DNA of 64,000 bases, taken from NCBI RefSeq assembly GCF_024502345.1, contig NZ_JALDNN010000001.1; one strand, given 5' to 3'. The notes under the pieces were generated by a model. The model worked only from the letters and a program-made list of their open reading frames with translations. It was not told where the DNA came from and made no database searches. Within the stretch, counting starts at the first letter, position 1. Every line of letters starts with the position of its first letter. Of this stretch, positions 1 through 64,000 are shown piece by piece. Source of the stretch: Escherichia coli (GTDB lineage: Bacteria; Pseudomonadota; Gammaproteobacteria; Enterobacterales; Enterobacteriaceae). Made by a program: the position numbers and the translations under genes.

Positions 1-46
1 AATAAGTGTCCGGATCAGCGTGGAATCCGCACAAATCCTGCATCGG

Positions 47-487
47 TCAGCGTCCCACCTGTGCAGAGGCCCAGCGCACGATGTCCTGCGAGCCCATGGC
101 GCCTGCCTGGCGGGCGATCTCACGTCCGCCCTGGAACAGGGCGAGCGTCGGAATGCTGCGGATACCGAACTGCGCGGCCAGGTGGGGCTCAGCCTCGGTG
201 TTCACCTTTGCCAGCCTGATCCCGGGTTCGAGCTGGCGCGCGGCTTGTTGAAACTGCGGCGCCATCATCTTGCACGGCCCGCACCAGGGCGCCCAGAAAT
301 CGACCAGCAGCGGCAGATCGCTGCGCTCCACGTGGCGCGAGAACGTCGCCGTCGTCAACTCGATGGGCTCGCCGGTGAACAAGGGCTGCTGGCAGCGGCC
401 GCAGTTGGAACGATCCGCGAGCTTGGCGGCCGGCACGCTGTTGATGGACTGGCAATGTGGGCAGACGATGTGGAGTTCATTTTTCAT
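47..487 (-). CDS. Thioredoxin, TrxC-like with N-terminal zinc finger (LHR Trx-GI)
   Basis: 146 aa. CPHC...CGRC zinc-finger pair followed by the WCGPC active site. 11-nt overlap with the upstream orf11. Confidence 0.9.
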   Translation of the reverse strand: MKNELHIVCPHCQSINSVPAAKLADRSNCGRCQQPLFTGEPIELTTATFSRHVERSDLPLLVDFWAPWCGPCKMMAPQFQQAARQLEPGIRLAKVNTEAEPHLAAQFGIRSIPTLALFQGGREIARQAGAMGSQDIVRWASAQVGR

Positions 488-1628
488 GGTTCGCTTGCTT
501 GGACTGCGGTGAGGTTGCCTCGCTTCGGATCACCGACATCGCCGACCAATTTACGCCTTTGATCCAATCGTTCCCGTCTTCGCTCACGCCGGCATCTTCC
601 ACGTGAGCCGCAATGAAGGCTTCGGCTTGAATGAGCCCCGCTCTGACAGCATCTATCTTATTAGGCATCCGCAGGATTTCAGCAGCGCAGCCTGCATCCA
701 GCCCATCCACCCGGATAAGCAGAAAAATGCGGCGCCACAAGTGCGGCATACCCTTCATCAGGTCGAATGCAAATGCGAATTCGCTCGATCTGTCACCAAT
801 TTCCTCCTGTTCGGCGATTGCTGCTGGGTCGGGAAGCCGACTATCAGCCATGACGTCGGCCAGGCTGAGTGCGTCATCAGGCTGATAAAACTCGTAGAAC
901 TCTTCCTCTACCATGGCCTCCGCCATGTCCTGCGCATCCGCTTCGACCGGCGCATCCAGCGAAACGGCCTCGCCATATTGCCGGCTGTTTGCCACTTCGC
1001 GATCAATGACGGCAAAAAGATGCTTCAAAAGATCGAGGTAAGCGGCATTTTCTTCTGGAACGGATGTCCATACCGATTCAGCCAGAGCAATCGCTTCGTC
1101 CACCACGTCGTGCAGCGTCGGATAATCGCGAGGCAAATCACCGGCGGCATGCAGATAAGCCAACTCGCGTTGCGCAACGGCCTCAACCTTCGGCAGCAGC
1201 GTCTCGATTATCCCGCGTGCTTGCTGGACGACAGAGGCAGGTTGAGTGTCGATCCGCGCCTTGAGCTCGCGCAAGCGTTCACGACGCGCCTTACGCTTGA
1301 TTTGATCCTGAGCGCTCAGCCGATCAAAGTGCTTCTTGGCCTGCCGGAACAACGCCTGCGCTAGCATGTGCGCGAGAGGCGTCAGATCGTTATGCGATGC
1401 AGTGACGCTGACGATTTTTTTGCCCGGCAAGTGCATGTGGCCACTGGCCGTTAAGCGAGATCCTTTTTTCGCGCGTTCGAGGACGATTTGAAGACGTACC
1501 GAATCTTCGGAGCGCTTTTCGATCAGCGGCTTGAGAGCGGGTTCAACCGCTTTTTCTACAGACATTCGCCAAGGTTCATGAAATTCTTTTTCGACGAGTC
1601 GATAGCTATATTGTATACGCATGCTCAA
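477..1628 (-). CDS. LHR orf11, hypothetical protein (possible HPF/RaiA-like N-terminus and sigma70 region-4-like C-terminus)
   Basis: 383-aa ORF in the conserved LHR position between hdeD and trx. Acidic central linker. Domain guesses come from motif patterns only. Confidence 0.7.
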   Translation of the reverse strand: MSMRIQYSYRLVEKEFHEPWRMSVEKAVEPALKPLIEKRSEDSVRLQIVLERAKKGSRLTASGHMHLPGKKIVSVTASHNDLTPLAHMLAQALFRQAKKHFDRLSAQDQIKRKARRERLRELKARIDTQPASVVQQARGIIETLLPKVEAVAQRELAYLHAAGDLPRDYPTLHDVVDEAIALAESVWTSVPEENAAYLDLLKHLFAVIDREVANSRQYGEAVSLDAPVEADAQDMAEAMVEEEFYEFYQPDDALSLADVMADSRLPDPAAIAEQEEIGDRSSEFAFAFDLMKGMPHLWRRIFLLIRVDGLDAGCAAEILRMPNKIDAVRAGLIQAEAFIAAHVEDAGVSEDGNDWIKGVNWSAMSVIRSEATSPQSKQANHEK

Positions 1629-1720
1629 GTCCTTTAGGGTTGTCCGCCCAGGTGAGTGGACCCGGGTGATTGGATATGTTGATTTTCAAAGATGATCTTA
1701 CGGTTTGGTTTTTCACGCCC

Positions 1721-2332
1721 TTACCTCTGACGCGCTTTGCGCAAACGCCAACTAAGAAGCAAAAGAGTCATACCGAAGATCGCAGCATGGAAACCCAATA
1801 CCCAGCCCGCGGCCAGAAATGATTCGATCGGGCGGGTAAAAAACATCCATAGGATGATCGCACCGAGGAGCACGGAAAGCAGCCCGCTGAGGGCAAGCCA
1901 GATCTCGCCCTTGATTTCCCGGCGCAGACGAACGGCGGCGGATATCTCCAGCATACCGGTGAAAATTGCCCAGAATGCCACGCTTACCCACAAGAAATAG
2001 GCCAACGCCAAAGTGGCAGCCAGAGGGGCAACTACCACAACGACACCGGTGAGTATGCCGACGATGCCGCTGAACAACAGCCAGCCCCAGCGCTGCTTTT
2101 GCCGCATTTGCCGCACCGCTGCAACCAGGTTGAACGCACCATTGACCAAAGAAAATGCGCCGAACACTATCGTCATGGCGAACAAAGCCGAGTGTGGCAT
2201 CCAGAATGCGAGGACTGCAAAAATCAACGCGAATATGCCGCGCAGCGCAAACAACCACCAATTTTGGGTCAGTGAACACACGGCATCGGCAGGGTTATCC
2301 GCATTCGAATCGGCGATGGTATTTGCATTCAT
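1721..2332 (-). CDS. hdeD: HdeD-family acid-resistance membrane protein (HdeD-GI)
   Basis: 203 aa with about six hydrophobic helices and repeated xGxxxxxxG helices typical of HdeD/DUF308. In the LHR position. Confidence 0.85.
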   Translation of the reverse strand: MNANTIADSNADNPADAVCSLTQNWWLFALRGIFALIFAVLAFWMPHSALFAMTIVFGAFSLVNGAFNLVAAVRQMRQKQRWGWLLFSGIVGILTGVVVVVAPLAATLALAYFLWVSVAFWAIFTGMLEISAAVRLRREIKGEIWLALSGLLSVLLGAIILWMFFTRPIESFLAAGWVLGFHAAIFGMTLLLLSWRLRKARQR

Positions 2333-2384
2333 GCGATATCTCCTTGATGGATCATGAGATCAGGAAAATCAAGCCTTCATCGCG

Positions 2385-2411
2385 AAGAGAGGGGCTATTC
2401 GCCCCTCTCTT
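2385..2411 (-). terminator. GC-rich hairpin just downstream of yfdX2 (no U-tract)
   Basis: Perfect 11-bp stem AAGAGAGGGGC/GCCCCTCTCTT with a 5-nt loop, 7 nt after the yfdX2 stop. Confidence 0.35.
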
Positions 2412-2417
2412 GCGGTT

Positions 2418-3305
2418 TTAGAACAGCTTTGACAGTCTCGCCTTGATTTCATCGAGCCAGCCTTTTCCGCTCCCGCCTCCGGCCGTCTTTTCCTTGACTT
2501 TCTTGAGTTCAGAGTACAGGGGCTCAAAGTCCTTCTTTTTGCCATAGCCCAGCAGTTCTGCCATTTCCAACTGCTGCCGGGCTTCGTTTAACAAGTCCTG
2601 CAGGCGTTCACCGGACGCCTCGCTGCGCTGGCCATCTTCTGTCAAGGTCTCGGCGCGCTTGACGAGCAGTTTGGCGCGCAGGATGGGCAGCGGGATGACG
2701 CTGAGTGTCTCGACGAGCGTGCCGAGCGCCAACTGCAGCGCGGCCTTGGCCTCTTCGATCTTGCCCTGATCGATCAGCGGCACGACGGATTTCACGGCTG
2801 CCGGGTAAGTCGCCAGAGGGATGTTGGTGACCGCAATCACGATTTCGCTGGCCAGCAATGCCAACACGCGACGAGCGCGTTGCACCTCGCCATGTTTGAG
2901 GGCATCCAGCGCCTCGTCAGTCATCGCCTCAACGGTTTCCGTGTTGGCGAACAAGTCGTGCACGATGGTGCGCACATCAACGGGGGCCAGGGCGAGCGTG
3001 GGTTCGCGTGCAACGATCAGCTCCAGCTTTCCCGTCACTTCGGCCAGCGTTGCCAGTGCTCGCGCGGATTCTTTTTCGTCCAGGGCCGCCAGCGCTGATT
3101 TGGTCAGCGCCAAGGCCGAGACGGCCTCATCGAGGACTTGTTTACGTTTGTCTGCCGCTTGCGAGTCCGTTTCCTTCTGAACCTCAGGCTGTACCTCCGT
3201 GACGACTTCAGGCTTGGGCTCTGGTCTGGCAGGAAGGCTGCTTACCGCGGCCTGTTCGTTCGTGCCTTCGTTGATCGCGTTGGGATTCGATGTTTGCTCA
3301 TTCAT
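2418..3305 (-). CDS. YfdX-family protein (YfdX2), no obvious signal peptide
   Basis: 295 aa. Paralogous to the next gene (shared ...LGYGKK.DF.P......K..E.K.AGG.SG.GW.DE.K.R..KLF C-terminus). Polar, Pro/Glu-rich N-terminus. Confidence 0.85.
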   Translation of the reverse strand: MNEQTSNPNAINEGTNEQAAVSSLPARPEPKPEVVTEVQPEVQKETDSQAADKRKQVLDEAVSALALTKSALAALDEKESARALATLAEVTGKLELIVAREPTLALAPVDVRTIVHDLFANTETVEAMTDEALDALKHGEVQRARRVLALLASEIVIAVTNIPLATYPAAVKSVVPLIDQGKIEEAKAALQLALGTLVETLSVIPLPILRAKLLVKRAETLTEDGQRSEASGERLQDLLNEARQQLEMAELLGYGKKKDFEPLYSELKKVKEKTAGGGSGKGWLDEIKARLSKLF

Positions 3306-3349
3306 GGTGATATGCCTCGTATGAGATAGTGAAAATAGGGGAATCTATT

Positions 3350-3398
3350 GGGGCCGACTGCGAATATCGCGAGACTGACCGATGGAGCAGTCGGCCCC
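3350..3398 (-). terminator. GC-rich hairpin downstream of yfdX1
   Basis: 12-bp stem GGGGCCGACTGC/GCAGTCGGCCCC with a 25-nt loop, 10 nt after the yfdX1 stop. Confidence 0.3.
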
Positions 3399-3407
3399 TT
3401 CATCACC

Positions 3408-4322
3408 TCAAAACAGCTTTTGGATGCGCGTCTTCAACTCGTCGAACCATCCATTGCCGCTTTTGCCACCAGCCGACTTTTGCTCAATGGACTTCACCTG
3501 ATCGAAGATGGGTTTGAAGTCCTCCTTCTTGCCATAACCCAGGATTTGCGCCAGCTCGATCTCCGTGCGCACGGACGACAGCAAGGTGCTGAGCTCCTCG
3601 TTCTGCTTGGCATCGCGCTTGTCAGTCTCGGCCAGCTTTTCAGCTTTTGCCATCGCGGCTTCGGCCCGTAGCACGGGCAGAGGGAGTACAACTTGGGTGA
3701 CCACCAGCGTGTTCAGTGCTCGGGCGAGTTCCGCCTTGGCGTTGTCGATCTTGCCGCTGTCGATGAGCCGTGCGGCCGACTTGATCGCTGCCGGGTACGT
3801 TGCCATCGGCAGGTTGTCGGTTTCGATCACGATTTCGCTGGCAAGATTGGCAACAATGGGCCGTGCCTTTTGCACCTCGCCATCATCCAACAACTCCTGA
3901 GACAACTTGACCGCTTTCTTGACCGATTCCACGTCGGCGTGGATGTCATGGGTGATGACGCTTACATCGACGGGCGCCAAAGCAATTTTTGGCTCACGCG
4001 CCAATACCAGTTCCAGCTTTCCGCTGGCCAGTTCCAGCGCAGCGAGCGCCTCCTTGGTCTTCTTTGCATCAAGGAGGATCAATGCCTCATGGGTCTTGGC
4101 CAGCGCAGTGATTGCATCTTGGGCGAGTTCGGCGCGCTTCTTCGCGGCTTCCCGGGCGACCTTGTCATCTACCTGTGGCAGCGCCGCTTTGGATGCGGCA
4201 GAGGGTGCTGCAGCACCTGGGCTAGAACCTGCCGCCGATTGGGCCAGAGCCGGTCCGCTCAGTCCGACGACGACCGCCAGGGCAAGTGCGGAGAAGATGT
4301 ATTGTGGCTGTTTGATATTCAT
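3408..4322 (-). CDS. YfdX-family protein (YfdX1) with Sec signal peptide
   Basis: Start chosen at MNIKQPQYIFSALALAVVVGLSGPALA-QS (signal peptide with an AxA site). YfdX C-terminal motif shared with YfdX2. Confidence 0.85.
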   Translation of the reverse strand: MNIKQPQYIFSALALAVVVGLSGPALAQSAAGSSPGAAAPSAASKAALPQVDDKVAREAAKKRAELAQDAITALAKTHEALILLDAKKTKEALAALELASGKLELVLAREPKIALAPVDVSVITHDIHADVESVKKAVKLSQELLDDGEVQKARPIVANLASEIVIETDNLPMATYPAAIKSAARLIDSGKIDNAKAELARALNTLVVTQVVLPLPVLRAEAAMAKAEKLAETDKRDAKQNEELSTLLSSVRTEIELAQILGYGKKEDFKPIFDQVKSIEQKSAGGKSGNGWFDELKTRIQKLF

Positions 4323-4343
4323 GATGTTGGACTCCAATTGAAG

Positions 4344-4802
4344 TTAATTGACTGAAATTTCAATCTGTTTCGGTTTGGCTTGCTCGGCCTTGACAAGCCG
4401 CACTTCCAGCACGCCGTCTTTCATGGAAGCCGTCACCTTGGTCGGATCAACGTTGTCAGGCAAGACAAAGCTGCGCACAAAGCGGCCATACGCACGTTCG
4501 ATGCGGTGGAACTTCTTGCCCTGCTCCTCTTTTTCCAGTTTGCGCTCGCCGCTGATGGTGAGCACACCGTTTTCCGCGCTGACGCGCACGGCATCCTTGG
4601 GGACCTCCGGCAGATCCAGCTTGAGGAGGAATGCGTTCTCATCCTCGCTGATGTCCACCATTGGTGCCCAGTCCGCCGTGGTCATGGCTTCGTTGCCGGT
4701 ACGGGCGCCCTGTCGCTGGGGTGTCCGTCCCAACATCGTCGCCAGGCGGTTTTGCAATTCATCCAGTTCCCGGAAGGGGTCCCACGGAGTCAATGCAGAC
4801 AT
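4344..4802 (-). CDS. Small heat-shock protein, alpha-crystallin/Hsp20 family (sHSP-GI)
   Basis: Start chosen at MSALTPWDPFRELDELQNRL. Contains the alpha-crystallin domain (...AENGVLTISGERK...GRFVRSFVLP...DGVLEV). Confidence 0.9.
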   Translation of the reverse strand: MSALTPWDPFRELDELQNRLATMLGRTPQRQGARTGNEAMTTADWAPMVDISEDENAFLLKLDLPEVPKDAVRVSAENGVLTISGERKLEKEEQGKKFHRIERAYGRFVRSFVLPDNVDPTKVTASMKDGVLEVRLVKAEQAKPKQIEISVN

Positions 4803-4896
4803 ATCGGTTCTCCTTGAACAATGCCGGTGAATTGGATGACGCACCGAACAGAGCCGCCGGCTCACTCTGAATAGCGCCTATTACTTTTCGTTTCTA

Positions 4897-6213
4897 TCAA
4901 GAACAGGCCATGAGCAAGAATAGTCCATGAAGCAATAGCGCATGTCCCATCTCGTGATAGGCCACGGTTTCCCGCTCCTTCGGATTGAGCACACGGTTCT
5001 TCCTTTCCAGGCCGGCCACGATGCGCTCGATGGCGGCGGTGAAGTCTTGCAGCTCCACAGCCTGCGCCTTGCGCCGCGTCGCGTTCAGCGCTGCTTCGTT
5101 CACGAGATTGGCCAGATCAGCGCCGGAAAAGCCGGTGGTCAACGCCGCCACCTGTTCCAGATCTACACCGTGGGCCAGGGTGATCTTCTTGACATGGACC
5201 TTCAGGATATCCAGGCGACCTTTCTTGTCGGGACGGTCCACCAGCACCTGACGGTCGAAGCGACCGGCACGAAGCAAGGCCTGATCGAGGATTTCGGGGC
5301 GGTTGGTGGCGGCGAGGATGATCAGCCCGACCGAGCTGTCGAAGCCATCCATTTCGGTGAGCAACTGGTTCAGCGTCTGCTCACGCTCGTCGTGTCCGCC
5401 GGTCGGTCCTCCGACACCGCGTGCGCGGCCCAAAGCATCCAGCTCATCAATGAAGATGATCGCCGGCGCCTGCCCGCGCGCCTGCTCGAACAGGTCGCGC
5501 ACGCGCGCCGCACCCACGCCGACGAACATCTCGACGAACTCCGAGCCTGAGATGGAAAAGAACGGTACCCCGGCCTCGCCCGCCACGGCCTTGGCCAGCA
5601 GGGTCTTGCCCGTGCCCGGCGGGCCAACCAGCAACACACCTTTCGGGATGCGCGCGCCGAGGCGGCCGTAATCCTGCGGGTTCTTCAGGAAGTCGACGAT
5701 TTCGACCAGCTCGGCCTTGGCCTCATCGACACCCGCGACATCGGCAAAGGTGACGCCGGTGTTCTTCTCCATGAACACCTTGGCGCGGCTCTTGCCGATG
5801 CTCAGGAAGCCGCCCATGCCCTGCTTCTCGGCGAAGCGGCGGAACAGGAAGAACCAGACGCCGAAGAAGGCCACCGCCGGCAGAATCCAGGAGAGCACAT
5901 CACGTAGCCAGGTGCTTTCCACCACCCGCGCGTAGGGCACCTCGTACTTGGACAGCCGCTCGGCCAGGTCGGGTTCGACGCGAGTGGCCACGATGGTGGT
6001 CTTGCCCCGGCTGTCCGGCGATTTCAGGCGCCCGGTGACCGTGCGGTCCGACACCAGCACTTCGGCGACGCGCCCCTCGGCCAGCGCCTTCTCGAATTCG
6101 CTGTAGGGCACGGGCTCGACGGTCTTGGCCGCCTGCCAGTAGTTCTGCAGCGTCAGCAGCAACAGGCCGGCGACGATCCAGTAGCCAATGTTCCATTGAT
6201 CTTTCTTTTCCAT
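4897..6213 (-). CDS. FtsH-family AAA+ metalloprotease, 3'-truncated immediately after the HEXXH motif
   Basis: N-terminal TM helices, Walker A GPPGTGKT, Walker [12 protein letters not shown] region. Ends ...YHEMGHAL then 12 unrelated residues and a stop, so roughly the last 180 aa of a normal FtsH are absent. Confidence 0.8.
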
Positions 6214-6240
6214 GGGCAATGTTCCTCGCAAGTCGTGCCG

Positions 6241-7701
6241 CTAGAGAATGGGGGTGAACAGACGGGCCACCCCGTCGCGCAAGCGCATGGCCAGCGGGTG
6301 GGCGCGCAACGCCTTCGCCGATATCTCGCCCGACACATCACGAGCGGCATCAAAAAGGGATGACAGCCGCGTAGACAACGCGGTGTCGTACACCTCCACA
6401 TTGAACTCGAAGTTGAGGCGCAAACTGCGCGCATCCCAATTGGCCGAACCCAGGCAGCACCACGCTCCGTCTACCAGCATCAGCTTGCTGTGGTCGAACG
6501 GGCCAGGCCGTTCGAAGATGCGCACACCGTGCTCCAGCACCTGCCAGTAGTGGGCGCGCGCGGCCCATTGCACCGTGGGATGGTCGCCGTTTGCGGGCGT
6601 CAGCACGTCGATACGCACGCCGCGCAACGCGGCCGTGCTCAGCGCCGCGATCATCGGCTGATCGGGGACGAAGTAAGGTGTCCAGATGCGCACCGAATGC
6701 TTCGCCGCGCTCAAAGCGCCCATGAAGGTCCAGCGCATCCGGTCCAGGGCCTCGTCGGGACCGGCCTCGATGCCGCGCGCCCAACTGGTTCCCGGCTCAT
6801 CAGCCGTTACGGGCGGTTCGCCCCAGAAACCCTCGTTGAGCCGCTCGCCCGTGGTATCGCACCAATCATCGGTGAAGCTCCGCATCAGATGCTCCACCAC
6901 CGGCCCGCGCAGACGAAAGTGCAAATCGTGACAGGCCTGGTCCGGCGCATCGGGCCGCCAGTACGGGCTGAAGATGTTCAATCCGCCGGTGAAACCCGTC
7001 TCGCCATCGATCACCAGCAGCTTGCGGTGATTCCGCAGATGCGCGGCATGCAGGCGCGCGGGAATCAATGTCGGGTTGAACGTCGCCGCCGGAACGCCGG
7101 CGCGCTGCAAGGCGCGGTAGGCGCTGCGGGGCGTCCAGCGGGCATACACGTCGTCGATCAGCACCCGCACTTGCACGCCGCGCTCATGAGCCCGGCGCAG
7201 CGCATCGACGAACTGCGCCCCGATGCCTTGGCTGTCGAAGATGTACGAGGTCAAGGCGACGCTGTACCGCGCCGATTCGATGGCGGCGAGCATGGCCGGG
7301 TAGGCCTGCTCGCCATCGACAAGCGGCTCGATGCGGTTGCCGCCGGTCAGCGACTGGCCGGTGGCGCGTCCCACCAGGTGGGCCAGACCGGCAAGTGGCG
7401 GCGATACAGCCTCGGGTATCGTGGGCGAGAGATCCTGCCGAACAGCAGGATCTGCCCCCGGGAAGAGCCGCCGCGCCCGCCGCTGGTAACGGTTGATGCC
7501 GAACAGCCCATACAGCAGCGAACCGCCCAGCGGCAGCAAGGCGATCAGCAGTACCCACAGCGTGGCCGATCGAGGGTCACGCTTGTAGATGACCGCATGC
7601 CCCGCTGTGGGGATAGCGACCGCCAGCGACACGAGGGTGGCTGCCCATGTCAGCCCATTGGGGTCGGACACGACAGCCTCCCATCGCTCAAGATTCGCCA
7701 T
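6241..7701 (-). CDS. Cardiolipin synthase / phospholipase D family protein
   Basis: Start chosen at MANLERWE (ATG 7701). Two N-terminal TM helices and two HKD motifs (HRKLLVID..., HSKLMLVD...). 14-nt overlap with the clpK stop. Confidence 0.9.
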   Translation of the reverse strand: MANLERWEAVVSDPNGLTWAATLVSLAVAIPTAGHAVIYKRDPRSATLWVLLIALLPLGGSLLYGLFGINRYQRRARRLFPGADPAVRQDLSPTIPEAVSPPLAGLAHLVGRATGQSLTGGNRIEPLVDGEQAYPAMLAAIESARYSVALTSYIFDSQGIGAQFVDALRRAHERGVQVRVLIDDVYARWTPRSAYRALQRAGVPAATFNPTLIPARLHAAHLRNHRKLLVIDGETGFTGGLNIFSPYWRPDAPDQACHDLHFRLRGPVVEHLMRSFTDDWCDTTGERLNEGFWGEPPVTADEPGTSWARGIEAGPDEALDRMRWTFMGALSAAKHSVRIWTPYFVPDQPMIAALSTAALRGVRIDVLTPANGDHPTVQWAARAHYWQVLEHGVRIFERPGPFDHSKLMLVDGAWCCLGSANWDARSLRLNFEFNVEVYDTALSTRLSSLFDAARDVSGEISAKALRAHPLAMRLRDGVARLFTPIL

Positions 7702-10537
7702 CCGCTGACTTCTTCTTGCGCGCAGGCTTGCTCGCGTCGCCAGGCGGTGCCTCGGCCACGTCCGCGGCATCGGGCTTTTCAGGCTCAGCCGACTTCGCGG
7801 GTGGCTCCTGGCGCTCGAAGACCACCCGTTCGGCCTTGTCGTCCCAGCGGGCGTTGGCGTGATCACCCTTGCCGATACCGCCACCCAGCATCTCGCGCGC
7901 CAGCGCGGTTTCCAGCTCGCTGCGGATCAGCCGCTTGAGCTCACGCGCGCCGAACTCGGGCTTGTAGCCTTCCTCCGCGAAGTGGTCGATCAAGGTCTGA
8001 TCGAAGGTCAGCGTCACGCCCTGGCTGGCGGCGTTGCGGGCCACACGATCAAGCTGCAGGCCGACGATATGGCGGATTTCCTCCTTGCCCAGCGCATGGA
8101 AGACGATGATCTCGTCGATGCGGTTGATGAACTCGGGGCGGAAGTGTCCGCGCAGCACGTCCATCACCTCGGACTTGGTCTTCTCGTATTCCTCGCCGGC
8201 GGCGCCACCGGCCTTCAGCCGACGCTGGATGATGTCCGAGCCCAGGTTCGAGGTGGCGATGATGATGGTATTGGTGAAATCCACCACCCGGCCCTTGCCG
8301 TCGGTGAGCCGCCCGTCGTCGAACACCTGCAGCAGGATGTTGTAGACGTCGGGGTGCGCTTTTTCGATCTCATCGAGCAGCAACACGCTGTAGGGCTTGC
8401 GACGCACCTTCTCGGTGAGCTGGCCGCCCTCGTCATAGCCCACATAACCCGGAGGCGCGCCCACCAGGCGTGCCACGGCATGGCGTTCCCCGTACTCGGA
8501 CATGTCGATGCGCAGCAGCGCACCTTCATCGCCATAGATGGACTCGGCCAGCGCCTTGGCGAGCTCGGTCTTGCCCACGCCGGTCGGCCCAAGGAACAGG
8601 AAAGTCGCCACCGGCTTGTCGCCTTCGCGCAGGCCCGCGCGCGACAACCGCACGGCATCGGCCACCGCGCGCACCGCTTCGTCCTGGCCCACCAGGCGCT
8701 CATGCAGCCGCTGCTCCAGATGCAGCAGCTTCTCGCGTTCTTCCACCGTCAGCTCGTTGACCGGAATGCCGGTCAGGCGCGAGACGATCTGCGCGACATG
8801 CTCGGCCTTGACTTCGGCGCTGCCCGAGGCGCGCTCGCGTTCCCATTCCTCGACGAGCTGCTTGAGTTCAGTCTCCTTGGCCTCGATGCGCTTGCCCAGC
8901 TCGGCGGCCTTGTCGTACTGCTTGCGCGAGGCCATGTAGTCCTGCTCACGCCGCAACTGGTGCAGTTCGGACTCCAGCTCCTGCACCGCCACCGGGCGAG
9001 CCGTGGCCGACAGCTTCACGCGTGCGGCCGCCTGGTCAAGCAGGTCGATGGCCTTGTCAGGCAAAAAGCGCGCGGTGATGTAGCGGTCCGACAACTCGGC
9101 GGCGGCGATGATCGCATCCTCGGTGATGCTGACCTTGTGGTGCGCCTCGAAGGTGTCGCGCAGGCCGCGCAGGATCATCATGGTCTGCGCTACCGTCGGC
9201 TCGGGCACCATCACCGGCTGGAAACGACGCTCCAGCGCGGCGTCCTTCTCGATGTACTTCTGATACTCGTTGAGCGTGGTGGCGCCGATCAGGTTCAGTT
9301 CGCCGCGCGCCATCATCGGCTTGAACACGTTGGCCACGTCCAGCCCGCCTTCGCCGCCACCCTGGCCTGCACCGACGATGGTGTGCACTTCATCGATGAA
9401 GAGAATCATCTCGCCCTGGTGCTCGGTCACTTCCTTGAGCACCTTCTGCACGCGCTCCTCGAACTCGCCGCGATACTTGGCGCCTGCCACCATGGCGTTG
9501 ATGTTGAGCTCGACCAGACGCTTGTCGCGCAGCGTCTCGGGCACTTCACCGGCGACCATGCGCTGCGCCAGCCCTTCGACAATGGCGGTCTTGCCGACGC
9601 CGGGCTCACCGATCAACACCGGGTTGTTTTTCTTGCGCCGGGCCAGCACCTCGATGGTGGTCTCGATCTCCTGCGCACGGCCGATGACTGGATCGAGTTT
9701 GCCCTCGCGCGCCATCTTGGTGAGGTCGCGCGAGTATTTATCCAGCTCGGGCGTGTTGGTCGGCGTCTCGGCGCGGCCATCCTCGGCCCCTTTGCCGACC
9801 ACCTTGCTTACCTGCTGGCGCAGCGCTTGCGGCGTGAGGCCGTAACGGCGCAGCAGGTTGGCCGCCAAACCTTCGCCTTCCTCAGCGAGCCCGATCAGGA
9901 AATGCTCCGGCCCGACATAAGAGTGGCCGAGTTCGTTGGAGGCCACGAAAGCGCGGCTGAGCGCGTCCTTGACCCGGGGCGACACGCCGACTTCGCCCTC
10001 GAACGGCTTCTCGCCGCGCTTGGCTTCGGATTCGATCTGTCGCTTGAGGTCATCGACCTTGATCTTGAACTGTCCCAGGATGGTCTTCACCACGTCGCTG
10101 TCGGATAGCGCCAGCAGCAGGTGTTCGGTATCGACTTCGGCGCGCCCGAACTCTGCAGCGTGTCGGGCGGCCTCCTGCAATAGGGCCTCGGACTGTTCGC
10201 TGATACGGCTGGCGAGCCCACTGCCGCGACGGCGCGCAGTGCCCGTACCGGCCGGGGCGGGTTCGCCGAACGAGGCATCGACCACCTCGTCGGTATCGGC
10301 CGCCATGGACGGCGAATCGTCACCGATGCGGAAGAAGTCGCTGCCGAGGAAGTCTTCGAACAAGCCGCTGCGCGAGCCAAACAAGGCTTCCAGCGGCGAG
10401 ACGGTGCGCTTTTGCTGGCGCGCCAGTTGGCGATAGTGATCGTCACACAACAGCATGGTGCTGTGGCGACCATTGAGATTGGCTTCCACCCGCACCGTGG
10501 CGGGCTGGCCGCAGACCTGGCATTGTTTTCTGGCCAT
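7688..10537 (-). CDS. clpK: ClpK / ClpG-GI stand-alone AAA+ disaggregase
   Basis: Start chosen at [10 protein letters not shown] (949 aa). N-terminal CxxC...CDDH zinc module, Clp_N repeats, two AAA+ modules ([16 protein letters not shown]) and a middle coiled coil. Confidence 0.95.
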
Positions 10538-10634
10538 GCTCATGCTCCTTGAGAGGACTGATTTGACGAGGCGCCGAAGGTCACGGCGCCTCGCCATTCA
10601 CTTGGTTTTTCTGTAGAGAACAAGCCGATCGGCG

Positions 10635-11204
10635 TCAGCCGTTGATCGGGATCGAGCGGCCCTGCTTGGGCGCACTGGCCTCGCGCTTTTCCATTGTGAT
10701 CGTGAGTACGCCGTTCTTGAAAGCGGCCTTGATCGTGTCCTGGTTGGCATCGGTCGGCAGGTTCAGAGCGCGCTGAAAGCTGCCGTAGGAGCGCTCCACC
10801 CGGTGGAAACCGCCGTCTTTGCTTTCCTGCTCCTGACGCTTTTCACCGCGAACCAGCAGCACGTCGTTGTCGAGCGTGATATGGATGTCTTTTTCCTCGA
10901 CGCCGGGAACCTCCAAAGAAATCTTGTACTGCTTGTCGGTCTCCTGGATGTCCAGCGCCGGCTTCAGCAGGCCCGGCCAGTCCGACGGCCAGCGTGGCAT
11001 GGCCAGCGCCGGAAAGCCGAAGCCTCGAAACGTGTCGTCGAAGAGGCGGTCGATCTCGCGGTGCAATTGCAGGATGGGACTGACGGGCCCACCCGCTACC
11101 GGCAGGTCATTGCGCTGCACCGGCAGCGAGGCAGTGCTCTGTTGTTCTTCCTGCTCCTTCTTGAACCAGTTCCAGGGAGCCAACTTCTTGAAATCAATGT
11201 CCAT
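10635..11204 (-). CDS. Small heat-shock protein sHSP20 (Hsp20 family)
   Basis: Start chosen at MDIDFKKLAPWNWF (189 aa). Alpha-crystallin domain (...LDNDVLLVRGEKR...GSFQRALNLP...NGVLTITM). Immediately upstream of clpK. Confidence 0.9.
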   Translation of the reverse strand: MDIDFKKLAPWNWFKKEQEEQQSTASLPVQRNDLPVAGGPVSPILQLHREIDRLFDDTFRGFGFPALAMPRWPSDWPGLLKPALDIQETDKQYKISLEVPGVEEKDIHITLDNDVLLVRGEKRQEQESKDGGFHRVERSYGSFQRALNLPTDANQDTIKAAFKNGVLTITMEKREASAPKQGRSIPING

Positions 11205-11239
11205 GTCACACCTCCAGAACAAAAATTGAAGACTCTCGC

Positions 11240-11521
11240 TCACTCCGTTTGCCTGCGGCTATGGATAGCGCGCCCAGGCAACACGGGATGTTTCGCTGAC
11301 TTCGGCTGCTCATCTGTACGTATCACCTCCTTCTTTCTGCCTGCTTGGATCTGATCATTGATCCATCGATCGATTTCACTTTGACGAAACCGCCACGTCC
11401 CGCCGACCTTGAAGGCCGGAATCTCCCCGTGCGCGGCGAGCCGGTAGAGCGTCCGCTTGCCGACCTTTAAGTAGGTAGCCAACTCGTCGAGTGTGAAGAT
11501 CGCCTGCTGGCGCGCTGTCAT
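11240..11521 (-). CDS. Helix-turn-helix DNA-binding protein, excisionase/MerR-like (LHR orf1)
   Basis: Start chosen at MTARQQAIFTLDELATYLKVGKRTLYRLAAHGEIPAFKVGGTWRFRQSEIDRWI, a typical excisionase-family HTH. First gene of the LHR. Confidence 0.75.
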   Translation of the reverse strand: MTARQQAIFTLDELATYLKVGKRTLYRLAAHGEIPAFKVGGTWRFRQSEIDRWINDQIQAGRKKEVIRTDEQPKSAKHPVLPGRAIHSRRQTE

Positions 11522-11569
11522 ACCACCCCCACAAGTTCCGTCGTCACGCGGCCTCGCCTGAGGAAGTTC

Positions 11570-11621
11570 TTGCAAGACTTTGCAAGATATTGCGCCTAAT
11601 ATGCCAAAAGTCAAGAGTCAA
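11570..11621 (-). promoter_or_regulatory. Candidate promoter/operator region upstream of LHR orf1
   Basis: Two overlapping TTGACT hexamers on the minus strand (11609-11614, 11616-11621). Two TTGCAAGA repeats at 11570-11577 and 11580-11587, exactly 10 bp apart; TTGCAA is self-complementary. No clean -10 element. Confidence 0.3.
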
Positions 11622-11949
11622 CATCCAGCGATCTGCTGGCCGATTGATGTGACTCAAATCTTCAAGGACGGTATGCCAGGGCGGGCCGGTCCGGCGCAGG
11701 GGACGGTGGGTTGATCGGGACCTTGCGGGCGCCGCCCACGGCCGCAGATCAAACACCGATCCTCACGTTGTAACCGAGCGCCCGCAGCCCCTTGCTCGTG
11801 CGCATGTTCCTTGGCGGAAACTCGTCTGGGCGCGCCCAGCCGACGATTTCCCCGAGGCTGCTCAGGCCAATGTGCGGAATTGCCCAGTCGTCGCTGCGGA
11901 TCGCGTTCCAGAGTCGGGCCGAAAAACCTCCGTTGCCCCAGACAACGTA

Positions 11950-11957
11950 GTTCAACA
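11950..11957. repeat. 8-bp target-site duplication (left copy) GTTCAACA
   Basis: Identical octamer abuts both ends of the 472-bp IS66-family remnant. Confidence 0.7.
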
Positions 11958-12429
11958 GTATCCGTCCTGCCAACACACCTTCCCGACACCGCCGCCGAAG
12001 GCCATGGCCCATCAAGCGGATTTTCCATGCCCCCTCAGCGCCGTACCTACAGCAAATCTTTCAAGGCCCAGGTCATTCAGGAGTGTTCTGAACCCGGTGC
12101 CTCCATCGCAAACATCGCCTTGGGCTACAGCCTCAATGCCAACCTCGTCCACAAATGGATTCGGCTGCATACCCAGAAAACCACGGCTATCCAGCCAGCG
12201 TTCATCCCGTTGCCTTCTCAAATGCTCGGCGCGGGATCGCATGCTCAAGTGCGCTGCTGCGATCATGAGTTTGATCCAGTCGGCCCGTAATAATGGGCAC
12301 GATCCGTATGCCTATCTCAAGGATGTGCTGACACGGTTGCCGACGCAGCGGGCGAGTGAGATTGCAGAGCTGCTGCCGCATAGGTGGCATCCGGCATAGT
12401 CGCGCAAGACGGTCTGCCCGCACGCTTAC
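11958..12429 (+). mobile_element. IS66-family element, internally deleted (472 bp): tnpA 5' part fused to tnpC 3' end
   Basis: TnpA-like MPPQRRTYSKSFKAQVIQECSEPGASIANIALGYSLNANLVHKWIRLH (from 12027). From ~12226, in another frame, the TnpC C-terminus ...AAAIMSLIQSARNNGHDPYAYLKDVLTRLPTQRASEIAELLPHRW*. Imperfect inverted ends GTATCCGTCCTGCC / GTAAGCGTGCGGGC. 8-bp direct repeats flank it. Confidence 0.7.
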
Positions 12430-12437
12430 GTTCAACA
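12430..12437. repeat. 8-bp target-site duplication (right copy) GTTCAACA
   Basis: Immediately follows the ...CGCTTAC terminus of the IS66-family remnant. Confidence 0.7.
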
Positions 12438-12654
12438 GCTCAAGCACCGTCCGCCCTTCGCGGGATCGTTGCCGCCAGAGCCACACGCCGAACTTTTCCA
12501 CCTTGTCGTCGCCGGCCTGCGGTCAGTCAGGCAAGCCCAGGTGCTTGTTTTCCTGCTTGATCGCGTGGTCTCGGATCGCGTGCACCCGGGAAACGGCATC
12601 CACGAACTGCCACCATCTCTTAGCTTGGCGGGGTCAAGCCAGCCGGGATGCCCG

Positions 12655-14497
<1,843 letters not shown>

Positions 14498-14505
<8 letters not shown>

Positions 14506-16000
14506 TCCATCTTCCTATCAATCGAATGAACGCAGTGGTCAGTGGTGCCACCCTGCTTTTTTCCAATCCACAACGCTTTTCCAGCTCCCAGCGCCTAGAC
14601 GTTATGCCTGTCTGTACATCCTTCAGCATCGCTGCAGTCAGGCGACGGATCTGATACTCGCCGACGGACTCGGCATAGCGATCCAGGAAGGTGCAGCAAA
14701 GAGGCAATTGATCGAGACGGTGCTCGACTGATGCCCGATGGGGTAGCTGCTGCAGGAACCAGTTGCGACTCCTGCGCGGAAGGCCCAGGTCTTCTTCGCT
14801 ACCTCTACCAATCCGGATCAGCAGGCGCACCAACCTTATGTCACGCGCTCGCCAGTCGATGTGGCTGTTGTTGCCCTGTCGGCGCTGCCTGACCTGGTTC
14901 GCAACCATCAGCCAGTGTCGGTCATGACGATAGAGCCAGGCGTAACATGCCCCTGCTCCGTCTTGCCTGGCTGCCTTGGCTCCACCGTGATTAGCCAGTG
15001 CTTGCAGCCAAATGGCTCGGTACTGCTGCTTTTGCTCAAACTCAGCAGGGAGCAGCTGCACTGACCGCTCGGAGGCAAGGTCGACCTGGCGAGTCTTCGC
15101 CTCGCTGATCAGCTCGCCAGCATGCTGGCCAGGGCGCAGGCTGGTCCAGACGATCAGATGCTGCAGCGCACTGAATCCCTTGCGATGCTTCCTGAACATC
15201 GCCAACAGCCAAGGTGGAGGCTCTCCGGATGTCAGCAGACCGTTCGCAGCAAGCCAATCCCTTTGATGGGATGCCAGGATCTTCTCCCAGATGACTTCAG
15301 CCCTGACCTGCCGGCCTCGCCTGGCGCCGCACTCTGTAGCCAGGTACCGGTACAGGTTGGTCCAGCGTCCGTAGCCAGGCGATTGCACCTCTTCGAGCGC
15401 CAGCAGCTGCATAGCAGCCTTGGCGAGCCTGATAGCCTCTTCGCCCACGGGACTCACGCGAAGATCACGGGGCAGAAACAGTGGAGAGGCTGTATGAAAC
15501 TCGTGCCGCTGCGCTCGACGGAACGGGATAGGTGAGTTCAGGAGCTGACAGCCATGCTCGGGACAGGCATCTATCCCTTGAATCTGCCAGCTGCGCCGCC
15601 AGTAGGGTTCACCGTAGCGCGCAGCCATATCTTCAAAGCAGATCGGGCAGTAACGCAGCCAATCGGGCCACTTGACCAAGGCCGTCGAGGCCCCAGACAG
15701 ACCAATCGTCGGCCGGTCGGGAGCAAGCATGGCCTGAAAAAGATCGGTACGGCGCTCCGGCGGAATGAAAGGGGCATAGAGCGGGAACAGCGTGTGATTC
15801 AGGATCATGCCTTCCGCATCCAAGCCCGTGTTGTTCGCCAACGCAGTCAGGTGTGTGGGCAGATCGGTGATCGCGGCAACCTTGCTGTCACCGAAAAGCA
15901 TGTGCAGCAAGGTCTTGTGGCTGCCTATCCCCAGATGTACCCGGCACCGGGCAATACCGCTGTAAAGCAGTTCGTCCGGGTAGAGCCTGGGGAAGTACAT
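14498..16000 (-). CDS. tnsD: TnsD/TniQ-family target-site selector
   Basis: 500 aa. TniQ N-terminus FPRLYPDELLYSGIARC and zinc-finger-like CPICF...CPEHGC. Same position and size as Tn7 TnsD (recalled as 508 aa). Confidence 0.85.
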
Positions 16001-16001
16001 G

Positions 16002-17612
16002 TCAGCTCGCTCTCAGCAGAGGCCGTAGATCGAGGATCAAGCCAGCCTGCTTGAATCTGTCATAGGCCTCGCTTTCAGGCCCATCGGCATAACGTCGGCG
16101 CAGATCCTCCTCGGATAGGCACCCCCACTCCGTCCGCTTAACTCTGGAAATGCCGGGCCTCTTGGGAGCGTCCTGCGCGAGGTAGGCCGTGGCCTTGTGA
16201 ATCAGGGCCGCCAGCGGGATGTCCGGATTCTCCGCCAACAATTCATCGGCCATGGGAATGGCGATGTCCCTCGGGATTTCCATACCTTCGAGCAGGGCGG
16301 CCAACCGCTTTGCCTTGTCATCAGCCGGAGGGGCCGGTGGTTTAGGTTGGGGGACGCTATCCAGAGAGCGAGTCAGGGTCAGCAACCGTCCCTCGATCTC
16401 TGGCATCAGCAGGTCGTCATATTTGGCGATCAGCTCGGGCCTACCGCTCCGCAAGGCCGCCAGCATCGGATGGACCGGTTTGAACTCGTCCTCGAAAACC
16501 CTGCGCAGCAACAGCGGCTTAATGCACTCGACACCTGTCACTATCGCCCGGATCTGCGCCAGCGCGAACAGCTTGATGACGATGTCCATGACCCCTTGGG
16601 TGAGGTCGTACATCGTAGCCTCCAGTTCATCATCCAGCGGCGCCGCATTTCGCAGCCACTGATACTTCCAAAGCCGCTTCAACAGACGCTTCCAATGCTC
16701 GTCCCGAGGCAACCTATCCCAGCGGATGCTGCCCAACCCGGAGACCCGCCGAGCAGCCCGGAACGTGCGCTGGAAGAACTTGCTGGCCCGGTGGGTGCCG
16801 ACCTGAATGATCGGAACACCGATGGTGTTCACCAGCGACACGAAGAAATTGTGCATTTTTTCGGCACCACCGGAGCGTGCCTCGTTGAGGTTCTGAACCT
16901 CGTCGATGATCAGCACTCCGAGCGTGTGCAGATTGGCCAGCTGGCACATGGATGCCAGCAGACGTTTGGTACCCAGCTTCTTGCGTCCGTGGCTACGGCT
17001 GTAGTGGGTACCCAGGATCTTGTCTACTTCGTTGAAGAAGCTCAGGCACAGCTCATCCAAGTCACCGTCAATTGGGCAGTCGATCTTCAGGTAGACCAGT
17101 TGGGTGATGTCGTAATCAGGGTGATGGAGAGCTTGGGGGTACATGCCCAGAATCCGCTCCAGCGTGCGCGTCTTGCCGCAACCGGAGCAGCCGAACAGCG
17201 ACAGGCTGTTGGCCGTAGAGGAGACACTCTGGTACACCGCCGCATCCAGATCCTCCTCCTCGACACGGCGATAGCCATTCTGCAGGTGCGCATACCAGGC
17301 ACCGCTGGCCGGATTCCGACCGATGTACCCTTGACGGATCATCAGGCTGATCTTGCTCTCCAGCTCCAAGTGATGGCTCAGCGGCTGGAAGAAGCCGTGC
17401 AACAGGCGGGCAATCGCATGTGCCCTGAGCCGACCATCCAGAAGCGCCTCCTGCGGCTCGAAACCGGGAAGCTGCTGCAATAGATCGACCACCTCCTGCA
17501 GATCAGGAATCGGAGGCAATGCGCTGATGAGCGGATTGTCCTGATACTCGGGAAGCTGCTGCTCCTGGTAACGCGCCAGGGGAATGACTCCGCGCTGGAA
17601 TTCTTCAGTCAT
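16002..17612 (-). CDS. tnsC: TnsC AAA+ transposition regulator
   Basis: 536 aa. Walker A GCSGCGKT, Walker B VLIIDEVQ. Follows tnsB with an 8-nt overlap. Confidence 0.9.
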   Translation of the reverse strand: MTEEFQRGVIPLARYQEQQLPEYQDNPLISALPPIPDLQEVVDLLQQLPGFEPQEALLDGRLRAHAIARLLHGFFQPLSHHLELESKISLMIRQGYIGRNPASGAWYAHLQNGYRRVEEEDLDAAVYQSVSSTANSLSLFGCSGCGKTRTLERILGMYPQALHHPDYDITQLVYLKIDCPIDGDLDELCLSFFNEVDKILGTHYSRSHGRKKLGTKRLLASMCQLANLHTLGVLIIDEVQNLNEARSGGAEKMHNFFVSLVNTIGVPIIQVGTHRASKFFQRTFRAARRVSGLGSIRWDRLPRDEHWKRLLKRLWKYQWLRNAAPLDDELEATMYDLTQGVMDIVIKLFALAQIRAIVTGVECIKPLLLRRVFEDEFKPVHPMLAALRSGRPELIAKYDDLLMPEIEGRLLTLTRSLDSVPQPKPPAPPADDKAKRLAALLEGMEIPRDIAIPMADELLAENPDIPLAALIHKATAYLAQDAPKRPGISRVKRTEWGCLSEEDLRRRYADGPESEAYDRFKQAGLILDLRPLLRAS

Positions 17613-19692
17613 CCTCTTCCTCCTTGAATATCAGGTCACTGAGATCTGGGAAGGCATAATCTTCCTGCTTCTCGCCCCGCAGTGGGATCACCTCGGCTGG
17701 CTTTTCCTGCTGTGCTTTATCCGGTTTGAATGCTGTTTTCTGGCGTTCCTGGCGCTTTTCCTGCTGCTTGTTCTCGCGGATCTGGGTTCCCAGATCCTTC
17801 GTGGTCATACCCGTTTTGAGCGGACTGGCATCCTCTGCCTGGGCAACGATGGACTCGATCTGCTTCAGAAGATTGCCTCTCTCTACCAAAGCTTCCGCCG
17901 CCGCGTTGGTATCGCTACGCCGTTCCTCTCTGGACAGCAGCCAGACATCCCAGAAGGTCATCCCCCTGAAGCGTCGACTGCGGTCGGCAAGATCGCAAAC
18001 CCAGTAGTCCTTGAGACTATTGGACGGCCGCAGGTAGATGTGGTCGGCGCTACGCGGATCGTATGCGACCGTTACCCCTGTCGGCCGGCGCCCCTGGCCT
18101 CGGTGAAACCAACCCTCCCTGATTGCTTCCTGGCAGGTGTAGAAGCAGCCGAACAGTCTGATTCCCAGCTCCGAAACCGTGGCCGACTCATGGGGCAAGA
18201 GATTTATCCGCACCAGCTCCTCGGGCGCAGTACGTAACCGGCCGGTCAAGTTGGCCAAGCCCCAGTTCCACAGCATGACCGGGATGGCTGGCAGATCGCC
18301 CGGCATACCAGAGGTTCTGTCGTATTTGCTCAAGGTATGAAAGTTGTTGTGGTAGAGGATGCCGGCAATGATGATCTGGGTGAACTCGGGCAAGGTCAGA
18401 CTGGCATCAAGTCTGTAGTCGTGGCCACCCCGCTTCCGGCTGGTGGTGTCCTCGACCACACCGCTGGCATAGGGCTTGAAACGCTCCTGCACCGTCCGGA
18501 AATAACGCTCGACGATCCCCTTGGCATCTCCTCGCCTGGCCGGTGCATTCTCGATGCGAACGCCGAAGGCTTGGGAAAATGCTTCCACCTTGGTGCCATT
18601 CAGTTCGCCCTTATCGGCCAGCACCACATCCGGCAAGCCTTTGACCGGCCAGTCGCTGGCATCGATCTCCACGCTATACTGGCGGCAATACTCAACCTTG
18701 TCGGCGACCGTGTTGGCCAATGCCACCATGGCACTGACCCAGGAAGGTCCCTCGAATCCGACGTACATACCAACGACCATGCGGCTGAACACGTCGATCA
18801 CCATGTAAACGACAGGCCTGCCGACGATAAGGCTGCGATCATGTTCTGAAACCAGATAGATATCGGCGATGGTGGCATCGATCTGGTAGCGGTATCCTGG
18901 CCCCAGTGCCTCGGTCGTCGATGTACTGCTGAGCGGTCGGAAGTCCTTGGCAAAATCCACTGCGGACACCCTGCATGGCAAGGTGTCGGTGAAGTGATAT
19001 TCGCGCCCATAGAAGTAACGGAACTGCCCCAATGTAGGCAGTTCGGAGGTCGGCAGCTCCGTCAGAACAGCACGGAGCAGATTCAGCCCGGCGGCGTAGG
19101 CATCAGGAATGGACGGATGTTTTTCCTTGAGCAAACGTTCCTCGATGACCCGGCGAAAAATGCGCTCGATGTCCGGCGTGACATTGCTCCCTTTCCCCTC
19201 CATCACCACTCTGGGCCTGCCCAGCTTGGCCTGGTTCGGCTTTCTGCGCTTGCCACGGGCGCCCGAGTTGACATAGTCCGGCAAGAGGGCATTCCTGCAC
19301 ATGCCTCGCTGCCAGTAGCGCCTCAGTAACCTATACACCGTCTGATTGGTGACACCATGGCGCTCCATGATGCCTCTGACAATGAGCCCTCTGGGGCGCC
19401 GCACGAAAAGCTGGGGGTTGTGCACAAAATCCGCCAGCATTCCCCAAGCTTCATCACGCTTCTGCTGATCAAGGGAACCTTCCTCAACCTCCCGTAGGAC
19501 TGTTTCCTCGAAGGGATCGGCAATGCTCTCCAGCTCCCGCTCCATGATCAGACGCTCCAGCTCTACAATCGATATCGGTTCGGGCAACGCCGTGTCCGAA
19601 TCGATATCGATCCAGATTGCCTGCTCGGTACCGGACCAAAGCAGGCGCTTTCGCAGTTCCCCCATCCGGAACACCTGATTAACGGGCAACAC
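17605..19692 (-). CDS. tnsB: TnsB DDE transposase
   Basis: 695 aa (GTG start). Colinear with recalled Tn7 TnsB: YRLLRRYWQRG, GPGYRYQIDATIADIYLV, PDVVLADKGE, RRGDAKGIVE, DYRLDASL. Confidence 0.95.
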   Translation of the reverse strand: MLPVNQVFRMGELRKRLLWSGTEQAIWIDIDSDTALPEPISIVELERLIMERELESIADPFEETVLREVEEGSLDQQKRDEAWGMLADFVHNPQLFVRRPRGLIVRGIMERHGVTNQTVYRLLRRYWQRGMCRNALLPDYVNSGARGKRRKPNQAKLGRPRVVMEGKGSNVTPDIERIFRRVIEERLLKEKHPSIPDAYAAGLNLLRAVLTELPTSELPTLGQFRYFYGREYHFTDTLPCRVSAVDFAKDFRPLSSTSTTEALGPGYRYQIDATIADIYLVSEHDRSLIVGRPVVYMVIDVFSRMVVGMYVGFEGPSWVSAMVALANTVADKVEYCRQYSVEIDASDWPVKGLPDVVLADKGELNGTKVEAFSQAFGVRIENAPARRGDAKGIVERYFRTVQERFKPYASGVVEDTTSRKRGGHDYRLDASLTLPEFTQIIIAGILYHNNFHTLSKYDRTSGMPGDLPAIPVMLWNWGLANLTGRLRTAPEELVRINLLPHESATVSELGIRLFGCFYTCQEAIREGWFHRGQGRRPTGVTVAYDPRSADHIYLRPSNSLKDYWVCDLADRSRRFRGMTFWDVWLLSREERRSDTNAAAEALVERGNLLKQIESIVAQAEDASPLKTGMTTKDLGTQIRENKQQEKRQERQKTAFKPDKAQQEKPAEVIPLRGEKQEDYAFPDLSDLIFKEEEDD

Positions 19693-20506
19693 TGCTCAGC
19701 TCCTGATGCATTTGATGAGAGTTGGCAACCAGGTCTTTCGGCTTCAGCTCCCGGTAAGGAGTGTCAAGATCGAAAAGGAAACAGTGCCGGGCCAGCAACT
19801 GGCGTAGCCAATAGAGCGCCTGACCGGCCTCCAGCTGGCCGGAGGTATCCAGTCCTTGGGCAATAGCGGTCAGCTTCCGGTCTGGGTGACGCTGAAACTC
19901 GAGCAGAAACAGCTGCTGGTAATGGGCGAGATCGTCCTGAGCGATGTCGCCTTCAGCATGGGCAGGATAGAGCCATTGGATATTGGCAAATGCCACCTTG
20001 GATACCTCGCGCTCCGTAACGATGACCCAGGGAATACCTTTTTCCTGCCAGTAGCGCCTTTCAAGCTCAAGCCTCTCGATAACTTCAGGCTTCTGCAGGT
20101 CGGTACTGTACTTGGCCTGAATCGCGATGCTCGGGCGCTGAGGATCTTCGAAATCCACCAGAAAGTCGCTGGTCAGTACCTGCGGGGTACCCTTGTAACA
20201 ACCGTGGGGCAGGCCAAGCTCCTCGGCGATGCGCACCGTATCTTCGACCCGCATCGGAAACTGTTCACGGATATCGGTGACATGGGGAGACCGATCCAAG
20301 GTCAGGAAGATGGCCAGTTCAAGATCGGATAGAAGATGGTGTAAACGCCGGGTCTTGCTGCCAGGCAGGCGGTGGGAGCGACCCAGCGAGGACACGTCCC
20401 TTGTGTAGATGAACGGCTTGTAGTCTGATCCCTGGCCTTGACCACGCCCGTCCTTGAGCCTTCTATCGATCTGGGCCTGGGTCAGCCCCTTGAATGTTCC
20501 AGACAT
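19679..20506 (-). CDS. tnsA: TnsA endonuclease-like transposase subunit
   Basis: 275 aa. Colinear with recalled Tn7 TnsA: RRLKDGRGQGQGSDYKP, GRSHR, HHLLSDLELAIFL, DIREQFP, TSDFLVD, LELERRYWQEKGIPW. Confidence 0.95.
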   Translation of the reverse strand: MSGTFKGLTQAQIDRRLKDGRGQGQGSDYKPFIYTRDVSSLGRSHRLPGSKTRRLHHLLSDLELAIFLTLDRSPHVTDIREQFPMRVEDTVRIAEELGLPHGCYKGTPQVLTSDFLVDFEDPQRPSIAIQAKYSTDLQKPEVIERLELERRYWQEKGIPWVIVTEREVSKVAFANIQWLYPAHAEGDIAQDDLAHYQQLFLLEFQRHPDRKLTAIAQGLDTSGQLEAGQALYWLRQLLARHCFLFDLDTPYRELKPKDLVANSHQMHQELSSVAR

Positions 20507-20566
20507 GAGAAAGCCTGCCCCCGCTGTGTCGATGACCTCAACATAGCGGATGCAGGCTCAGAATGA

Positions 20567-20628
20567 AACTTTATTTATACGGATGATACTTTATTTATAC
20601 GGATGAACCTTTATTTGCATCCCACACA
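20567..20628 (-). repeat. Tn7-family right-end: terminal TGT(GT)GGG and three tandem 20-bp TnsB-binding-type repeats
   Basis: Minus strand reads TGTGGGATGCAAATAAAGGT TCATCCGTATAAATAAAGTA TCATCCGTATAAATAAAGTT TCATTC. The repeats have a 20-bp period (C at 20569/20589/20609). The terminus is at 20626 or 20628. Confidence 0.8.
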
Positions 20629-20703
20629 TTTTACTTAAGGCATAAGCGGTAGAGTTGAGTGATAACCCTTCCATAATTTCATTTTCTAACACACTAATTT
20701 AAT

Positions 20704-21069
20704 TTAGTGTGAATTTCCACTTTTAGTCATTATCGCTATCGCTTCATCGATAGTCGGTATTGTAAAGAGAGAATTCTCTCTACAATCCTTGCGAATAACC
20801 TTCCTGTTTTTTTGAACAGAAATATTTTCGCACCAGGCTAATGTCCCGGTGAAATGCTTTTCTTCCATCCTCATATCTAGAAAAGCAAGTCGATCATTAA
20901 GGGATTGCATATCTTCAGTTACAGTAGAGGGACCTGATTCTAACAGTTCCAGACGGCTTTCCACATCAGCAACCTTGCCTTTAACCTGTGAGACGTCTTC
21001 TGCTAACTTTTCATGTCTGTGGATAGTATCAGCAAGTGCTCGTGAGTTTTGGGCGAATATCTCAGCCAT
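20704..21069 (-). CDS. Hypothetical protein, N-terminal coiled coil
   Basis: 121-aa ORF in the AT-rich segment with a heptad-like N-terminal half. No family recognised. Its stop lies ~75-77 bp from the transposon end. Confidence 0.4.
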   Translation of the reverse strand: MAEIFAQNSRALADTIHRHEKLAEDVSQVKGKVADVESRLELLESGPSTVTEDMQSLNDRLAFLDMRMEEKHFTGTLAWCENISVQKNRKVIRKDCRENSLFTIPTIDEAIAIMTKSGNSH

Positions 21070-21216
21070 TTGCGCTAAGGCAGATCCTTTCGCTTCTGGT
21101 GGAGGTGGGTATATATACCTAATGCTTAGTCAACGACAGTATGACCTCATGGAATAACCATTTTTGAAAGTGCTCACCAGCTGCGCTTCGGTCGCTCGAC
21201 ATGACTCAATACAAAC

Positions 21217-21420
21217 CTAGTTGGAGCTATAACTTTCGCCGTAGGAATTAATGACCATTATTTGGCCAGCATCAACAGGCTGGCCATCTAAAGTAACAAG
21301 TCGTTTAGTTGCACGCTCTGGAAAGATAATATCCTTTGACTGCCTATCTTCTTCAATGTCCTTTAGTACCTTAGCCAAGGAGGTTTTCAATGTTCCATGG
21401 GGCGCATACAAAGAGCACAC
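21217..21420 (-). CDS. Hypothetical small ORF (possibly a gene fragment)
   Basis: 67-aa ORF only. No recognisable motif or clear RBS. Confidence 0.2.
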   Translation of the reverse strand: MCSLYAPHGTLKTSLAKVLKDIEEDRQSKDIIFPERATKRLVTLDGQPVDAGQIMVINSYGESYSSN

Positions 21421-21562
21421 GCCGTCAATGCTATTAATTCTGGTAAAGTCTAACTACTCCACCAGTTTATTGATGCTGTAACAGTTCTCCAGATCCAGTC
21501 CAAGTTTCATTTCGACTTCTTTTTCAAATCGTTCATTTCAAAAAACTGTGAATTAACACAGC

Positions 21563-23216
21563 TCACGCATACCTGCTTGAAAACTCGTCCATCGAATTAG
21601 ATACCGTAAAATTCACCTCATCACCCAGTGCTTCAAAATGTGCATAACCACATTTTATTTTGGCATTTTCCTCCGGACGTCGTTCCACCGAGAAAAGCGT
21701 GCTTTTGGTTTCGACAACGAAATAGAGCTTTTCTTTTCCGTCCTTTTCGATCAGCACCGCCCAGTCGGGGTTGTAACCGCCTAATGGGGTATCGATTTTG
21801 AACCAACTAGGGAGTTTGGCGTAAAGTTTGATATCCTCGTTTCGCTCGAAGGCCGAGGCGAATTCCAATTCGATATCAGAGTCGTAAACCACGTGGTCGA
21901 AGACGGACTTCGTCATACCAGCGGTAGTTGGCGACCTTGTCGATAAAAAACAGGCTCAGCACCTTAATGCCCTGTGGGCGCAGGCGCATTTCTTTATCGA
22001 GATGCTCTTCAATGGTTTTGCGGATCTGCAGGCGTTTAAATTCATCCGGATCAACTTCTCCCAAGGCCTGACCCAGTTTCAGAATATCGGGCTTACTGGT
22101 AAAGCTGATGTATTCATTGCCCTGTTCGCAGTAGATGTCATCAATAATGTAGCCGTCATATACATCGCGGCCACCGCTGTACCTGGCATCCAGCAAATCC
22201 GCTCCGCTGGTCACCGTGACTTCCTTGCGCTTAATGCTGCCATTCTTCAGGCGAGCATCAATTTCGATTTTGGCACTGATCGGGCTTTTTTTATTGTTCA
22301 CACTGACCAGCTTGATAAAGGCCTTATTGTGGCCGTCCTTAACCTCAATGCCTGCCACTTCAATCTGCTTAACCAGTTTTTGCTCGTAGGCATCAACTGA
22401 ATCAAGCTTGTAGAGCATATGGTGCTTTTCCACATGGGTAGCTGAATAACGCAGTGTACACATGGGATTAAGCGAGGCGATGGCCTCTTTACTCTTATCT
22501 GTGGTGTCAACACTCTGCGGCTCATCGACAATCACAATTGGGTTGGTTTGCTGGATAAATTCGATCGGCTTGGCACCGGTCATCCGGTCGTGTGCCCGGT
22601 GAATGATGTTGGCTTTGTTCTCTTGCTCCGGGTCGCTAAAGCTTTTCCGGAAGGCATCGATATTGATGACCATGATCTGAATGTCAGGGCTGGTCGCAAA
22701 GTTACGCACATCCGACAGCTTACTGGAATCGTAGGTGAAATAGTCGAAGGCAACGTTTTCGTACAGCTCTTTAAAATGAGTCGCCGTAATTTCCAGTGAC
22801 TTCTGCACTCCTTCTTTAATGGCGATGGACGGCACCACGATAATAAACTTGGTAAAGCCATAGAGCCGGTTCATTTCGAAAACTGTACGCAGGTAAACAT
22901 AGGTTTTACCCGTTCCGGTTTCCATTTCCACGGTTAAGTGAATGCCGTATTTCGAGTCAAATGACTCTGACGGCGCGAGGCCATTTTTCAGCTGTATTTT
23001 GCGGATATTGGCATGGATGTCTTCATCCAGCAGGCGTAGGCGGTTACCAATACCCAGGGTATCTTCCTGAATACCATGAAACAGCGAGCCTTCTTCCCAG
23101 GAATGCAGCGGTGCTACCGTAAAGTTGGTCTGGCAGATTTCCTGGCCGGCGAATACGCCCGTTACTGACTCAATCGCATCACGCTGATAGCCAAGGTGAT
23201 AGCTGTAACTCTTCAA
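21563..23216 (-). pseudogene. Type III restriction enzyme Res subunit (helicase-nuclease) with internal deletion/frameshift
   Basis: The N-terminal part (446 aa) has helicase motifs ETGTGKT, VDEPQS, SAT. The C-terminal part (117 aa, other frame) has the PD-(D/E)xK nuclease tail YNPDW...VVETK. The two frames overlap at 21876-21916, and helicase motifs IV-VI are missing. Confidence 0.75.
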
Positions 23217-23700
23217 TGACCCACTTTGCTTGATCCGCTCTGTTTATGCGCTTGTCCGCCAGGCAGATAGCCAGTTGTTCTTTGTCGTGTTGTTTTTCGC
23301 GTACGTTTGAATCCGAATCGCCAGTGCCCTCTGTGCCTTTGTTTTCAGCGTGCACAAAGAAAATTACTAATGGGTAAGGTATCGCCCTGTTGATCAGCTG
23401 ACCAATTCGTTCTGCGCTTTTGGTATTGCTTAATTCCACGTGCAGAAAGGCCAGCTCACCATAGTCGCGCAGGTCGTCACTAAAAGGCGCGATATTGATG
23501 GTGCTGGGCTTTAGGGTGTAGAGCCAACGGATTTTATCAACATCGTCCTTCAGAGCCTTTTTGTCTTTAGCGTCCAGGTCGGCGTGCTCCTGAAACATCT
23601 TTTTGAACAGGGGCTTATTGAGCACACAGCTATTGGGCACGTTCAAGCCTTCCAGAAAGGCTTCGAATTGTGGCAAGCCTAACCTCATATCAGACATCAC
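23179..23700 (-). CDS. DUF4391-like protein (restriction-modification associated), probably C-terminally truncated
   Basis: 173 aa. The pattern ...KIRWLYTLKPSTINI...ELAFLHVEL...INRAIPYPLVIFF resembles the DUF4391 proteins that sit between mod and res genes. 38-nt overlap with the res ORF. Confidence 0.55.
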   Translation of the reverse strand: MMSDMRLGLPQFEAFLEGLNVPNSCVLNKPLFKKMFQEHADLDAKDKKALKDDVDKIRWLYTLKPSTINIAPFSDDLRDYGELAFLHVELSNTKSAERIGQLINRAIPYPLVIFFVHAENKGTEGTGDSDSNVREKQHDKEQLAICLADKRINRADQAKWVIEELQLSPWLSA

Positions 23701-24335
23701 GCTCTCCTTGACCTTCTGTTCCCTGAGTAACGGCTGTCAATATCAGGTAGGACACCACCATAAAGTCTTCAATGCCCTGACTGGAGGTGGCGGTAAGTAC
23801 AGTACCGCCTTTGGCAAACAGGCTTTCAATGCCTTTTTCTTCGCTCTTCCCGGCAATGCTATCTACAGCGACAGCTAATAGGTGCTGAAAGTGGCTCATA
23901 TCACACCCGTGGCGTGTCATGCGGTTAACTTCGGTGATGGCGGGTTGATCGGGCACTTTGTGCTTAAAGGCTTCACGCTTGAGCAGATCGAGTATCTTTT
24001 TACTTTGGGTGAAGTTCAGCTCAACTACAGTGCTGCCTTCGGCATCAGCGGTCACGTAGATCAGGAAGTAAGGTGCCAGCGGGTAATTATCATCTACCTG
24101 AACCGCTTCTTTACCGCTGCGGATATTCTTCAGGCAGAAGATGACGCCGGGTTTGATGCCATCGGCGACCATATCTTCGTCAATGCTGACGGCGGCATAC
24201 AGGCCTAGCGGTGTTTGCTCCAGCGTTGCGAGACGGGCCTTATCGTTCATGTAGCCTGACAGATCCATGCGGAAGTCATTGAGGGTAAGGTCGGTAATGG
24301 ATACCGGATGGGGCGTGGAGGATATGGTAGCAACC
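23690..24335 (-). pseudogene. 3' fragment of a larger upstream gene (methylase or helicase of the same restriction cluster; identity unresolved)
   Basis: The ORF is open to 24403, but the first ~20 codons are GC-rich antisense of the neighbouring fragment. The coherent AT-normal sequence begins near VATISSTPHPVSITDL. No N-terminal catalytic domain is present. Confidence 0.45.
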
Positions 24336-24403
24336 ATGATGCGCTGTCTGCCGGACCGCGCCACCAGCCCAGTAGCGACACAGTTGCACGGGAGGCTCTG
24401 CAC

Positions 24404-24575
24404 GGAGCCGGTAAAGTCGCAGGCCCGTGACGGCTTCGGTGAGGCGGTGGGGCGGGTGTTCGATACGGCAGAGTCATCGTCATTCCTGCCTGCGCCGCTG
24501 AAGACGGTGATACGTACCGTGCGTGATGCGGTGGTGTCTGTAGCCCGCGCGGTCTGGGACTGGATCTTCTTCTGA
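24404..24575 (+). pseudogene. Possible C-terminal remnant of the island GTPase (YeeP/YkfA/YfjP family)
   Basis: Frame ...GFGEAVGRVFDTAESSSFLPAPLKTVIRTVRDAVVSVARAVWDWIFF*. Assignment rests on position (upstream of the regulator/DUF905 genes in CP4-like islands) and a vague recollection of the family C-terminus. Confidence 0.3.
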
Positions 24576-24835
24576 ATGAGTAAAAGGTCATCAGCGTTGT
24601 AGTGGATGGCTCTGTTTATTCACAGCCTGGTGGATGATTATTTTAAAGCAGACACAACCTGTCCTGACCAGCAAAAGATATCACCAGTCATAAGCGCGTC
24701 ACCACTGCCGACGTTGCATCCACGCAGTCTTCTCGCGCCAGGCGTTTCGCTACGTATCACGGACATAACCTGTCAGTCTCATCCTTTACAGTAATACCTT
24801 CTTAATTAATCAATTACCAAACACGGAGATAATAC

Positions 24836-25159
24836 ATGTCTCAGACTGAGCGTCGTTATGACCGCCTGTCTGTCCGGCTTTCTCTGATTATCAGCCGTCT
24901 GCTCGCGGGTGAAACGCTGAATATGCGCAAACTGGCCGCTGAGTTTGGCGTCTCGGAGCGTACCCGCCAGCAGTCAGCGGCTGTGGCGTCACAATACACC
25001 AACGTTGCTACAGAGGATGACCAGAACACACATTTTCGCCTGGTGGTCCGGGATACCGACGGCAGGATGCACTGGCGGGCCAGGAACTTTGAGCCGGAGG
25101 CGGGTTACTGGCTGAACCGCTATCTCACCAGCGATGGCATTCGCAGAGCCACAACGTAA
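24836..25159 (+). pseudogene. Chimeric ORF: HTH regulator N-terminus fused to DUF905 (YkfF-like) C-terminus
   Basis: aa 1-43 [43 protein letters not shown] form the HTH of island WYL/DeoR-type regulators. The remainder, ...[55 protein letters not shown], is DUF905-like. The junction is near 24965. Confidence 0.6.
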
Positions 25160-25214
25160 TACATACTACCGTTACCTTCAGCATACCACCCGCAACGATG
25201 TTATAAACAGAGCT

Positions 25215-25256
25215 AGGCCACACCTCCTTCGGGAAGTGTGGCCTTTCGTATTTTTA
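25215..25256 (+). terminator. Rho-independent terminator
   Basis: Stem AGGCCACACCTCC/GGAAGTGTGGCCT (one mismatch) with a TTCG loop, followed by TTCGTATTTTT. Confidence 0.55.
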
Positions 25257-25278
25257 TCGAGAGAATAAGGAGTTATCC

Positions 25279-26097
25279 ATGCGACTCGCCAGCCGCTTTG
25301 GCCGTATCAATCAGATCCGCCGCGACCGCCCCTTAACCCATGAAGAATTAATGCAGGTTGTTCCCAGCGTCTTCGGGGAAGGTAAGCACGTGTCCCGTTC
25401 AGACCATTACAGCTACATACCGACCATTACCCTGCTGGAGAACCTGCAGCGTGAAGGATTCCAGCCATTCTTTGCCTGCCAGACCCGCGTCAGGGACCAG
25501 AGCCGCCGTGAGCATACGAAACATATGCTGCGCCTGCGTCGCTCCGGGCAGATAACCGGTCAGCAGGTGCCGGAAATTATCCTGCTCAATTCGCATGACG
25601 GTTCGTCCAGTTACCAGATGTTGCCGGGGTATTTCCGTGCCATCTGTACCAACGGTCTCGTCTACGGGCAGTCATTTGGCGAGGTGCGAGTGCCACACCG
25701 GGGAAATGTCGTGGAGAAAGTGATTGAAGGCGCTTACGAAGTCCTCGGTGTGTTCGACCGGGTGGAAGAGAAGCGTGATGCGATGCAGTCGCTTTTACTC
25801 CCGCCACCGGCACAACAGGCTTTTGCCAGAGCCGCGCTGACGTACCGCTTCGGGGAAGAGCACCAGCCGGTGACGGAAGCGCAGATACTGACACCCCGCC
25901 GCTATAAAGACCGTCAGGATGACCTGTGGTCAGTTTTTAATCGGTGCCAGGAGAACCTGCTCAAAGGGGGGCTGCCAGGACGTACTGCCAAAGGCAAACG
26001 CAGCCATACCCGCGCGGTGAAAGGCATCGACGGCGACGTTAAGCTCAACCGGGCACTCTGGGTGATGGCGGAAAAACTGCAGCAGGCGCTGAGCTGA
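25279..26097 (+). CDS. DUF932 family protein (YafZ/YfjQ-like)
   Basis: 272 aa. MRLASRFG...LTHEELMQVVPSVFGEGKH.SRS..Y.YIPT is typical of the CP4-type island family. Confidence 0.85.
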   Translation: MRLASRFGRINQIRRDRPLTHEELMQVVPSVFGEGKHVSRSDHYSYIPTITLLENLQREGFQPFFACQTRVRDQSRREHTKHMLRLRRSGQITGQQVPEIILLNSHDGSSSYQMLPGYFRAICTNGLVYGQSFGEVRVPHRGNVVEKVIEGAYEVLGVFDRVEEKRDAMQSLLLPPPAQQAFARAALTYRFGEEHQPVTEAQILTPRRYKDRQDDLWSVFNRCQENLLKGGLPGRTAKGKRSHTRAVKGIDGDVKLNRALWVMAEKLQQALS

Positions 26098-26364
26098 TGC
26101 CACCGCTGCCTGATAACGCCCACCCGGTCGCCATTTATCCTGCCCCCTGGAGAACAACCCCGGCAGCCGCTCCATCTCCGATGACGACCTGTGCGCCTAT
26201 GCTCACACCTTCTTTATCGTCCCGGTGAACTCAGTTTCTGCCGGTTAAGTCTCGCTGACGGCCACTGGCCCTCACACTGTGATGAAGACGGCTATGCGCA
26301 GTCATGTCCGTCACTCCGATTGAACCAGTATCCCCAACACAATGAATGAAAGAGGAAAAACAAC

Positions 26365-26835
26365 ATGACCGATAACACTCTGCCACTGTTCACACCCGCA
26401 GCAGATGCTCTTGCTGCGGCTCAGCATCAGATTATCGCTATACCGGTAACCGATGAGAACCGCATCAGCTTCTGGCCGCAGCACTTTGGCAGCATTCCGC
26501 AGTGGATAATCCTTGAGCCGACCATCTTCGCGTGGATGGACCGCTTCAGCACGGACTACAACGGCGGCATCTGGAATTTTTACACGCTGAGCAACGGCGG
26601 TGCGTTTATGGCCCCGGAAGTGGAGAACGATGAACTCTGGTCGCTGTTTAACACGATGAACGGCAACGGCGGTGACATGAGTGCTGAAGCTGCAGGGATT
26701 GCGGTCTGTCTGATGGCTTACAGCCACCATGCCTGCCGTACCGAATGCGACGCCATGACGGAGCACTACTACCGCCTGCGGGACTACGCGCTCAACCACG
26801 CGGAATGCAACGCCATCATGCACATCATCGACTGA
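26365..26835 (+). CDS. Antirestriction protein (YafX/YfjX/KlcA-like)
   Basis: 156 aa. ...[43 protein letters not shown]... is the family signature. Confidence 0.85.
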
Positions 26836-26846
26836 GGTCAGCCGCT

Positions 26847-27326
26847 ATGGAGCAACAGTTACCGTTGTTTGCCCGTGAATTAGCCCCTGCCGACCTGCAG
26901 ACAGTCAGGAAAGCCTTATCTCTGTTGAAGTGCCAGCTACGTGAAACCGGGGCGTCATTTACTTCCAGCCATGCCGTCCGCGACTGGCTGCGCCTGCAGC
27001 TCGCGTCACTGGAGCGGGAAGAGTTTACCGCGCTCTTTCTCGATAACCAGCATCGCCTGATAGCCCACGAAACGCTATTTACCGGCACCATCAACCATAC
27101 GCAGGTCCATCCCCGCGAAGTGGTGAAGGCCGGTCTGAAGCATAACTGCGCCGCTGTCATTGTCGCCCATAGCCATCCCTCCGGGGAGGCTGAACCCAGC
27201 AAGGCAGACCGTCAGGTCACTACGCGTATTCAGCAGGCGCTGGACCTGGTTGATATCCGCCTGCTGGACCACCTGGTGGTCGGCGGCATGGAGATCACCT
27301 CGTTTGCAGATCGTGGCTGGCTGTAG
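26847..27326 (+). CDS. RadC-like JAB domain protein (YeeS/YkfG/YfjY-like)
   Basis: Start chosen at [12 protein letters not shown] (159 aa). JAMM-like motif [14 protein letters not shown]. Confidence 0.9.
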
Positions 27327-27346
27327 CACAACAGGAGAATAACCCA

Positions 27347-27568
27347 ATGAAAATTATCAGTAAACGTCAGGCTATGGCGATATACCGCCAGCATCCGCAG
27401 TCCCGGTTGTTTCCCTTCTGCACGGGTAAATACAAATGGTCTGGCAGCATCTGCCACTACGCCGGGCAGGAGGTTCAGGATATCAGCGGTGTGCTCGCGG
27501 TCTTCGCTGAACGCCGTCAGAACCGCAACGGCCACTATGTCGTATTACGCAGCGTCACGCTGAATTAA
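27347..27568 (+). CDS. DUF987 family protein (YeeT/YkfH-like)
   Basis: 73 aa, MKIISKRQAMAIYRQHPQSRLFPFCTGKYKW... In the conserved position upstream of the antitoxin. Confidence 0.8.
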   Translation: MKIISKRQAMAIYRQHPQSRLFPFCTGKYKWSGSICHYAGQEVQDISGVLAVFAERRQNRNGHYVVLRSVTLN

Positions 27569-27591
27569 CACACGTTTAAGGAAGGTTAAAA

Positions 27592-27951
27592 TTGTCGAAT
27601 AAAACACCGATAGTAAACCACGATGTCACTGAACCCTGGTGGGGGCTTAAACGCAGTATCACGCCCTGTTTTGGCGTACGGCTGGTGCAGGCGGGCAACT
27701 GTCTGCATTATCTCGCTGACCGGGCCAGCATCACCGGACAGTTCAGCGACGCGGATTTACGGCATCTCGACCAGGCATTTCCACTGCTGCTCAAACAGCT
27801 TGGACTGATGCTCACCAGCGGTGAACTCACTCCCCGCCATCAGCACTGTGTCACGCTCTATGCAAAAGGGCTGACCTGCGAGGCCGACTCCCTCGGCTCG
27901 CATGGTTACGTATACCTGGCGATTTATCCGACACCAGCGGCAACCGCGTAA
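27592..27951 (+). CDS. cbeA: CbeA/YeeU-family type IV antitoxin
   Basis: 119 aa (TTG start). PWWGL....[19 protein letters not shown]...[40 protein letters not shown]. Confidence 0.9.
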
Positions 27952-28001
27952 AGCTTCTTACTACTTACCCTCGTTTTACCCATCAACAAAGAGATCCCAC
28001 T

Positions 28002-28379
28002 ATGCAAACCCAACCACTATCCTCAACGCAGGAGGCTACATCACGCCCGTCACCGGTGGAGATCTGGCAACAGCTTCTGAGCCACCTGTTGGATCGTCAC
28101 TACGGTCTGACGCTTAACGACACGCCGTTTGGCAACGACGGTGTGATTCAGGAGCATATCGACGCCGGTATATCACTGTGCGACGCCGTGAATTTTATTG
28201 TGGAGAAGTACGATCTGGTGCGCATCGATCGTCACGGTTTCAGTACAGAAACACAGTTGCCGCGTCTCACCAGTATCGATATTCTCCGCGCCCGCAAAGC
28301 CACCGGGTTGATGACTCGCAACGATTACAGAACGGTGACCGACATCACCACCGGTAAATACCGTGGGGGGCATCGATGA
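28002..28379 (+). CDS. cbtA: CbtA/YeeV-family toxin (cytoskeleton-targeting)
   Basis: 125 aa. ...[26 protein letters not shown].....[28 protein letters not shown]. Immediately downstream of the antitoxin. Confidence 0.9.
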
Positions 28380-28867
28380 AGTTATCCCTGACGGTAGAAG
28401 CCGACGCCATCAACGTTCTGGCCCTGAATGCGGGCCGAATCGCTGTGGATATTGACGGCATTGAACTGGCTGCGCTGATCGATGTGGTCTGTGATAACGG
28501 TTATTCCCTTCGCGTTGCTGACTCCCCCGGAAAGCTGGTCGTTGAAGATCCGCTTCCACCCGTCGCCCGCGTTAATGGCATCCAGTGCAGTACCGCGCAT
28601 ATTACGGAGGAAGACAACGCTCTGCTGTTTACTCTTTCACACCAGAATGAAGACTTTGGTGAGTCGGAATGGATTAGTTACACCGGGTCGGGTTATCTGC
28701 TCCACCTGGGTGCCTGGTCATTTCCGGTCTTACGCCTCAAACGTCTCGGTCTGTCGAAAGCCTGCCGTCGGTTAGTAGTGACGCTTATCCGTCGCTACGC
28801 CGTTGGCATTGTTCATCTGGATGCCTTTGGCGCAGTGCTGCCGGGCTTTGACATTTTCGACTGGTAA
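28376..28867 (+). CDS. YeeW-like / DUF5983-type island protein
   Basis: 163 aa, [28 protein letters not shown]...[18 protein letters not shown]. 4-nt overlap with the cbtA stop, at the same position as yeeW in CP4-44. Confidence 0.6.
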
Positions 28868-28898
28868 ATCTTCTCACCAATAAGCACAGGATATTCTC

Positions 28899-29102
28899 AT
28901 GGAGAAATTAACCACCGAAGTGGCTCTCAACGTTCTGATTGACTGGCTGCAGGACAACATCGATTGTGGGAACATGATTATTTTCGACAACGACGAAGAC
29001 AACACCGATTCAGCAGTGCTGTTGCCCTGGATTGAACGTGCGCGTCAGGACGTTCGCGATCTCCGTCATCTTCAACTTCTGCGACAGACCAGTACAAATT
29101 AA
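28899..29102 (+). CDS. Hypothetical small acidic island protein
   Basis: 67-aa ORF with a plausible RBS (AGGATATTCTCATG). No family recognised. Confidence 0.4.
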   Translation: MEKLTTEVALNVLIDWLQDNIDCGNMIIFDNDEDNTDSAVLLPWIERARQDVRDLRHLQLLRQTSTN

Positions 29103-29182
29103 CCACCGAACAGTACTCATCACTTACTCATAATCGCCAGCCCTCACCGGCTGGCGCTTTGCTTTATATAAGGAACGAAATA

Positions 29183-30034
29183 ATGTCAGAGCTTACTCTC
29201 ACCAAACCCGAAGTATTAACCGGCCACACCGACGTGATTTGCTCCACCAGCATTGAGCGTATTGTCACCGGACGTAATGCCGCACTGGCGCAGATTGAAG
29301 CGCTGATACAACAACTTGACACTATTTCAACGCTGACCCGCAGTATCGGGGGAAAAACCGCGTTGGACTGGGCTATGAAGCAGGATTTCCGTTGTGGCTG
29401 CTGGCTGATGGAGAAACCAGAAGCAGCGCTGAAGGCCATTACCCGTAATCTCGATCGCAGCATATGGCGAGACCTGATGAAGAAGTCGGGCATGCTTTCG
29501 CTCATGGATGCTCAGGCTCGTGAGCAGTGGTACAACAGCCTGGAAAAGGACGATATTCCCGCTGTCAGTGAAGCCAATATCCTCAGTACGTTTGAGCAGT
29601 TGCACCAGAGCAAAGGCGAGGTGTTTGAGCGTGGGGCGATCAACGTGTTTAAAGGGCTGAGCTGGGATTTTAAGAGCAATAGCCCATGTAAGTTCGGGAA
29701 AAAGATCATCGTTACGGGACTGGTCAAATGTGATCGGTGGGGATTTGGGCTTAACTGGGGCTGGCAACGTGATCGGCTTGCAGACCTTGAACGCATGCTG
29801 ATGCTTCTTGATGGCAAACCGGTTCCCGACAACCGCGCTGACGTTACCCGTCGTCTCAGCGATCATATCCATGCTAATCGGCACAGCAATCGTTACGAGG
29901 ACGAGATGTTTGCGATCAAGTACTTTCAGAAGGGGACAGCGCATATCATCTTCAAACGACCAGAGCTGGTTGATAAGCTGAACGACATCATCGCCCGACA
30001 CTATCCGGGAGCACTGCCAGCGAGAAGAGAGTGA
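29183..30034 (+). CDS. DUF4942-like protein (terminal gene of CP4-type islands)
   Basis: Start chosen at MSELTLTKPEVL after AAGGAACGAAATA (283 aa). Recognised only by general resemblance and position next to the tRNA. Confidence 0.65.
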   Translation: MSELTLTKPEVLTGHTDVICSTSIERIVTGRNAALAQIEALIQQLDTISTLTRSIGGKTALDWAMKQDFRCGCWLMEKPEAALKAITRNLDRSIWRDLMKKSGMLSLMDAQAREQWYNSLEKDDIPAVSEANILSTFEQLHQSKGEVFERGAINVFKGLSWDFKSNSPCKFGKKIIVTGLVKCDRWGFGLNWGWQRDRLADLERMLMLLDGKPVPDNRADVTRRLSDHIHANRHSNRYEDEMFAIKYFQKGTAHIIFKRPELVDKLNDIIARHYPGALPARRE

Positions 30035-30112
30035 GTTGTCCGATGCTATCTCAGGTAAGCCAGCGCAAGCCGGACGGTAATGGCATACTGGATGGCATAC
30101 CGAAAAAAACAG

Positions 30113-30148
30113 ATATAAAAAAGGCCATGCTAATCAATAGCATGGCCT
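30113..30148 (-). terminator. Rho-independent terminator 7 nt downstream of aspV
   Basis: Perfect 11-bp stem AGGCCATGCTA/TAGCATGGCCT with a 5-nt loop, followed on the minus strand by TTTTTATAT. Confidence 0.65.
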
Positions 30149-30155
30149 AGAATAG

Positions 30156-30232
30156 TGGCGGAACGGACGGGACTCGAACCCGCGACCCCCTGCGTGACAG
30201 GCAGGTATTCTAACCGACTGAACTACCGCTCC
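30156..30232 (-). tRNA. aspV: tRNA-Asp (GUC)
   Basis: 77-nt exact match to the recalled E. coli tRNA-Asp sequence including CCA. Downstream of dnaQ, as in K-12. Confidence 0.97.
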
Positions 30233-30364
30233 GCGTTGTGTTCCGTTGGGAACGAGGCGAATATTACGGATTGCCTCACCCGTCGTCAATGGTTTTTCTC
30301 ATCTTTTGAATCGTTTGCTGCAAAAATCGCCCAAGTCGCTATTTTTAGCGCCTTTCACAGGTAT

Positions 30365-31096
30365 TTATGCTCGCCAGAGGCAGCTTCCGCCTTTCTTCTG
30401 CACCAGATCAAGACGGGCTTCATGTGCTGCAAGCTCTTCATCTGTCGCAAAAACAACGCGTAACTTACTTGCCTGACGTACAATGCGCTGAATTGTTGCT
30501 TCACCTTGTTGCTGTTGTGTCTCTCCTTCCATCGCAAAAGCCATCGACGTTTGACCACCGGTCATCGCCAGATAAACTTCCGCAAGGATCTGGGCATCGA
30601 GTAATGCCCCGTGTAGCGTTCGTTTACTGTTATCTATTTCGTAGCGGGCACATAACGCATCGAGGCTGTTGCGCTTACCAGGAAACATTTTCCTCGCCAC
30701 CGCAAGGCTATCGGTGACCTTACAGAAGGTATTGGTCTTCGGAATATCGCGCTTAAGCAACGAGAACTCGTAGTCCATAAAGCCGATATCGAACGCTGCG
30801 TTATGGATCACCAACTCCGCGCCGCGGATATAGTCCATGAACTCATCGGCTACTTCGGCAAACGTGGGCTTATCGAGCAAAAATTCATCGGCAATACCAT
30901 GTACGCCAAAGGCTTCCGGATCCACCAGCCGATCGGGTTTGAGATAAACATGGAAGTTATTGCCCGTCAGGCGACGGTTCACCACTTCAACGGCACCAAT
31001 CTCAATGATCTTGTGGCCTTCATAGTGCGCACCAATCTGGTTCATACCGGTGGTTTCGGTATCGAGAACGATCTGGCGTGTAATTGCAGTGCTCAT
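30365..31096 (-). CDS. dnaQ: DNA polymerase III epsilon subunit (3'-5' exonuclease)
   Basis: [17 protein letters not shown]... 243 aa, colinear with K-12 DnaQ. Confidence 0.97.
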
Positions 31097-31160
31097 AGCG
31101 GTCATTTATGTCAGACTTGTCGTTTTACAGTTCGATTCAATTACAGGAAGTCTACCAGAG

Positions 31161-31628
31161 ATGCTTAAACAGGTAGAAATTTTCACCGATGGTTCGTGTC
31201 TGGGCAATCCCGGACCTGGGGGTTATGGCGCTATTTTACGCTATCGCGGACGCGAGAAAACTTTTAGCGCTGGCTACACCCGCACCACCAACAACCGCAT
31301 GGAGTTGATGGCCGCTATTGTCGCGCTGGAGGCGTTAAAAGAACATTGCGAAGTCATTTTGAGTACCGACAGCCAGTATGTCCGCCAGGGTATCACCCAG
31401 TGGATCCATAACTGGAAAAAACGTGGCTGGAAAACCGCAGACAAAAAACCAGTAAAAAATGTCGATCTCTGGCAACGTCTTGATGCTGCGCTGGGGCAGC
31501 ATCAAATCAAATGGGAATGGGTAAAAGGCCATGCCGGTCATCCAGAAAACGAACGTTGCGATGAACTGGCTCGTGCCGCGGCAATGAATCCCACACTGGA
31601 AGATACGGGCTACCAAGTCGAAGTTTAA
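31161..31628 (+). CDS. rnhA: Ribonuclease HI
   Basis: [23 protein letters not shown]... 155 aa. Divergent from dnaQ. Confidence 0.97.
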
Positions 31629-32347
31629 GCCTGTGGTTTACGAAATTGCCGGGTGGCGCCGACCGCCTGGCGAATTCGCGGTTTGTTTTTGCTCTGTTTC
31701 ATCGGGTTGAGCGTTAAAGGAATAGTCCGTTTCCGGGCAACGATAAGTTGTAAGCAACCAAGCGCAGGAATATGCGCGCTCAATAGTTTTCCACCATGTT
31801 TATTCCACGGGAGAACGTGGAAACGGCTGGCGTGTAGCACTTCAAAATTCAACAAAGAGAGCCAGTCCAGTTGCCGCATCAGAGTAAACATCCGGCTGTT
31901 ATAGGGCGAGGTTTTTCGCAATACCGGCACAAGTTTGCGTAATCCCATTAAACTAATGGGATTGAAGCCACTAATCACCAGCCAGCCATCATCAATCAAT
32001 ACCCGATCGGCTTCACGCAATAAACGATGCGGATCGGTGCACCACGGCAATGTATGTGCCAGTAGACAAACATCAACGGATTTATCGGCAAAAGGAAGAT
32101 GAAGTGGATCCGCCTGCACCTGGACGGGCATTCCTTGCGCAGAAACATTCACTTGATGAGAAACCGCGCACGCTTCGCAATTGATTTCTGCGCTTAAATT
32201 GCCAATCTTAAGCAGATGAAAACCATACATTTTAGTGAACCACGGGTTGAGCTGGCGCTCCAGCGCCTTGCGATAAAGCTCTCCCCAGGGCAAATCGCCC
32301 CAGCAATCAGGAGCCACGACAGTTTGAGGGACTCTTGCCGGTTTCAT
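31625..32347 (-). CDS. yafS: SAM-dependent methyltransferase YafS
   Basis: [22 protein letters not shown]... 240 aa. K-12 synteny. Confidence 0.9.
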
Positions 32348-32377
32348 CACAACCTTCCGTTTCACACTGAGAGGTAA

Positions 32378-33136
<759 letters not shown>

Positions 33137-33207
33137 TAAAACTTTCTTGTCATCGGCTCCGTTCGCCGTTATGATCGGTCGTCTTTTAAGCAACTATTGA
33201 CACACAC

Positions 33208-34566
33208 ATGAAGGCAAAAGCGATATTACTCGCCTCTGTCCTGCTCGTGGGTTGCCAGAGTACCGGCAACGTTCAACAGCACGCACAGAGCCTTTCTGCA
33301 GCTGGTCAAGGGGAAGCAGCAAAGTTTACAAGTCAGGCACGATGGATGGACGATGGGACGTCTATCGCGCCAGATGGTGACTTGTGGGCTTTCATTGGCG
33401 ACGAGCTAAAGATGGGAATTCCGGAAAATGACCGGATTCGCGAACAGAAACAGAAATATTTACGCAATAAGAGCTATCTCCACGATGTAACTTTACGGGC
33501 AGAGCCGTATATGTACTGGATAGCCGGGCAAGTTAAAAAACGTAACATGCCTATGGAACTGGTACTACTACCCATAGTGGAGAGCGCTTTTGATCCTCAC
33601 GCAACGTCTGGCGCCAATGCCGCAGGCATCTGGCAGATCATTCCGAGCACGGGGCGCAATTATGGTTTGAAACAGACCCGCAATTATGACGCGCGTCGCG
33701 ATGTTGTTGCTTCAACAACTGCCGCGCTGAACATGATGCAGCGTCTGAACAAAATGTTTGACGGCGACTGGCTTCTGACCGTAGCGGCTTATAACAGCGG
33801 CGAAGGTCGGGTCATGAAGGCAATTAAAACGAACAAAGCGCGTGGGAAATCCACGGACTTCTGGTCGTTACCGTTGCCGCAGGAAACGAAGCAGTACGTG
33901 CCTAAAATGCTGGCATTGAGTGATATTCTCAAAAACAGCAAGCGTTATGGCGTACGTCTGCCAACGACCGATGAAAGCCGTGCTCTGGCGCGTGTGCACC
34001 TGAGCAGCCCGGTTGAAATGGCGAAGGTTGCAGATATGGCGGGGATTTCCGTCAGCAAGCTGAAGACATTCAACGCTGGCGTGAAAGGCTCCACGCTGGG
34101 CGCAAGTGGTCCGCAATACGTGATGGTGCCAAAGAAGCATGCAGATCAACTGCGTGAATCTCTGGCTTCAGGCGAAATTGCTGCTGTACAGTCGACGCTG
34201 GTTGCCGACAATACGCCGCTTAACAGCCGTGTTTACACCGTACGCTCTGGCGACACGCTTTCAAGTATCGCTTCACGTCTCGGCGTAAGCACCAAAGATT
34301 TGCAGCAGTGGAACAAACTGCGCGGATCTAAGCTGAAGCCAGGCCAAAGTTTGACGATTGGTGCAGGCAGTAGCGCACAGCGACTGGCAAACAACAGCGA
34401 TAGCATTACGTATCGTGTGCGCAAAGGCGATTCGCTTTCAAGCATTGCTAAACGCCACGGCGTGAACATCAAAGATGTGATGCGCTGGAACAGCGACACT
34501 GCGAATCTGCAACCAGGCGATAAGCTGACGTTGTTTGTGAAAAACAACAACATGCCAGATTCCTGA
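33208..34566 (+). CDS. mltD: Membrane-bound lytic murein transglycosylase D
   Basis: 452 aa. Lipoprotein signal LLVGC, SLT domain (ESAFDP), two C-terminal LysM repeats. Confidence 0.95.
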   Translation: MKAKAILLASVLLVGCQSTGNVQQHAQSLSAAGQGEAAKFTSQARWMDDGTSIAPDGDLWAFIGDELKMGIPENDRIREQKQKYLRNKSYLHDVTLRAEPYMYWIAGQVKKRNMPMELVLLPIVESAFDPHATSGANAAGIWQIIPSTGRNYGLKQTRNYDARRDVVASTTAALNMMQRLNKMFDGDWLLTVAAYNSGEGRVMKAIKTNKARGKSTDFWSLPLPQETKQYVPKMLALSDILKNSKRYGVRLPTTDESRALARVHLSSPVEMAKVADMAGISVSKLKTFNAGVKGSTLGASGPQYVMVPKKHADQLRESLASGEIAAVQSTLVADNTPLNSRVYTVRSGDTLSSIASRLGVSTKDLQQWNKLRGSKLKPGQSLTIGAGSSAQRLANNSDSITYRVRKGDSLSSIAKRHGVNIKDVMRWNSDTANLQPGDKLTLFVKNNNMPDS

Positions 34567-34580
34567 CAAACCAGATAATA

Positions 34581-34611
34581 AAAAGGCACCGATTCCCCCG
34601 GTGCCTTTTTT
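34581..34611. terminator. Bidirectional rho-independent terminator between mltD and yafE
   Basis: Stem GGCACCG/CGGTGCC flanked by AAAAA and TTTTTT. Confidence 0.6.
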
Positions 34612-34613
34612 AT

Positions 34614-35384
34614 TTATGCCGCTTTATGTGCATCTACCATGATGATATCACTGGTGAAAGAGCCATCATTCTGCAAGGCAAAATACGTTCTCACCTCTGT
34701 CGATGCGCTCTGTTGGTAAATGCGAATAGCGTCTACTAACGCTTCTGGCGTACGCATTCTCGCGACCCATGAAGAAAATTCCAGCGGTAACTTATCTGTA
34801 ATTAAATTATCAACTATCAGATTGGCTTCATTGATTAACCTCAACCACTCACCGCTGGCGTAGTTTCGTACGTGAGAGGTATCGCGTAATGCTTCTACCG
34901 TCTGTAACCAGATGTCGCGCACTGGGTGGCCCGGAGACATTACGTCCATCACAATCAGCCTACCGCCAGGTTTCAATATCCGGTTCACTTCACGCAGTGC
35001 TGCACCAACATCATGCCAGTGATGGGCAGAATAACGGCTGATAACAATATCAAATGCGTTATCGGCAAATGGCAGACTTTCGGCATATCCCTGGCGGGTG
35101 GTGATATTTTTCAGTTGCCGGGCTTCGGCAGCTTGTGCCACGACATCCAGCATATGGGCAGATAAGTCATACGCCACCACCGTGCTCACGTTTTGCGCAG
35201 CGACAAAGCTGGCATGCCCTGCTCCGCAGCCCATATCAAGTACACTTGCATCAGGATAATCAGCCAGACGCACCGCCAGGCGCTGTAAATCTCGTCCGGA
35301 TGCATGTACGGTACTGGTCAGATATTCGCTGGCTTGAGAGCTAAACTGCTTTTCTACGTGGTCATGGTGGGATTGTGTTGTCAT
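34614..35384 (-). CDS. yafE: Class I SAM-dependent methyltransferase YafE
   Basis: 256 aa. SAM-binding motif VLDMGCGAGH. K-12 synteny. Confidence 0.85.
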   Translation of the reverse strand: MTTQSHHDHVEKQFSSQASEYLTSTVHASGRDLQRLAVRLADYPDASVLDMGCGAGHASFVAAQNVSTVVAYDLSAHMLDVVAQAAEARQLKNITTRQGYAESLPFADNAFDIVISRYSAHHWHDVGAALREVNRILKPGGRLIVMDVMSPGHPVRDIWLQTVEALRDTSHVRNYASGEWLRLINEANLIVDNLITDKLPLEFSSWVARMRTPEALVDAIRIYQQSASTEVRTYFALQNDGSFTSDIIMVDAHKAA

Positions 35385-35461
35385 TACGCTGTCCTTTTGT
35401 TGTTTGAGTATAAAAGGGCAGCGCCATACGTTGGTCTGCCCTGTGGCAGACCTGACATACC

Positions 35462-36313
<852 letters not shown>

Positions 36314-36502
36314 CTACTGTTATAGGGATTTTAGCTCACTCTTTCAACGAGCAATTGTATATTGTTATGTAAGCAAGTGCTTACACCGGTCAGAATTTTG
36401 CTCATTATTGAGAACATTAAATCGGATGACATATCACGCATCCTGATGGTTTAATGACAAATAAATTCAAAATATCTCTTCTATTTTGCAACAGGAGCAA
36501 AA

Positions 36503-37417
36503 ATGAAAGCCACGTCGGAAGAACTCGCCATTTTTGTTTCGGTCGTAGAAAGCGGCAGCTTTAGCCGGGCAGCGGAACAATTAGGGCAAGCAAACTCTGC
36601 GGTAAGCCGGGCGGTGAAAAAGCTGGAGATGAAACTTGGCGTTAGCCTGCTTAATCGGACCACGCGACAACTTAGCCTGACGGAAGAAGGCGAGCGTTAT
36701 TTTCGTCGCGTACAGTCAATTTTGCAGGAGATGGCAGCGGCAGAATCAGAAATTATGGAGACGCGTAATACACCGCGTGGACTGTTACGGATCGATGCCG
36801 CAACTCCAGTGGTGCTGCACTTTCTGATGCCGTTGATTAAGCCTTTCCATGAACGCTATCCGGAAGTCACTTTATCGCTAGTCTCCTCCGAAACGATTAT
36901 TAATTTGATCGAAAGAAAAGTGGATGTCGCGATACGCGCTGGTACGTTAACGGATTCCAGCTTACGTGCCAGGCCGTTATTTAACAGTTATCGAAAAATT
37001 ATCGCCTCCCCCGATTATATTTCCCGCTACGGGAAGCCAGAAACGATCGACGATTTAAAGCAACATGTTTGCCTGGGATTCACTGAACCCGCTTCCCTCA
37101 ATACCTGGCCGATAGCCTGTAGTGATGGACAATTACATGAGGTGAAGTACGGTTTGTCATCCAATAGTGGGGAAACACTGAAACAGCTTTGCCTGAGTGG
37201 CAACGGGATTGCGTGTTTGTCCGACTACATGATCGACAGAGAAATCGCTCGCGGAGAATTGGTGGAGTTAATGGCAGATAAAGTGTTGCCAGTGGAAATG
37301 CCATTCAGTGCCGTCTATTACAGCGACCGTGCGGTAAGTACGCGCATCCGGGCTTTTATCGATTTCCTTAGCGAGCATGTAAAAACAGCTCCCGGAGGAG
37401 CTGTCAGAGAGGCTTAA
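36503..37417 (+). CDS. yafC: LysR-family transcriptional regulator YafC
   Basis: 304 aa. N-terminal LysR HTH ([32 protein letters not shown]). Confidence 0.9.
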
Positions 37418-38217
37418 TCCCATTCAGGAGCCAGACCTTCCGGGCTAACCAGGCGGTCGTTGCAATCCAGTGCGGCGATCGCTTTTTTATCTTCGGCATC
37501 AAGCTGTAAATTTTGTGCCTTAAGATTACTTTCCAGGTTTTTACGTTTAGTAGAAGAAGGAATTACTGAGTAACCTTCCCCCATAGCCCACGCCAGAATC
37601 ACTTGTGCCGGAGTCGCATTGTGTTTAGCTGCGATACGAGCAATAACCTCATCTTTCAGGGCCTTACCATACGCCAGCGTCATATAGGAAGTAATATGGA
37701 TGCCGTGCTGTTTAGCCCAGGCAACCACTTTACGGTTTTGCAGATAAGGAGAGAGTTCAATCTGGTTAGTAGCGATGTTTTCAGCGCCAACAGCAGCAAT
37801 CGCCTTTTCCATCAATGGGATCGTGAAGTTGGAAATACCGATCTCACGCGTCAGCCCTTGTTTTTTGGCTTCCAGCAGCGCCTGCATAAACTCTTCAACA
37901 GCGACTTCATCGTTTGGTGACGGCCAGTGGATTAGCGTCAGATCAACATAATCGGTACGCAATTTTTGCAGGCTCTCTTTCAGACTTGGGATCAATTTGT
38001 CTTTGCTGAGATTTTCAATCCAGATTTTAGTGGTGATGTAGAGTTCATGACGTGGCACGCCACTTTCTGCAATCGCCTGACCTACTGCGGCTTCGTTATC
38101 ATAGATTTGTGCGGTATCAATTGCGCGATAACCAAGTTCAAGCGCCGTTTTCACAGATGAAATAACAACGTCGTCTTTCAGACGGAAAGTACCTAAACCA
38201 AATGCAGGGATAGCCAT
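37414..38217 (-). CDS. dkgB: 2,5-diketo-D-gluconate reductase B (aldo-keto reductase)
   Basis: 267 aa. AKR motifs (GLGTFRL, IDTAQIY). Adjacent to rrnH as in K-12. Confidence 0.93.
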
Positions 38218-38339
38218 AATATGCCTCTTTTAATGCTATTTACGTTAACTGAGGTGATTATGGGCTTCAGACTGTTGAGGAAAAAGAGCGTAAAATGCAG
38301 AGGATTTTTGCGATTCTGGCAATAATAGATATACAGACG

Positions 38340-38367
38340 AAAAAAAACCTCAAGCGTTAACTCGAGG
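38340..38367 (-). terminator. rrnH operon terminator
   Basis: Hairpin CCTCGAG/CTTGAGG (one mismatch) followed by a T8 run on the minus strand, 12 nt after aspU. Confidence 0.6.
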
Positions 38368-38379
38368 CTTCTTAATAAG

Positions 38380-38456
38380 TGGCGGAACGGACGGGACTCG
38401 AACCCGCGACCCCCTGCGTGACAGGCAGGTATTCTAACCGACTGAACTACCGCTCC
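38380..38456 (-). tRNA. aspU: tRNA-Asp (GUC), distal tRNA of rrnH
   Basis: 77 nt, identical to the aspV copy at 30156-30232. Confidence 0.97.
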
Positions 38457-38508
38457 ACCGAATTCTTTTACAACCACCGGTTTTATGACCGGCTTACTGC
38501 TTAATTTG

Positions 38509-38628
38509 ATGCCTGGCAGTTCCCTACTCTCGCATGGGGAGACCCCACACTACCATCGGCGCTACGGCGTTTCACTTCTGAGTTCGGCATGGGGTCAGGT
38601 GGGACCACCGCGCTACGGCCGCCAGGCA
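38509..38628 (-). rRNA. rrfH: 5S ribosomal RNA
   Basis: 120-nt match to the recalled E. coli 5S sequence (TGCCTGGCGGCC...CTGCCAGGCAT). Confidence 0.97.
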
Positions 38629-38720
38629 AATTCTGTTTTATCAGACCGCTTCTGCGTTCTGATTTAATCTGTATCAGGCTGAAAATCTTCTCTCATCCGC
38701 CAAAACACCTTCGGCGTTGT

Positions 38721-41623
<2,903 letters not shown>

Positions 41624-41806
41624 TCACAACCCGAAGATGTTTCTTGCGATCCATCATCGTGTTGCGAAAATTTGAGAGACTCACGAACAACTTTCGTTGT
41701 TCAGTGTTTCAATTTTCAGCTTGATCCAGATTTTTAAAGAGCAAAACTTCGCAGTGAACCTTTTCAGGTACACTCTGAAGTATTTTTTATTTAATCACTA
41801 CAGAGA

Positions 41807-41882
41807 TGGTGGAGCTATGCGGGATCGAACCGCAGACCTCCTGCGTGCAAAGCAGGCGCTCTCCCAGCTGAGCTATAGCCCC
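41807..41882 (-). tRNA. alaV: tRNA-Ala (UGC)
   Basis: 76-nt match to GGGGCTATAGCTCAGCTGGGAGAGCGCCTGCTTTGCACGCAGGAGGTC...CCA in the 16S-23S spacer. Confidence 0.97.
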
Positions 41883-41924
41883 ATAACATGTAGTTAAAAC
41901 CTCTTCAAATTTGCCGTGCAAATT

Positions 41925-42001
<77 letters not shown>

Positions 42002-42069
42002 GTAGAGGTTTTACTGCTCATTTTCATCAGACAATCTGTGTGAGCACTGCAAAGAACGCTTCTTTAAGG

Positions 42070-43611
<1,542 letters not shown>

Positions 43612-43793
43612 AAGTTTGATGCTCAAAGAATTAAACTTCGTAATGAATTACGTGTTCACTCTTGAGACTTGGTATTCATTTTTCGTCTTGCGACGTTAAG
43701 AATCCGTATCTTCGAGTGCCCACACAGATTGTCTGATAAATTGTTAAAGAGCAGTTGCGACGCGGCTTTCAGCTCACTGTCGCGAGGTGGCGT

Positions 43794-43821
43794 ATATTAC
43801 GCTTTCCTCTTTCAGAGTCAA
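43794..43821 (-). promoter_or_regulatory. rrnH P2 promoter
   Basis: Minus strand TTGACT (43816-43821), 16-nt spacer, TAATAT (43794-43799). Confidence 0.65.
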
Positions 43822-43903
43822 CCCTGAATTTCAGGATTTTTCTCTTCAACCGAACCGGCTGTTTGTGTGAAGTAATTCACATCCGCCGTGTCGATGGAGG
43901 CGC

Positions 43904-43950
43904 ATTATAGGGAGTCGGCTCAGGAAGACAAGCGGAAAAATGCATTTTTA
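43904..43950 (-). promoter_or_regulatory. rrnH P1 promoter with A/T-rich UP element
   Basis: Minus strand GAAATAAAAATGCATTTTTCCG-CTTGTCT (-35 at 43926-43931), 16 nt, TATAAT (43904-43909), then a GCGCC discriminator. Confidence 0.75.
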
Positions 43951-43971
43951 TTTCAACCGCTCATCTTTTAA

Positions 43972-44547
43972 TCATTGCGCCGGTTTTTGCTGCTTTTTTA
44001 TCGCTTGCGGCAGGTCTGCCAGGCTATTTAACACCCAATCTGCCGCGTTTTCTGCTTCAGGTGTAATAGGTTTACCCGTACGCACCAGCACTTTTGTTCC
44101 CACGTTCGCCGCAACCGCTGCCTGCATATCTTCTAATTTATCGCCCACCATATAAGAAGCGGCCATATCAATATGCAAATAATCGCGTGCTGACAAAAGC
44201 ATCCCCGGATGTGGTTTGCGGCAATCGCAGACCTGGCGAAACTCTTCAACACTACCCTGCGGATGATGCGGGCAATAATAGATACCATCCAGATCGACAT
44301 CTCGGTCCGCCAGCGACCAGTCCATCCACTCGGTCAGCGTTTCAAACTGTGCTTCGGTAAATTTACCGCGAGCAATGCCAGACTGGTTGGTTACTACCAC
44401 CAGCGCAAAGCCCATTTTTTTTAGCTCGCGCATGGCGTCAATAACACCGTCGATAAATTCAAAGTTGTCGATCTCATGGACATAGCCGTGATCGACATTA
44501 ATGGTGCCATCACGGTCAAGAAAAATTGCGGGTACGCTCTTCGCCAC
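43972..44547 (-). CDS. gmhB: D-glycero-beta-D-manno-heptose-1,7-bisphosphate 7-phosphatase
   Basis: 191 aa. HAD motif [10 protein letters not shown]-12 synteny. Confidence 0.95.
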
Positions 44548-44636
44548 CTTTTATAGCTCCTTAATAAGGCATGTGACGCTAGTATCGCATGTTTCGACCT
44601 GCAAGAAAGTGCTCTTCGCATAAACCTGATTGATTT

Positions 44637-44660
44637 AGACGTCTGGATGCCTTAACATCC
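44637..44660 (+). promoter_or_regulatory. MetJ operator (tandem met boxes) upstream of metN
   Basis: AGACGTCT GGATGCCT TAACATCC: one perfect and two degenerate 8-bp met boxes ~75-100 bp upstream of the metN start. Confidence 0.6.
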
Positions 44661-44734
44661 ATTTCATTGACGGCGTTGCCCGTTTCAGGCATTCGAGATG
44701 CCACGACTAACTTAATGACGATAATAAATAATCA

Positions 44735-45766
44735 ATGATAAAACTTTCGAATATCACCAAAGTGTTCCACCAGGGCACCCGCACCATCCAGGCGTTGAAC
44801 AACGTCAGCCTGCATGTGCCAGCTGGACAAATTTATGGCGTTATCGGTGCCTCAGGCGCGGGTAAGAGTACGCTTATACGTTGTGTAAACCTGCTGGAGC
44901 GCCCAACCGAGGGTAGCGTGCTGGTCGATGGCCAGGAACTGACCACGCTGTCAGAATCCGAGTTGACCAAAGCTCGCCGCCAGATTGGTATGATTTTCCA
45001 GCATTTTAACCTGCTCTCTTCGCGTACTGTTTTTGGCAACGTGGCTCTGCCGCTGGAGCTGGACAACACACCGAAAGACGAGATCAAACGTCGCGTGACG
45101 GAATTGCTGTCATTGGTTGGTCTTGGCGATAAGCATGATAGCTACCCGTCGAATCTTTCCGGTGGGCAGAAACAACGTGTGGCGATTGCCCGTGCATTAG
45201 CCAGCAATCCCAAAGTATTGCTGTGTGATGAAGCCACCAGCGCGCTGGACCCGGCAACGACACGTTCTATTCTCGAACTGCTGAAAGACATTAACCGCCG
45301 TCTGGGTTTGACGATTCTGTTGATCACCCACGAAATGGACGTTGTGAAGCGTATTTGTGATTGCGTGGCGGTCATCAGCAATGGCGAACTGATCGAGCAG
45401 GACACGGTAAGTGAAGTGTTCTCGCATCCGAAAACGCCGCTGGCGCAGAAGTTTATTCAGTCGACCCTGCATCTGGATATCCCGGAAGATTACCAGGAAC
45501 GTCTGCAAGCGGAGCCATTTACTGACTGCGTGCCGATGTTGCGCCTGGAGTTTACCGGTCAATCGGTCGATGCCCCGCTGCTTTCTGAAACCGCGCGTCG
45601 TTTCAACGTCAACAACAACATTATTAGCGCGCAGATGGATTACGCCGGTGGCGTTAAGTTCGGCATCATGCTGACTGAAATGCACGGCACACAACAAGAT
45701 ACGCAAGCCGCCATTGCCTGGCTGCAGGAACACCATGTAAAAGTAGAGGTACTGGGTTATGTCTGA
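44735..45766 (+). CDS. metN: Methionine ABC transporter ATP-binding protein
   Basis: 343 aa. Walker [10 protein letters not shown], signature LSGGQKQR, C-terminal NIL domain. Confidence 0.97.
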
Positions 45767-46412
45767 GCCGATGATGTGGTTGCTGGTTCGTGGCGTATGG
45801 GAAACGCTGGCAATGACCTTCGTATCCGGATTTTTTGGCTTTGTGATTGGTCTGCCGGTCGGCGTCCTGCTTTATGTTACGCGCCCGGGGCAAATTATTG
45901 CTAACGCGAAGCTGTATCGTACCGTTTCTGCGATTGTGAACATTTTCCGTTCCATCCCGTTCATTATCTTGCTGGTATGGATGATTCCGTTTACCCGCGT
46001 TATTGTCGGTACATCGATTGGTTTGCAGGCAGCGATTGTTCCGTTAACCGTTGGTGCAGCACCGTTTATTGCCCGTATGGTCGAGAACGCTCTGCTGGAG
46101 ATCCCAACCGGGTTAATTGAAGCTTCCCGCGCAATGGGTGCCACGCCGATGCAGATCGTCCGTAAGGTGCTGTTACCGGAAACACTGCCGGGTCTGGTGA
46201 ATGCGGCAACTATCACCCTGATTACCCTGGTCGGTTATTCCGCGATGGGTGGTGCAGTCGGTGCCGGTGGTTTAGGTCAGATTGGCTATCAGTATGGCTA
46301 CATCGGCTACAACGCGACGGTGATGAATACGGTACTGGTATTGCTGGTCATTCTGGTTTATTTAATTCAGTTCGCAGGCGACCGCATCGTCCGGGCTGTC
46401 ACTCGCAAGTAA
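45759..46412 (+). CDS. metI: Methionine ABC transporter permease
   Basis: 217 aa, polytopic, with the EAA-type loop ([15 protein letters not shown]). Confidence 0.96.
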
Positions 46413-46451
46413 CGTTCAACACAACATAAATAATTGAAGAAGGAATAAGGT

Positions 46452-47267
46452 ATGGCGTTCAAATTCAAAACCTTTGCGGCAGTGGGAGCCCTGATTGGAT
46501 CACTGGCACTGGTAGGCTGCGGTCAGGATGAAAAAGATCCAAACCACATTAAAGTCGGCGTGATTGTTGGTGCCGAACAGCAGGTTGCAGAAGTCGCGCA
46601 GAAAGTTGCGAAAGACAAATATGGCCTGGACGTTGAGCTGGTAACCTTCAACGACTATGTTCTGCCAAACGAAGCATTGAGCAAAGGCGATATCGACGCC
46701 AACGCCTTCCAGCATAAACCGTACCTTGATCAGCAACTGAAAGATCGTGGCTACAAACTGGTCGCAGTAGGCAACACTTTTGTTTATCCGATTGCTGGTT
46801 ACTCAAAGAAAATCAAATCACTGGATGAACTGCAGGATGGTTCGCAGGTTGCCGTGCCAAACGATCCAACTAATCTTGGTCGTTCACTGCTGCTGCTGCA
46901 AAAAGTGGGCTTGATCAAACTGAAAGATGGCGTTGGCCTGCTGCCGACCGTTCTTGATGTTGTTGAGAACCCAAAAAATCTGAAAATTGTTGAGCTGGAA
47001 GCACCGCAGCTGCCTCGCTCTCTGGACGACGCGCAAATCGCTCTGGCAGTTATTAACACCACCTATGCCAGCCAGATTGGCCTGACTCCGGCGAAAGACG
47101 GTATCTTTGTCGAAGATAAAGACTCCCCGTATGTAAACCTGATCGTGACGCGTGAAGATAACAAAGACGCCGAGAACGTGAAGAAATTCGTCCAGGCTTA
47201 TCAGTCTGACGAAGTTTACGAAGCAGCAAACAAAGTGTTTAACGGCGGCGCTGTTAAAGGCTGGTAA
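46452..47267 (+). CDS. metQ: Methionine-binding lipoprotein
   Basis: 271 aa. Lipobox LALVGC. NlpA family. Confidence 0.96.
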   Translation: MAFKFKTFAAVGALIGSLALVGCGQDEKDPNHIKVGVIVGAEQQVAEVAQKVAKDKYGLDVELVTFNDYVLPNEALSKGDIDANAFQHKPYLDQQLKDRGYKLVAVGNTFVYPIAGYSKKIKSLDELQDGSQVAVPNDPTNLGRSLLLLQKVGLIKLKDGVGLLPTVLDVVENPKNLKIVELEAPQLPRSLDDAQIALAVINTTYASQIGLTPAKDGIFVEDKDSPYVNLIVTREDNKDAENVKKFVQAYQSDEVYEAANKVFNGGAVKGW

Positions 47268-47304
47268 TTTTTAGGCTGTTTCCACAATTTGTAATATCAT
47301 TCAG

Positions 47305-47333
47305 GACGGGCGCTTGCCCGTCTTGTCATTTTT
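47305..47333 (+). terminator. metQ rho-independent terminator
   Basis: Stem GACGGGC/GCCCGTC with a GCTT loop, followed by TTGTCATTTTT. Confidence 0.65.
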
Positions 47334-47384
47334 ACAAGCTCCTGATTCAATATTGACGTTTTGATCATACATTGAGGAAATACT

Positions 47385-47789
47385 ATGCGTGCTTTACCGA
47401 TCTGTTTAGTAGCACTCATGCTAAGCGGCTGTTCCATGTTAAGCAGATCCCCTGTCGAACCCGTTCAAAGCACTGCACCCCAGCCGAAAGCGGAGCCTGC
47501 AAAACCGAAAGCGCCGCACGCCACGCCGGTCCGAATTTATACCAATGCAGAAGAATTAGTCGGCAAACCGTTCCGCGATCTCGGTGAAGTCAGTGGCGAT
47601 TCTTGCCAGGCCTCCAATCAGGACTCTCCGCCGAGCATTCCAACCGCACGTAAGCGGATGCAAATCAACGCCTCGAAAATGAAGGCCAATGCGGTATTAC
47701 TGCATAGCTGCGAAGTCACCAGCGGTACGCCAGGCTGCTATCGTCAGGCTGTATGTATCGGTTCTGCGCTTAACATTACGGCGAAATGA
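47385..47789 (+). CDS. rcsF: Outer-membrane lipoprotein RcsF (Rcs phosphorelay sensor)
   Basis: 134 aa. Lipobox MLSGC, Pro/Lys-rich linker. Confidence 0.95.
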   Translation: MRALPICLVALMLSGCSMLSRSPVEPVQSTAPQPKAEPAKPKAPHATPVRIYTNAEELVGKPFRDLGEVSGDSCQASNQDSPPSIPTARKRMQINASKMKANAVLLHSCEVTSGTPGCYRQAVCIGSALNITAK

Positions 47790-48493
47790 GCAGTTTCCAG
47801 TTCGAGCAAATAGGCGTTATTCGCTCGCCCTATAAAGAAAAATTTGCCGTTCCGCGCCAGCCAGGTCTGGTAAAAAGCGCCAACGGCGAACTGCATCTCA
47901 TTGCTCCCTACAACCAGGCCGACGCCGTTCGCGGCCTGGAAGCGTTCAGCCATTTGTGGATCCTTTTCGTCTTTCATCAAACGATGGAAGGCGGCTGGCG
48001 TCCGACTGTGCGTCCACCGCGCCTCGGCGGTAACGCCAGAATGGGGGTTTTCGCAACACGCTCTACTTTCCGTCCTAACCCAATTGGTATGTCGCTGGTA
48101 GAGCTGAAAGAGGTTGTTTGCCATAAAGACAGCGTGATTCTGAAGCTCGGCAGTCTGGATCTGGTCGATGGTACGCCGGTAGTGGATATCAAACCGTATC
48201 TCCCCTTTGCCGAATCGCTTCCCGATGCCAGTGCCAGCTATGCGCAAAGTGCGCCAGCGGCAGAAATGCCGGTGAGTTTTACCGCAGAGGTCGAAAAGCA
48301 GCTTTTGACGCTGGAGAAGCGTTATCCGCAGTTAACCCTGTTTATCCGCGAAGTACTGGCGCAAGACCCGCGCCCGGCCTATCGTAAAGGTGAGGAAACG
48401 GGCAAAACCTATGCCGTCTGGCTGCATGATTTTAACGTTCGCTGGCGCATCACCGACGCAGGTTTTGAAGTCTTTGCGCTGGAACCGCGTTAA
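47786..48493 (+). CDS. tsaA: tRNA (m6t6A37) methyltransferase TsaA/YaeB
   Basis: 235 aa, MSSFQFEQIGVIRSPYKEKFAVPRQPGL... 4-nt overlap with rcsF. Confidence 0.93.
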   Translation: MSSFQFEQIGVIRSPYKEKFAVPRQPGLVKSANGELHLIAPYNQADAVRGLEAFSHLWILFVFHQTMEGGWRPTVRPPRLGGNARMGVFATRSTFRPNPIGMSLVELKEVVCHKDSVILKLGSLDLVDGTPVVDIKPYLPFAESLPDASASYAQSAPAAEMPVSFTAEVEKQLLTLEKRYPQLTLFIREVLAQDPRPAYRKGEETGKTYAVWLHDFNVRWRITDAGFEVFALEPR

Positions 48494-48603
48494 ATTCACG
48501 CCCTTCTCTTTTGACATTTCTTTTGCACTGGTAAACTAAATCACTTTTTTTGTCCCAGGCTCGCCTTGAGCCTGTTCTACCTTCCAACTGGAACCGTAAC
48601 AAC

Positions 48604-50322
48604 ATGCGTACTAGCCAATACCTGCTCTCCACTCTCAAGGAGACACCTGCCGACGCCGAGGTGATCAGCCATCAGCTGATGCTGCGCGCCGGGATGATCC
48701 GCAAGCTGGCCTCCGGGTTATATACCTGGCTGCCGACCGGCGTGCGCGTTCTGAAAAAAGTCGAAAACATCGTGCGTGAAGAGATGAACAACGCCGGTGC
48801 GATCGAGGTGTCGATGCCGGTGGTTCAGCCAGCCGATTTGTGGCAAGAGAGTGGTCGTTGGGAACAGTACGGTCCGGAACTGCTGCGTTTTGTTGACCGT
48901 GGCGAGCGTCCGTTCGTACTCGGCCCAACTCATGAAGAAGTTATCACTGACCTGATTCGTAACGAGCTTAGCTCTTACAAACAGCTGCCGCTGAACTTCT
49001 ATCAGATCCAGACCAAGTTCCGCGACGAAGTGCGTCCGCGTTTCGGCGTCATGCGTTCCCGCGAATTCCTGATGAAAGATGCTTACTCTTTCCATACTTC
49101 TCAGGAATCCCTGCAGGAAACCTACGATGCAATGTATGCGGCCTACAGCAAAATCTTCAGCCGCATGGGGCTGGATTTCCGCGCCGTACAGGCCGACACC
49201 GGTTCTATCGGCGGCAGCGCCTCTCACGAATTCCAGGTGCTGGCGCAGAGCGGTGAAGACGATGTGGTCTTCTCCGACACCTCTGACTATGCAGCGAACA
49301 TTGAACTGGCAGAAGCTATCGCGCCGAAAGAACCGCGCGCTGCTGCTACCCAGGAAATGACGCTGGTTGATACGCCGAACGCGAAAACCATCGCGGAACT
49401 GGTTGAACAGTTCAATCTGCCGATTGAGAAAACGGTTAAGACTCTGCTGGTTAAAGCGGTTGAAGGCAGTAGCTTCCCGCTGGTTGCGCTGCTGGTGCGC
49501 GGTGATCACGAGCTGAACGAAGTTAAAGCAGAAAAACTGCCGCAGGTTGCCAGCCCGCTGACTTTTGCGACTGAAGAAGAAATTCGTGCCGTGGTTAAAG
49601 CCGGTCCGGGTTCACTGGGTCCGGTAAACATGCCGATTCCGGTGGTGATTGACCGTACCGTTGCGGCGATGAGTGATTTCGCTGCTGGTGCTAACATCGA
49701 TGGTAAACACTACTTCGGTATCAACTGGGATCGCGATGTCGCTACCCCGGAAATTGCTGATATCCGCAACGTGGTGGCGGGCGATCCAAGCCCGGATGGT
49801 CAGGGTACGCTGCTGATCAAACGTGGTATCGAAGTTGGTCACATCTTCCAGCTGGGTACCAAGTACTCCGAAGCACTGAAAGCCTCCGTACAGGGTGAAG
49901 ATGGCCGTAACCAAATCCTGACTATGGGTTGCTACGGTATCGGGGTAACGCGTGTAGTAGCTGCGGCGATTGAGCAGAACTACGACGAACGCGGCATCGT
50001 ATGGCCTGACGCTATCGCGCCGTTCCAGGTGGCGATTCTGCCGATGAACATGCACAAATCCTTCCGCGTACAAGAGCTTGCTGAGAAACTGTACAGCGAA
50101 CTGCGCGCACAAGGTATCGAAGTGCTGCTGGATGACCGCAAAGAGCGTCCGGGCGTGATGTTTGCCGATATGGAACTGATCGGTATTCCGCACACTATTG
50201 TGCTGGGCGACCGTAACCTCGACAACGACGATATCGAATATAAATATCGTCGCAACGGCGAGAAACAGTTAATTAAGACTGGTGACATCGTCGAATATCT
50301 GGTGAAACAGATTAAAGGCTGA
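48604..50322 (+). CDS. proS: Prolyl-tRNA synthetase
   Basis: Start chosen at [20 protein letters not shown] (572 aa), colinear with K-12 ProRS. Confidence 0.97.
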
Positions 50323-50330
50323 TGCCAGAA

Positions 50331-50358
50331 AGGGTCCTGAATTTCAGGGCCCTTTTTT
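50331..50358 (+). terminator. proS rho-independent terminator
   Basis: Stem GGGTCCTGA/TCAGGGCCC (one mismatch) followed by TTTTTT. Confidence 0.65.
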
Positions 50359-50374
50359 ACATGGATTGTATAAA

Positions 50375-51199
50375 ATGGATAAACCAAAGGCGTACTGCCG
50401 CCTGCTTCTCCCCTGCTTTCTTTTACTTTCGGCCTGTACCGTTGATATCAGCCAGCCAGACTCCTCTGCCACAGCAGTAGATGCCGAGGCGAAAACATGG
50501 GCTGTCAAATTCCAGCATCAAAGCTCTTTCACCGAACAATCAATAAAAGAAATAACGGTACCTGATCTCAAACCCGGCGATTTGCTGTTCTCCTCAAGCC
50601 TGGGGGTAACCTCATTTGGGATCCGCGTTTTCAGCACTTCCTCTGTGAGTCACGTTGCAATCTATCTGGGTGATAATAACGTTGCAGAAGCGACAGGCGC
50701 TGGCGTCCAGATTGTTTCCCTTAAAAAAGCGATGAAGCATAGCGATAAGCTTTTCGTCTTACGAGTCCCGGATCTTACCCCGCAACAAGCCACAGAAATC
50801 ACCGCGTTCGCCAACAAAATTAAAGATAGCGGGTATAACTATCGCGGCATTGTCGAGTTCATTCCATTTATGGTGACCCGCCAGATGTGCTCACTGAATC
50901 CTTTTTCCGCAGATTTTCGCCAACAGTGCGTCAGCGGCCTGGCGAAAGCGCAGTTAAGCAGTGTGGGCGAAGGAGACAAAAAGTCGTGGTTTTGTTCGGA
51001 ATTTGTCACTGATGCATTTGCCAAAGCCGGGCATCCGCTTACGCTGGCGCAATCGGGCTGGATTAGCCCTGCCGATCTGATGCATATGCGTATTGGTGAT
51101 GTCTCTGCGTTTAAGCCAGAAACGCAGTTACAGTATGTTGGGCACCTGAAGCCAGGGATTTATATCAAGGCGGGTCGCTTTGTTGGTTTGACCCGGTGA
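50375..51199 (+). CDS. yaeF: NlpC/P60-like lipoprotein YaeF
   Basis: Start chosen at MDKPKAYCRLLLPCFLLLSAC (274 aa). Lipobox LLSAC. Confidence 0.9.
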   Translation: MDKPKAYCRLLLPCFLLLSACTVDISQPDSSATAVDAEAKTWAVKFQHQSSFTEQSIKEITVPDLKPGDLLFSSSLGVTSFGIRVFSTSSVSHVAIYLGDNNVAEATGAGVQIVSLKKAMKHSDKLFVLRVPDLTPQQATEITAFANKIKDSGYNYRGIVEFIPFMVTRQMCSLNPFSADFRQQCVSGLAKAQLSSVGEGDKKSWFCSEFVTDAFAKAGHPLTLAQSGWISPADLMHMRIGDVSAFKPETQLQYVGHLKPGIYIKAGRFVGLTR

Positions 51200-51208
51200 T
51201 AAAGTAAA

Positions 51209-51323
<115 letters not shown>

Positions 51324-51398
51324 AAAAAACGTGCAAATTCAAAATGTTGAAATATATCCTTCTGGCCTGTTTTGCGTTTGTTTCTGTCTCAAGACGGG

Positions 51399-52109
51399 TT
51401 ACTGCCCCAAACTACTGCAATCCTGGTTTGGGTAAAATTTACCTGCCGTATCGGGCGCTAATACTTTGGTTGGCGCACCAGTATCCGGATTAGCCTCAAG
51501 CGTAAAGTGACCTTCTACTGACAGTAACACCGGTTTTTCACTGTGACCACGCGCAGCCAGGTAGCCACGCTCCAGCTCTGCGTTATTCGCTACCATGAAA
51601 CGTTTTCCGGTCACGCAATCAGTGAAGGTCGCCGCATCAGCCATATAAAAATACATGCCCCGCAGGGTCATCGGCGTCATGGGTAAACTGGATTGTGCCG
51701 GTTCCAGCGTATAGTTGAACTGCGATTCAATCGGATTGCCTTCACGATCGAGCATCTCCAGCGCATCGCCTTTCGCCCGATAATATGACTTTTCACCTTT
51801 GCTGTCGGTTAATACCAGCTTGTCAGCGGTTCGCGCCCATGTACCGTAGGAAGCGAAGGAGGAAGGTTCTTCACGAGCACCGAGATAACGCTCATTCATC
51901 ACCCATGTTCCGTCTTTTTCGAGGAACAGAGAGGTTTCGATTCCTTCGCAATCGGCACACGGCAGCACGCCGCGCCAACTTTGCGGCATCGGTTTCAGTT
52001 CGGCTGCCTGCGCCGGAGAAAGCGTATCGACTTCGGCCCGATTATTACAACCCATCAGAGTAAAGAGGCTGATTACAGCCATCGCTGTCACTATCGCTTT
52101 TTTCACCAT
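51399..52109 (-). CDS. nlpE: Lipoprotein NlpE/CutF (Cpx activator)
   Basis: 236 aa. Lipobox LMGC and CxxC motif (CADC). Confidence 0.95.
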   Translation of the reverse strand: MVKKAIVTAMAVISLFTLMGCNNRAEVDTLSPAQAAELKPMPQSWRGVLPCADCEGIETSLFLEKDGTWVMNERYLGAREEPSSFASYGTWARTADKLVLTDSKGEKSYYRAKGDALEMLDREGNPIESQFNYTLEPAQSSLPMTPMTLRGMYFYMADAATFTDCVTGKRFMVANNAELERGYLAARGHSEKPVLLSVEGHFTLEANPDTGAPTKVLAPDTAGKFYPNQDCSSLGQ

Positions 52110-52122
52110 CCATTCCTTCTTT

Positions 52123-52545
52123 TTATTCCCGACCGCTGCGCACTTTGCCGCGCATCGCCTTCACGCTTGATTTTTGTGCTTTCGATGCCAGCCTGCGCTC
52201 TTTCGATGCACGGGTGGGCCGCGTGGGTCGTCGGGCTTTTTGTTCTGTTGTTAATTCTTTAATCACAGCCACCAGCCGGGCCAGAGCGGCTTCGCGGTTC
52301 AGTTCCTGACTGCGGTATTCCTGTGCCTTAATGACAATCACGCCATCACTGCTGATCAAATGATGGCTGGCGGCGAGCAGACGCTCTTTGTAATACTCTG
52401 GCAGGCTGGACGCCCGAATGTCAAAACGCAGATGAATAGCCGTTGAGGTCTTATTAACATGCTGCCCGCCCGCGCCCTGCGCACGAATGGCGGTGATCTC
52501 AAGCTCACCATCGGGAATAGCAACATGTCGGGAAATCACAATCAT
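52123..52545 (-). CDS. arfB: Peptidyl-tRNA hydrolase ArfB (ribosome rescue factor, YaeJ)
   Basis: 140 aa. GGQ motif ([10 protein letters not shown]) and a basic C-terminal tail. Confidence 0.95.
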
Positions 52546-53087
52546 GAAGGTTGTTGCCAGGCGGTTAAGTTCACTTCCAGATTATTCTTATCATCCGATA
52601 ACCAGATCACGCCATCCTGAATCGTTGCCTGCAGCGTCATGGTACGATCGGCAAAGGCGCTTACTTTCGCCAGTTGTTCATCGTCCAGATACCAGACGGA
52701 AAGATTGGCAAACTGCACACATTTGCTCTGATTTTGCTGCCACCAGATTTGCGCCGCCCGACTATTATAGGTAAACAGCGCCACTTCTGCGGCCTGGGTG
52801 CAGGCTTTCTTAATCCGCCGCTCATCCGGCAGCCCCAGCTCAATCCACAAATCAATGCCCAGGTGATCGTTACGCAGCCACGCTTCCGGCTCATCATCGG
52901 CACACAAACCACGGGTAAATTGCAGACGTTCATCAGCATATTTCAGCCACGCCAGCAAGCGCAGCATCATACGCTCCTGGGTTTCTGAAGGGTGGCGCGC
53001 CAGCGTCAGAGAGGCATCGAGAAACTGGTTGCGGTCGAGATCGGCCACATTAACCGTCGCTTTATAAATTGTCGCTTTAAGCGCCAT
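52542..53087 (-). CDS. yaeQ: YaeQ family protein
   Basis: 181 aa, [22 protein letters not shown]... 4-nt overlap with arfB. Confidence 0.93.
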
Positions 53088-53252
53088 AAGAAAACTCCTT
53101 TCGAATCAGGAGGCCATTGTAACGGAATACGTGCAGTTGCGGCGCTGATATTGCAGAAATGAGTGTGGTATAGTCACCTTGCGAAACAGAGTTTATCTTC
53201 GTAGGCTTAGACTTGCATCCACGGTTAAGTCAGAGTGCTGACAGGAGGGCAT

Positions 53253-53453
53253 GTGGAAAAATATTGTGAGTTAATACGCAAGCGGTACGCGGAAATCGCC
53301 AGCGGAGACTTAGGATACGTTCCGGACGCGCTGGGCTGCGTTTTGAAAGTGCTGAATGAAATGGCTGCCGACGACGCCCTTTCTGAGGCTGTCAGGGAAA
53401 AAGCAGCATACGCTGCGGCAAACTTACTGGTGAGCGATTATGTCAATGAATGA
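53253..53453 (+). CDS. yaeP: UPF0253 protein YaeP
   Basis: Start chosen at [28 protein letters not shown] (66 aa). Confidence 0.88.
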
Positions 53454-53700
53454 TACGTATCAACCAATCAATTGTGATGATTACGATAATCTTGAGCTCG
53501 CCTGCCAGCATCATTTAATGCTGACACTTGAGCTGAAAGATGGCGAAAAATTGCAGGCAAAAGCCAGCGATTTAGTCTCCCGCAAAAATGTGGAGTATCT
53601 GGTCGTCGAGGCCGCTGGCGAAACCCGTGAGCTACGTCTGGATAAAATTACCAGCTTTAGCCACCCGGAAATCGGTACGGTGGTGGTGAGCGAGTCCTGA
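53440..53700 (+). CDS. rof: Rho-binding antiterminator Rof
   Basis: 86 aa, [26 protein letters not shown]... Overlaps the yaeP 3' end. Confidence 0.92.
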
Positions 53701-53709
53701 TTGACTTTC

Positions 53710-53742
53710 GCCGGATGCGACGCTTAATGCGTCATATCCGGC
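53710..53742. repeat. REP element between rof and tilS
   Basis: GCCGGATGCGACGCTTAATGCGTCATATCCGGC palindrome. Confidence 0.8.
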
Positions 53743-53752
53743 CTTCACTTAA

Positions 53753-55048
53753 CTAAGCGTTTCGCTGCCAGACAAAACTTATGCCATTCTCACCTTCAGC
53801 CACACCTTCTTGCGTCACAAATACCCCTGCCGCCGCAATCAGCGTTTCGCCATAAAACAGCAGTGGCGTGGTGTCACGTAGCCACGGCGGCACGCCCAGC
53901 TCTTGCCAGATTTTCTTTAGCTTACGTCCGCCGTTACGCCCGACAATATGCAGCAATCCTGGCGCTTTGAAACGCACGCTGACCGCTTCGTCTGCACGCG
54001 GAGGGCGAATAGCACCTCCCGCATTAAGCTGTACACTTCCCAGCCCCGCCGGTAATTCCAGCGGTTGAAGCCACGTCTGCCACGGCACAATGTTTTCGCT
54101 TTGCCCGGTGACGGATTTAATCCACCACAGTTGCGACTGATAGCGTCGGATTTCAAACGCGCCCAAACGTAAACAGGGGGAGGCATCTTCCCGCGCCAGC
54201 GCCACTTCCTGCCAGATCCTCACCAACGCGTCGCGGGAAGGCATCGGTGCATTCTGCCCTGCCAGCCAGCGACGGATAATCGCCGCGCGACGGGCATCAC
54301 TCATCGCCAGCATTGGCGCAATCTGCAGCGTCCCCTGCGGCGATTGACAGTGTGCTAAATCATCCGCCAGCAGTTCATCCAACAGGCTCTCTTGTTCAGC
54401 ACAAAGTGCGGCGCTGCGGGCCGTTGTTTCGGCAAAATGCGGCCAACGCTGCTGCAATAACGGCACTACGCGCAGGCGCAGAAAGTTACGATCGTATGAG
54501 TCGTCCTGATTACTTTCGTCTTCAATCCAGCGTAAACCATGCGCCAATGCCCACTGCGCCAGTTCCCCCCGCGTGCGGGCAAGCAACGGGCGGATAAGCC
54601 GTGTTCCGGCAAACTCCGAAACTTCCGCCATAGCCGAAAGCCCGGCAGGGCCGCTACCGCGTTTTAGCGCCAGCAGAAAAGTTTCACATTGATCGTCGAG
54701 ATGTTGCGCGGTGACCAGCACTTCACCGGGCAACAAGGTGCGGGCAAATGCCTGATAACGCGCCTGCCGCGCCTGGGCCTCAATCCCCAGCCCCTCTTGC
54801 GCAAGTTGTACGCGTTCGACCACCAGCGGCACCTGCCACTGTTGGCAGACGTTTTCGCAATGCGTAACCCAGGCATCGGCATTGGCACTTAAACCGTGAT
54901 GCACATGAATAGCGCGCAGAGCGACACCCGGATTTTCCGTCCGCCACTGCACCAACTGATGCAGCAGAACGGTGGAGTCAAGCCCGCCGCTAAAGGCCAC
55001 CAGAATCTGGCGTGAGGTGAGAAGTTGTCTATTGAGCGTGAGTGTCAT
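53753..55048 (-). CDS. tilS: tRNA(Ile)-lysidine synthase
   Basis: 431 aa. PP-loop SGGLDS. Confidence 0.95.
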
Positions 55049-55112
55049 GATGGTGCGATTTTACAGTAGCAATGCCCGGCACGTTACCGGGCAAATGCCG
55101 CGATGACAAGCC

Positions 55113-55502
55113 TTACCACTCATACAGTTCCAACGGCAGCCCGTCCGGATCGTTAAAGAACGTGAAGCGTTTTTGCGTGTATGGATCGACACGGATGGCT
55201 TCACACTTCACGTTATGGCTTTCAAGGTGCGCCACTGCCGCATCGATATCATCAACGCTAAAAGCCAGATGACGCAGGCCGCAAGCTTCCGGTCGGCTGG
55301 GGCGCTCCGGCGGGAACGGAAATGAGAAAAGCTCAATCACATATTGCCCATTAAGCGCCAAATCCCCTTTCCACGAGTCGCGCGCTTCGCGATAGACTTC
55401 GCTTTGCAGCGTGAAACCAAGAATATCGCAGTAGAAAGCTTTGCTCACCGCATAATCCGTCGCAATAATCGCAATATGGTGAACCTGTTTTAAACCCAGC
55501 AT
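55113..55502 (-). CDS. yaeR: VOC/glyoxalase-family protein YaeR
   Basis: Start chosen at MLGLKQVHHIAIIATDYAVSKAFY (129 aa). Confidence 0.9.
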   Translation of the reverse strand: MLGLKQVHHIAIIATDYAVSKAFYCDILGFTLQSEVYREARDSWKGDLALNGQYVIELFSFPFPPERPSRPEACGLRHLAFSVDDIDAAVAHLESHNVKCEAIRVDPYTQKRFTFFNDPDGLPLELYEW

Positions 55503-55558
55503 AACGTCTCCTTTATTTGTTAACAGCACGTTACTCGCCCGGAAGCCGCTCTGGCAAG

Positions 55559-57700
55559 TTATCCCGCCATTTTTAGGACTCGTACGCGGTAAACGCCGTC
55601 TTCGTCCTGTTTCGCGCCGTGAATATCCGTTTCAAAACCGGGGTAATGTTGCCCTACGGAACAAAGCATCAGTAGAAAATCGAGTACTGTGCGGCTCTCT
55701 TTGGTCAGCATTTCTCCAGGCATCAACAGCGGTACGCCAGGAGGATAAGGCAGGATCATATTTGCCGATACTCTACCGACCAGTTGTTCCAGCGCAATGG
55801 TTTCTACTTCACCTTTAATCTGTCTCTGCCATGCCTGATGTGGCGTCATGATCATTTCCGGCAAAGTATCGAATGCCCGCAACATCAAACCGGGAAGATC
55901 GTGTTTACGAATCAGCTTATGGATCCCTTGCGCCAGATCCTGAATACGCATATTGCGGTAGAAATCGGGATCTTCTGCGTACAGATCCGGAAGCATATTT
56001 TTGATTCGCAGATTGAGATCGTAAGAGCGTTTAAATTCCGTCAACCCACGCAATAATCCCATTGCTTTGGTTTTATCGATGCCAATACTAAAGAGAAACA
56101 GCAGGTTATATGGGCCGGTTTTCTCTACCACGATCCCACGCTCATCGAGGAACTTCGCCACCAGCGCCGCCGGGATCCCCTCCTCGCTCATATTGCCCTG
56201 CTCGTCCATCCCCGGCGTCAAAATAGTGACTTTAACCGGATCGAGAAACATATGATCGGCATCCGCATCGTTAAAGCCGTGCCACTGTTCGTCAGGCGCA
56301 ACGGGCCAGCATTCGGCTTCATCCACCTGCGGCGGTTGCCAGATATCGAAAAACCAACCGTCAGACTCTTCCCGCAACCGCTGGACCTCTTTGCGAAAAT
56401 GCAGCGCCCGCTCCACCGAACGGTTAATCAGCCGTTTGCCCGGATTACCACGCAGCATCGCCGCCGCCGTCTCAACCGAAGCAACAATGGGATAACTGGG
56501 CGAGGTGGTGGTATGCATCATAAAGGCTTCGTTAAAGGCCTCTTCGTCATACTCGCCTTTAATGTGGATCAGCGAAGCCTGCGATAACGCCGCCAGCATT
56601 TTGTGGGTCGATTGCGTTTCGAAGATCACTTTTCCCGCAACACGCTCGCCGCTCATACCACTTTTACCCTGGTAGATCGGATGAAAATGGGTGTACGGCA
56701 CCCAGGCAGAATCGAAGTGAATCGACGGGACATCCAGCGTCTGTTTGATCCAGTCGGTGTTGTAGAGCAAGCCATCATAGGTGGAGTTGGTGATCACCGC
56801 ATGAACCGGCCATTGTGCTTGCGTGGTGGCAGCGACTTTCTCTTCGATGCTGTCGCGAGTAAATTCACGGCGCGGGATCCCACCCAGAATCCCCAACGCA
56901 TTACGCGTCGGTTTCAGCCAGACTGGCACTACATCGTTCATCATCAACAGATGCGCCAGCGATTTATGACAATTGCGGTCAATCAACAGCGTACTGCCGG
57001 ATGGCGCGGCGTACATACCCACAATTTTGTTCGACGTCGATGTTCCGTTGGTAACGATATAACTCTGTTCCGCGCCAAAAGTCCGCGCGATGTATTCTTC
57101 CGCTTCCAGGTGTGGCCCGGTGTGGTCGAGCAACGAACCAAGCTCGGTGACCGAAATAGAGACATCAGCCTTAAGGGTATTCCCGCCGAAAAAGTCATAA
57201 AACAGACAGCCAACCGGGCTTTTTTGATATGCGGTGCCGCCCATATGACCCGGCGTACAAAAGGTGTACTTCCGCTCTTTGACGTAGGTAAACAAGGCTT
57301 TCGTGAACGGTGGGGTAATGTTATCAAGATATTCGTCGGTGTACTGACGCATACGAATGGCGATATCTTCCGCCTGCCCCAGCGCATATTCAAAAAACCA
57401 GAGCGCCATCCGCATATCCTGCACGCTGACATCCATCGTCGAGTGGGTGTTGATGAAGGCATAAAGCGGGAGATATTCATTAAGCTGATTGATATCGCTA
57501 CATAAATCGAGACTGTACTCATCCCAGTCAAAAATCACGCCGCAAATTCGAGGGTTATGTTCGATAAATTTCAGCAAATCAACGCTGTTTTGTGGCCAGA
57601 TAATCTGAAAGCCTTGCGCCACCAGCGCCGACTCCAGTTCTTTGATGGGCTCATCTTTATAAAAGACGCCATGCGGTCCCATAATGGCAATGATGTTCAT
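55559..57700 (-). CDS. ldcC: Lysine decarboxylase, constitutive
   Basis: 713 aa, MNIIAIMGPHGVFYKDEPIKELE... PLP-lysine region STHKML. Located between yaeR and accA. Confidence 0.96.
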   Translation of the reverse strand: MNIIAIMGPHGVFYKDEPIKELESALVAQGFQIIWPQNSVDLLKFIEHNPRICGVIFDWDEYSLDLCSDINQLNEYLPLYAFINTHSTMDVSVQDMRMALWFFEYALGQAEDIAIRMRQYTDEYLDNITPPFTKALFTYVKERKYTFCTPGHMGGTAYQKSPVGCLFYDFFGGNTLKADVSISVTELGSLLDHTGPHLEAEEYIARTFGAEQSYIVTNGTSTSNKIVGMYAAPSGSTLLIDRNCHKSLAHLLMMNDVVPVWLKPTRNALGILGGIPRREFTRDSIEEKVAATTQAQWPVHAVITNSTYDGLLYNTDWIKQTLDVPSIHFDSAWVPYTHFHPIYQGKSGMSGERVAGKVIFETQSTHKMLAALSQASLIHIKGEYDEEAFNEAFMMHTTTSPSYPIVASVETAAAMLRGNPGKRLINRSVERALHFRKEVQRLREESDGWFFDIWQPPQVDEAECWPVAPDEQWHGFNDADADHMFLDPVKVTILTPGMDEQGNMSEEGIPAALVAKFLDERGIVVEKTGPYNLLFLFSIGIDKTKAMGLLRGLTEFKRSYDLNLRIKNMLPDLYAEDPDFYRNMRIQDLAQGIHKLIRKHDLPGLMLRAFDTLPEMIMTPHQAWQRQIKGEVETIALEQLVGRVSANMILPYPPGVPLLMPGEMLTKESRTVLDFLLMLCSVGQHYPGFETDIHGAKQDEDGVYRVRVLKMAG

Positions 57701-57798
57701 GTGTTCCTCCTGGAAAATCCTTCCTTAATCATAGCCTGCTCAAACCGTGGCGATAAAAAAGGGCCACCGAAGTGACCCTTTTTCAGAACTTTTGCGAA

Positions 57799-58758
57799 TT
57801 ACGCGTAACCGTAGCTCATCAGGCGCTGATAACGACGATTTTTTAAATCTTCAGTGCTTAACACGTCGAGATCGGCCAGATCCGCCAGCAGTTGCGCTTT
57901 CAACGATGCCGCCATCGCTTCCGGGTTACGGTGAGCGCCGCCCAGCGGTTCCGGGATGATGGAGTCGATCAGTTTCAGCTCTTTCAGACGCGGAGCGATG
58001 ATACCCATCGCTTCAGCCGCCAGCGGCGCTTTGTCGGCGCTCTTCCACAGAATGGACGCACAACCTTCCGGCGAGATAACGGAATAGGTGCTGTATTGCA
58101 GCATATTCACTTTATCGCCCACGCCAATCGCCAGCGCACCGCCAGAACCACCTTCACCGATAACCGTACAAACTACCGGTACGCCGAGGCGAGACATTTC
58201 ACGCAGGTTGCGTGCAATGGCTTCAGACTGACCACGCTCTTCTGCGCCCACGCCAGGATAAGCCCCCGGGGTGTCGATAAAGGTGATGATAGGCATCTTA
58301 AAGCGTTCAGCCATTTGCATCAGACGCAGTGCTTTGCGGTAACCTTCTGGCGCTGGCATACCAAAGTTACGGCGAATTTTTTCTTTGGTTTCACGACCTT
58401 TTTGATGGCCAATGATCATCACCGGACGACCATCGAGACGGGCGATACCACCGACGATAGCTTTATCGTCTGCATACGCGCGGTCGCCAGCCAGTTCGTC
58501 AAATTCATCAAATGCCAGGCGAACGTAATCCAGGGTATAAGGACGCTGTGGATGACGTGCCAGTTGCGCAATCTGCCATGCACCGAGATCGGCGAAGATT
58601 TTACGCGTCAGTTCTACGCTTTTTTCACGCAGACGATGCACTTCTTCATCGATGTTAATATCCAGTTTCTCATCCTGACGGCTAACCGCAGTCAGAGAAT
58701 CGATTTTCGCTTCCAGCTCTGCAATCGGCTGTTCAAAATCAAGGAAATTCAGACTCAT
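57799..58758 (-). CDS. accA: Acetyl-CoA carboxylase carboxyltransferase alpha subunit
   Basis: 319 aa, [22 protein letters not shown]... Confidence 0.97.
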
Positions 58759-58770
58759 AGTATTCCTGTA

Positions 58771-61700
58771 TTAGTCAAACTCCAGTTCCACCTGCTCCGA
58801 ACCAATGAGGCCACGGAGATCGTTTAATAAACGATCGCTCGGAGAGACACGCCACGTCGCTCCAAAACGCAACCGCGCGCGTGCATCCGCCCTCTGATAG
58901 TAGAGATGTACTGGAATTGTCCCAGAGCGGTGGGGTTCCAGAGACTGACGGAGTCGGTTTAAAAGCTGGTCATCAATTTGCCTGTCCGTCAGCGAGATAG
59001 CAAGCCCGCGAGCATATTTTTCCCGGGCTTCGTCAATATCCATCACTTCGCGAGCGGTCATTTTAAGCCCACCGCTGAAGTCATCAAAGCTGACCTGTCC
59101 GCTGACGATAAGTATGCGGTCTTTTTCCAGCAATTGCTGGTATTTATCCAGGGCGTCAGTAAACAACATCACTTCCAGCCGCCCGGAACGGTCATCCAGC
59201 GTGCAGATACCGATACGATTGCCGCGCTTGGTGACCATAACCCGCGCGGCAACAACGAGCCCCGCAGCCGTGATGACTTTACCACGTTCTGTCGGGTGCA
59301 TGTCTTTCAGCCTTACGCCTCCGACATAACGCTCAATCTCTTTTAAATACTGGTTGATAGGGTGTCCCGTCAGGTACAGACCTAACGTTTCACGTTCCCC
59401 ATCTAATACCACCTGCTCCGGCCACGGTTGGCAGCTGGCGTAGGATTGTTCAATTTGTTCCGGCTCTTCGGCCAGCACGCCGAACATATCGGCCTGACCG
59501 ATAGCTTCCGCTTTCGCGTGTTGATCTGCCGCTTTTAACGCATCGCCCAGCGAGTTCATCAGTGCCGCGCGGTGTGGCCCAAGACGGTCAAACGCCCCGG
59601 ACATAATCAGTTTTTCCAGCACTCGCCGGTTTAACTTTTTGGTGTCGGTTCGGGCGCAGAGATCAAACAGTTCGCGGAAGTAGCCGCCTTTATTACGGGC
59701 TTCGATGATCGCCTCAATCGGACCTTCACCTACCCCTTTGATCGCGCCAATACCATACACGATTTCGCCGTCGTCGTTGACGTGGAAATGGTAAAGACCG
59801 GAGTTTATATCTGGTGGCAGGATTTTCAGCCCCATCCGCCAGCACTCATCCACCAGGCCCACCACCTTCTCGGTGTTGTCCATATCGGCGGTCATTACCG
59901 CCGCCATAAACTCCGCCGGATAGTGCGCTTTCAGCCATAACGTTTGATATGACACCAAAGCATAGGCCGCAGAGTGCGATTTGTTAAATCCGTAACCAGC
60001 GAATTTCTCCACCAGGTCGAAGATTTTCATCGCCAGTTCGGCGTTGATTCCGTTCTTTTCTGCACCTTCAGCAAATACAGAACGCTGCTTCGCCATCTCT
60101 TCCGGCTTTTTCTTACCCATCGCACGACGCAGCATATCCGCGCCACCGAGGGTATAACCAGAAAGCACCTGCGCAATCTGCATGACCTGTTCCTGATACA
60201 GGATGATGCCGTAGGTTGGCTCCAGTACCGGTTTCAGGCTTTCATGCTGCCACTGCACGTCCGGATAGGAGATCTCTTCGCGACCATGTTTACGGTCAAT
60301 AAAGTTATCCACCATCCCTGACTGCAACGGACCAGGGCGGAACAGTGCCACCAGTGCGATCATATCTTCGAAGCAGTCAGGTTGCAGACGCTTGATCAGG
60401 TCCTTCATGCCGCGCGATTCAAGCTGGAATACCGCCGTGGTTTCCGAGCGTTGCAGCATGTCGAAGCTTTTCTTGTCATCCAGCGGGATCGCGGCGATAT
60501 CCAGCGGCGGCTCGCCATTCTTCGCCCGCCGCTTGTTGATCATCTCCAGCGCCCAGTTGATGATGGTGAGCGTACGCAAACCAAGGAAGTCGAACTTCAC
60601 CAGTCCGGCGTATTCAACGTCGCTTTTATCAAACTGGGTGACCGGATGTTTGCCCTCTTCATCGCAATAAAGCGGCGCAAAATCGGTAATTTTGGTCGGC
60701 GCGATAACCACCCCACCGGCGTGCTTACCGGCGTTACGGGTGACCCCTTCCAGTTTGCGCGCCATGTCGATCAGCGCCTTAACTTCTTCATCCGCTTCGT
60801 AGATTTCCGGCAGCTGCGGCTCGGCTTCAAACGCTTTCGCCAGCGTCATCCCCGGATCGGGCGGGATCAGTTTCGAGATACGATCGACAAAGCCGTACGG
60901 ATGCCCCAGCACGCGGCCTACGTCGCGGATCACCGCTTTCGCCGCCATTGTACCGAAGGTGATGATCTGCGATACCGCATCACGACCGTACATGTCCGCT
61001 ACGTGCTCGATAACCTGATCGCGTTTCTCCATACAGAAGTCAACGTCGAAGTCAGGCATGGAGACACGTTCCGGGTTAAGGAAACGTTCGAACAGCAGGT
61101 CAAATTCCAGCGGATCGAGGTCGGTGATTTTCAGCGCGTAGGCCACCAGTGAACCCGCACCGGAGCCACGGCCTGGCCCTACCGGTACGCCGTTATCTTT
61201 CGACCACTGGATAAATTCCATAACGATGAGGAAGTAGCCCGGGAAGCCCATCTGGTTGATAACCTGAAGTTCAGTCTCCAGACGTTCGTCATATTCCGGG
61301 CGGCGCTTAACACGTTCTTCCTCGTCAGGGAATAAAAAGGCCAGACGCTCTTCCAGGCCCTCTTTTGCACGCTTGACCAGATAATCTTCGGTGCTCATGT
61401 CCCCGGTCGGGAACTGCGGCAGGAAGTATTCACCAAGACGCACGGTTACGTTACAGCGTTTGGCGATCTCAACGGTGTTGGCAAGAGCTTCGGGGATGTC
61501 GGCAAACAGCTCACACATCTCCTCTTCGCTACGCATATATTGCTGCGGCGAATAGTTACGCGGGCGTTTAGGATCGTCGAGGGTAAAGCCGTCGTGGATC
61601 GCGACGCGGATTTCGTGTGCGTCAAAGTCGCTGCTGTCGATAAAGCGCACGTCGTTGGTCGCCACGACGGGCAAACCGCGCGCTTCCGCCAGTTCCACCG

Positions 61701-62253
61701 CCGCGTGCAGATAGCTTTCTTCGTCCGGCCTGCCGGTGCGGATCAGCTCGAGAAAATAGCGATCCGGGAAGTGTTCTTCATAAAACGCGACACACTCATC
61801 TACCAGCGCGCTGTTACCACGCAAAAGACTGCGTCCGACGTCGCCCATGCGTCCGCCGGAAAGAAGGATCAACCCTTCGTTTAATTCGATAAGCCAGTCG
61901 CGATCGATGATCGGCCCGGCGGCACCGTACCCGCGCTGATACGCTTTTGAGATCAGCAACGTCAGATTCTGATAGCCGGTATTGTTCGCCGCCAGTACCG
62001 TCAGGTGGGTTAACTCATCACCCAGCAGGTCGCACTGGACGTTAAAATCTGCCCCGACGATAGGCTTAATCCCTGCGCCATGTCCCGCTCCGTAGAACTT
62101 CACCAGACCACAAAGGTTGGTGAAATCGGTGATCGCCAGTGCTGGCATACCCAACGCCGCCGCCTTTTTTACCAACGGTGCGGTTTTGGCCAGGCCATCG
62201 ATCATCGAGTAGTCGCTGTGCACCCGCAGGTGTACGAAACGTGGTTCAGACAT
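58771..62253 (-). CDS. dnaE: DNA polymerase III alpha subunit
   Basis: 1160 aa, [20 protein letters not shown]... (PHP domain), colinear with K-12 DnaE. Confidence 0.98.
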
Positions 62254-62289
62254 CTTCAGATTCCGGTTTACTTAATCTCGACACAAGAA

Positions 62290-62886
62290 TCAGGACGCAA
62301 GTCCCAGTGCGCGTTTGACAGGCCCAAAGCTGCGCCGATGGTGTTCGGTCGCGCCGTGTTCAGCCAGTTTTTCCAGATGAAAAGCGGTTGGGTACCCTTT
62401 GTGTTGGGCAAAACCATATTGCGGGAAAACAATATCCAGCGCCGCCATTTCGGCGTCACGCGTCACTTTCGCCAGGATAGACGCGGCACTGATTTCCGGT
62501 ACGCGGCTATCGCCTTTCACCACAGCCATCGCAGGCATCGGTAATTTCGGGCAGCGGTTACCATCAATCAACACATATTCCGGCGCAATATGCAGCCCAG
62601 CGACGGCACGCTGCATCGCCAGCATGGTCGCATGAAGAATGTTCAGCTCGTCGATTTCGTGGGGTTCCGCGCGGCCCAGACTCCAGCTCAACGCTTTCTC
62701 TTTGATCTCTTCATAGAGCGCCAGACGGCGTTTTTCGCTCAGCTTTTTGGAATCATTCAGCCCGGCAATCGGGCGCGCCGGGTCAAGGATCACCGCAGCG
62801 GTGACGACCGCGCCAACTAACGGCCCGCGTCCGACTTCATCCACACCCGCAACCAGCTGCGTGTGCGGATAAACAAATTCGATCAT
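62290..62886 (-). CDS. rnhB: Ribonuclease HII
   Basis: 198 aa, [28 protein letters not shown]... Confidence 0.97.
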
Positions 62887-64000
62887 TGTGCTAACTCCAG
62901 AACGGCTTGTGCCGCCTGCTCATCGGCATTGCAGCGGATCTGCTGATGCAGTTCACGGAAGGTATCGTGCATCGCGTGGCTGGTTTTCCCGTTCGCCAAC
63001 AGCGGTAACAGCGCCGCAGCCAGTTTTTGCGGCTCACACTCTCCCTGCAATAATTCTTTGACTAACTCTCTGCCCGCCAGCAGATTTGGCAGCGAGACAT
63101 AATCAGTTTTCACCAGCCGCTTCGCCAACCAGAAGGTAAAAGGCTTCATGCGATATCCCACCACCATCGGGCATTTCGCCAGCATACACTCCAGGGCTGC
63201 CGTACCCGACGCCAGTAGCGCCGCATCGCTGGCGACCATCGCCTCACGGCCCATCCCATCCAGCAAATGAACTGAAAGGTCTGGCGCGACTTCAGCTTTG
63301 ATGCGTTCAAACTGCTCGCGGCGTTTGGCATTCACCAGTGGCACCACGATTTCGAGATCCGGATATGTCTGGCGCAAAAGCTGGGCCGTTTTCAGGAAAT
63401 CGGCACTAAGCATTTCAACTTCTGCACCACGGCTCCCCGGTAGCAACGCCAGGCAGTGGGCATCGTGAGGGATCCCCAGCACATCACGGGCGGCATTTTT
63501 ATCTGGATCTAATGGCATGGCATCAGCCATGGTATGACCGATAAAGCGGCACGGTACGTTGTATTTGTCATAAAACGCTTTTTCGAAAGGCAGAAATGCG
63601 AGCACCAGATCGGTGGCTCTGCCTATTTTGAAAACACGTTTCTGTCGCCACGCCCAGACTGACGGACTGACGTAATGAATGGTTTTGATACCCTGCTTTT
63701 TGAGGTTACCTTCAAGAGTAATATTGAAGTCAGGCGCATCAATACCAACAAAAACATCTGGCTTCAGTTCGCCAAAATGCTTTGTCAGATCGGCACGAAT
63801 ATGCAGTAAGCGACGCAGACGACCGAGCACTTCAACAATGCCCATCACCGCCAGTTCTTCCATTTCGTACCAGGCTTCGCAGCCTTCAGCCTGCATTCGT
63901 GGCCCGGCAACACCAACAAAGCGGGCGTTGGGCACATGTTCTTTCAGAGCGCGGATTAAACCGGCCCCCAGGATATCGCCGGAGGTTTCTCCGGCGACCA
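62883..64000 (-). CDS. lpxB: Lipid-A-disaccharide synthase (5' end ~31 nt beyond window)
   Basis: The frame is open to the window edge (...[37 protein letters not shown]...). 4-nt overlap with rnhB. Confidence 0.95.

Follow-up and report, generated by a model that had tools for sequence, protein, structure and literature searches.

The island described as LHR, tLST or TLPQC-1 lets E. coli, Salmonella and Klebsiella survive heat in the cooking range as well as chlorine. In the earlier literature it is mostly a "transmissible" island, seen as one unit "flanked by mobile elements" of assorted kinds, without a defined mobile unit. For example, Nguyen 2017 set TLPQC-1 of plasmid pSSE-ATCC-43845 at 189,272-211,036 and discarded the flanking mobile genes (PMC5347186). 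A link between the island and Tn7 has already been briefly noted in print. Almblad 2021, in a passing bioinformatic statement concerning one isolate, Pseudomonas aeruginosa CF39S, mentioned a Tn7-like transposon with tdcA and LHR-syntenic genes (PMC8012707); its main-text passages on Tn7, tnsA, transposons, the LHR, glmS or attTn7 give no account of ends, duplications, attachment site, empty sites, E. coli, Salmonella or plasmids. The Kamal 2021 review states that Tn7 elements can flank the island (PMC8290217). In the full-text literature searched on LHR, tLST, clpK, clpG or TLPQC together with Tn7, Tns, transposition or target-site duplication, only these two papers connect the subjects, although subscription-only papers lay outside this scope and an earlier description is possible. 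A 2025 survey of 48,183 genomes mentions neither Tn7 nor transposons. For published tLST-positive genomes, PMC12603250 gives a count of 2,128. Since Tn7-family elements are well known for varied cargo and the link had been noted before, the conceptual advance reported here is modest. What a defined unit offers is an explanation for the island's movement between chromosomes and plasmids: it has specified ends and a 5-bp duplication, and two routes can be named for it, one to attTn7 (glmS) and one to plasmids.

The window analysed here comprises 64,000 nucleotides of one strand of an Escherichia coli contig (NZ_JALDNN010000001.1, assembly GCF_024502345.1). Its positions 1-20626 are very probably the right part, ~20.6 kb, of a Tn7-family transposon ~29 kb long, and we are highly confident of the layout, which runs from the right end through tnsABCDE and the LHR cargo to the left end. 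The heat- and stress-resistance island is thus, in all likelihood, the cargo of a complete Tn7-family transposon, a judgement that extends to our explanation as a whole. The features are as follows; those between 477 and 4865 rest on open reading frames and the RefSeq annotation of a near-identical locus.

1-31, no strand: the final bases of an IS21-family element that interrupts kefB-GI after ~10 nt, with the window beginning inside the element; they match the IS21 end of two same-site copies (L001/L002) and not the uninterrupted kefB of L003/L004/L028
32-42, minus: kefB-GI stub, the start codon and about three codons
47-487, minus: trx-GI, the LHR thioredoxin (ORF; RefSeq annotation of a 99.8%-identical locus)
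477-1628, minus: LHR hypothetical gene between trx and hdeD
1721-2332, minus: hdeD-GI
2418-3305, minus: yfdX2
3408-4337, minus: yfdX1
4344-4865, minus: sHSP20-GI
4897-6231, minus: ftsH-GI pseudogene, truncated (annotated as incomplete in L001/L002)
6241-7884, minus: cardiolipin synthase/PLD-like gene (ORF and annotation; annotated span 6241-7671)
7688-10597, minus: clpK (ClpG-GI) disaggregase, longest ORF given (Pfam AAA_2, AAA_lid_9, Clp_N, ClpB_D2-small; annotated clpK)
10635-11243, minus: sHsp20, the first small heat-shock protein of the LHR (Pfam HSP20, E 2e-28)
11240-11614, minus: HTH regulator, first LHR gene (Pfam HTH_17, E 1e-17)
11615-12882, no strand: tnsE-LHR spacer of 1,268 bp with IS66-family debris (plus-strand ORFs 11811-12399)
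12883-14505, minus: tnsE (Pfam TnsE_C, E 5.5e-44; matches the C-terminal domain of Tn7 TnsE, 5d16)
14498-16000, minus: tnsD, TniQ family, glmS/attTn7 selector (Pfam TniQ and TnsD; relatives and E. coli copies lie 25 bp downstream of glmS)
16002-17612, minus: tnsC, AAA+ regulator (Pfam AAA_22 and TniB)
17605-19692, minus: tnsB, DDE transposase (Pfam Mu-transposase C/HTH; full-length match to Tn7 TnsB 7pik, E 2e-187)
19679-20506, minus: tnsA, endonuclease subunit, intact (Pfam TnsA N and C domains; full-length match to Tn7 TnsA 1f1z, E 2e-60)
20561-20626, minus: right end, TGT terminus and three contiguous TnsB-site-like repeats at 20-bp spacing
20627-20631, no strand: right copy of the 5-bp target-site duplication CATTT

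The five tns genes form consecutive minus-strand ORFs from 12883 to 20506, all with Pfam matches, and judged by their sequences they are intact and, as the first-pass annotation had proposed, of the Tn7 type. Its reading of a single orientation for the right end, tnsA-E and the LHR, with the island directly past tnsE, likewise holds. The resemblance to Tn7 itself is extensive. The same five genes follow in the same order beside the right end, and TnsA and TnsB can be aligned over their whole length with the Tn7 counterparts. The TnsA residues aligned to Tn7 E63 (SDLELA), D114 (SDFLVD) and K132 (AIQAK), which we take to be the catalytic triad in Tn7 numbering, are identical; the TnsB alignment spans residues 4-691 against 7pik and conserves IDATIADIY, LADKGEL and GDAKGIVE, the motifs that presumably hold the DDE residues. 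Both elements have TGT...ACA termini, contiguous repeats in the right end, spaced repeats in the left end, a 5-bp duplication, and an insertion site ~25 bp past the glmS stop, the right end facing glmS. On the other hand, the proteins are only roughly half identical (estimated by eye on the alignments), and TnsE is far more diverged, its C-terminal domain alone matching that of Tn7 (E 1.7e-10). The cargo differs as well: Tn7 carries a class 2 integron, whereas here it is a stress-tolerance island of ~19-21 kb.

The right terminus, ...CCTTTATTTGCATCCCACA, lies at 20626, with three 16-mers of the type AAATAAAGnnTCATCC placed 20 bp apart just inside it. Two positions had been considered for this end, 20626 and 20628; the CATTT duplication fits the former, and the latter falls away. 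GC content is 0.54-0.68 over 1-20000 versus 0.45-0.50 over 20001-24000, in agreement with the earlier remark that both blocks are richer in GC than the sequence to the right of 20628. The element as a whole has a GC content of ~57-60%, and its nearest relatives are found in Pseudomonadaceae.

The cargo has the same genes in the same order as the described LHR, tLST and TLPQC-1 islands (Mercer 2015; Nguyen 2017, PMC5347186; Kamal 2021, PMC8290217), namely HTH, sHsp20, clpK, cls, ftsH, sHsp-GI, yfdX1/2, hdeD, trx, kefB, psiE, htpX and degP. By Pfam and the annotation of the near-identical locus, the core module (HTH, sHsp20, ClpK/ClpG-GI, sHsp-GI) is present in the window. Of the envelope and oxidative modules, the window holds yfdX1/2, hdeD and trx, while kefB to degP are seen in same-site genomes only, where the rest of kefB is followed by a GGDEF (tdcA-like) gene, psiE, htpX, degP and the left end. 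The GGDEF gene between kefB and psiE is in the same context as in the published description of the CF39S element. The first-pass annotation rightly expected a left end beyond the window, past the rest of the LHR, but the LHR does not simply run off the window's edge, since bases 1-31 are the end of the IS21-family element. This insertion lies at about codon 4 of kefB-GI, and istAB are annotated directly to its left in the same-site copy L001. The ftsH-GI gene is 1,830 bp at full length in other copies (L003-L006). With kefB split by IS21 and ftsH truncated, it is uncertain whether this copy, as read from its genes, would confer heat or chlorine resistance.

The tns genes and the LHR might, of course, be independent neighbours, with the transposon's own left end lying, now or formerly, between tnsE and the LHR. 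The 1,268-bp spacer, anticipated as ~1.2 kb of IS debris between the tnsE stop and the first LHR gene, does contain IS66-family fragments (HTH_Tnp_1 and DDE_Tnp_IS66_C), the type of scar that an independent insertion could leave, and most LHR loci elsewhere lack tns genes. However, positions 1-12882 contain no terminal sequence, inverted copies included, and no TnsB-site repeat, and a search of the window allowing up to 3 mismatches found no second terminus, so that a left end in the spacer was rejected. Instead, the matching left end is in every case situated past degP. In NZ_LR536430, which is 99.8% identical to the window, carries the element at the same chromosomal site and extends the sequence leftward, the inverted terminus TGTGGGATGCAAATAAAGT occurs ~520 bp beyond degP, accompanied by three spaced TnsB-site-like repeats. 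The repeats are arranged asymmetrically, at positions 11, 31 and 51 of the right end and 11, 157 and 212 of the left. From such near-identical genomes we place the left end of the window's own genome outside the window, where it would be expected ~8.4 kb beyond base 1, after IS21 and kefB to degP. The predicted CATTT borders both ends.

The site without the element gives an equally direct comparison. An 800-bp query made of the two flanks joined across the insertion point was matched without interruption, at a coverage of at least 80%, in 29 E. coli genomes. Several are 100% identical across the junction when aligned base by base, and LHR-negative E. coli have a single CATTT at the precise site, the tns and LHR blocks being absent together. 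The target is a YagK/YfjJ-like gene in an accessory region ~9.5 kb from tRNA-Asp (aspV). Moreover, no complete copy has a left end or truncation between tnsE and the LHR, and six independent insertions enclose both blocks between identical 5-bp repeats. Mere adjacency of the two blocks is therefore very improbable, and we regard it as already refuted because the duplications span both. These results bear out the earlier interpretation of the LHR as Tn7-type cargo, together with the co-occurrence of the two blocks described below. All the refuting conditions that the first-pass annotation had set were checked, with outcomes in its favour.

The five further copies, ~27-29 kb long and each with its own duplication, were found in the chromosome of G3/10 (CCAGT), within IS1 in p873.10 (GACGT), within an integrase gene in the chromosome of strain 81 (GCAAC), in E. 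coli TC24 and ST536 at the canonical attTn7, which lies 25 bp downstream of glmS (AGCCC), and on an IncHI2 plasmid of Salmonella Senftenberg 775W (GCTGC). Copies of the 7,744-bp tns module from several different sites share 100.0% identity, and its spread appears to be recent; such identity suggests that the element may still be active. Not every linked copy is still bounded by both ends, as one might have supposed: the left end was lost to IS5/IS110 in S43 and pKL53-L, the 1332KP copy is truncated by IS1, and the chromosomal copy of 2273-PO3 has both ends with mismatched flanks (TGTAC vs GGTGT). The full left end is kept in only 17 E. coli records.

Such decay raises the question whether the element transposed only in the past, possibly in another host, and now spreads passively in E. 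coli through conjugative plasmids, islands and homologous recombination. The many copies with a lost end or IS insertions fit this idea, as do the IS21 in kefB and the truncated ftsH of the window's copy; the mismatched flanks of one copy are what recombination between copies would give; and there is a frameshift in the tnsA of LR536430 and a tnsC deletion in both ABWA45 and C 236-04A. Nevertheless, all five tns ORFs of the window have their full length and match copies from different locations at 100.0% identity. Clean duplications are present at no fewer than five distinct target sites in E. coli or Salmonella, one of them with an E. coli empty site of 100% identity. Taken together, the clean duplications, the empty site and the identical tns ORFs indicate recent transposition within Enterobacteriaceae, and we consider purely passive spread unlikely.

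We propose that the whole unit entered the YagK/YfjJ-like gene near aspV by Tn7-type cut-and-paste transposition. TnsA and TnsB would cut the element out at its TGT...ACA termini, a target selector would be linked to them through TnsC, and the insertion would leave the CATTT duplication. TnsD directs the same element to attTn7, 25 bp downstream of glmS; this route, which the first-pass annotation had not anticipated, is documented by the positions of the copies. For the insertions in plasmids and islands, the TnsE pathway appears to be the most likely route. Tn7 TnsE directs insertion into conjugating or mobile DNA, and the presence of a tnsE gene together with a plasmid-rich distribution (30 of the 50 places in E. 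coli are on plasmids) would fit such targeting of conjugating or replicating DNA. TnsE-mediated plasmid targeting is plausible.

The non-att insertions, including that in the window, could instead have been made by TnsABC with TnsD at pseudo-att sites, or by untargeted TnsABC. TnsD is intact, the family clearly uses it at glmS, and several of the non-att sites are chromosomal. Yet, compared with the attTn7 flank in fixed register, the non-att right flanks have 13-23 of 60 positions identical, which is about chance, although the comparison is crude: L010, a genuine glmS site displaced by 1 nt, likewise receives a low score. In the window the element does not occupy attTn7, and a pseudo-attTn7 at its site was rejected at 17/60, again about chance by this register-sensitive measure. 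To our knowledge, wild-type TnsABC of Tn7 is essentially inactive on its own. The chromosomal sites, moreover, lie in mobile islands, IS1 or an integrase gene. We therefore find it rather doubtful that TnsD or untargeted TnsABC, and not TnsE, made these insertions.

Related elements with other cargo occur at glmS. TnsD relatives of 81-95% identity are located there in Pseudomonas, Stutzerimonas and others, and in 13 related loci, as in E. coli TC24 and ST536, ~25 bp separate the glmS stop from the right end. These relatives share the termini and the site, but carry type I restriction-modification or methyltransferase and McrBC systems in place of the LHR, which makes the LHR a genuine, exchangeable cargo. 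One of them, in Pseudomonas songnenensis, is a complete 15.1-kb element with the duplication AGTGT. Similarity to the relatives ends ~97 bp after tnsE; because only this stretch is common to those without the LHR, we place the cargo boundary near 12786. LHR-bearing copies at glmS also occur in Pantoea sp. GD03673 and a Pseudomonadales MAG.

Among 5,426 complete genomes of E. coli, essentially every copy of the tns module is linked to an LHR, as expected if the two co-occur. The converse does not hold: tns genes are found in 37 of the 148 LHR-positive complete E. coli genomes (about a quarter), and the idea that all LHR copies are linked to tns was rejected, as the LHR1 of strain H2 is bounded by IS1, IS4321 and Tn3 debris without tns genes. 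The tns-linked lineage, defined by clpK at 95% identity or more, comprises 39 records, whereas the commoner LHR1 type (~86% identity) accounts for 128 of the 167 E. coli LHR records and lacks tns genes, as do most of the 1,302 LHR-type plasmids. Much of the spread of the LHR therefore proceeds by plasmid transfer or IS events and not by Tn7-type transposition.

A more tentative proposal, which we put at somewhat below an even chance, is that the Tn7-family transposon was the ancestral vehicle that brought the LHR/tLST out of a high-GC, pseudomonad-like donor and gave rise to its whole radiation in enterobacteria. The tns-less E. coli LHR1 and ~1,100 Klebsiella plasmids would then be decayed derivatives, the intact form still hopping between attTn7 and conjugative plasmids. 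Loci without tns genes do retain the tnsE-LHR spacer with its IS66 debris, LHR1 keeps, of the ~520 bp that form the left-end region beside degP, only the innermost 78 bp, and one K. pneumoniae plasmid (H118) retains ~1 kb of the tnsE 3' end. The spacer, the 78-bp left arm and the tnsE remnant may be taken as hints in this direction.

If the element moves as proposed, heat resistance should be able to pass to any conjugative plasmid or to the glmS site in any enterobacterium. Any genome can be scored for the tnsE-LHR junction and the left end, which together could serve as a marker for surveillance. Published island boundaries can also be redrawn, for example those of TLPQC-1 of S. Senftenberg 775W: its published start falls on the very first base behind the tnsE stop, and the real mobile unit on pSSE-ATCC-43845 spans 181,528-210,425 between copies of its GCTGC duplication.

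The proposal that the LHR, a heat- and chlorine-resistance gene island, is cargo of a Tn7-family element starts from five consecutive, intact genes on the minus strand (12883-20506), identified by Pfam matches of their products.

tns genes of the window and Pfam matches of their products
19679-20506, minus strand: tnsA (TnsA N- and C-terminal domains)
17605-19692, minus strand: tnsB (Mu-transposase C-terminal/HTH)
16002-17612, minus strand: tnsC (AAA_22/TniB)
14498-16000, minus strand: tnsD (TniQ and TnsD)
12883-14505, minus strand: tnsE (TnsE_C, E 5.5e-44)

TnsA and TnsB match the structures of their Tn7 counterparts over the full length (1f1z, E 2e-60; 7pik, E 2e-187), and TnsE matches Tn7 TnsE (5d16) in the C-terminal domain. 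TnsA has identical residues at the positions aligned to Tn7 TnsA E63, D114 and K132. The right terminus lies at 20626 (...GCATCCCACA); read inward, this end is TGTGGGATGC, after which come three AAATAAAGnnTCATCC repeats, one every 20 bp. The first-pass annotation, which had left the end at 20626 or 20628, was accurate, the only corrections being the choice of 20626 and the presence of an IS21 at the left edge. Its common orientation of tns genes, right end and LHR agrees with Pfam and annotation, and the GC-richness it noticed is real: 0.54-0.68 over window 1-20000, falling to 0.45-0.50 immediately outside, in the right flank. A search of the window for the terminal sequence found no second copy, just as none had been seen in 1-12882.

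The missing left end had been predicted to lie beyond the window, past the rest of the LHR. NZ_LR536430 matches window 6-21500 at 99.8% identity, right flank included, and its element therefore occupies the same site. There the remainder of the IS21 comes next to the left, then kefB, a GGDEF gene, psiE, htpX and degP, and about 520 bp past degP comes TGTGGGATGCAAATAAAGT, the inverted terminus with one mismatch; two matches to the terminus occurred in 0 of 100 shuffles. The left arm has three spaced repeats (positions 11, 157 and 212) and the right arm three contiguous ones, an asymmetry that is also that of Tn7. The 5 bp outside both ends are CATTT (left side read in NZ_LR536430), the duplication forecast for an end at 20626. 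The precise empty site, which it had also been suggested to seek, was found with an 800-bp query joining the two flanks by a single CATTT: it is uninterrupted over at least 80% of the query in 29 E. coli genomes, several of them with 100% identity across the junction, and a three-way alignment of empty site, left junction and right junction agrees base for base. The same-site element measures 29,079 bp, IS21 included.

The unit of left end, tns, LHR and right end also occurs at other sites, each copy with its own 5-bp duplication.

Other insertions of the unit
E. coli G3/10 chromosome: 29,080 bp, duplication CCAGT
Plasmid of strain 873.10, inside IS1: 26,933 bp, duplication GACGT
Strain 81 chromosome, inside an integrase gene near tRNA-Phe: 28,920 bp, duplication GCAAC
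E. coli TC24 and an ST536 mussel isolate, attTn7 (the site downstream of glmS): 27,957 bp, duplication AGCCC
S. Senftenberg 775W IncHI2A plasmid: 28,898 bp, duplication GCTGC

In TC24 and the ST536 isolate, the element has its right end 25 bp past the glmS stop and its left end beside lpfA. The Senftenberg element occupies 181,528-210,425 of pSSE-ATCC-43845, an IncHI2A plasmid, conjugative by MOB-suite, of the classic heat-resistant Salmonella strain. Nguyen et al. (PMC5347186) set the island, TLPQC-1, at 189,272-211,036, trimming flanking mobile genes. Their start is one base past the tnsE stop, and the element ends correct these published boundaries. In G3/10 (34614-36846), the right end falls within a CDS annotated as a UvrD-helicase-domain protein, adjoining an ATP-dependent nuclease gene; this pair may be a candidate Gabija-like defence system.

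All five tns genes, ends of Tn7 type, duplications of 5 bp and a clean empty site show a Tn7-family machine, which has inserted both at attTn7 and at unrelated sites. By analogy with Tn7, TnsA and TnsB would excise the element, TnsC would activate them, TnsD would steer the glmS insertions and TnsE the non-att ones, the window's included. In a crude comparison, non-att flanks match the attTn7 flank at 13-23 of 60 positions, the chance level. The sites themselves are plasmids, IS1, an integrase gene and an accessory region near tRNA-Asp (aspV, 30156-30232); both observations favour TnsE as the probable selector. Right of the element, low-GC accessory sequence continues (20632-42001), where the annotation of the same-site genome shows type III restriction-modification, helicase and DUF4391 genes. 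A second tRNA-Asp gene (38380-38456) is followed by tRNA-Ala and tRNA-Ile, which suggests an rRNA operon.

A scan for TnsD relatives, one genome per species, returned 20 loci (81-100% identity), mostly in Pseudomonas, Stutzerimonas, Aquipseudomonas and allied genera, plus Pantoea. In 13 of the 20, about 25 bp separate the right end from the stop of a gene whose product ends in ...NLAKSVTVE*, the GlmS C-terminus, in agreement with the glmS annotation. The LHR is present only in the two closest loci, a Pseudomonadales MAG and Pantoea sp. GD03673 (both 99-100%); relatives at 92-95% carry type I restriction-modification or methyltransferases with McrBC, and similarity between LHR-bearing and other elements ends about 97 bp past tnsE. 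The LHR is thus cargo in the strict sense, and duplications, empty site and alternative cargo together uphold the original proposal. Stutzerimonas marianensis scaffold 14 holds two related elements (23778-45277 and 48039-69538), about 24 kb apart; the two share the same glmS-type right flank and the same protein identities, perhaps as the result of a tandem duplication that took in glmS. Another locus (L026) has three Tn7-type termini (4199, 4546 and 5716) within 1.5 kb downstream of glmS and a truncated tnsA, which looks like stacked or nested insertions at attTn7.

Left of tnsE, the roughly 1.2 kb of IS debris first noticed proves to be a 1,268-bp spacer with IS66-family fragments. The cargo follows on the same strand as tnsE.

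LHR genes of the window, in leftward order
Left of the spacer: HTH, sHsp20, clpK, cls, truncated ftsH, sHsp-GI
After sHsp-GI: yfdX1, yfdX2, hdeD, an unnamed ORF, trx

The window begins inside an IS interrupting the cargo: an IS21-family element has entered kefB-GI about 10 nt from the start of the gene, and bases 1-31 are the tip of this IS. At this junction (1-42), 4 of the terminal 31 bp are different in NZ_LR536430 and G3/10. ftsH-GI (4897-6231) is about 1.3 kb, against 1.83 kb elsewhere; its truncation and the split kefB may weaken the phenotype of this island. The cargo is mosaic: identity to the 873.10 plasmid copy is 99.0% over 4937-20626 and only 87% over 12-4905. Segment 1759-4905 matches the Pantoea copy, whose gene order is LHR1-like and lacks cls and ftsH, at 97.1% identity. 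This pattern suggests that LHR lineages recombined inside one transposon backbone. The trx-to-sHsp-GI segment (12-4905) is also just 87% identical to the strain 81 copy, the remainder, tns included, being 99.0%.

Adaptive cargo on a Tn7-family element is unsurprising as such. According to Almblad 2021 (PMC8012707), tdcA of P. aeruginosa CF39S belongs to a Tn7-like transposon, the remaining genes of which show synteny with the LHR, and the Kamal 2021 review (PMC8290217) states that Tn7 elements can flank the island. Neither Tn7 nor transposons are mentioned in a 2025 survey of 48,183 genomes. A search of the open-access literature found the bare linkage but no account of the ends, the duplications, insertion at attTn7, the empty sites or how frequent the element is in Enterobacteriaceae. 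The well-defined element offers a mechanism, practical and open to testing, by which a food-safety island could move.

Among 5,426 complete E. coli genomes, 148 have the LHR core (HTH to clpK; 39 records at at least 95% identity, the window lineage, and 128 at about 86%, the LHR1 type) and 37 the tns module (40 records, 29 at at least 99% identity; 50 places, 30 on plasmids). The anticipated co-occurrence holds for tns, contiguous with the LHR in 37 of 40 records, but not for the LHR, with 148 genomes against 37. The three other tns records are a different Tn7-like element and two loci with only 146 bp of the tnsE 3′ end. The full left end is kept in only 17 records, 132 others having just the 78 bp adjoining degP; the strain H2 LHR1 locus is bordered by IS1, IS4321 and Tn3 debris. 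In PLSDB, the LHR 5′ region with part of the spacer is matched by 1,302 plasmids (1,105 Klebsiella). The tns-plus-junction query is covered to at least 80% in only 41 plasmids, the tnsE 3′ end is kept in 93 and the full left end in 60. Linked copies are degraded in S43 and pKL53-L (left end lost) and 1332KP (truncated by IS1), and the 2273-PO3 chromosomal copy (ends 5145 and 34030) has mismatched flanks, TGTAC and GGTGT; none of these is a transposable unit any longer. The 2273-PO3 flanks suggest that copies recombined or that plasmid DNA integrated; the right flank of this copy is shared with pKL53-L, the S43 chromosome and an Aeromonadaceae MAG contig. Three Acinetobacter plasmids (H119, H153 and H198) have the left end at 98% identity and tnsA/tnsB at about 90%, so the element family reaches Moraxellaceae; in these plasmids sHsp20/HTH adjoin a TnsA-domain gene.

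Follow-up and report, generated by a model that had tools for sequence, protein, structure and literature searches.

A probable tLST2c-type stress-tolerance island beside Tn7-like transposition genes in an Escherichia coli chromosome

Gene content of the locus

The analysed window, by which we mean the whole stretch of 64,000 nucleotides, carries eleven minus-strand genes at 47-11521, and to the right of these lie five tns genes and the end of a transposon. The features on which the interpretation depends are the following.

1-31, no strand: terminus of an ISPa85-like element of the IS21 family, inside which the window starts (reverse complement TGCGGATTCCACGCTGATCCGGACACTTATT)
32-43, minus: first four codons of kefB-GI (ATG CAG GAT TTG), from comparison with L008 and L006, whose trx-kefB junctions are intact, and with the two IS junctions of ABWA45
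47-487, minus: trx-GI, thioredoxin, N-terminal zinc finger CxxC...CxxC, active site WCGPC (NF008229 TrxC, 154 bits, cut-off 125)
477-1622, minus: orf11, conserved tLST protein (open reading frame call)
1721-2332, minus: hdeD-GI, DUF308 membrane protein (PF03729, 81.8 bits)
2418-3305, minus: yfdX2 (PF10938 YfdX, 130 bits)
3408-4322, minus: yfdX1 (PF10938 YfdX, 121.9 bits), named yfdX1 in ABWA45 at 100% identity
4344-4802, minus: sHSP-GI (hsp20-GI), second small heat-shock protein (Hsp20-type model matches; hsp20-GI in the annotation of relatives)
4897-6213, minus: ftsH-GI pseudogene, with residues 1-427 of 609 kept and 528 bp of the 3' part missing
6241-7671, minus: cls-GI, cardiolipin synthase of the PLD family with two HKD motifs (TIGR04265, 289.2 bits, cut-off 290)
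7688-10537, minus: clpK (ClpG-GI), stand-alone AAA+ disaggregase of 949 residues, from MARKQ
10635-11204, minus: sHSP20 (shsp20-GI; Hsp20-type model matches; 100% identical to tLST2/3a)
11240-11521, minus: orf1/dna, predicted HTH_17 (MerR-like) DNA-binding protein (PF12728, 64.3 bits; 100% identical to the references)
11522-11700, minus: upstream region, reported site of the published tLST promoter (position taken from PMC8290217)
11749-12791, no strand: remnants between the island and tnsE, namely a small hypothetical ORF, transposase fragments and a 102-nt TnsC-like fragment (100% identity; annotation of ABWA45, LR536430 and the references)
12883-14505, minus: tnsE (PF18623 TnsE_C, 150 bits)
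14498-16000, minus: tnsD (TniQ/TnsD; PF06527 and PF15978)
16002-17612, minus: tnsC, AAA+ regulator (PF13401 and PF05621)
17605-19692, minus: tnsB, DDE transposase (PF09299 Mu-transpos_C; annotation)
19679-20506, minus: tnsA, endonuclease subunit (PF08722 and PF08721)
20560-20626, no strand: right end of the transposon, three adjacent repeats (ACTTTATTTATACGGATGA twice, then ACCTTTATTTGCATCCCACA), ending ...CCCACA
20627-20631, no strand: CATTT, right-hand copy of the 5-bp target-site duplication (from the RX24 empty site and the ABWA45 flanks)

The window was compared with the reference loci tLST2 (CP061749), tLST3a (CP010237) and tLST3b (CP061755), which are listed in PMC12603250, and with the tLST1-type locus in FAM21845. 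An earlier note, made from the letters of the sequence, had read the cluster as a chromosomal LHR/tLST island and had proposed alignment to published loci as a check; nucleotide identity and colinearity were found with tLST2, 3a, 3b and the tLST1-type locus, and the eleven genes it had named, from Trx-GI to the HTH gene orf1, are all present in a single orientation. The replicon is an E. coli chromosome, with a 99% backbone that includes aspV, dnaQ, rnhA, mltD and rrnH. The cluster is very probably an LHR/tLST heat- and stress-tolerance island of the tLST2c variant, residing in this chromosome as the cargo of a Tn7-like transposon. The tLST kind is already known, and the present copy is real but ordinary, a rare yet catalogued variant.

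The genes of the core triplet, orf1(dna)-shsp20-clpK/clpG, stand in the tLST order and orientation, with 100% identity to the references tLST2 and tLST3a. ClpK passes the NCBIfam “exception” model NF033606 at 2153 bits (curated cut-off 1900; aligned over 1-949 of 949), while the same protein scores 1305.5 bits with the ClpG model and 991 bits with the ClpB model. The cell-envelope module of sHSP-GI, yfdX1, yfdX2 and hdeD-GI is complete and is 100% identical to the genes annotated as yfdX1 and hsp20-GI in ABWA45. The oxidative-stress module is represented by orf11, trx-GI and then the four kefB codons that precede the IS. At the nucleotide level trx-GI is 99.8% identical to ABWA45, G3/10 and a Pseudomonas fragi plasmid and 99.5% identical to the tLST2 reference, and orf11, for which no family was matched in Pfam or NCBIfam searches, is 99.9% identical to the P. 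fragi plasmid and 78% identical to the E. coli references. The score of cls-GI, a gene 98.6% identical to tLST3a/3b, falls 0.8 bit short of the curated TIGR04265 cut-off.

The ten fully visible genes other than ftsH are full-length, and their identity to alleles annotated as intact in the references or in relatives is 98.6-100%. The ftsH-GI product ends six residues past the HEMGH motif (BLASTP against the full-length FtsH of tLST3b), and TIGR01241 aligns to it over profile positions 8-432 of 598 only, with a score below the cut-off. The gene is also marked as a pseudogene in the annotations of ABWA45 and G3/10. The suggestion that the genes are partly translationally coupled holds for orf11 and trx, which overlap by 11 nt, and fails for the remaining pairs, which are 16-130 nt apart; coupling is confined to one pair because only these two genes overlap.

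A review places the tLST promoter 63 bp upstream of orf1 (PMC8290217). Elements resembling TTGACT...ATATCT were found by reading the sequence about 60-90 nt upstream of orf1, and a simple sigma-70 scan of the orf1 upstream region returned no consensus site. The interval 11534-12882, which includes the promoter region, is 100% identical to tLST3a/3b/2.

Megablast matches well beyond what chance would give (E = 0) were obtained in 156 genomes of E. coli and in 1,331 plasmids, in whose annotations heat-resistance genes are named; the island is carried by 156 of the 5,426 E. coli genomes. Identity of 99.7% over 6-11621 is found in only four of these 5,426 complete genomes (ABWA45, G3/10, C 236-04A and LR536430), and the island region is colinear with these four chromosomes, whose annotation names clpK, yfdX1, trx-GI and hsp20-GI. 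Across most of the island region the GC content is 57-68%, against about 50% in the backbone.

The interrupted left edge

The insertion sequence at the left edge sits after codon 4 of kefB-GI, at window position 31/32: intact tLST loci match the window from base 32 onward only, and positions 32-38 (CAAATCC) are a copy of the 7-bp IS target duplication. The left inverted repeat of ISPa85 has been published as tgcggattccacgctgactcggacacccatt (PMC8411920). In ABWA45 and G3/10 the identical position is occupied by a complete istA/istB element, behind which kefB and further genes of the oxidative module are present. Compared with the four closest genomes, the 31-base IS terminus shows either four mismatches or the deletion of a 46-bp repeat, and the exact IS/kefB junction of the window had no match in any collection searched. 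As had been proposed in the earlier note, the locus extends past the left edge, but the expectation that kefB, psiE and degP would come next was only partly right: the edge cuts an IS, and these genes do not lie directly leftward because the ISPa85-like element is inserted after kefB-GI codon 4. The distal genes, from kefB to degP, and the left end of the transposon would be found beyond the window and may be absent.

Mosaic structure of the copy

This copy of the island is a recombinant: its ClpK end is of the enterobacterial tLST2/3 type, and from the envelope module as far as trx it has a Pseudomonas-type allele. Over 5750-20626 identity to the tLST3b reference is at least 95% in each 250-bp interval and mostly 99-100%, whereas from 1 to about 3000 identity to the E. 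coli references is only 66-92% per 250-bp interval; positions 1-3500 are 97-100% identical to the P. fragi plasmid. Taken over longer spans, identity to tLST3b is 99.05% over 4937-20626 and 87.4% over 37-4905, and the two loci are colinear save for one 528-bp deletion. The clpK, sHSP20 and HTH genes are 99.8-100% identical to tLST2/3a/3b with unchanged gene order (100% for clpK to the tLST2 and tLST3a references at the nucleotide level), and when tnsA-E are included the range is 98.6-100%, with the exception of tnsD against tLST2 (94.2%). The tLST reading carries the caveats that ftsH is a pseudogene and that the allele in the distal half is divergent and of Pseudomonas type.

Borders of the transposon

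The tnsABCDE genes at 12883-20506 are five intact open reading frames, each with diagnostic Pfam domains, and they adjoin the right end of the element, whose terminal sequence is TGTGGGATGCAAATAAAG; inverted ends are seen in relatives. Similarity to G3/10, where the element is at another chromosomal site, and to plasmid CP061755 breaks off at 20626/20627, and strains without the element match the window from 20627. The empty site in RX24 reads GGAAGGC-CATTT-TACTTAAGG and is precise and at the window's locus. In ABWA45, where the insertion site is the same as that of the window, CATTT flanks the element on both sides. Duplications of 5 bp are found at three independent sites, namely CATTT in ABWA45 and CCAGT and GACGT in G3/10 and plasmid CP061755, and both ends are seen in all three; the 27-29 kb unit with identical ends is present at two sites besides that of the window, one chromosomal and one on a plasmid. 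The tRNA-Asp gene (aspV) is at 30156-30232, and the island sits in the aspV-associated genomic island. The island is very probably carried by a Tn7-like transposon, about 29 kb long, that is inserted beside aspV with duplication of CATTT. Tn7 elements on the flanks of tLST have been mentioned in publications, one Pseudomonas case has been described, and in the literature searched no description was found of the ends, target duplications or empty site of the E. coli element.

A broader proposition, which we hold to be evenly balanced between true and false, is that the tLST2/3 family in E. coli is the sole cargo of a still-active 27-29 kb tnsABCDE element that moves among chromosomes, genomic islands and plasmids without a glmS-type site, and that the window holds a transposition-competent recombinant of an enterobacterial ClpK module and a Pseudomonas-type envelope module. 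Activity is suggested by the three independent insertions with their duplications, and the window copy would be competent for transposition because all five of its tns genes are intact.

Proposed function

The genes can be assigned to the modules known from the literature: a protein-homeostasis module (the HTH protein orf1, sHSP20, the disaggregase ClpK/ClpG-GI, Cls and the broken FtsH), a cell-envelope module (sHSP-GI, YfdX1, YfdX2 and HdeD-GI) and an oxidative-stress module, which begins in the window with orf11 and Trx-GI. Under the published model heat-denatured proteins would be held by sHSP20 and aggregates resolved by ClpK alone, the envelope would be protected by the YfdX and HdeD proteins, and oxidants would be handled by Trx, KefB and the distal proteases. 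The analysis establishes the identity, anatomy, mosaic structure and transposon borders of the locus, and the literature on related variants suggests that the island would confer heat tolerance. Heat resistance is reported to be unchanged by truncation of ftsH-GI (PMC8290217), and according to the literature the oxidative module is dispensable for it. Chlorine resistance is reported to require all three modules (PMC8290217), and the chlorine tolerance of the window copy is doubtful because the distal module lies behind the IS.

Alternative explanations

It is rather unlikely, though a prospect to be taken seriously, that the island is partly decayed, its ftsH deletion, its recombinant junctions and the IS within kefB leaving little or no stress protection, so that heat tolerance is weakened, tolerance to chlorine and oxidants is lost, and any phenotype of such strains comes from a second tLST elsewhere in the genome. 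The loss of FtsH just past its HEMGH motif and the separation by the IS of kefB and everything downstream from the island promoter agree with this account, as does the reported need for all three modules in chlorine resistance; tLST2c moreover often co-occurs with tLST1 (Li et al. 2025, PMC12603250), and G3/10 has a tLST1-like copy on a plasmid. Decay is opposed by the full length and high identity to intact alleles of the ten other visible genes, by the reports that neither the truncated ftsH-GI nor the oxidative module bears on heat resistance, and by ABWA45, in which, as read from the sequence, an in-frame ATG from the IS terminus keeps the kefB reading frame open.

The means of arrival can also be questioned: the island might have come with the aspV-associated genomic island through the action of an integrase or through homologous recombination, with the Tn7-like genes an inert neighbour and not the vehicle. 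The location of the element inside the aspV island favours this. So does the comparison with LR536430, in which identity is about 100% over 11622-24965 and 98.8% in the core backbone from 24961, a pattern suggesting that recombination has carried the entire island region from strain to strain. We nevertheless consider this improbable, given the further copies of the unit with identical ends, each with a 5-bp duplication of its own, and the precise empty site known at the window's locus; the two routes are also compatible, in that transposition would have made the insertion and recombination may have spread it afterward. That the cluster is an ordinary chromosomal chaperone and protease cluster, LHR-like in gene names only, draws its sole support from the fact that Hsp20, Clp, FtsH and thioredoxin are generic families, and this candidate was rejected as having almost no chance of being correct: nucleotide identity to reference tLST reaches 100%, and the preference of the disaggregase for the ClpK-specific model, the GC contrast with the backbone and the restriction of the region to so few E. 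coli genomes all argue against it.

Comparison with known systems

The reading of the cluster as tLST2c is judged on the verbal description of that variant by Li et al. 2025 (NPJ Antimicrob Resist, PMC12603250), which specifies an ftsH deletion, no orfC/orfD, ISPa85 between trx and kefB, and duplicated DNA from kefB to orfE. The last of these features concerns a region beyond the window. The window copy fits this description in its 528-bp ftsH deletion, its lack of an orfC/orfD/mscS insert and the ISPa85-like terminus at the trx-kefB junction. Gene order, the ftsH deletion, the absence of the orfC/orfD (MscS) insert, the ISPa85-type IS and the adjoining Tn7-like genes are shared with tLST2c and with ABWA45, G3/10, C 236-04A and LR536430. 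The window differs from ABWA45 and G3/10 in clpK, which in those strains is a 99.0-99.4% identical allele with a 12-24 nt insertion and in the window is the tLST2/3a reference allele, and it differs from ABWA45 in the transposition genes, since in that strain tnsA, tnsC and tnsD are damaged and the tnsC part of the element is deleted, whereas in the window they are intact.

The tLST3b, 3a and 2 references share with the window, at 99-100%, the span from mid-ftsH through clpK, orf1, the IS remnants and tnsE-A to the transposon end, and the ends are also the same. These references have a full-length FtsH of 609 residues and an uninterrupted trx-kefB junction, and the window has neither; in tLST3b the counterparts of orf11, hdeD and the downstream part of yfdX2 reach only 66-92% identity per 250-bp interval, and the tLST2 reference has inside orf11 an MscS/orfC-D insert that the window lacks. 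The tLST1/LHR1 locus of the E. coli AW1.7 type, represented by FAM21845, has its modules and gene order in common with the window and, according to the literature, likewise lacks a functional ftsH-GI, but most of its genes are 78-93% identical, Cls and the Tn7-like genes are missing, and its flanks are remnants of IS256, IS3 and IS5. In the tLST of the P. fragi NMC25 plasmid (NZ_CP021133) trx, orf11, hdeD and yfdX2 are 99.8-100% identical to those of the window, with the same protein accessions, and remnants of tnsA and tnsB are kept; cls and ftsH are absent, and sHSP20 and orf1 are only 82-84% and clpK 94% identical.

Tn7 is characterized by the genes tnsABCDE, by TGT...ACA termini with repeated sub-terminal sites, and by 5-bp target duplications. 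The element in the window resembles it in all of these features, and differs from the Tn7 type in that the three insertions of the E. coli element are not at a glmS-type attachment site. A likeness in principle, by description, is offered by P. aeruginosa CF39S, in which tdcA and LHR-like genes are carried on a Tn7-like transposon (Almblad et al. 2021, PMC8012707).

Identification of the island

Eleven ORFs, all co-oriented on the minus strand, occupy the leftmost 11.6 kb of the window. GC content there is mostly 57-68%, whereas the chromosomal backbone to the right has about 50%.

Genes of the island (window coordinates, strand, gene)
47-487, minus, trx-GI
477-1622, minus, orf11
1721-2332, minus, hdeD
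2418-3305, minus, yfdX2
3408-4322, minus, yfdX1
4344-4802, minus, sHSP-GI
4897-6213, minus, ftsH (truncated)
6241-7671, minus, cls/PLD
7688-10537, minus, clpK
10635-11204, minus, sHSP20
11240-11521, minus, orf1 (HTH)

The gene names proposed in the earlier note agree with the curated family models. The window ClpK aligns over its full length with the NCBIfam ClpK model (NF033606), scoring 2153 bits against a cut-off of 1900, while its scores against the ClpG (1305.5 bits) and ClpB (991) models are both well below this value; its translation contains two Walker A motifs, GEPGVGKT and GPTGVGKT. Trx-GI is classified by a curated model as TrxC-like with an extra zinc finger, and CxxC...CxxC and WCGPC are read in its translation. 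The PLD protein, in which two HKD motifs can be read, scores 289.2 bits against a cardiolipin synthase model with a cut-off of 290, and the FtsH match is confined to profile positions 8-432 of 598. As YfdX1/2, HdeD-GI and orf11 are not covered by NCBIfam HMMs, they were named using Pfam and identity to annotated relatives: Pfam assigns YfdX to the two paralogues, DUF308 to HdeD and HTH_17 to orf1, and returns no family for orf11. The partial translational coupling that had been claimed holds for orf11 and trx, the sole overlapping pair (11 nt), and fails for all other gene pairs.

Of 5,426 complete E. coli genomes, 156 are matched in a megablast search with 1-11621, as are 1,331 plasmids, mostly from Klebsiella; the aligned genes carry annotations such as clpK, yfdX1, trx-GI and hsp20-GI. 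The window was compared with the reference sequences of Li et al. 2025 (PMC12603250) for tLST2 (CP061749), tLST3a (CP010237) and tLST3b (CP061755), and with the tLST1-type locus of FAM21845. It is colinear with all four, and its identity to tLST2/3a/3b is 99.8-100% for clpK, sHSP20, orf1 and the upstream region, whereas its identity to tLST1 is just 78-93% for most genes. Neither low identity nor non-colinearity is therefore found against the reference tLST sequences, and a generic chaperone locus can be rejected on the basis of this identity and of the ClpK-specific model score. The observation of a heat-resistance island is confirmed and its reading as LHR/tLST is supported. The host replicon is, as had been assumed, an E. 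coli chromosome: aspV, dnaQ, rnhA, gloB, mltD, rrnH, dnaE and proS lie in the window's right half, which is 99% identical to E. coli. A search of the 64-kb window for a second tLST copy found none.

Structural variant and left edge

Matches at 99.7% are limited to four complete genomes: ABWA45, a strain of ST635, which is described as a 'naturalized' lineage of wastewater (PMC11169474), G3/10, C 236-04A and LR536430. The group is distinguished by a deletion in ftsH, by the lack of the MscS/orfC-D insert and by an insertion sequence at the position of the window's left edge. The ftsH gene carries a 528-bp deletion and encodes residues 1-427 of 609; because the stop falls six residues past HEMGH, most of the FtsH protease domain is gone. 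In RefSeq, ftsH of ABWA45 and G3/10 is a pseudogene. The chief difference between these two genomes and the window is in clpK, for which the window has the tLST2/3a reference allele.

At the left edge, intact loci align with the window from base 32 onward only, and the reverse complement of bases 1-31, TGCGGATTCCACGCTGATCCGGACACTTATT, can be set beside the published IRL of ISPa85, tgcggattccacgctgactcggacacccatt (PMC8411920). At exactly this point ABWA45 and G3/10 contain a complete IS21-family element (istA/istB), which has the two ends published for ISPa85, is accompanied by a 7-bp duplication, CAAATCC, and is inserted after the fourth codon of kefB-GI. To the left of trx these two genomes continue with the IS, kefB, a GGDEF gene, psiE, htpX and degP. 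In ABWA45 (locus L001, 12440-12470) the ISPa85 end supplies an in-frame ATG, so that the kefB reading frame stays open with the hybrid start MAWNP-QDLL..., and the RefSeq kefB is consequently 12 nt longer than in intact loci. The IS terminus in the window differs from that of the four relatives by four mismatches or, alternatively, by a 46-bp deletion between terminal direct repeats. The exact junction (window 1-46) had no matches in genome contigs or metagenome contigs, and an identical junction occurs in no complete E. coli genome searched.

G3/10 (L003, NZ_CP060076.1) is a human faecal E. coli with the tLST variant in its chromosome; a second, tLST1-like copy, at 86% identity, lies on a 100-kb plasmid.

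Mosaic structure

Identity was computed in 250-bp steps against the tLST3b reference and the tLST-bearing plasmid of P. fragi NMC25, a meat isolate.

Identity of window segments to tLST3b and to the P. fragi plasmid
5750-20626 (cls, clpK, sHSP20, orf1, IS remnants, all tns): tLST3b 95-100% in each step to 12900, mostly 99-100%, and 99.9-100% in the tns genes; P. fragi plasmid not the closest type
5000-5750 (ftsH): tLST3b 82-90%; P. fragi plasmid no match
3500-4250 (yfdX1 5' half): tLST3b 84-98%; P. fragi plasmid 84-97%
1-3500: tLST3b 66-92% to about 3000, then 99-100%; P. fragi plasmid 97-100%

Because of these per-step identities, and because Trx-GI, HdeD and YfdX have the same protein accessions in the P. 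fragi plasmid, the window locus is recombinant, joining a backbone of the enterobacterial tLST2/3 type to a distal half of Pseudomonas type. The ftsH deletion sits at one of the recombinant junctions.

Carriage on a Tn7-like transposon

Upstream of orf1, conserved transposase and tnsC fragments (11749-12791) are followed by five intact genes, tnsE, tnsD, tnsC, tnsB and tnsA (12883-20506), all of which contain the Pfam domains diagnostic for them. Past tnsA the sequence reads ...ACTTTATTTATACGGATGATACTTTATTTATACGGATGAACCTTTATTTGCATCCCACA, similarity to G3/10 and to plasmid CP061755 ends exactly at 20626, and strains that have the adjacent type III restriction island without the element match from 20627. 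Junctions in three genomes have common ends, TGTGGGATGCAAATAAAG...CTTTATTTGCATCCCACA, flanked by 5-bp duplications.

Copies of the element
ABWA45: same site as the window; duplication CATTT; 27.5 kb
G3/10: other chromosomal site; duplication CCAGT; 29.1 kb
Plasmid CP061755: plasmid site; duplication GACGT; 26.9 kb

The uninterrupted target in strain RX24 reads GGAAGGC-CATTT-TACTTAAGG, and the cargo space from the left end to tnsE is essentially all filled by tLST. Delivery of the locus by the integrase of the aspV island is rejected on the strength of the transposon junctions, the 5-bp duplications and the empty site.

In RX24 (locus L005, 3837-4019) the insertion point, which corresponds to window position 20627, lies 13-18 nt ahead of the stop codon of a 183-nt hypothetical ORF, so that the element clips the end of this ORF. 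Between orf1 and tnsE, a 102-nt TnsC-like fragment (12690-12791) and the transposase fragments (11749-12399) are 100% identical in tLST2/3a/3b, and part of 11749-12791 is also present in tLST1 and the P. fragi plasmid at 90-100% identity; these fragments resemble a scar left by an older element, nested or rearranged, from before the tLST variants diverged.

Neighbouring island region

Within 21911-24965 the window lacks four separate blocks (1.37, 2.37, 4.48 and 2.26 kb) present in LR536430 and RX24; the pieces kept between them are 99.9-100% identical to LR536430, with an overlap of 2-5 nt at each junction. Disrupted or lost as a result are the genes for the type III restriction endonuclease and methylase, the DUF4391 gene, one helicase-related gene, and the genes for a GTPase and a WYL regulator. 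The loss may represent real stepwise decay or an assembly artefact.

The transposon and adjoining island remnants (11622-24965) are 99.92-100% identical to LR536430, compared to 98.8% for the core genes at 24961-36000 (aspV, dnaQ, rnhA, mltD and others). This contrast in identity suggests that the island region was swapped between lineages by recombination after the transposon had inserted. A CP4-type genomic island remnant (24836-30232) adjoins tRNA-Asp (aspV, 30156-30232) and includes DUF905, DUF932, antirestriction, RadC, YeeU/CbtA toxin-antitoxin, DUF5983 and DUF4942 genes. The rrnH operon, whose tRNA-Ala and tRNA-Ile lie at 41807-42001, comes after a second tRNA-Asp at 38380-38456.

Expression and function

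Transcription would start at a promoter that has been placed 63 bp upstream of orf1 (PMC8290217), and the stretch holding it (11534-12882) is 100% identical to the references. Since a simple sigma-70 scan of 1-12900 gave no consensus site, the promoter assignment is based on the literature and on this upstream identity; terminator-like sites in 1-12900 are not commoner than in shuffles.

According to the published roles, sHSP20 and ClpK would hold and then disaggregate denatured cytoplasmic proteins, sHSP-GI, YfdX1, YfdX2 and HdeD-GI would protect the envelope, and Trx-GI, KefB-GI and the distal proteases would counter oxidants. Heat resistance is reported to require the first two of these modules and chlorine resistance all three, and strains with truncated and intact ftsH-GI are reported to be equally heat resistant (2021 review, PMC8290217). 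Given these module roles and the ftsH-GI literature, the window copy is predicted, with reasonable confidence, to confer heat tolerance; its contribution to chlorine tolerance depends on the presence and expression of the genes behind the IS.

With the tLST, E. coli withstands 60 degrees C, high pressure and chlorine, traits that are relevant to meat processing, pasteurisation margins and wastewater disinfection. Because of these survival traits, and because the closest relatives include a wastewater-lineage strain, flagging the island in a genome is useful for risk assessment.

Comparison with known systems

Published work already covers the island, its modules and the structural variant seen here, so that none of them is a discovery. 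In tLST2 an MscS/orfC-D insert interrupts orf11, whereas the window lacks the insert, and the window variant fits the published description of tLST2c, in which ftsH has a minor deletion, orfC/orfD are missing and ISPa85 separates trx from kefB (Li et al. 2025, PMC12603250). Carriage of tLST on a Tn7-like element is likewise known in outline, and an LHR-like gene set has been drawn on a Tn7-like transposon in P. aeruginosa (Almblad et al. 2021, PMC8012707); a literature search found no paper defining where the E. coli element ends and which duplications flank it. The present analysis makes modest additions to these systems: the Pseudomonas-type origin of the distal half of the window island, the exact limits of the transposon and its target duplications in E. 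coli, and the intact tns genes of the window copy, the same genes being present in the tLST2 and tLST3a references whereas tLST1 has lost them.
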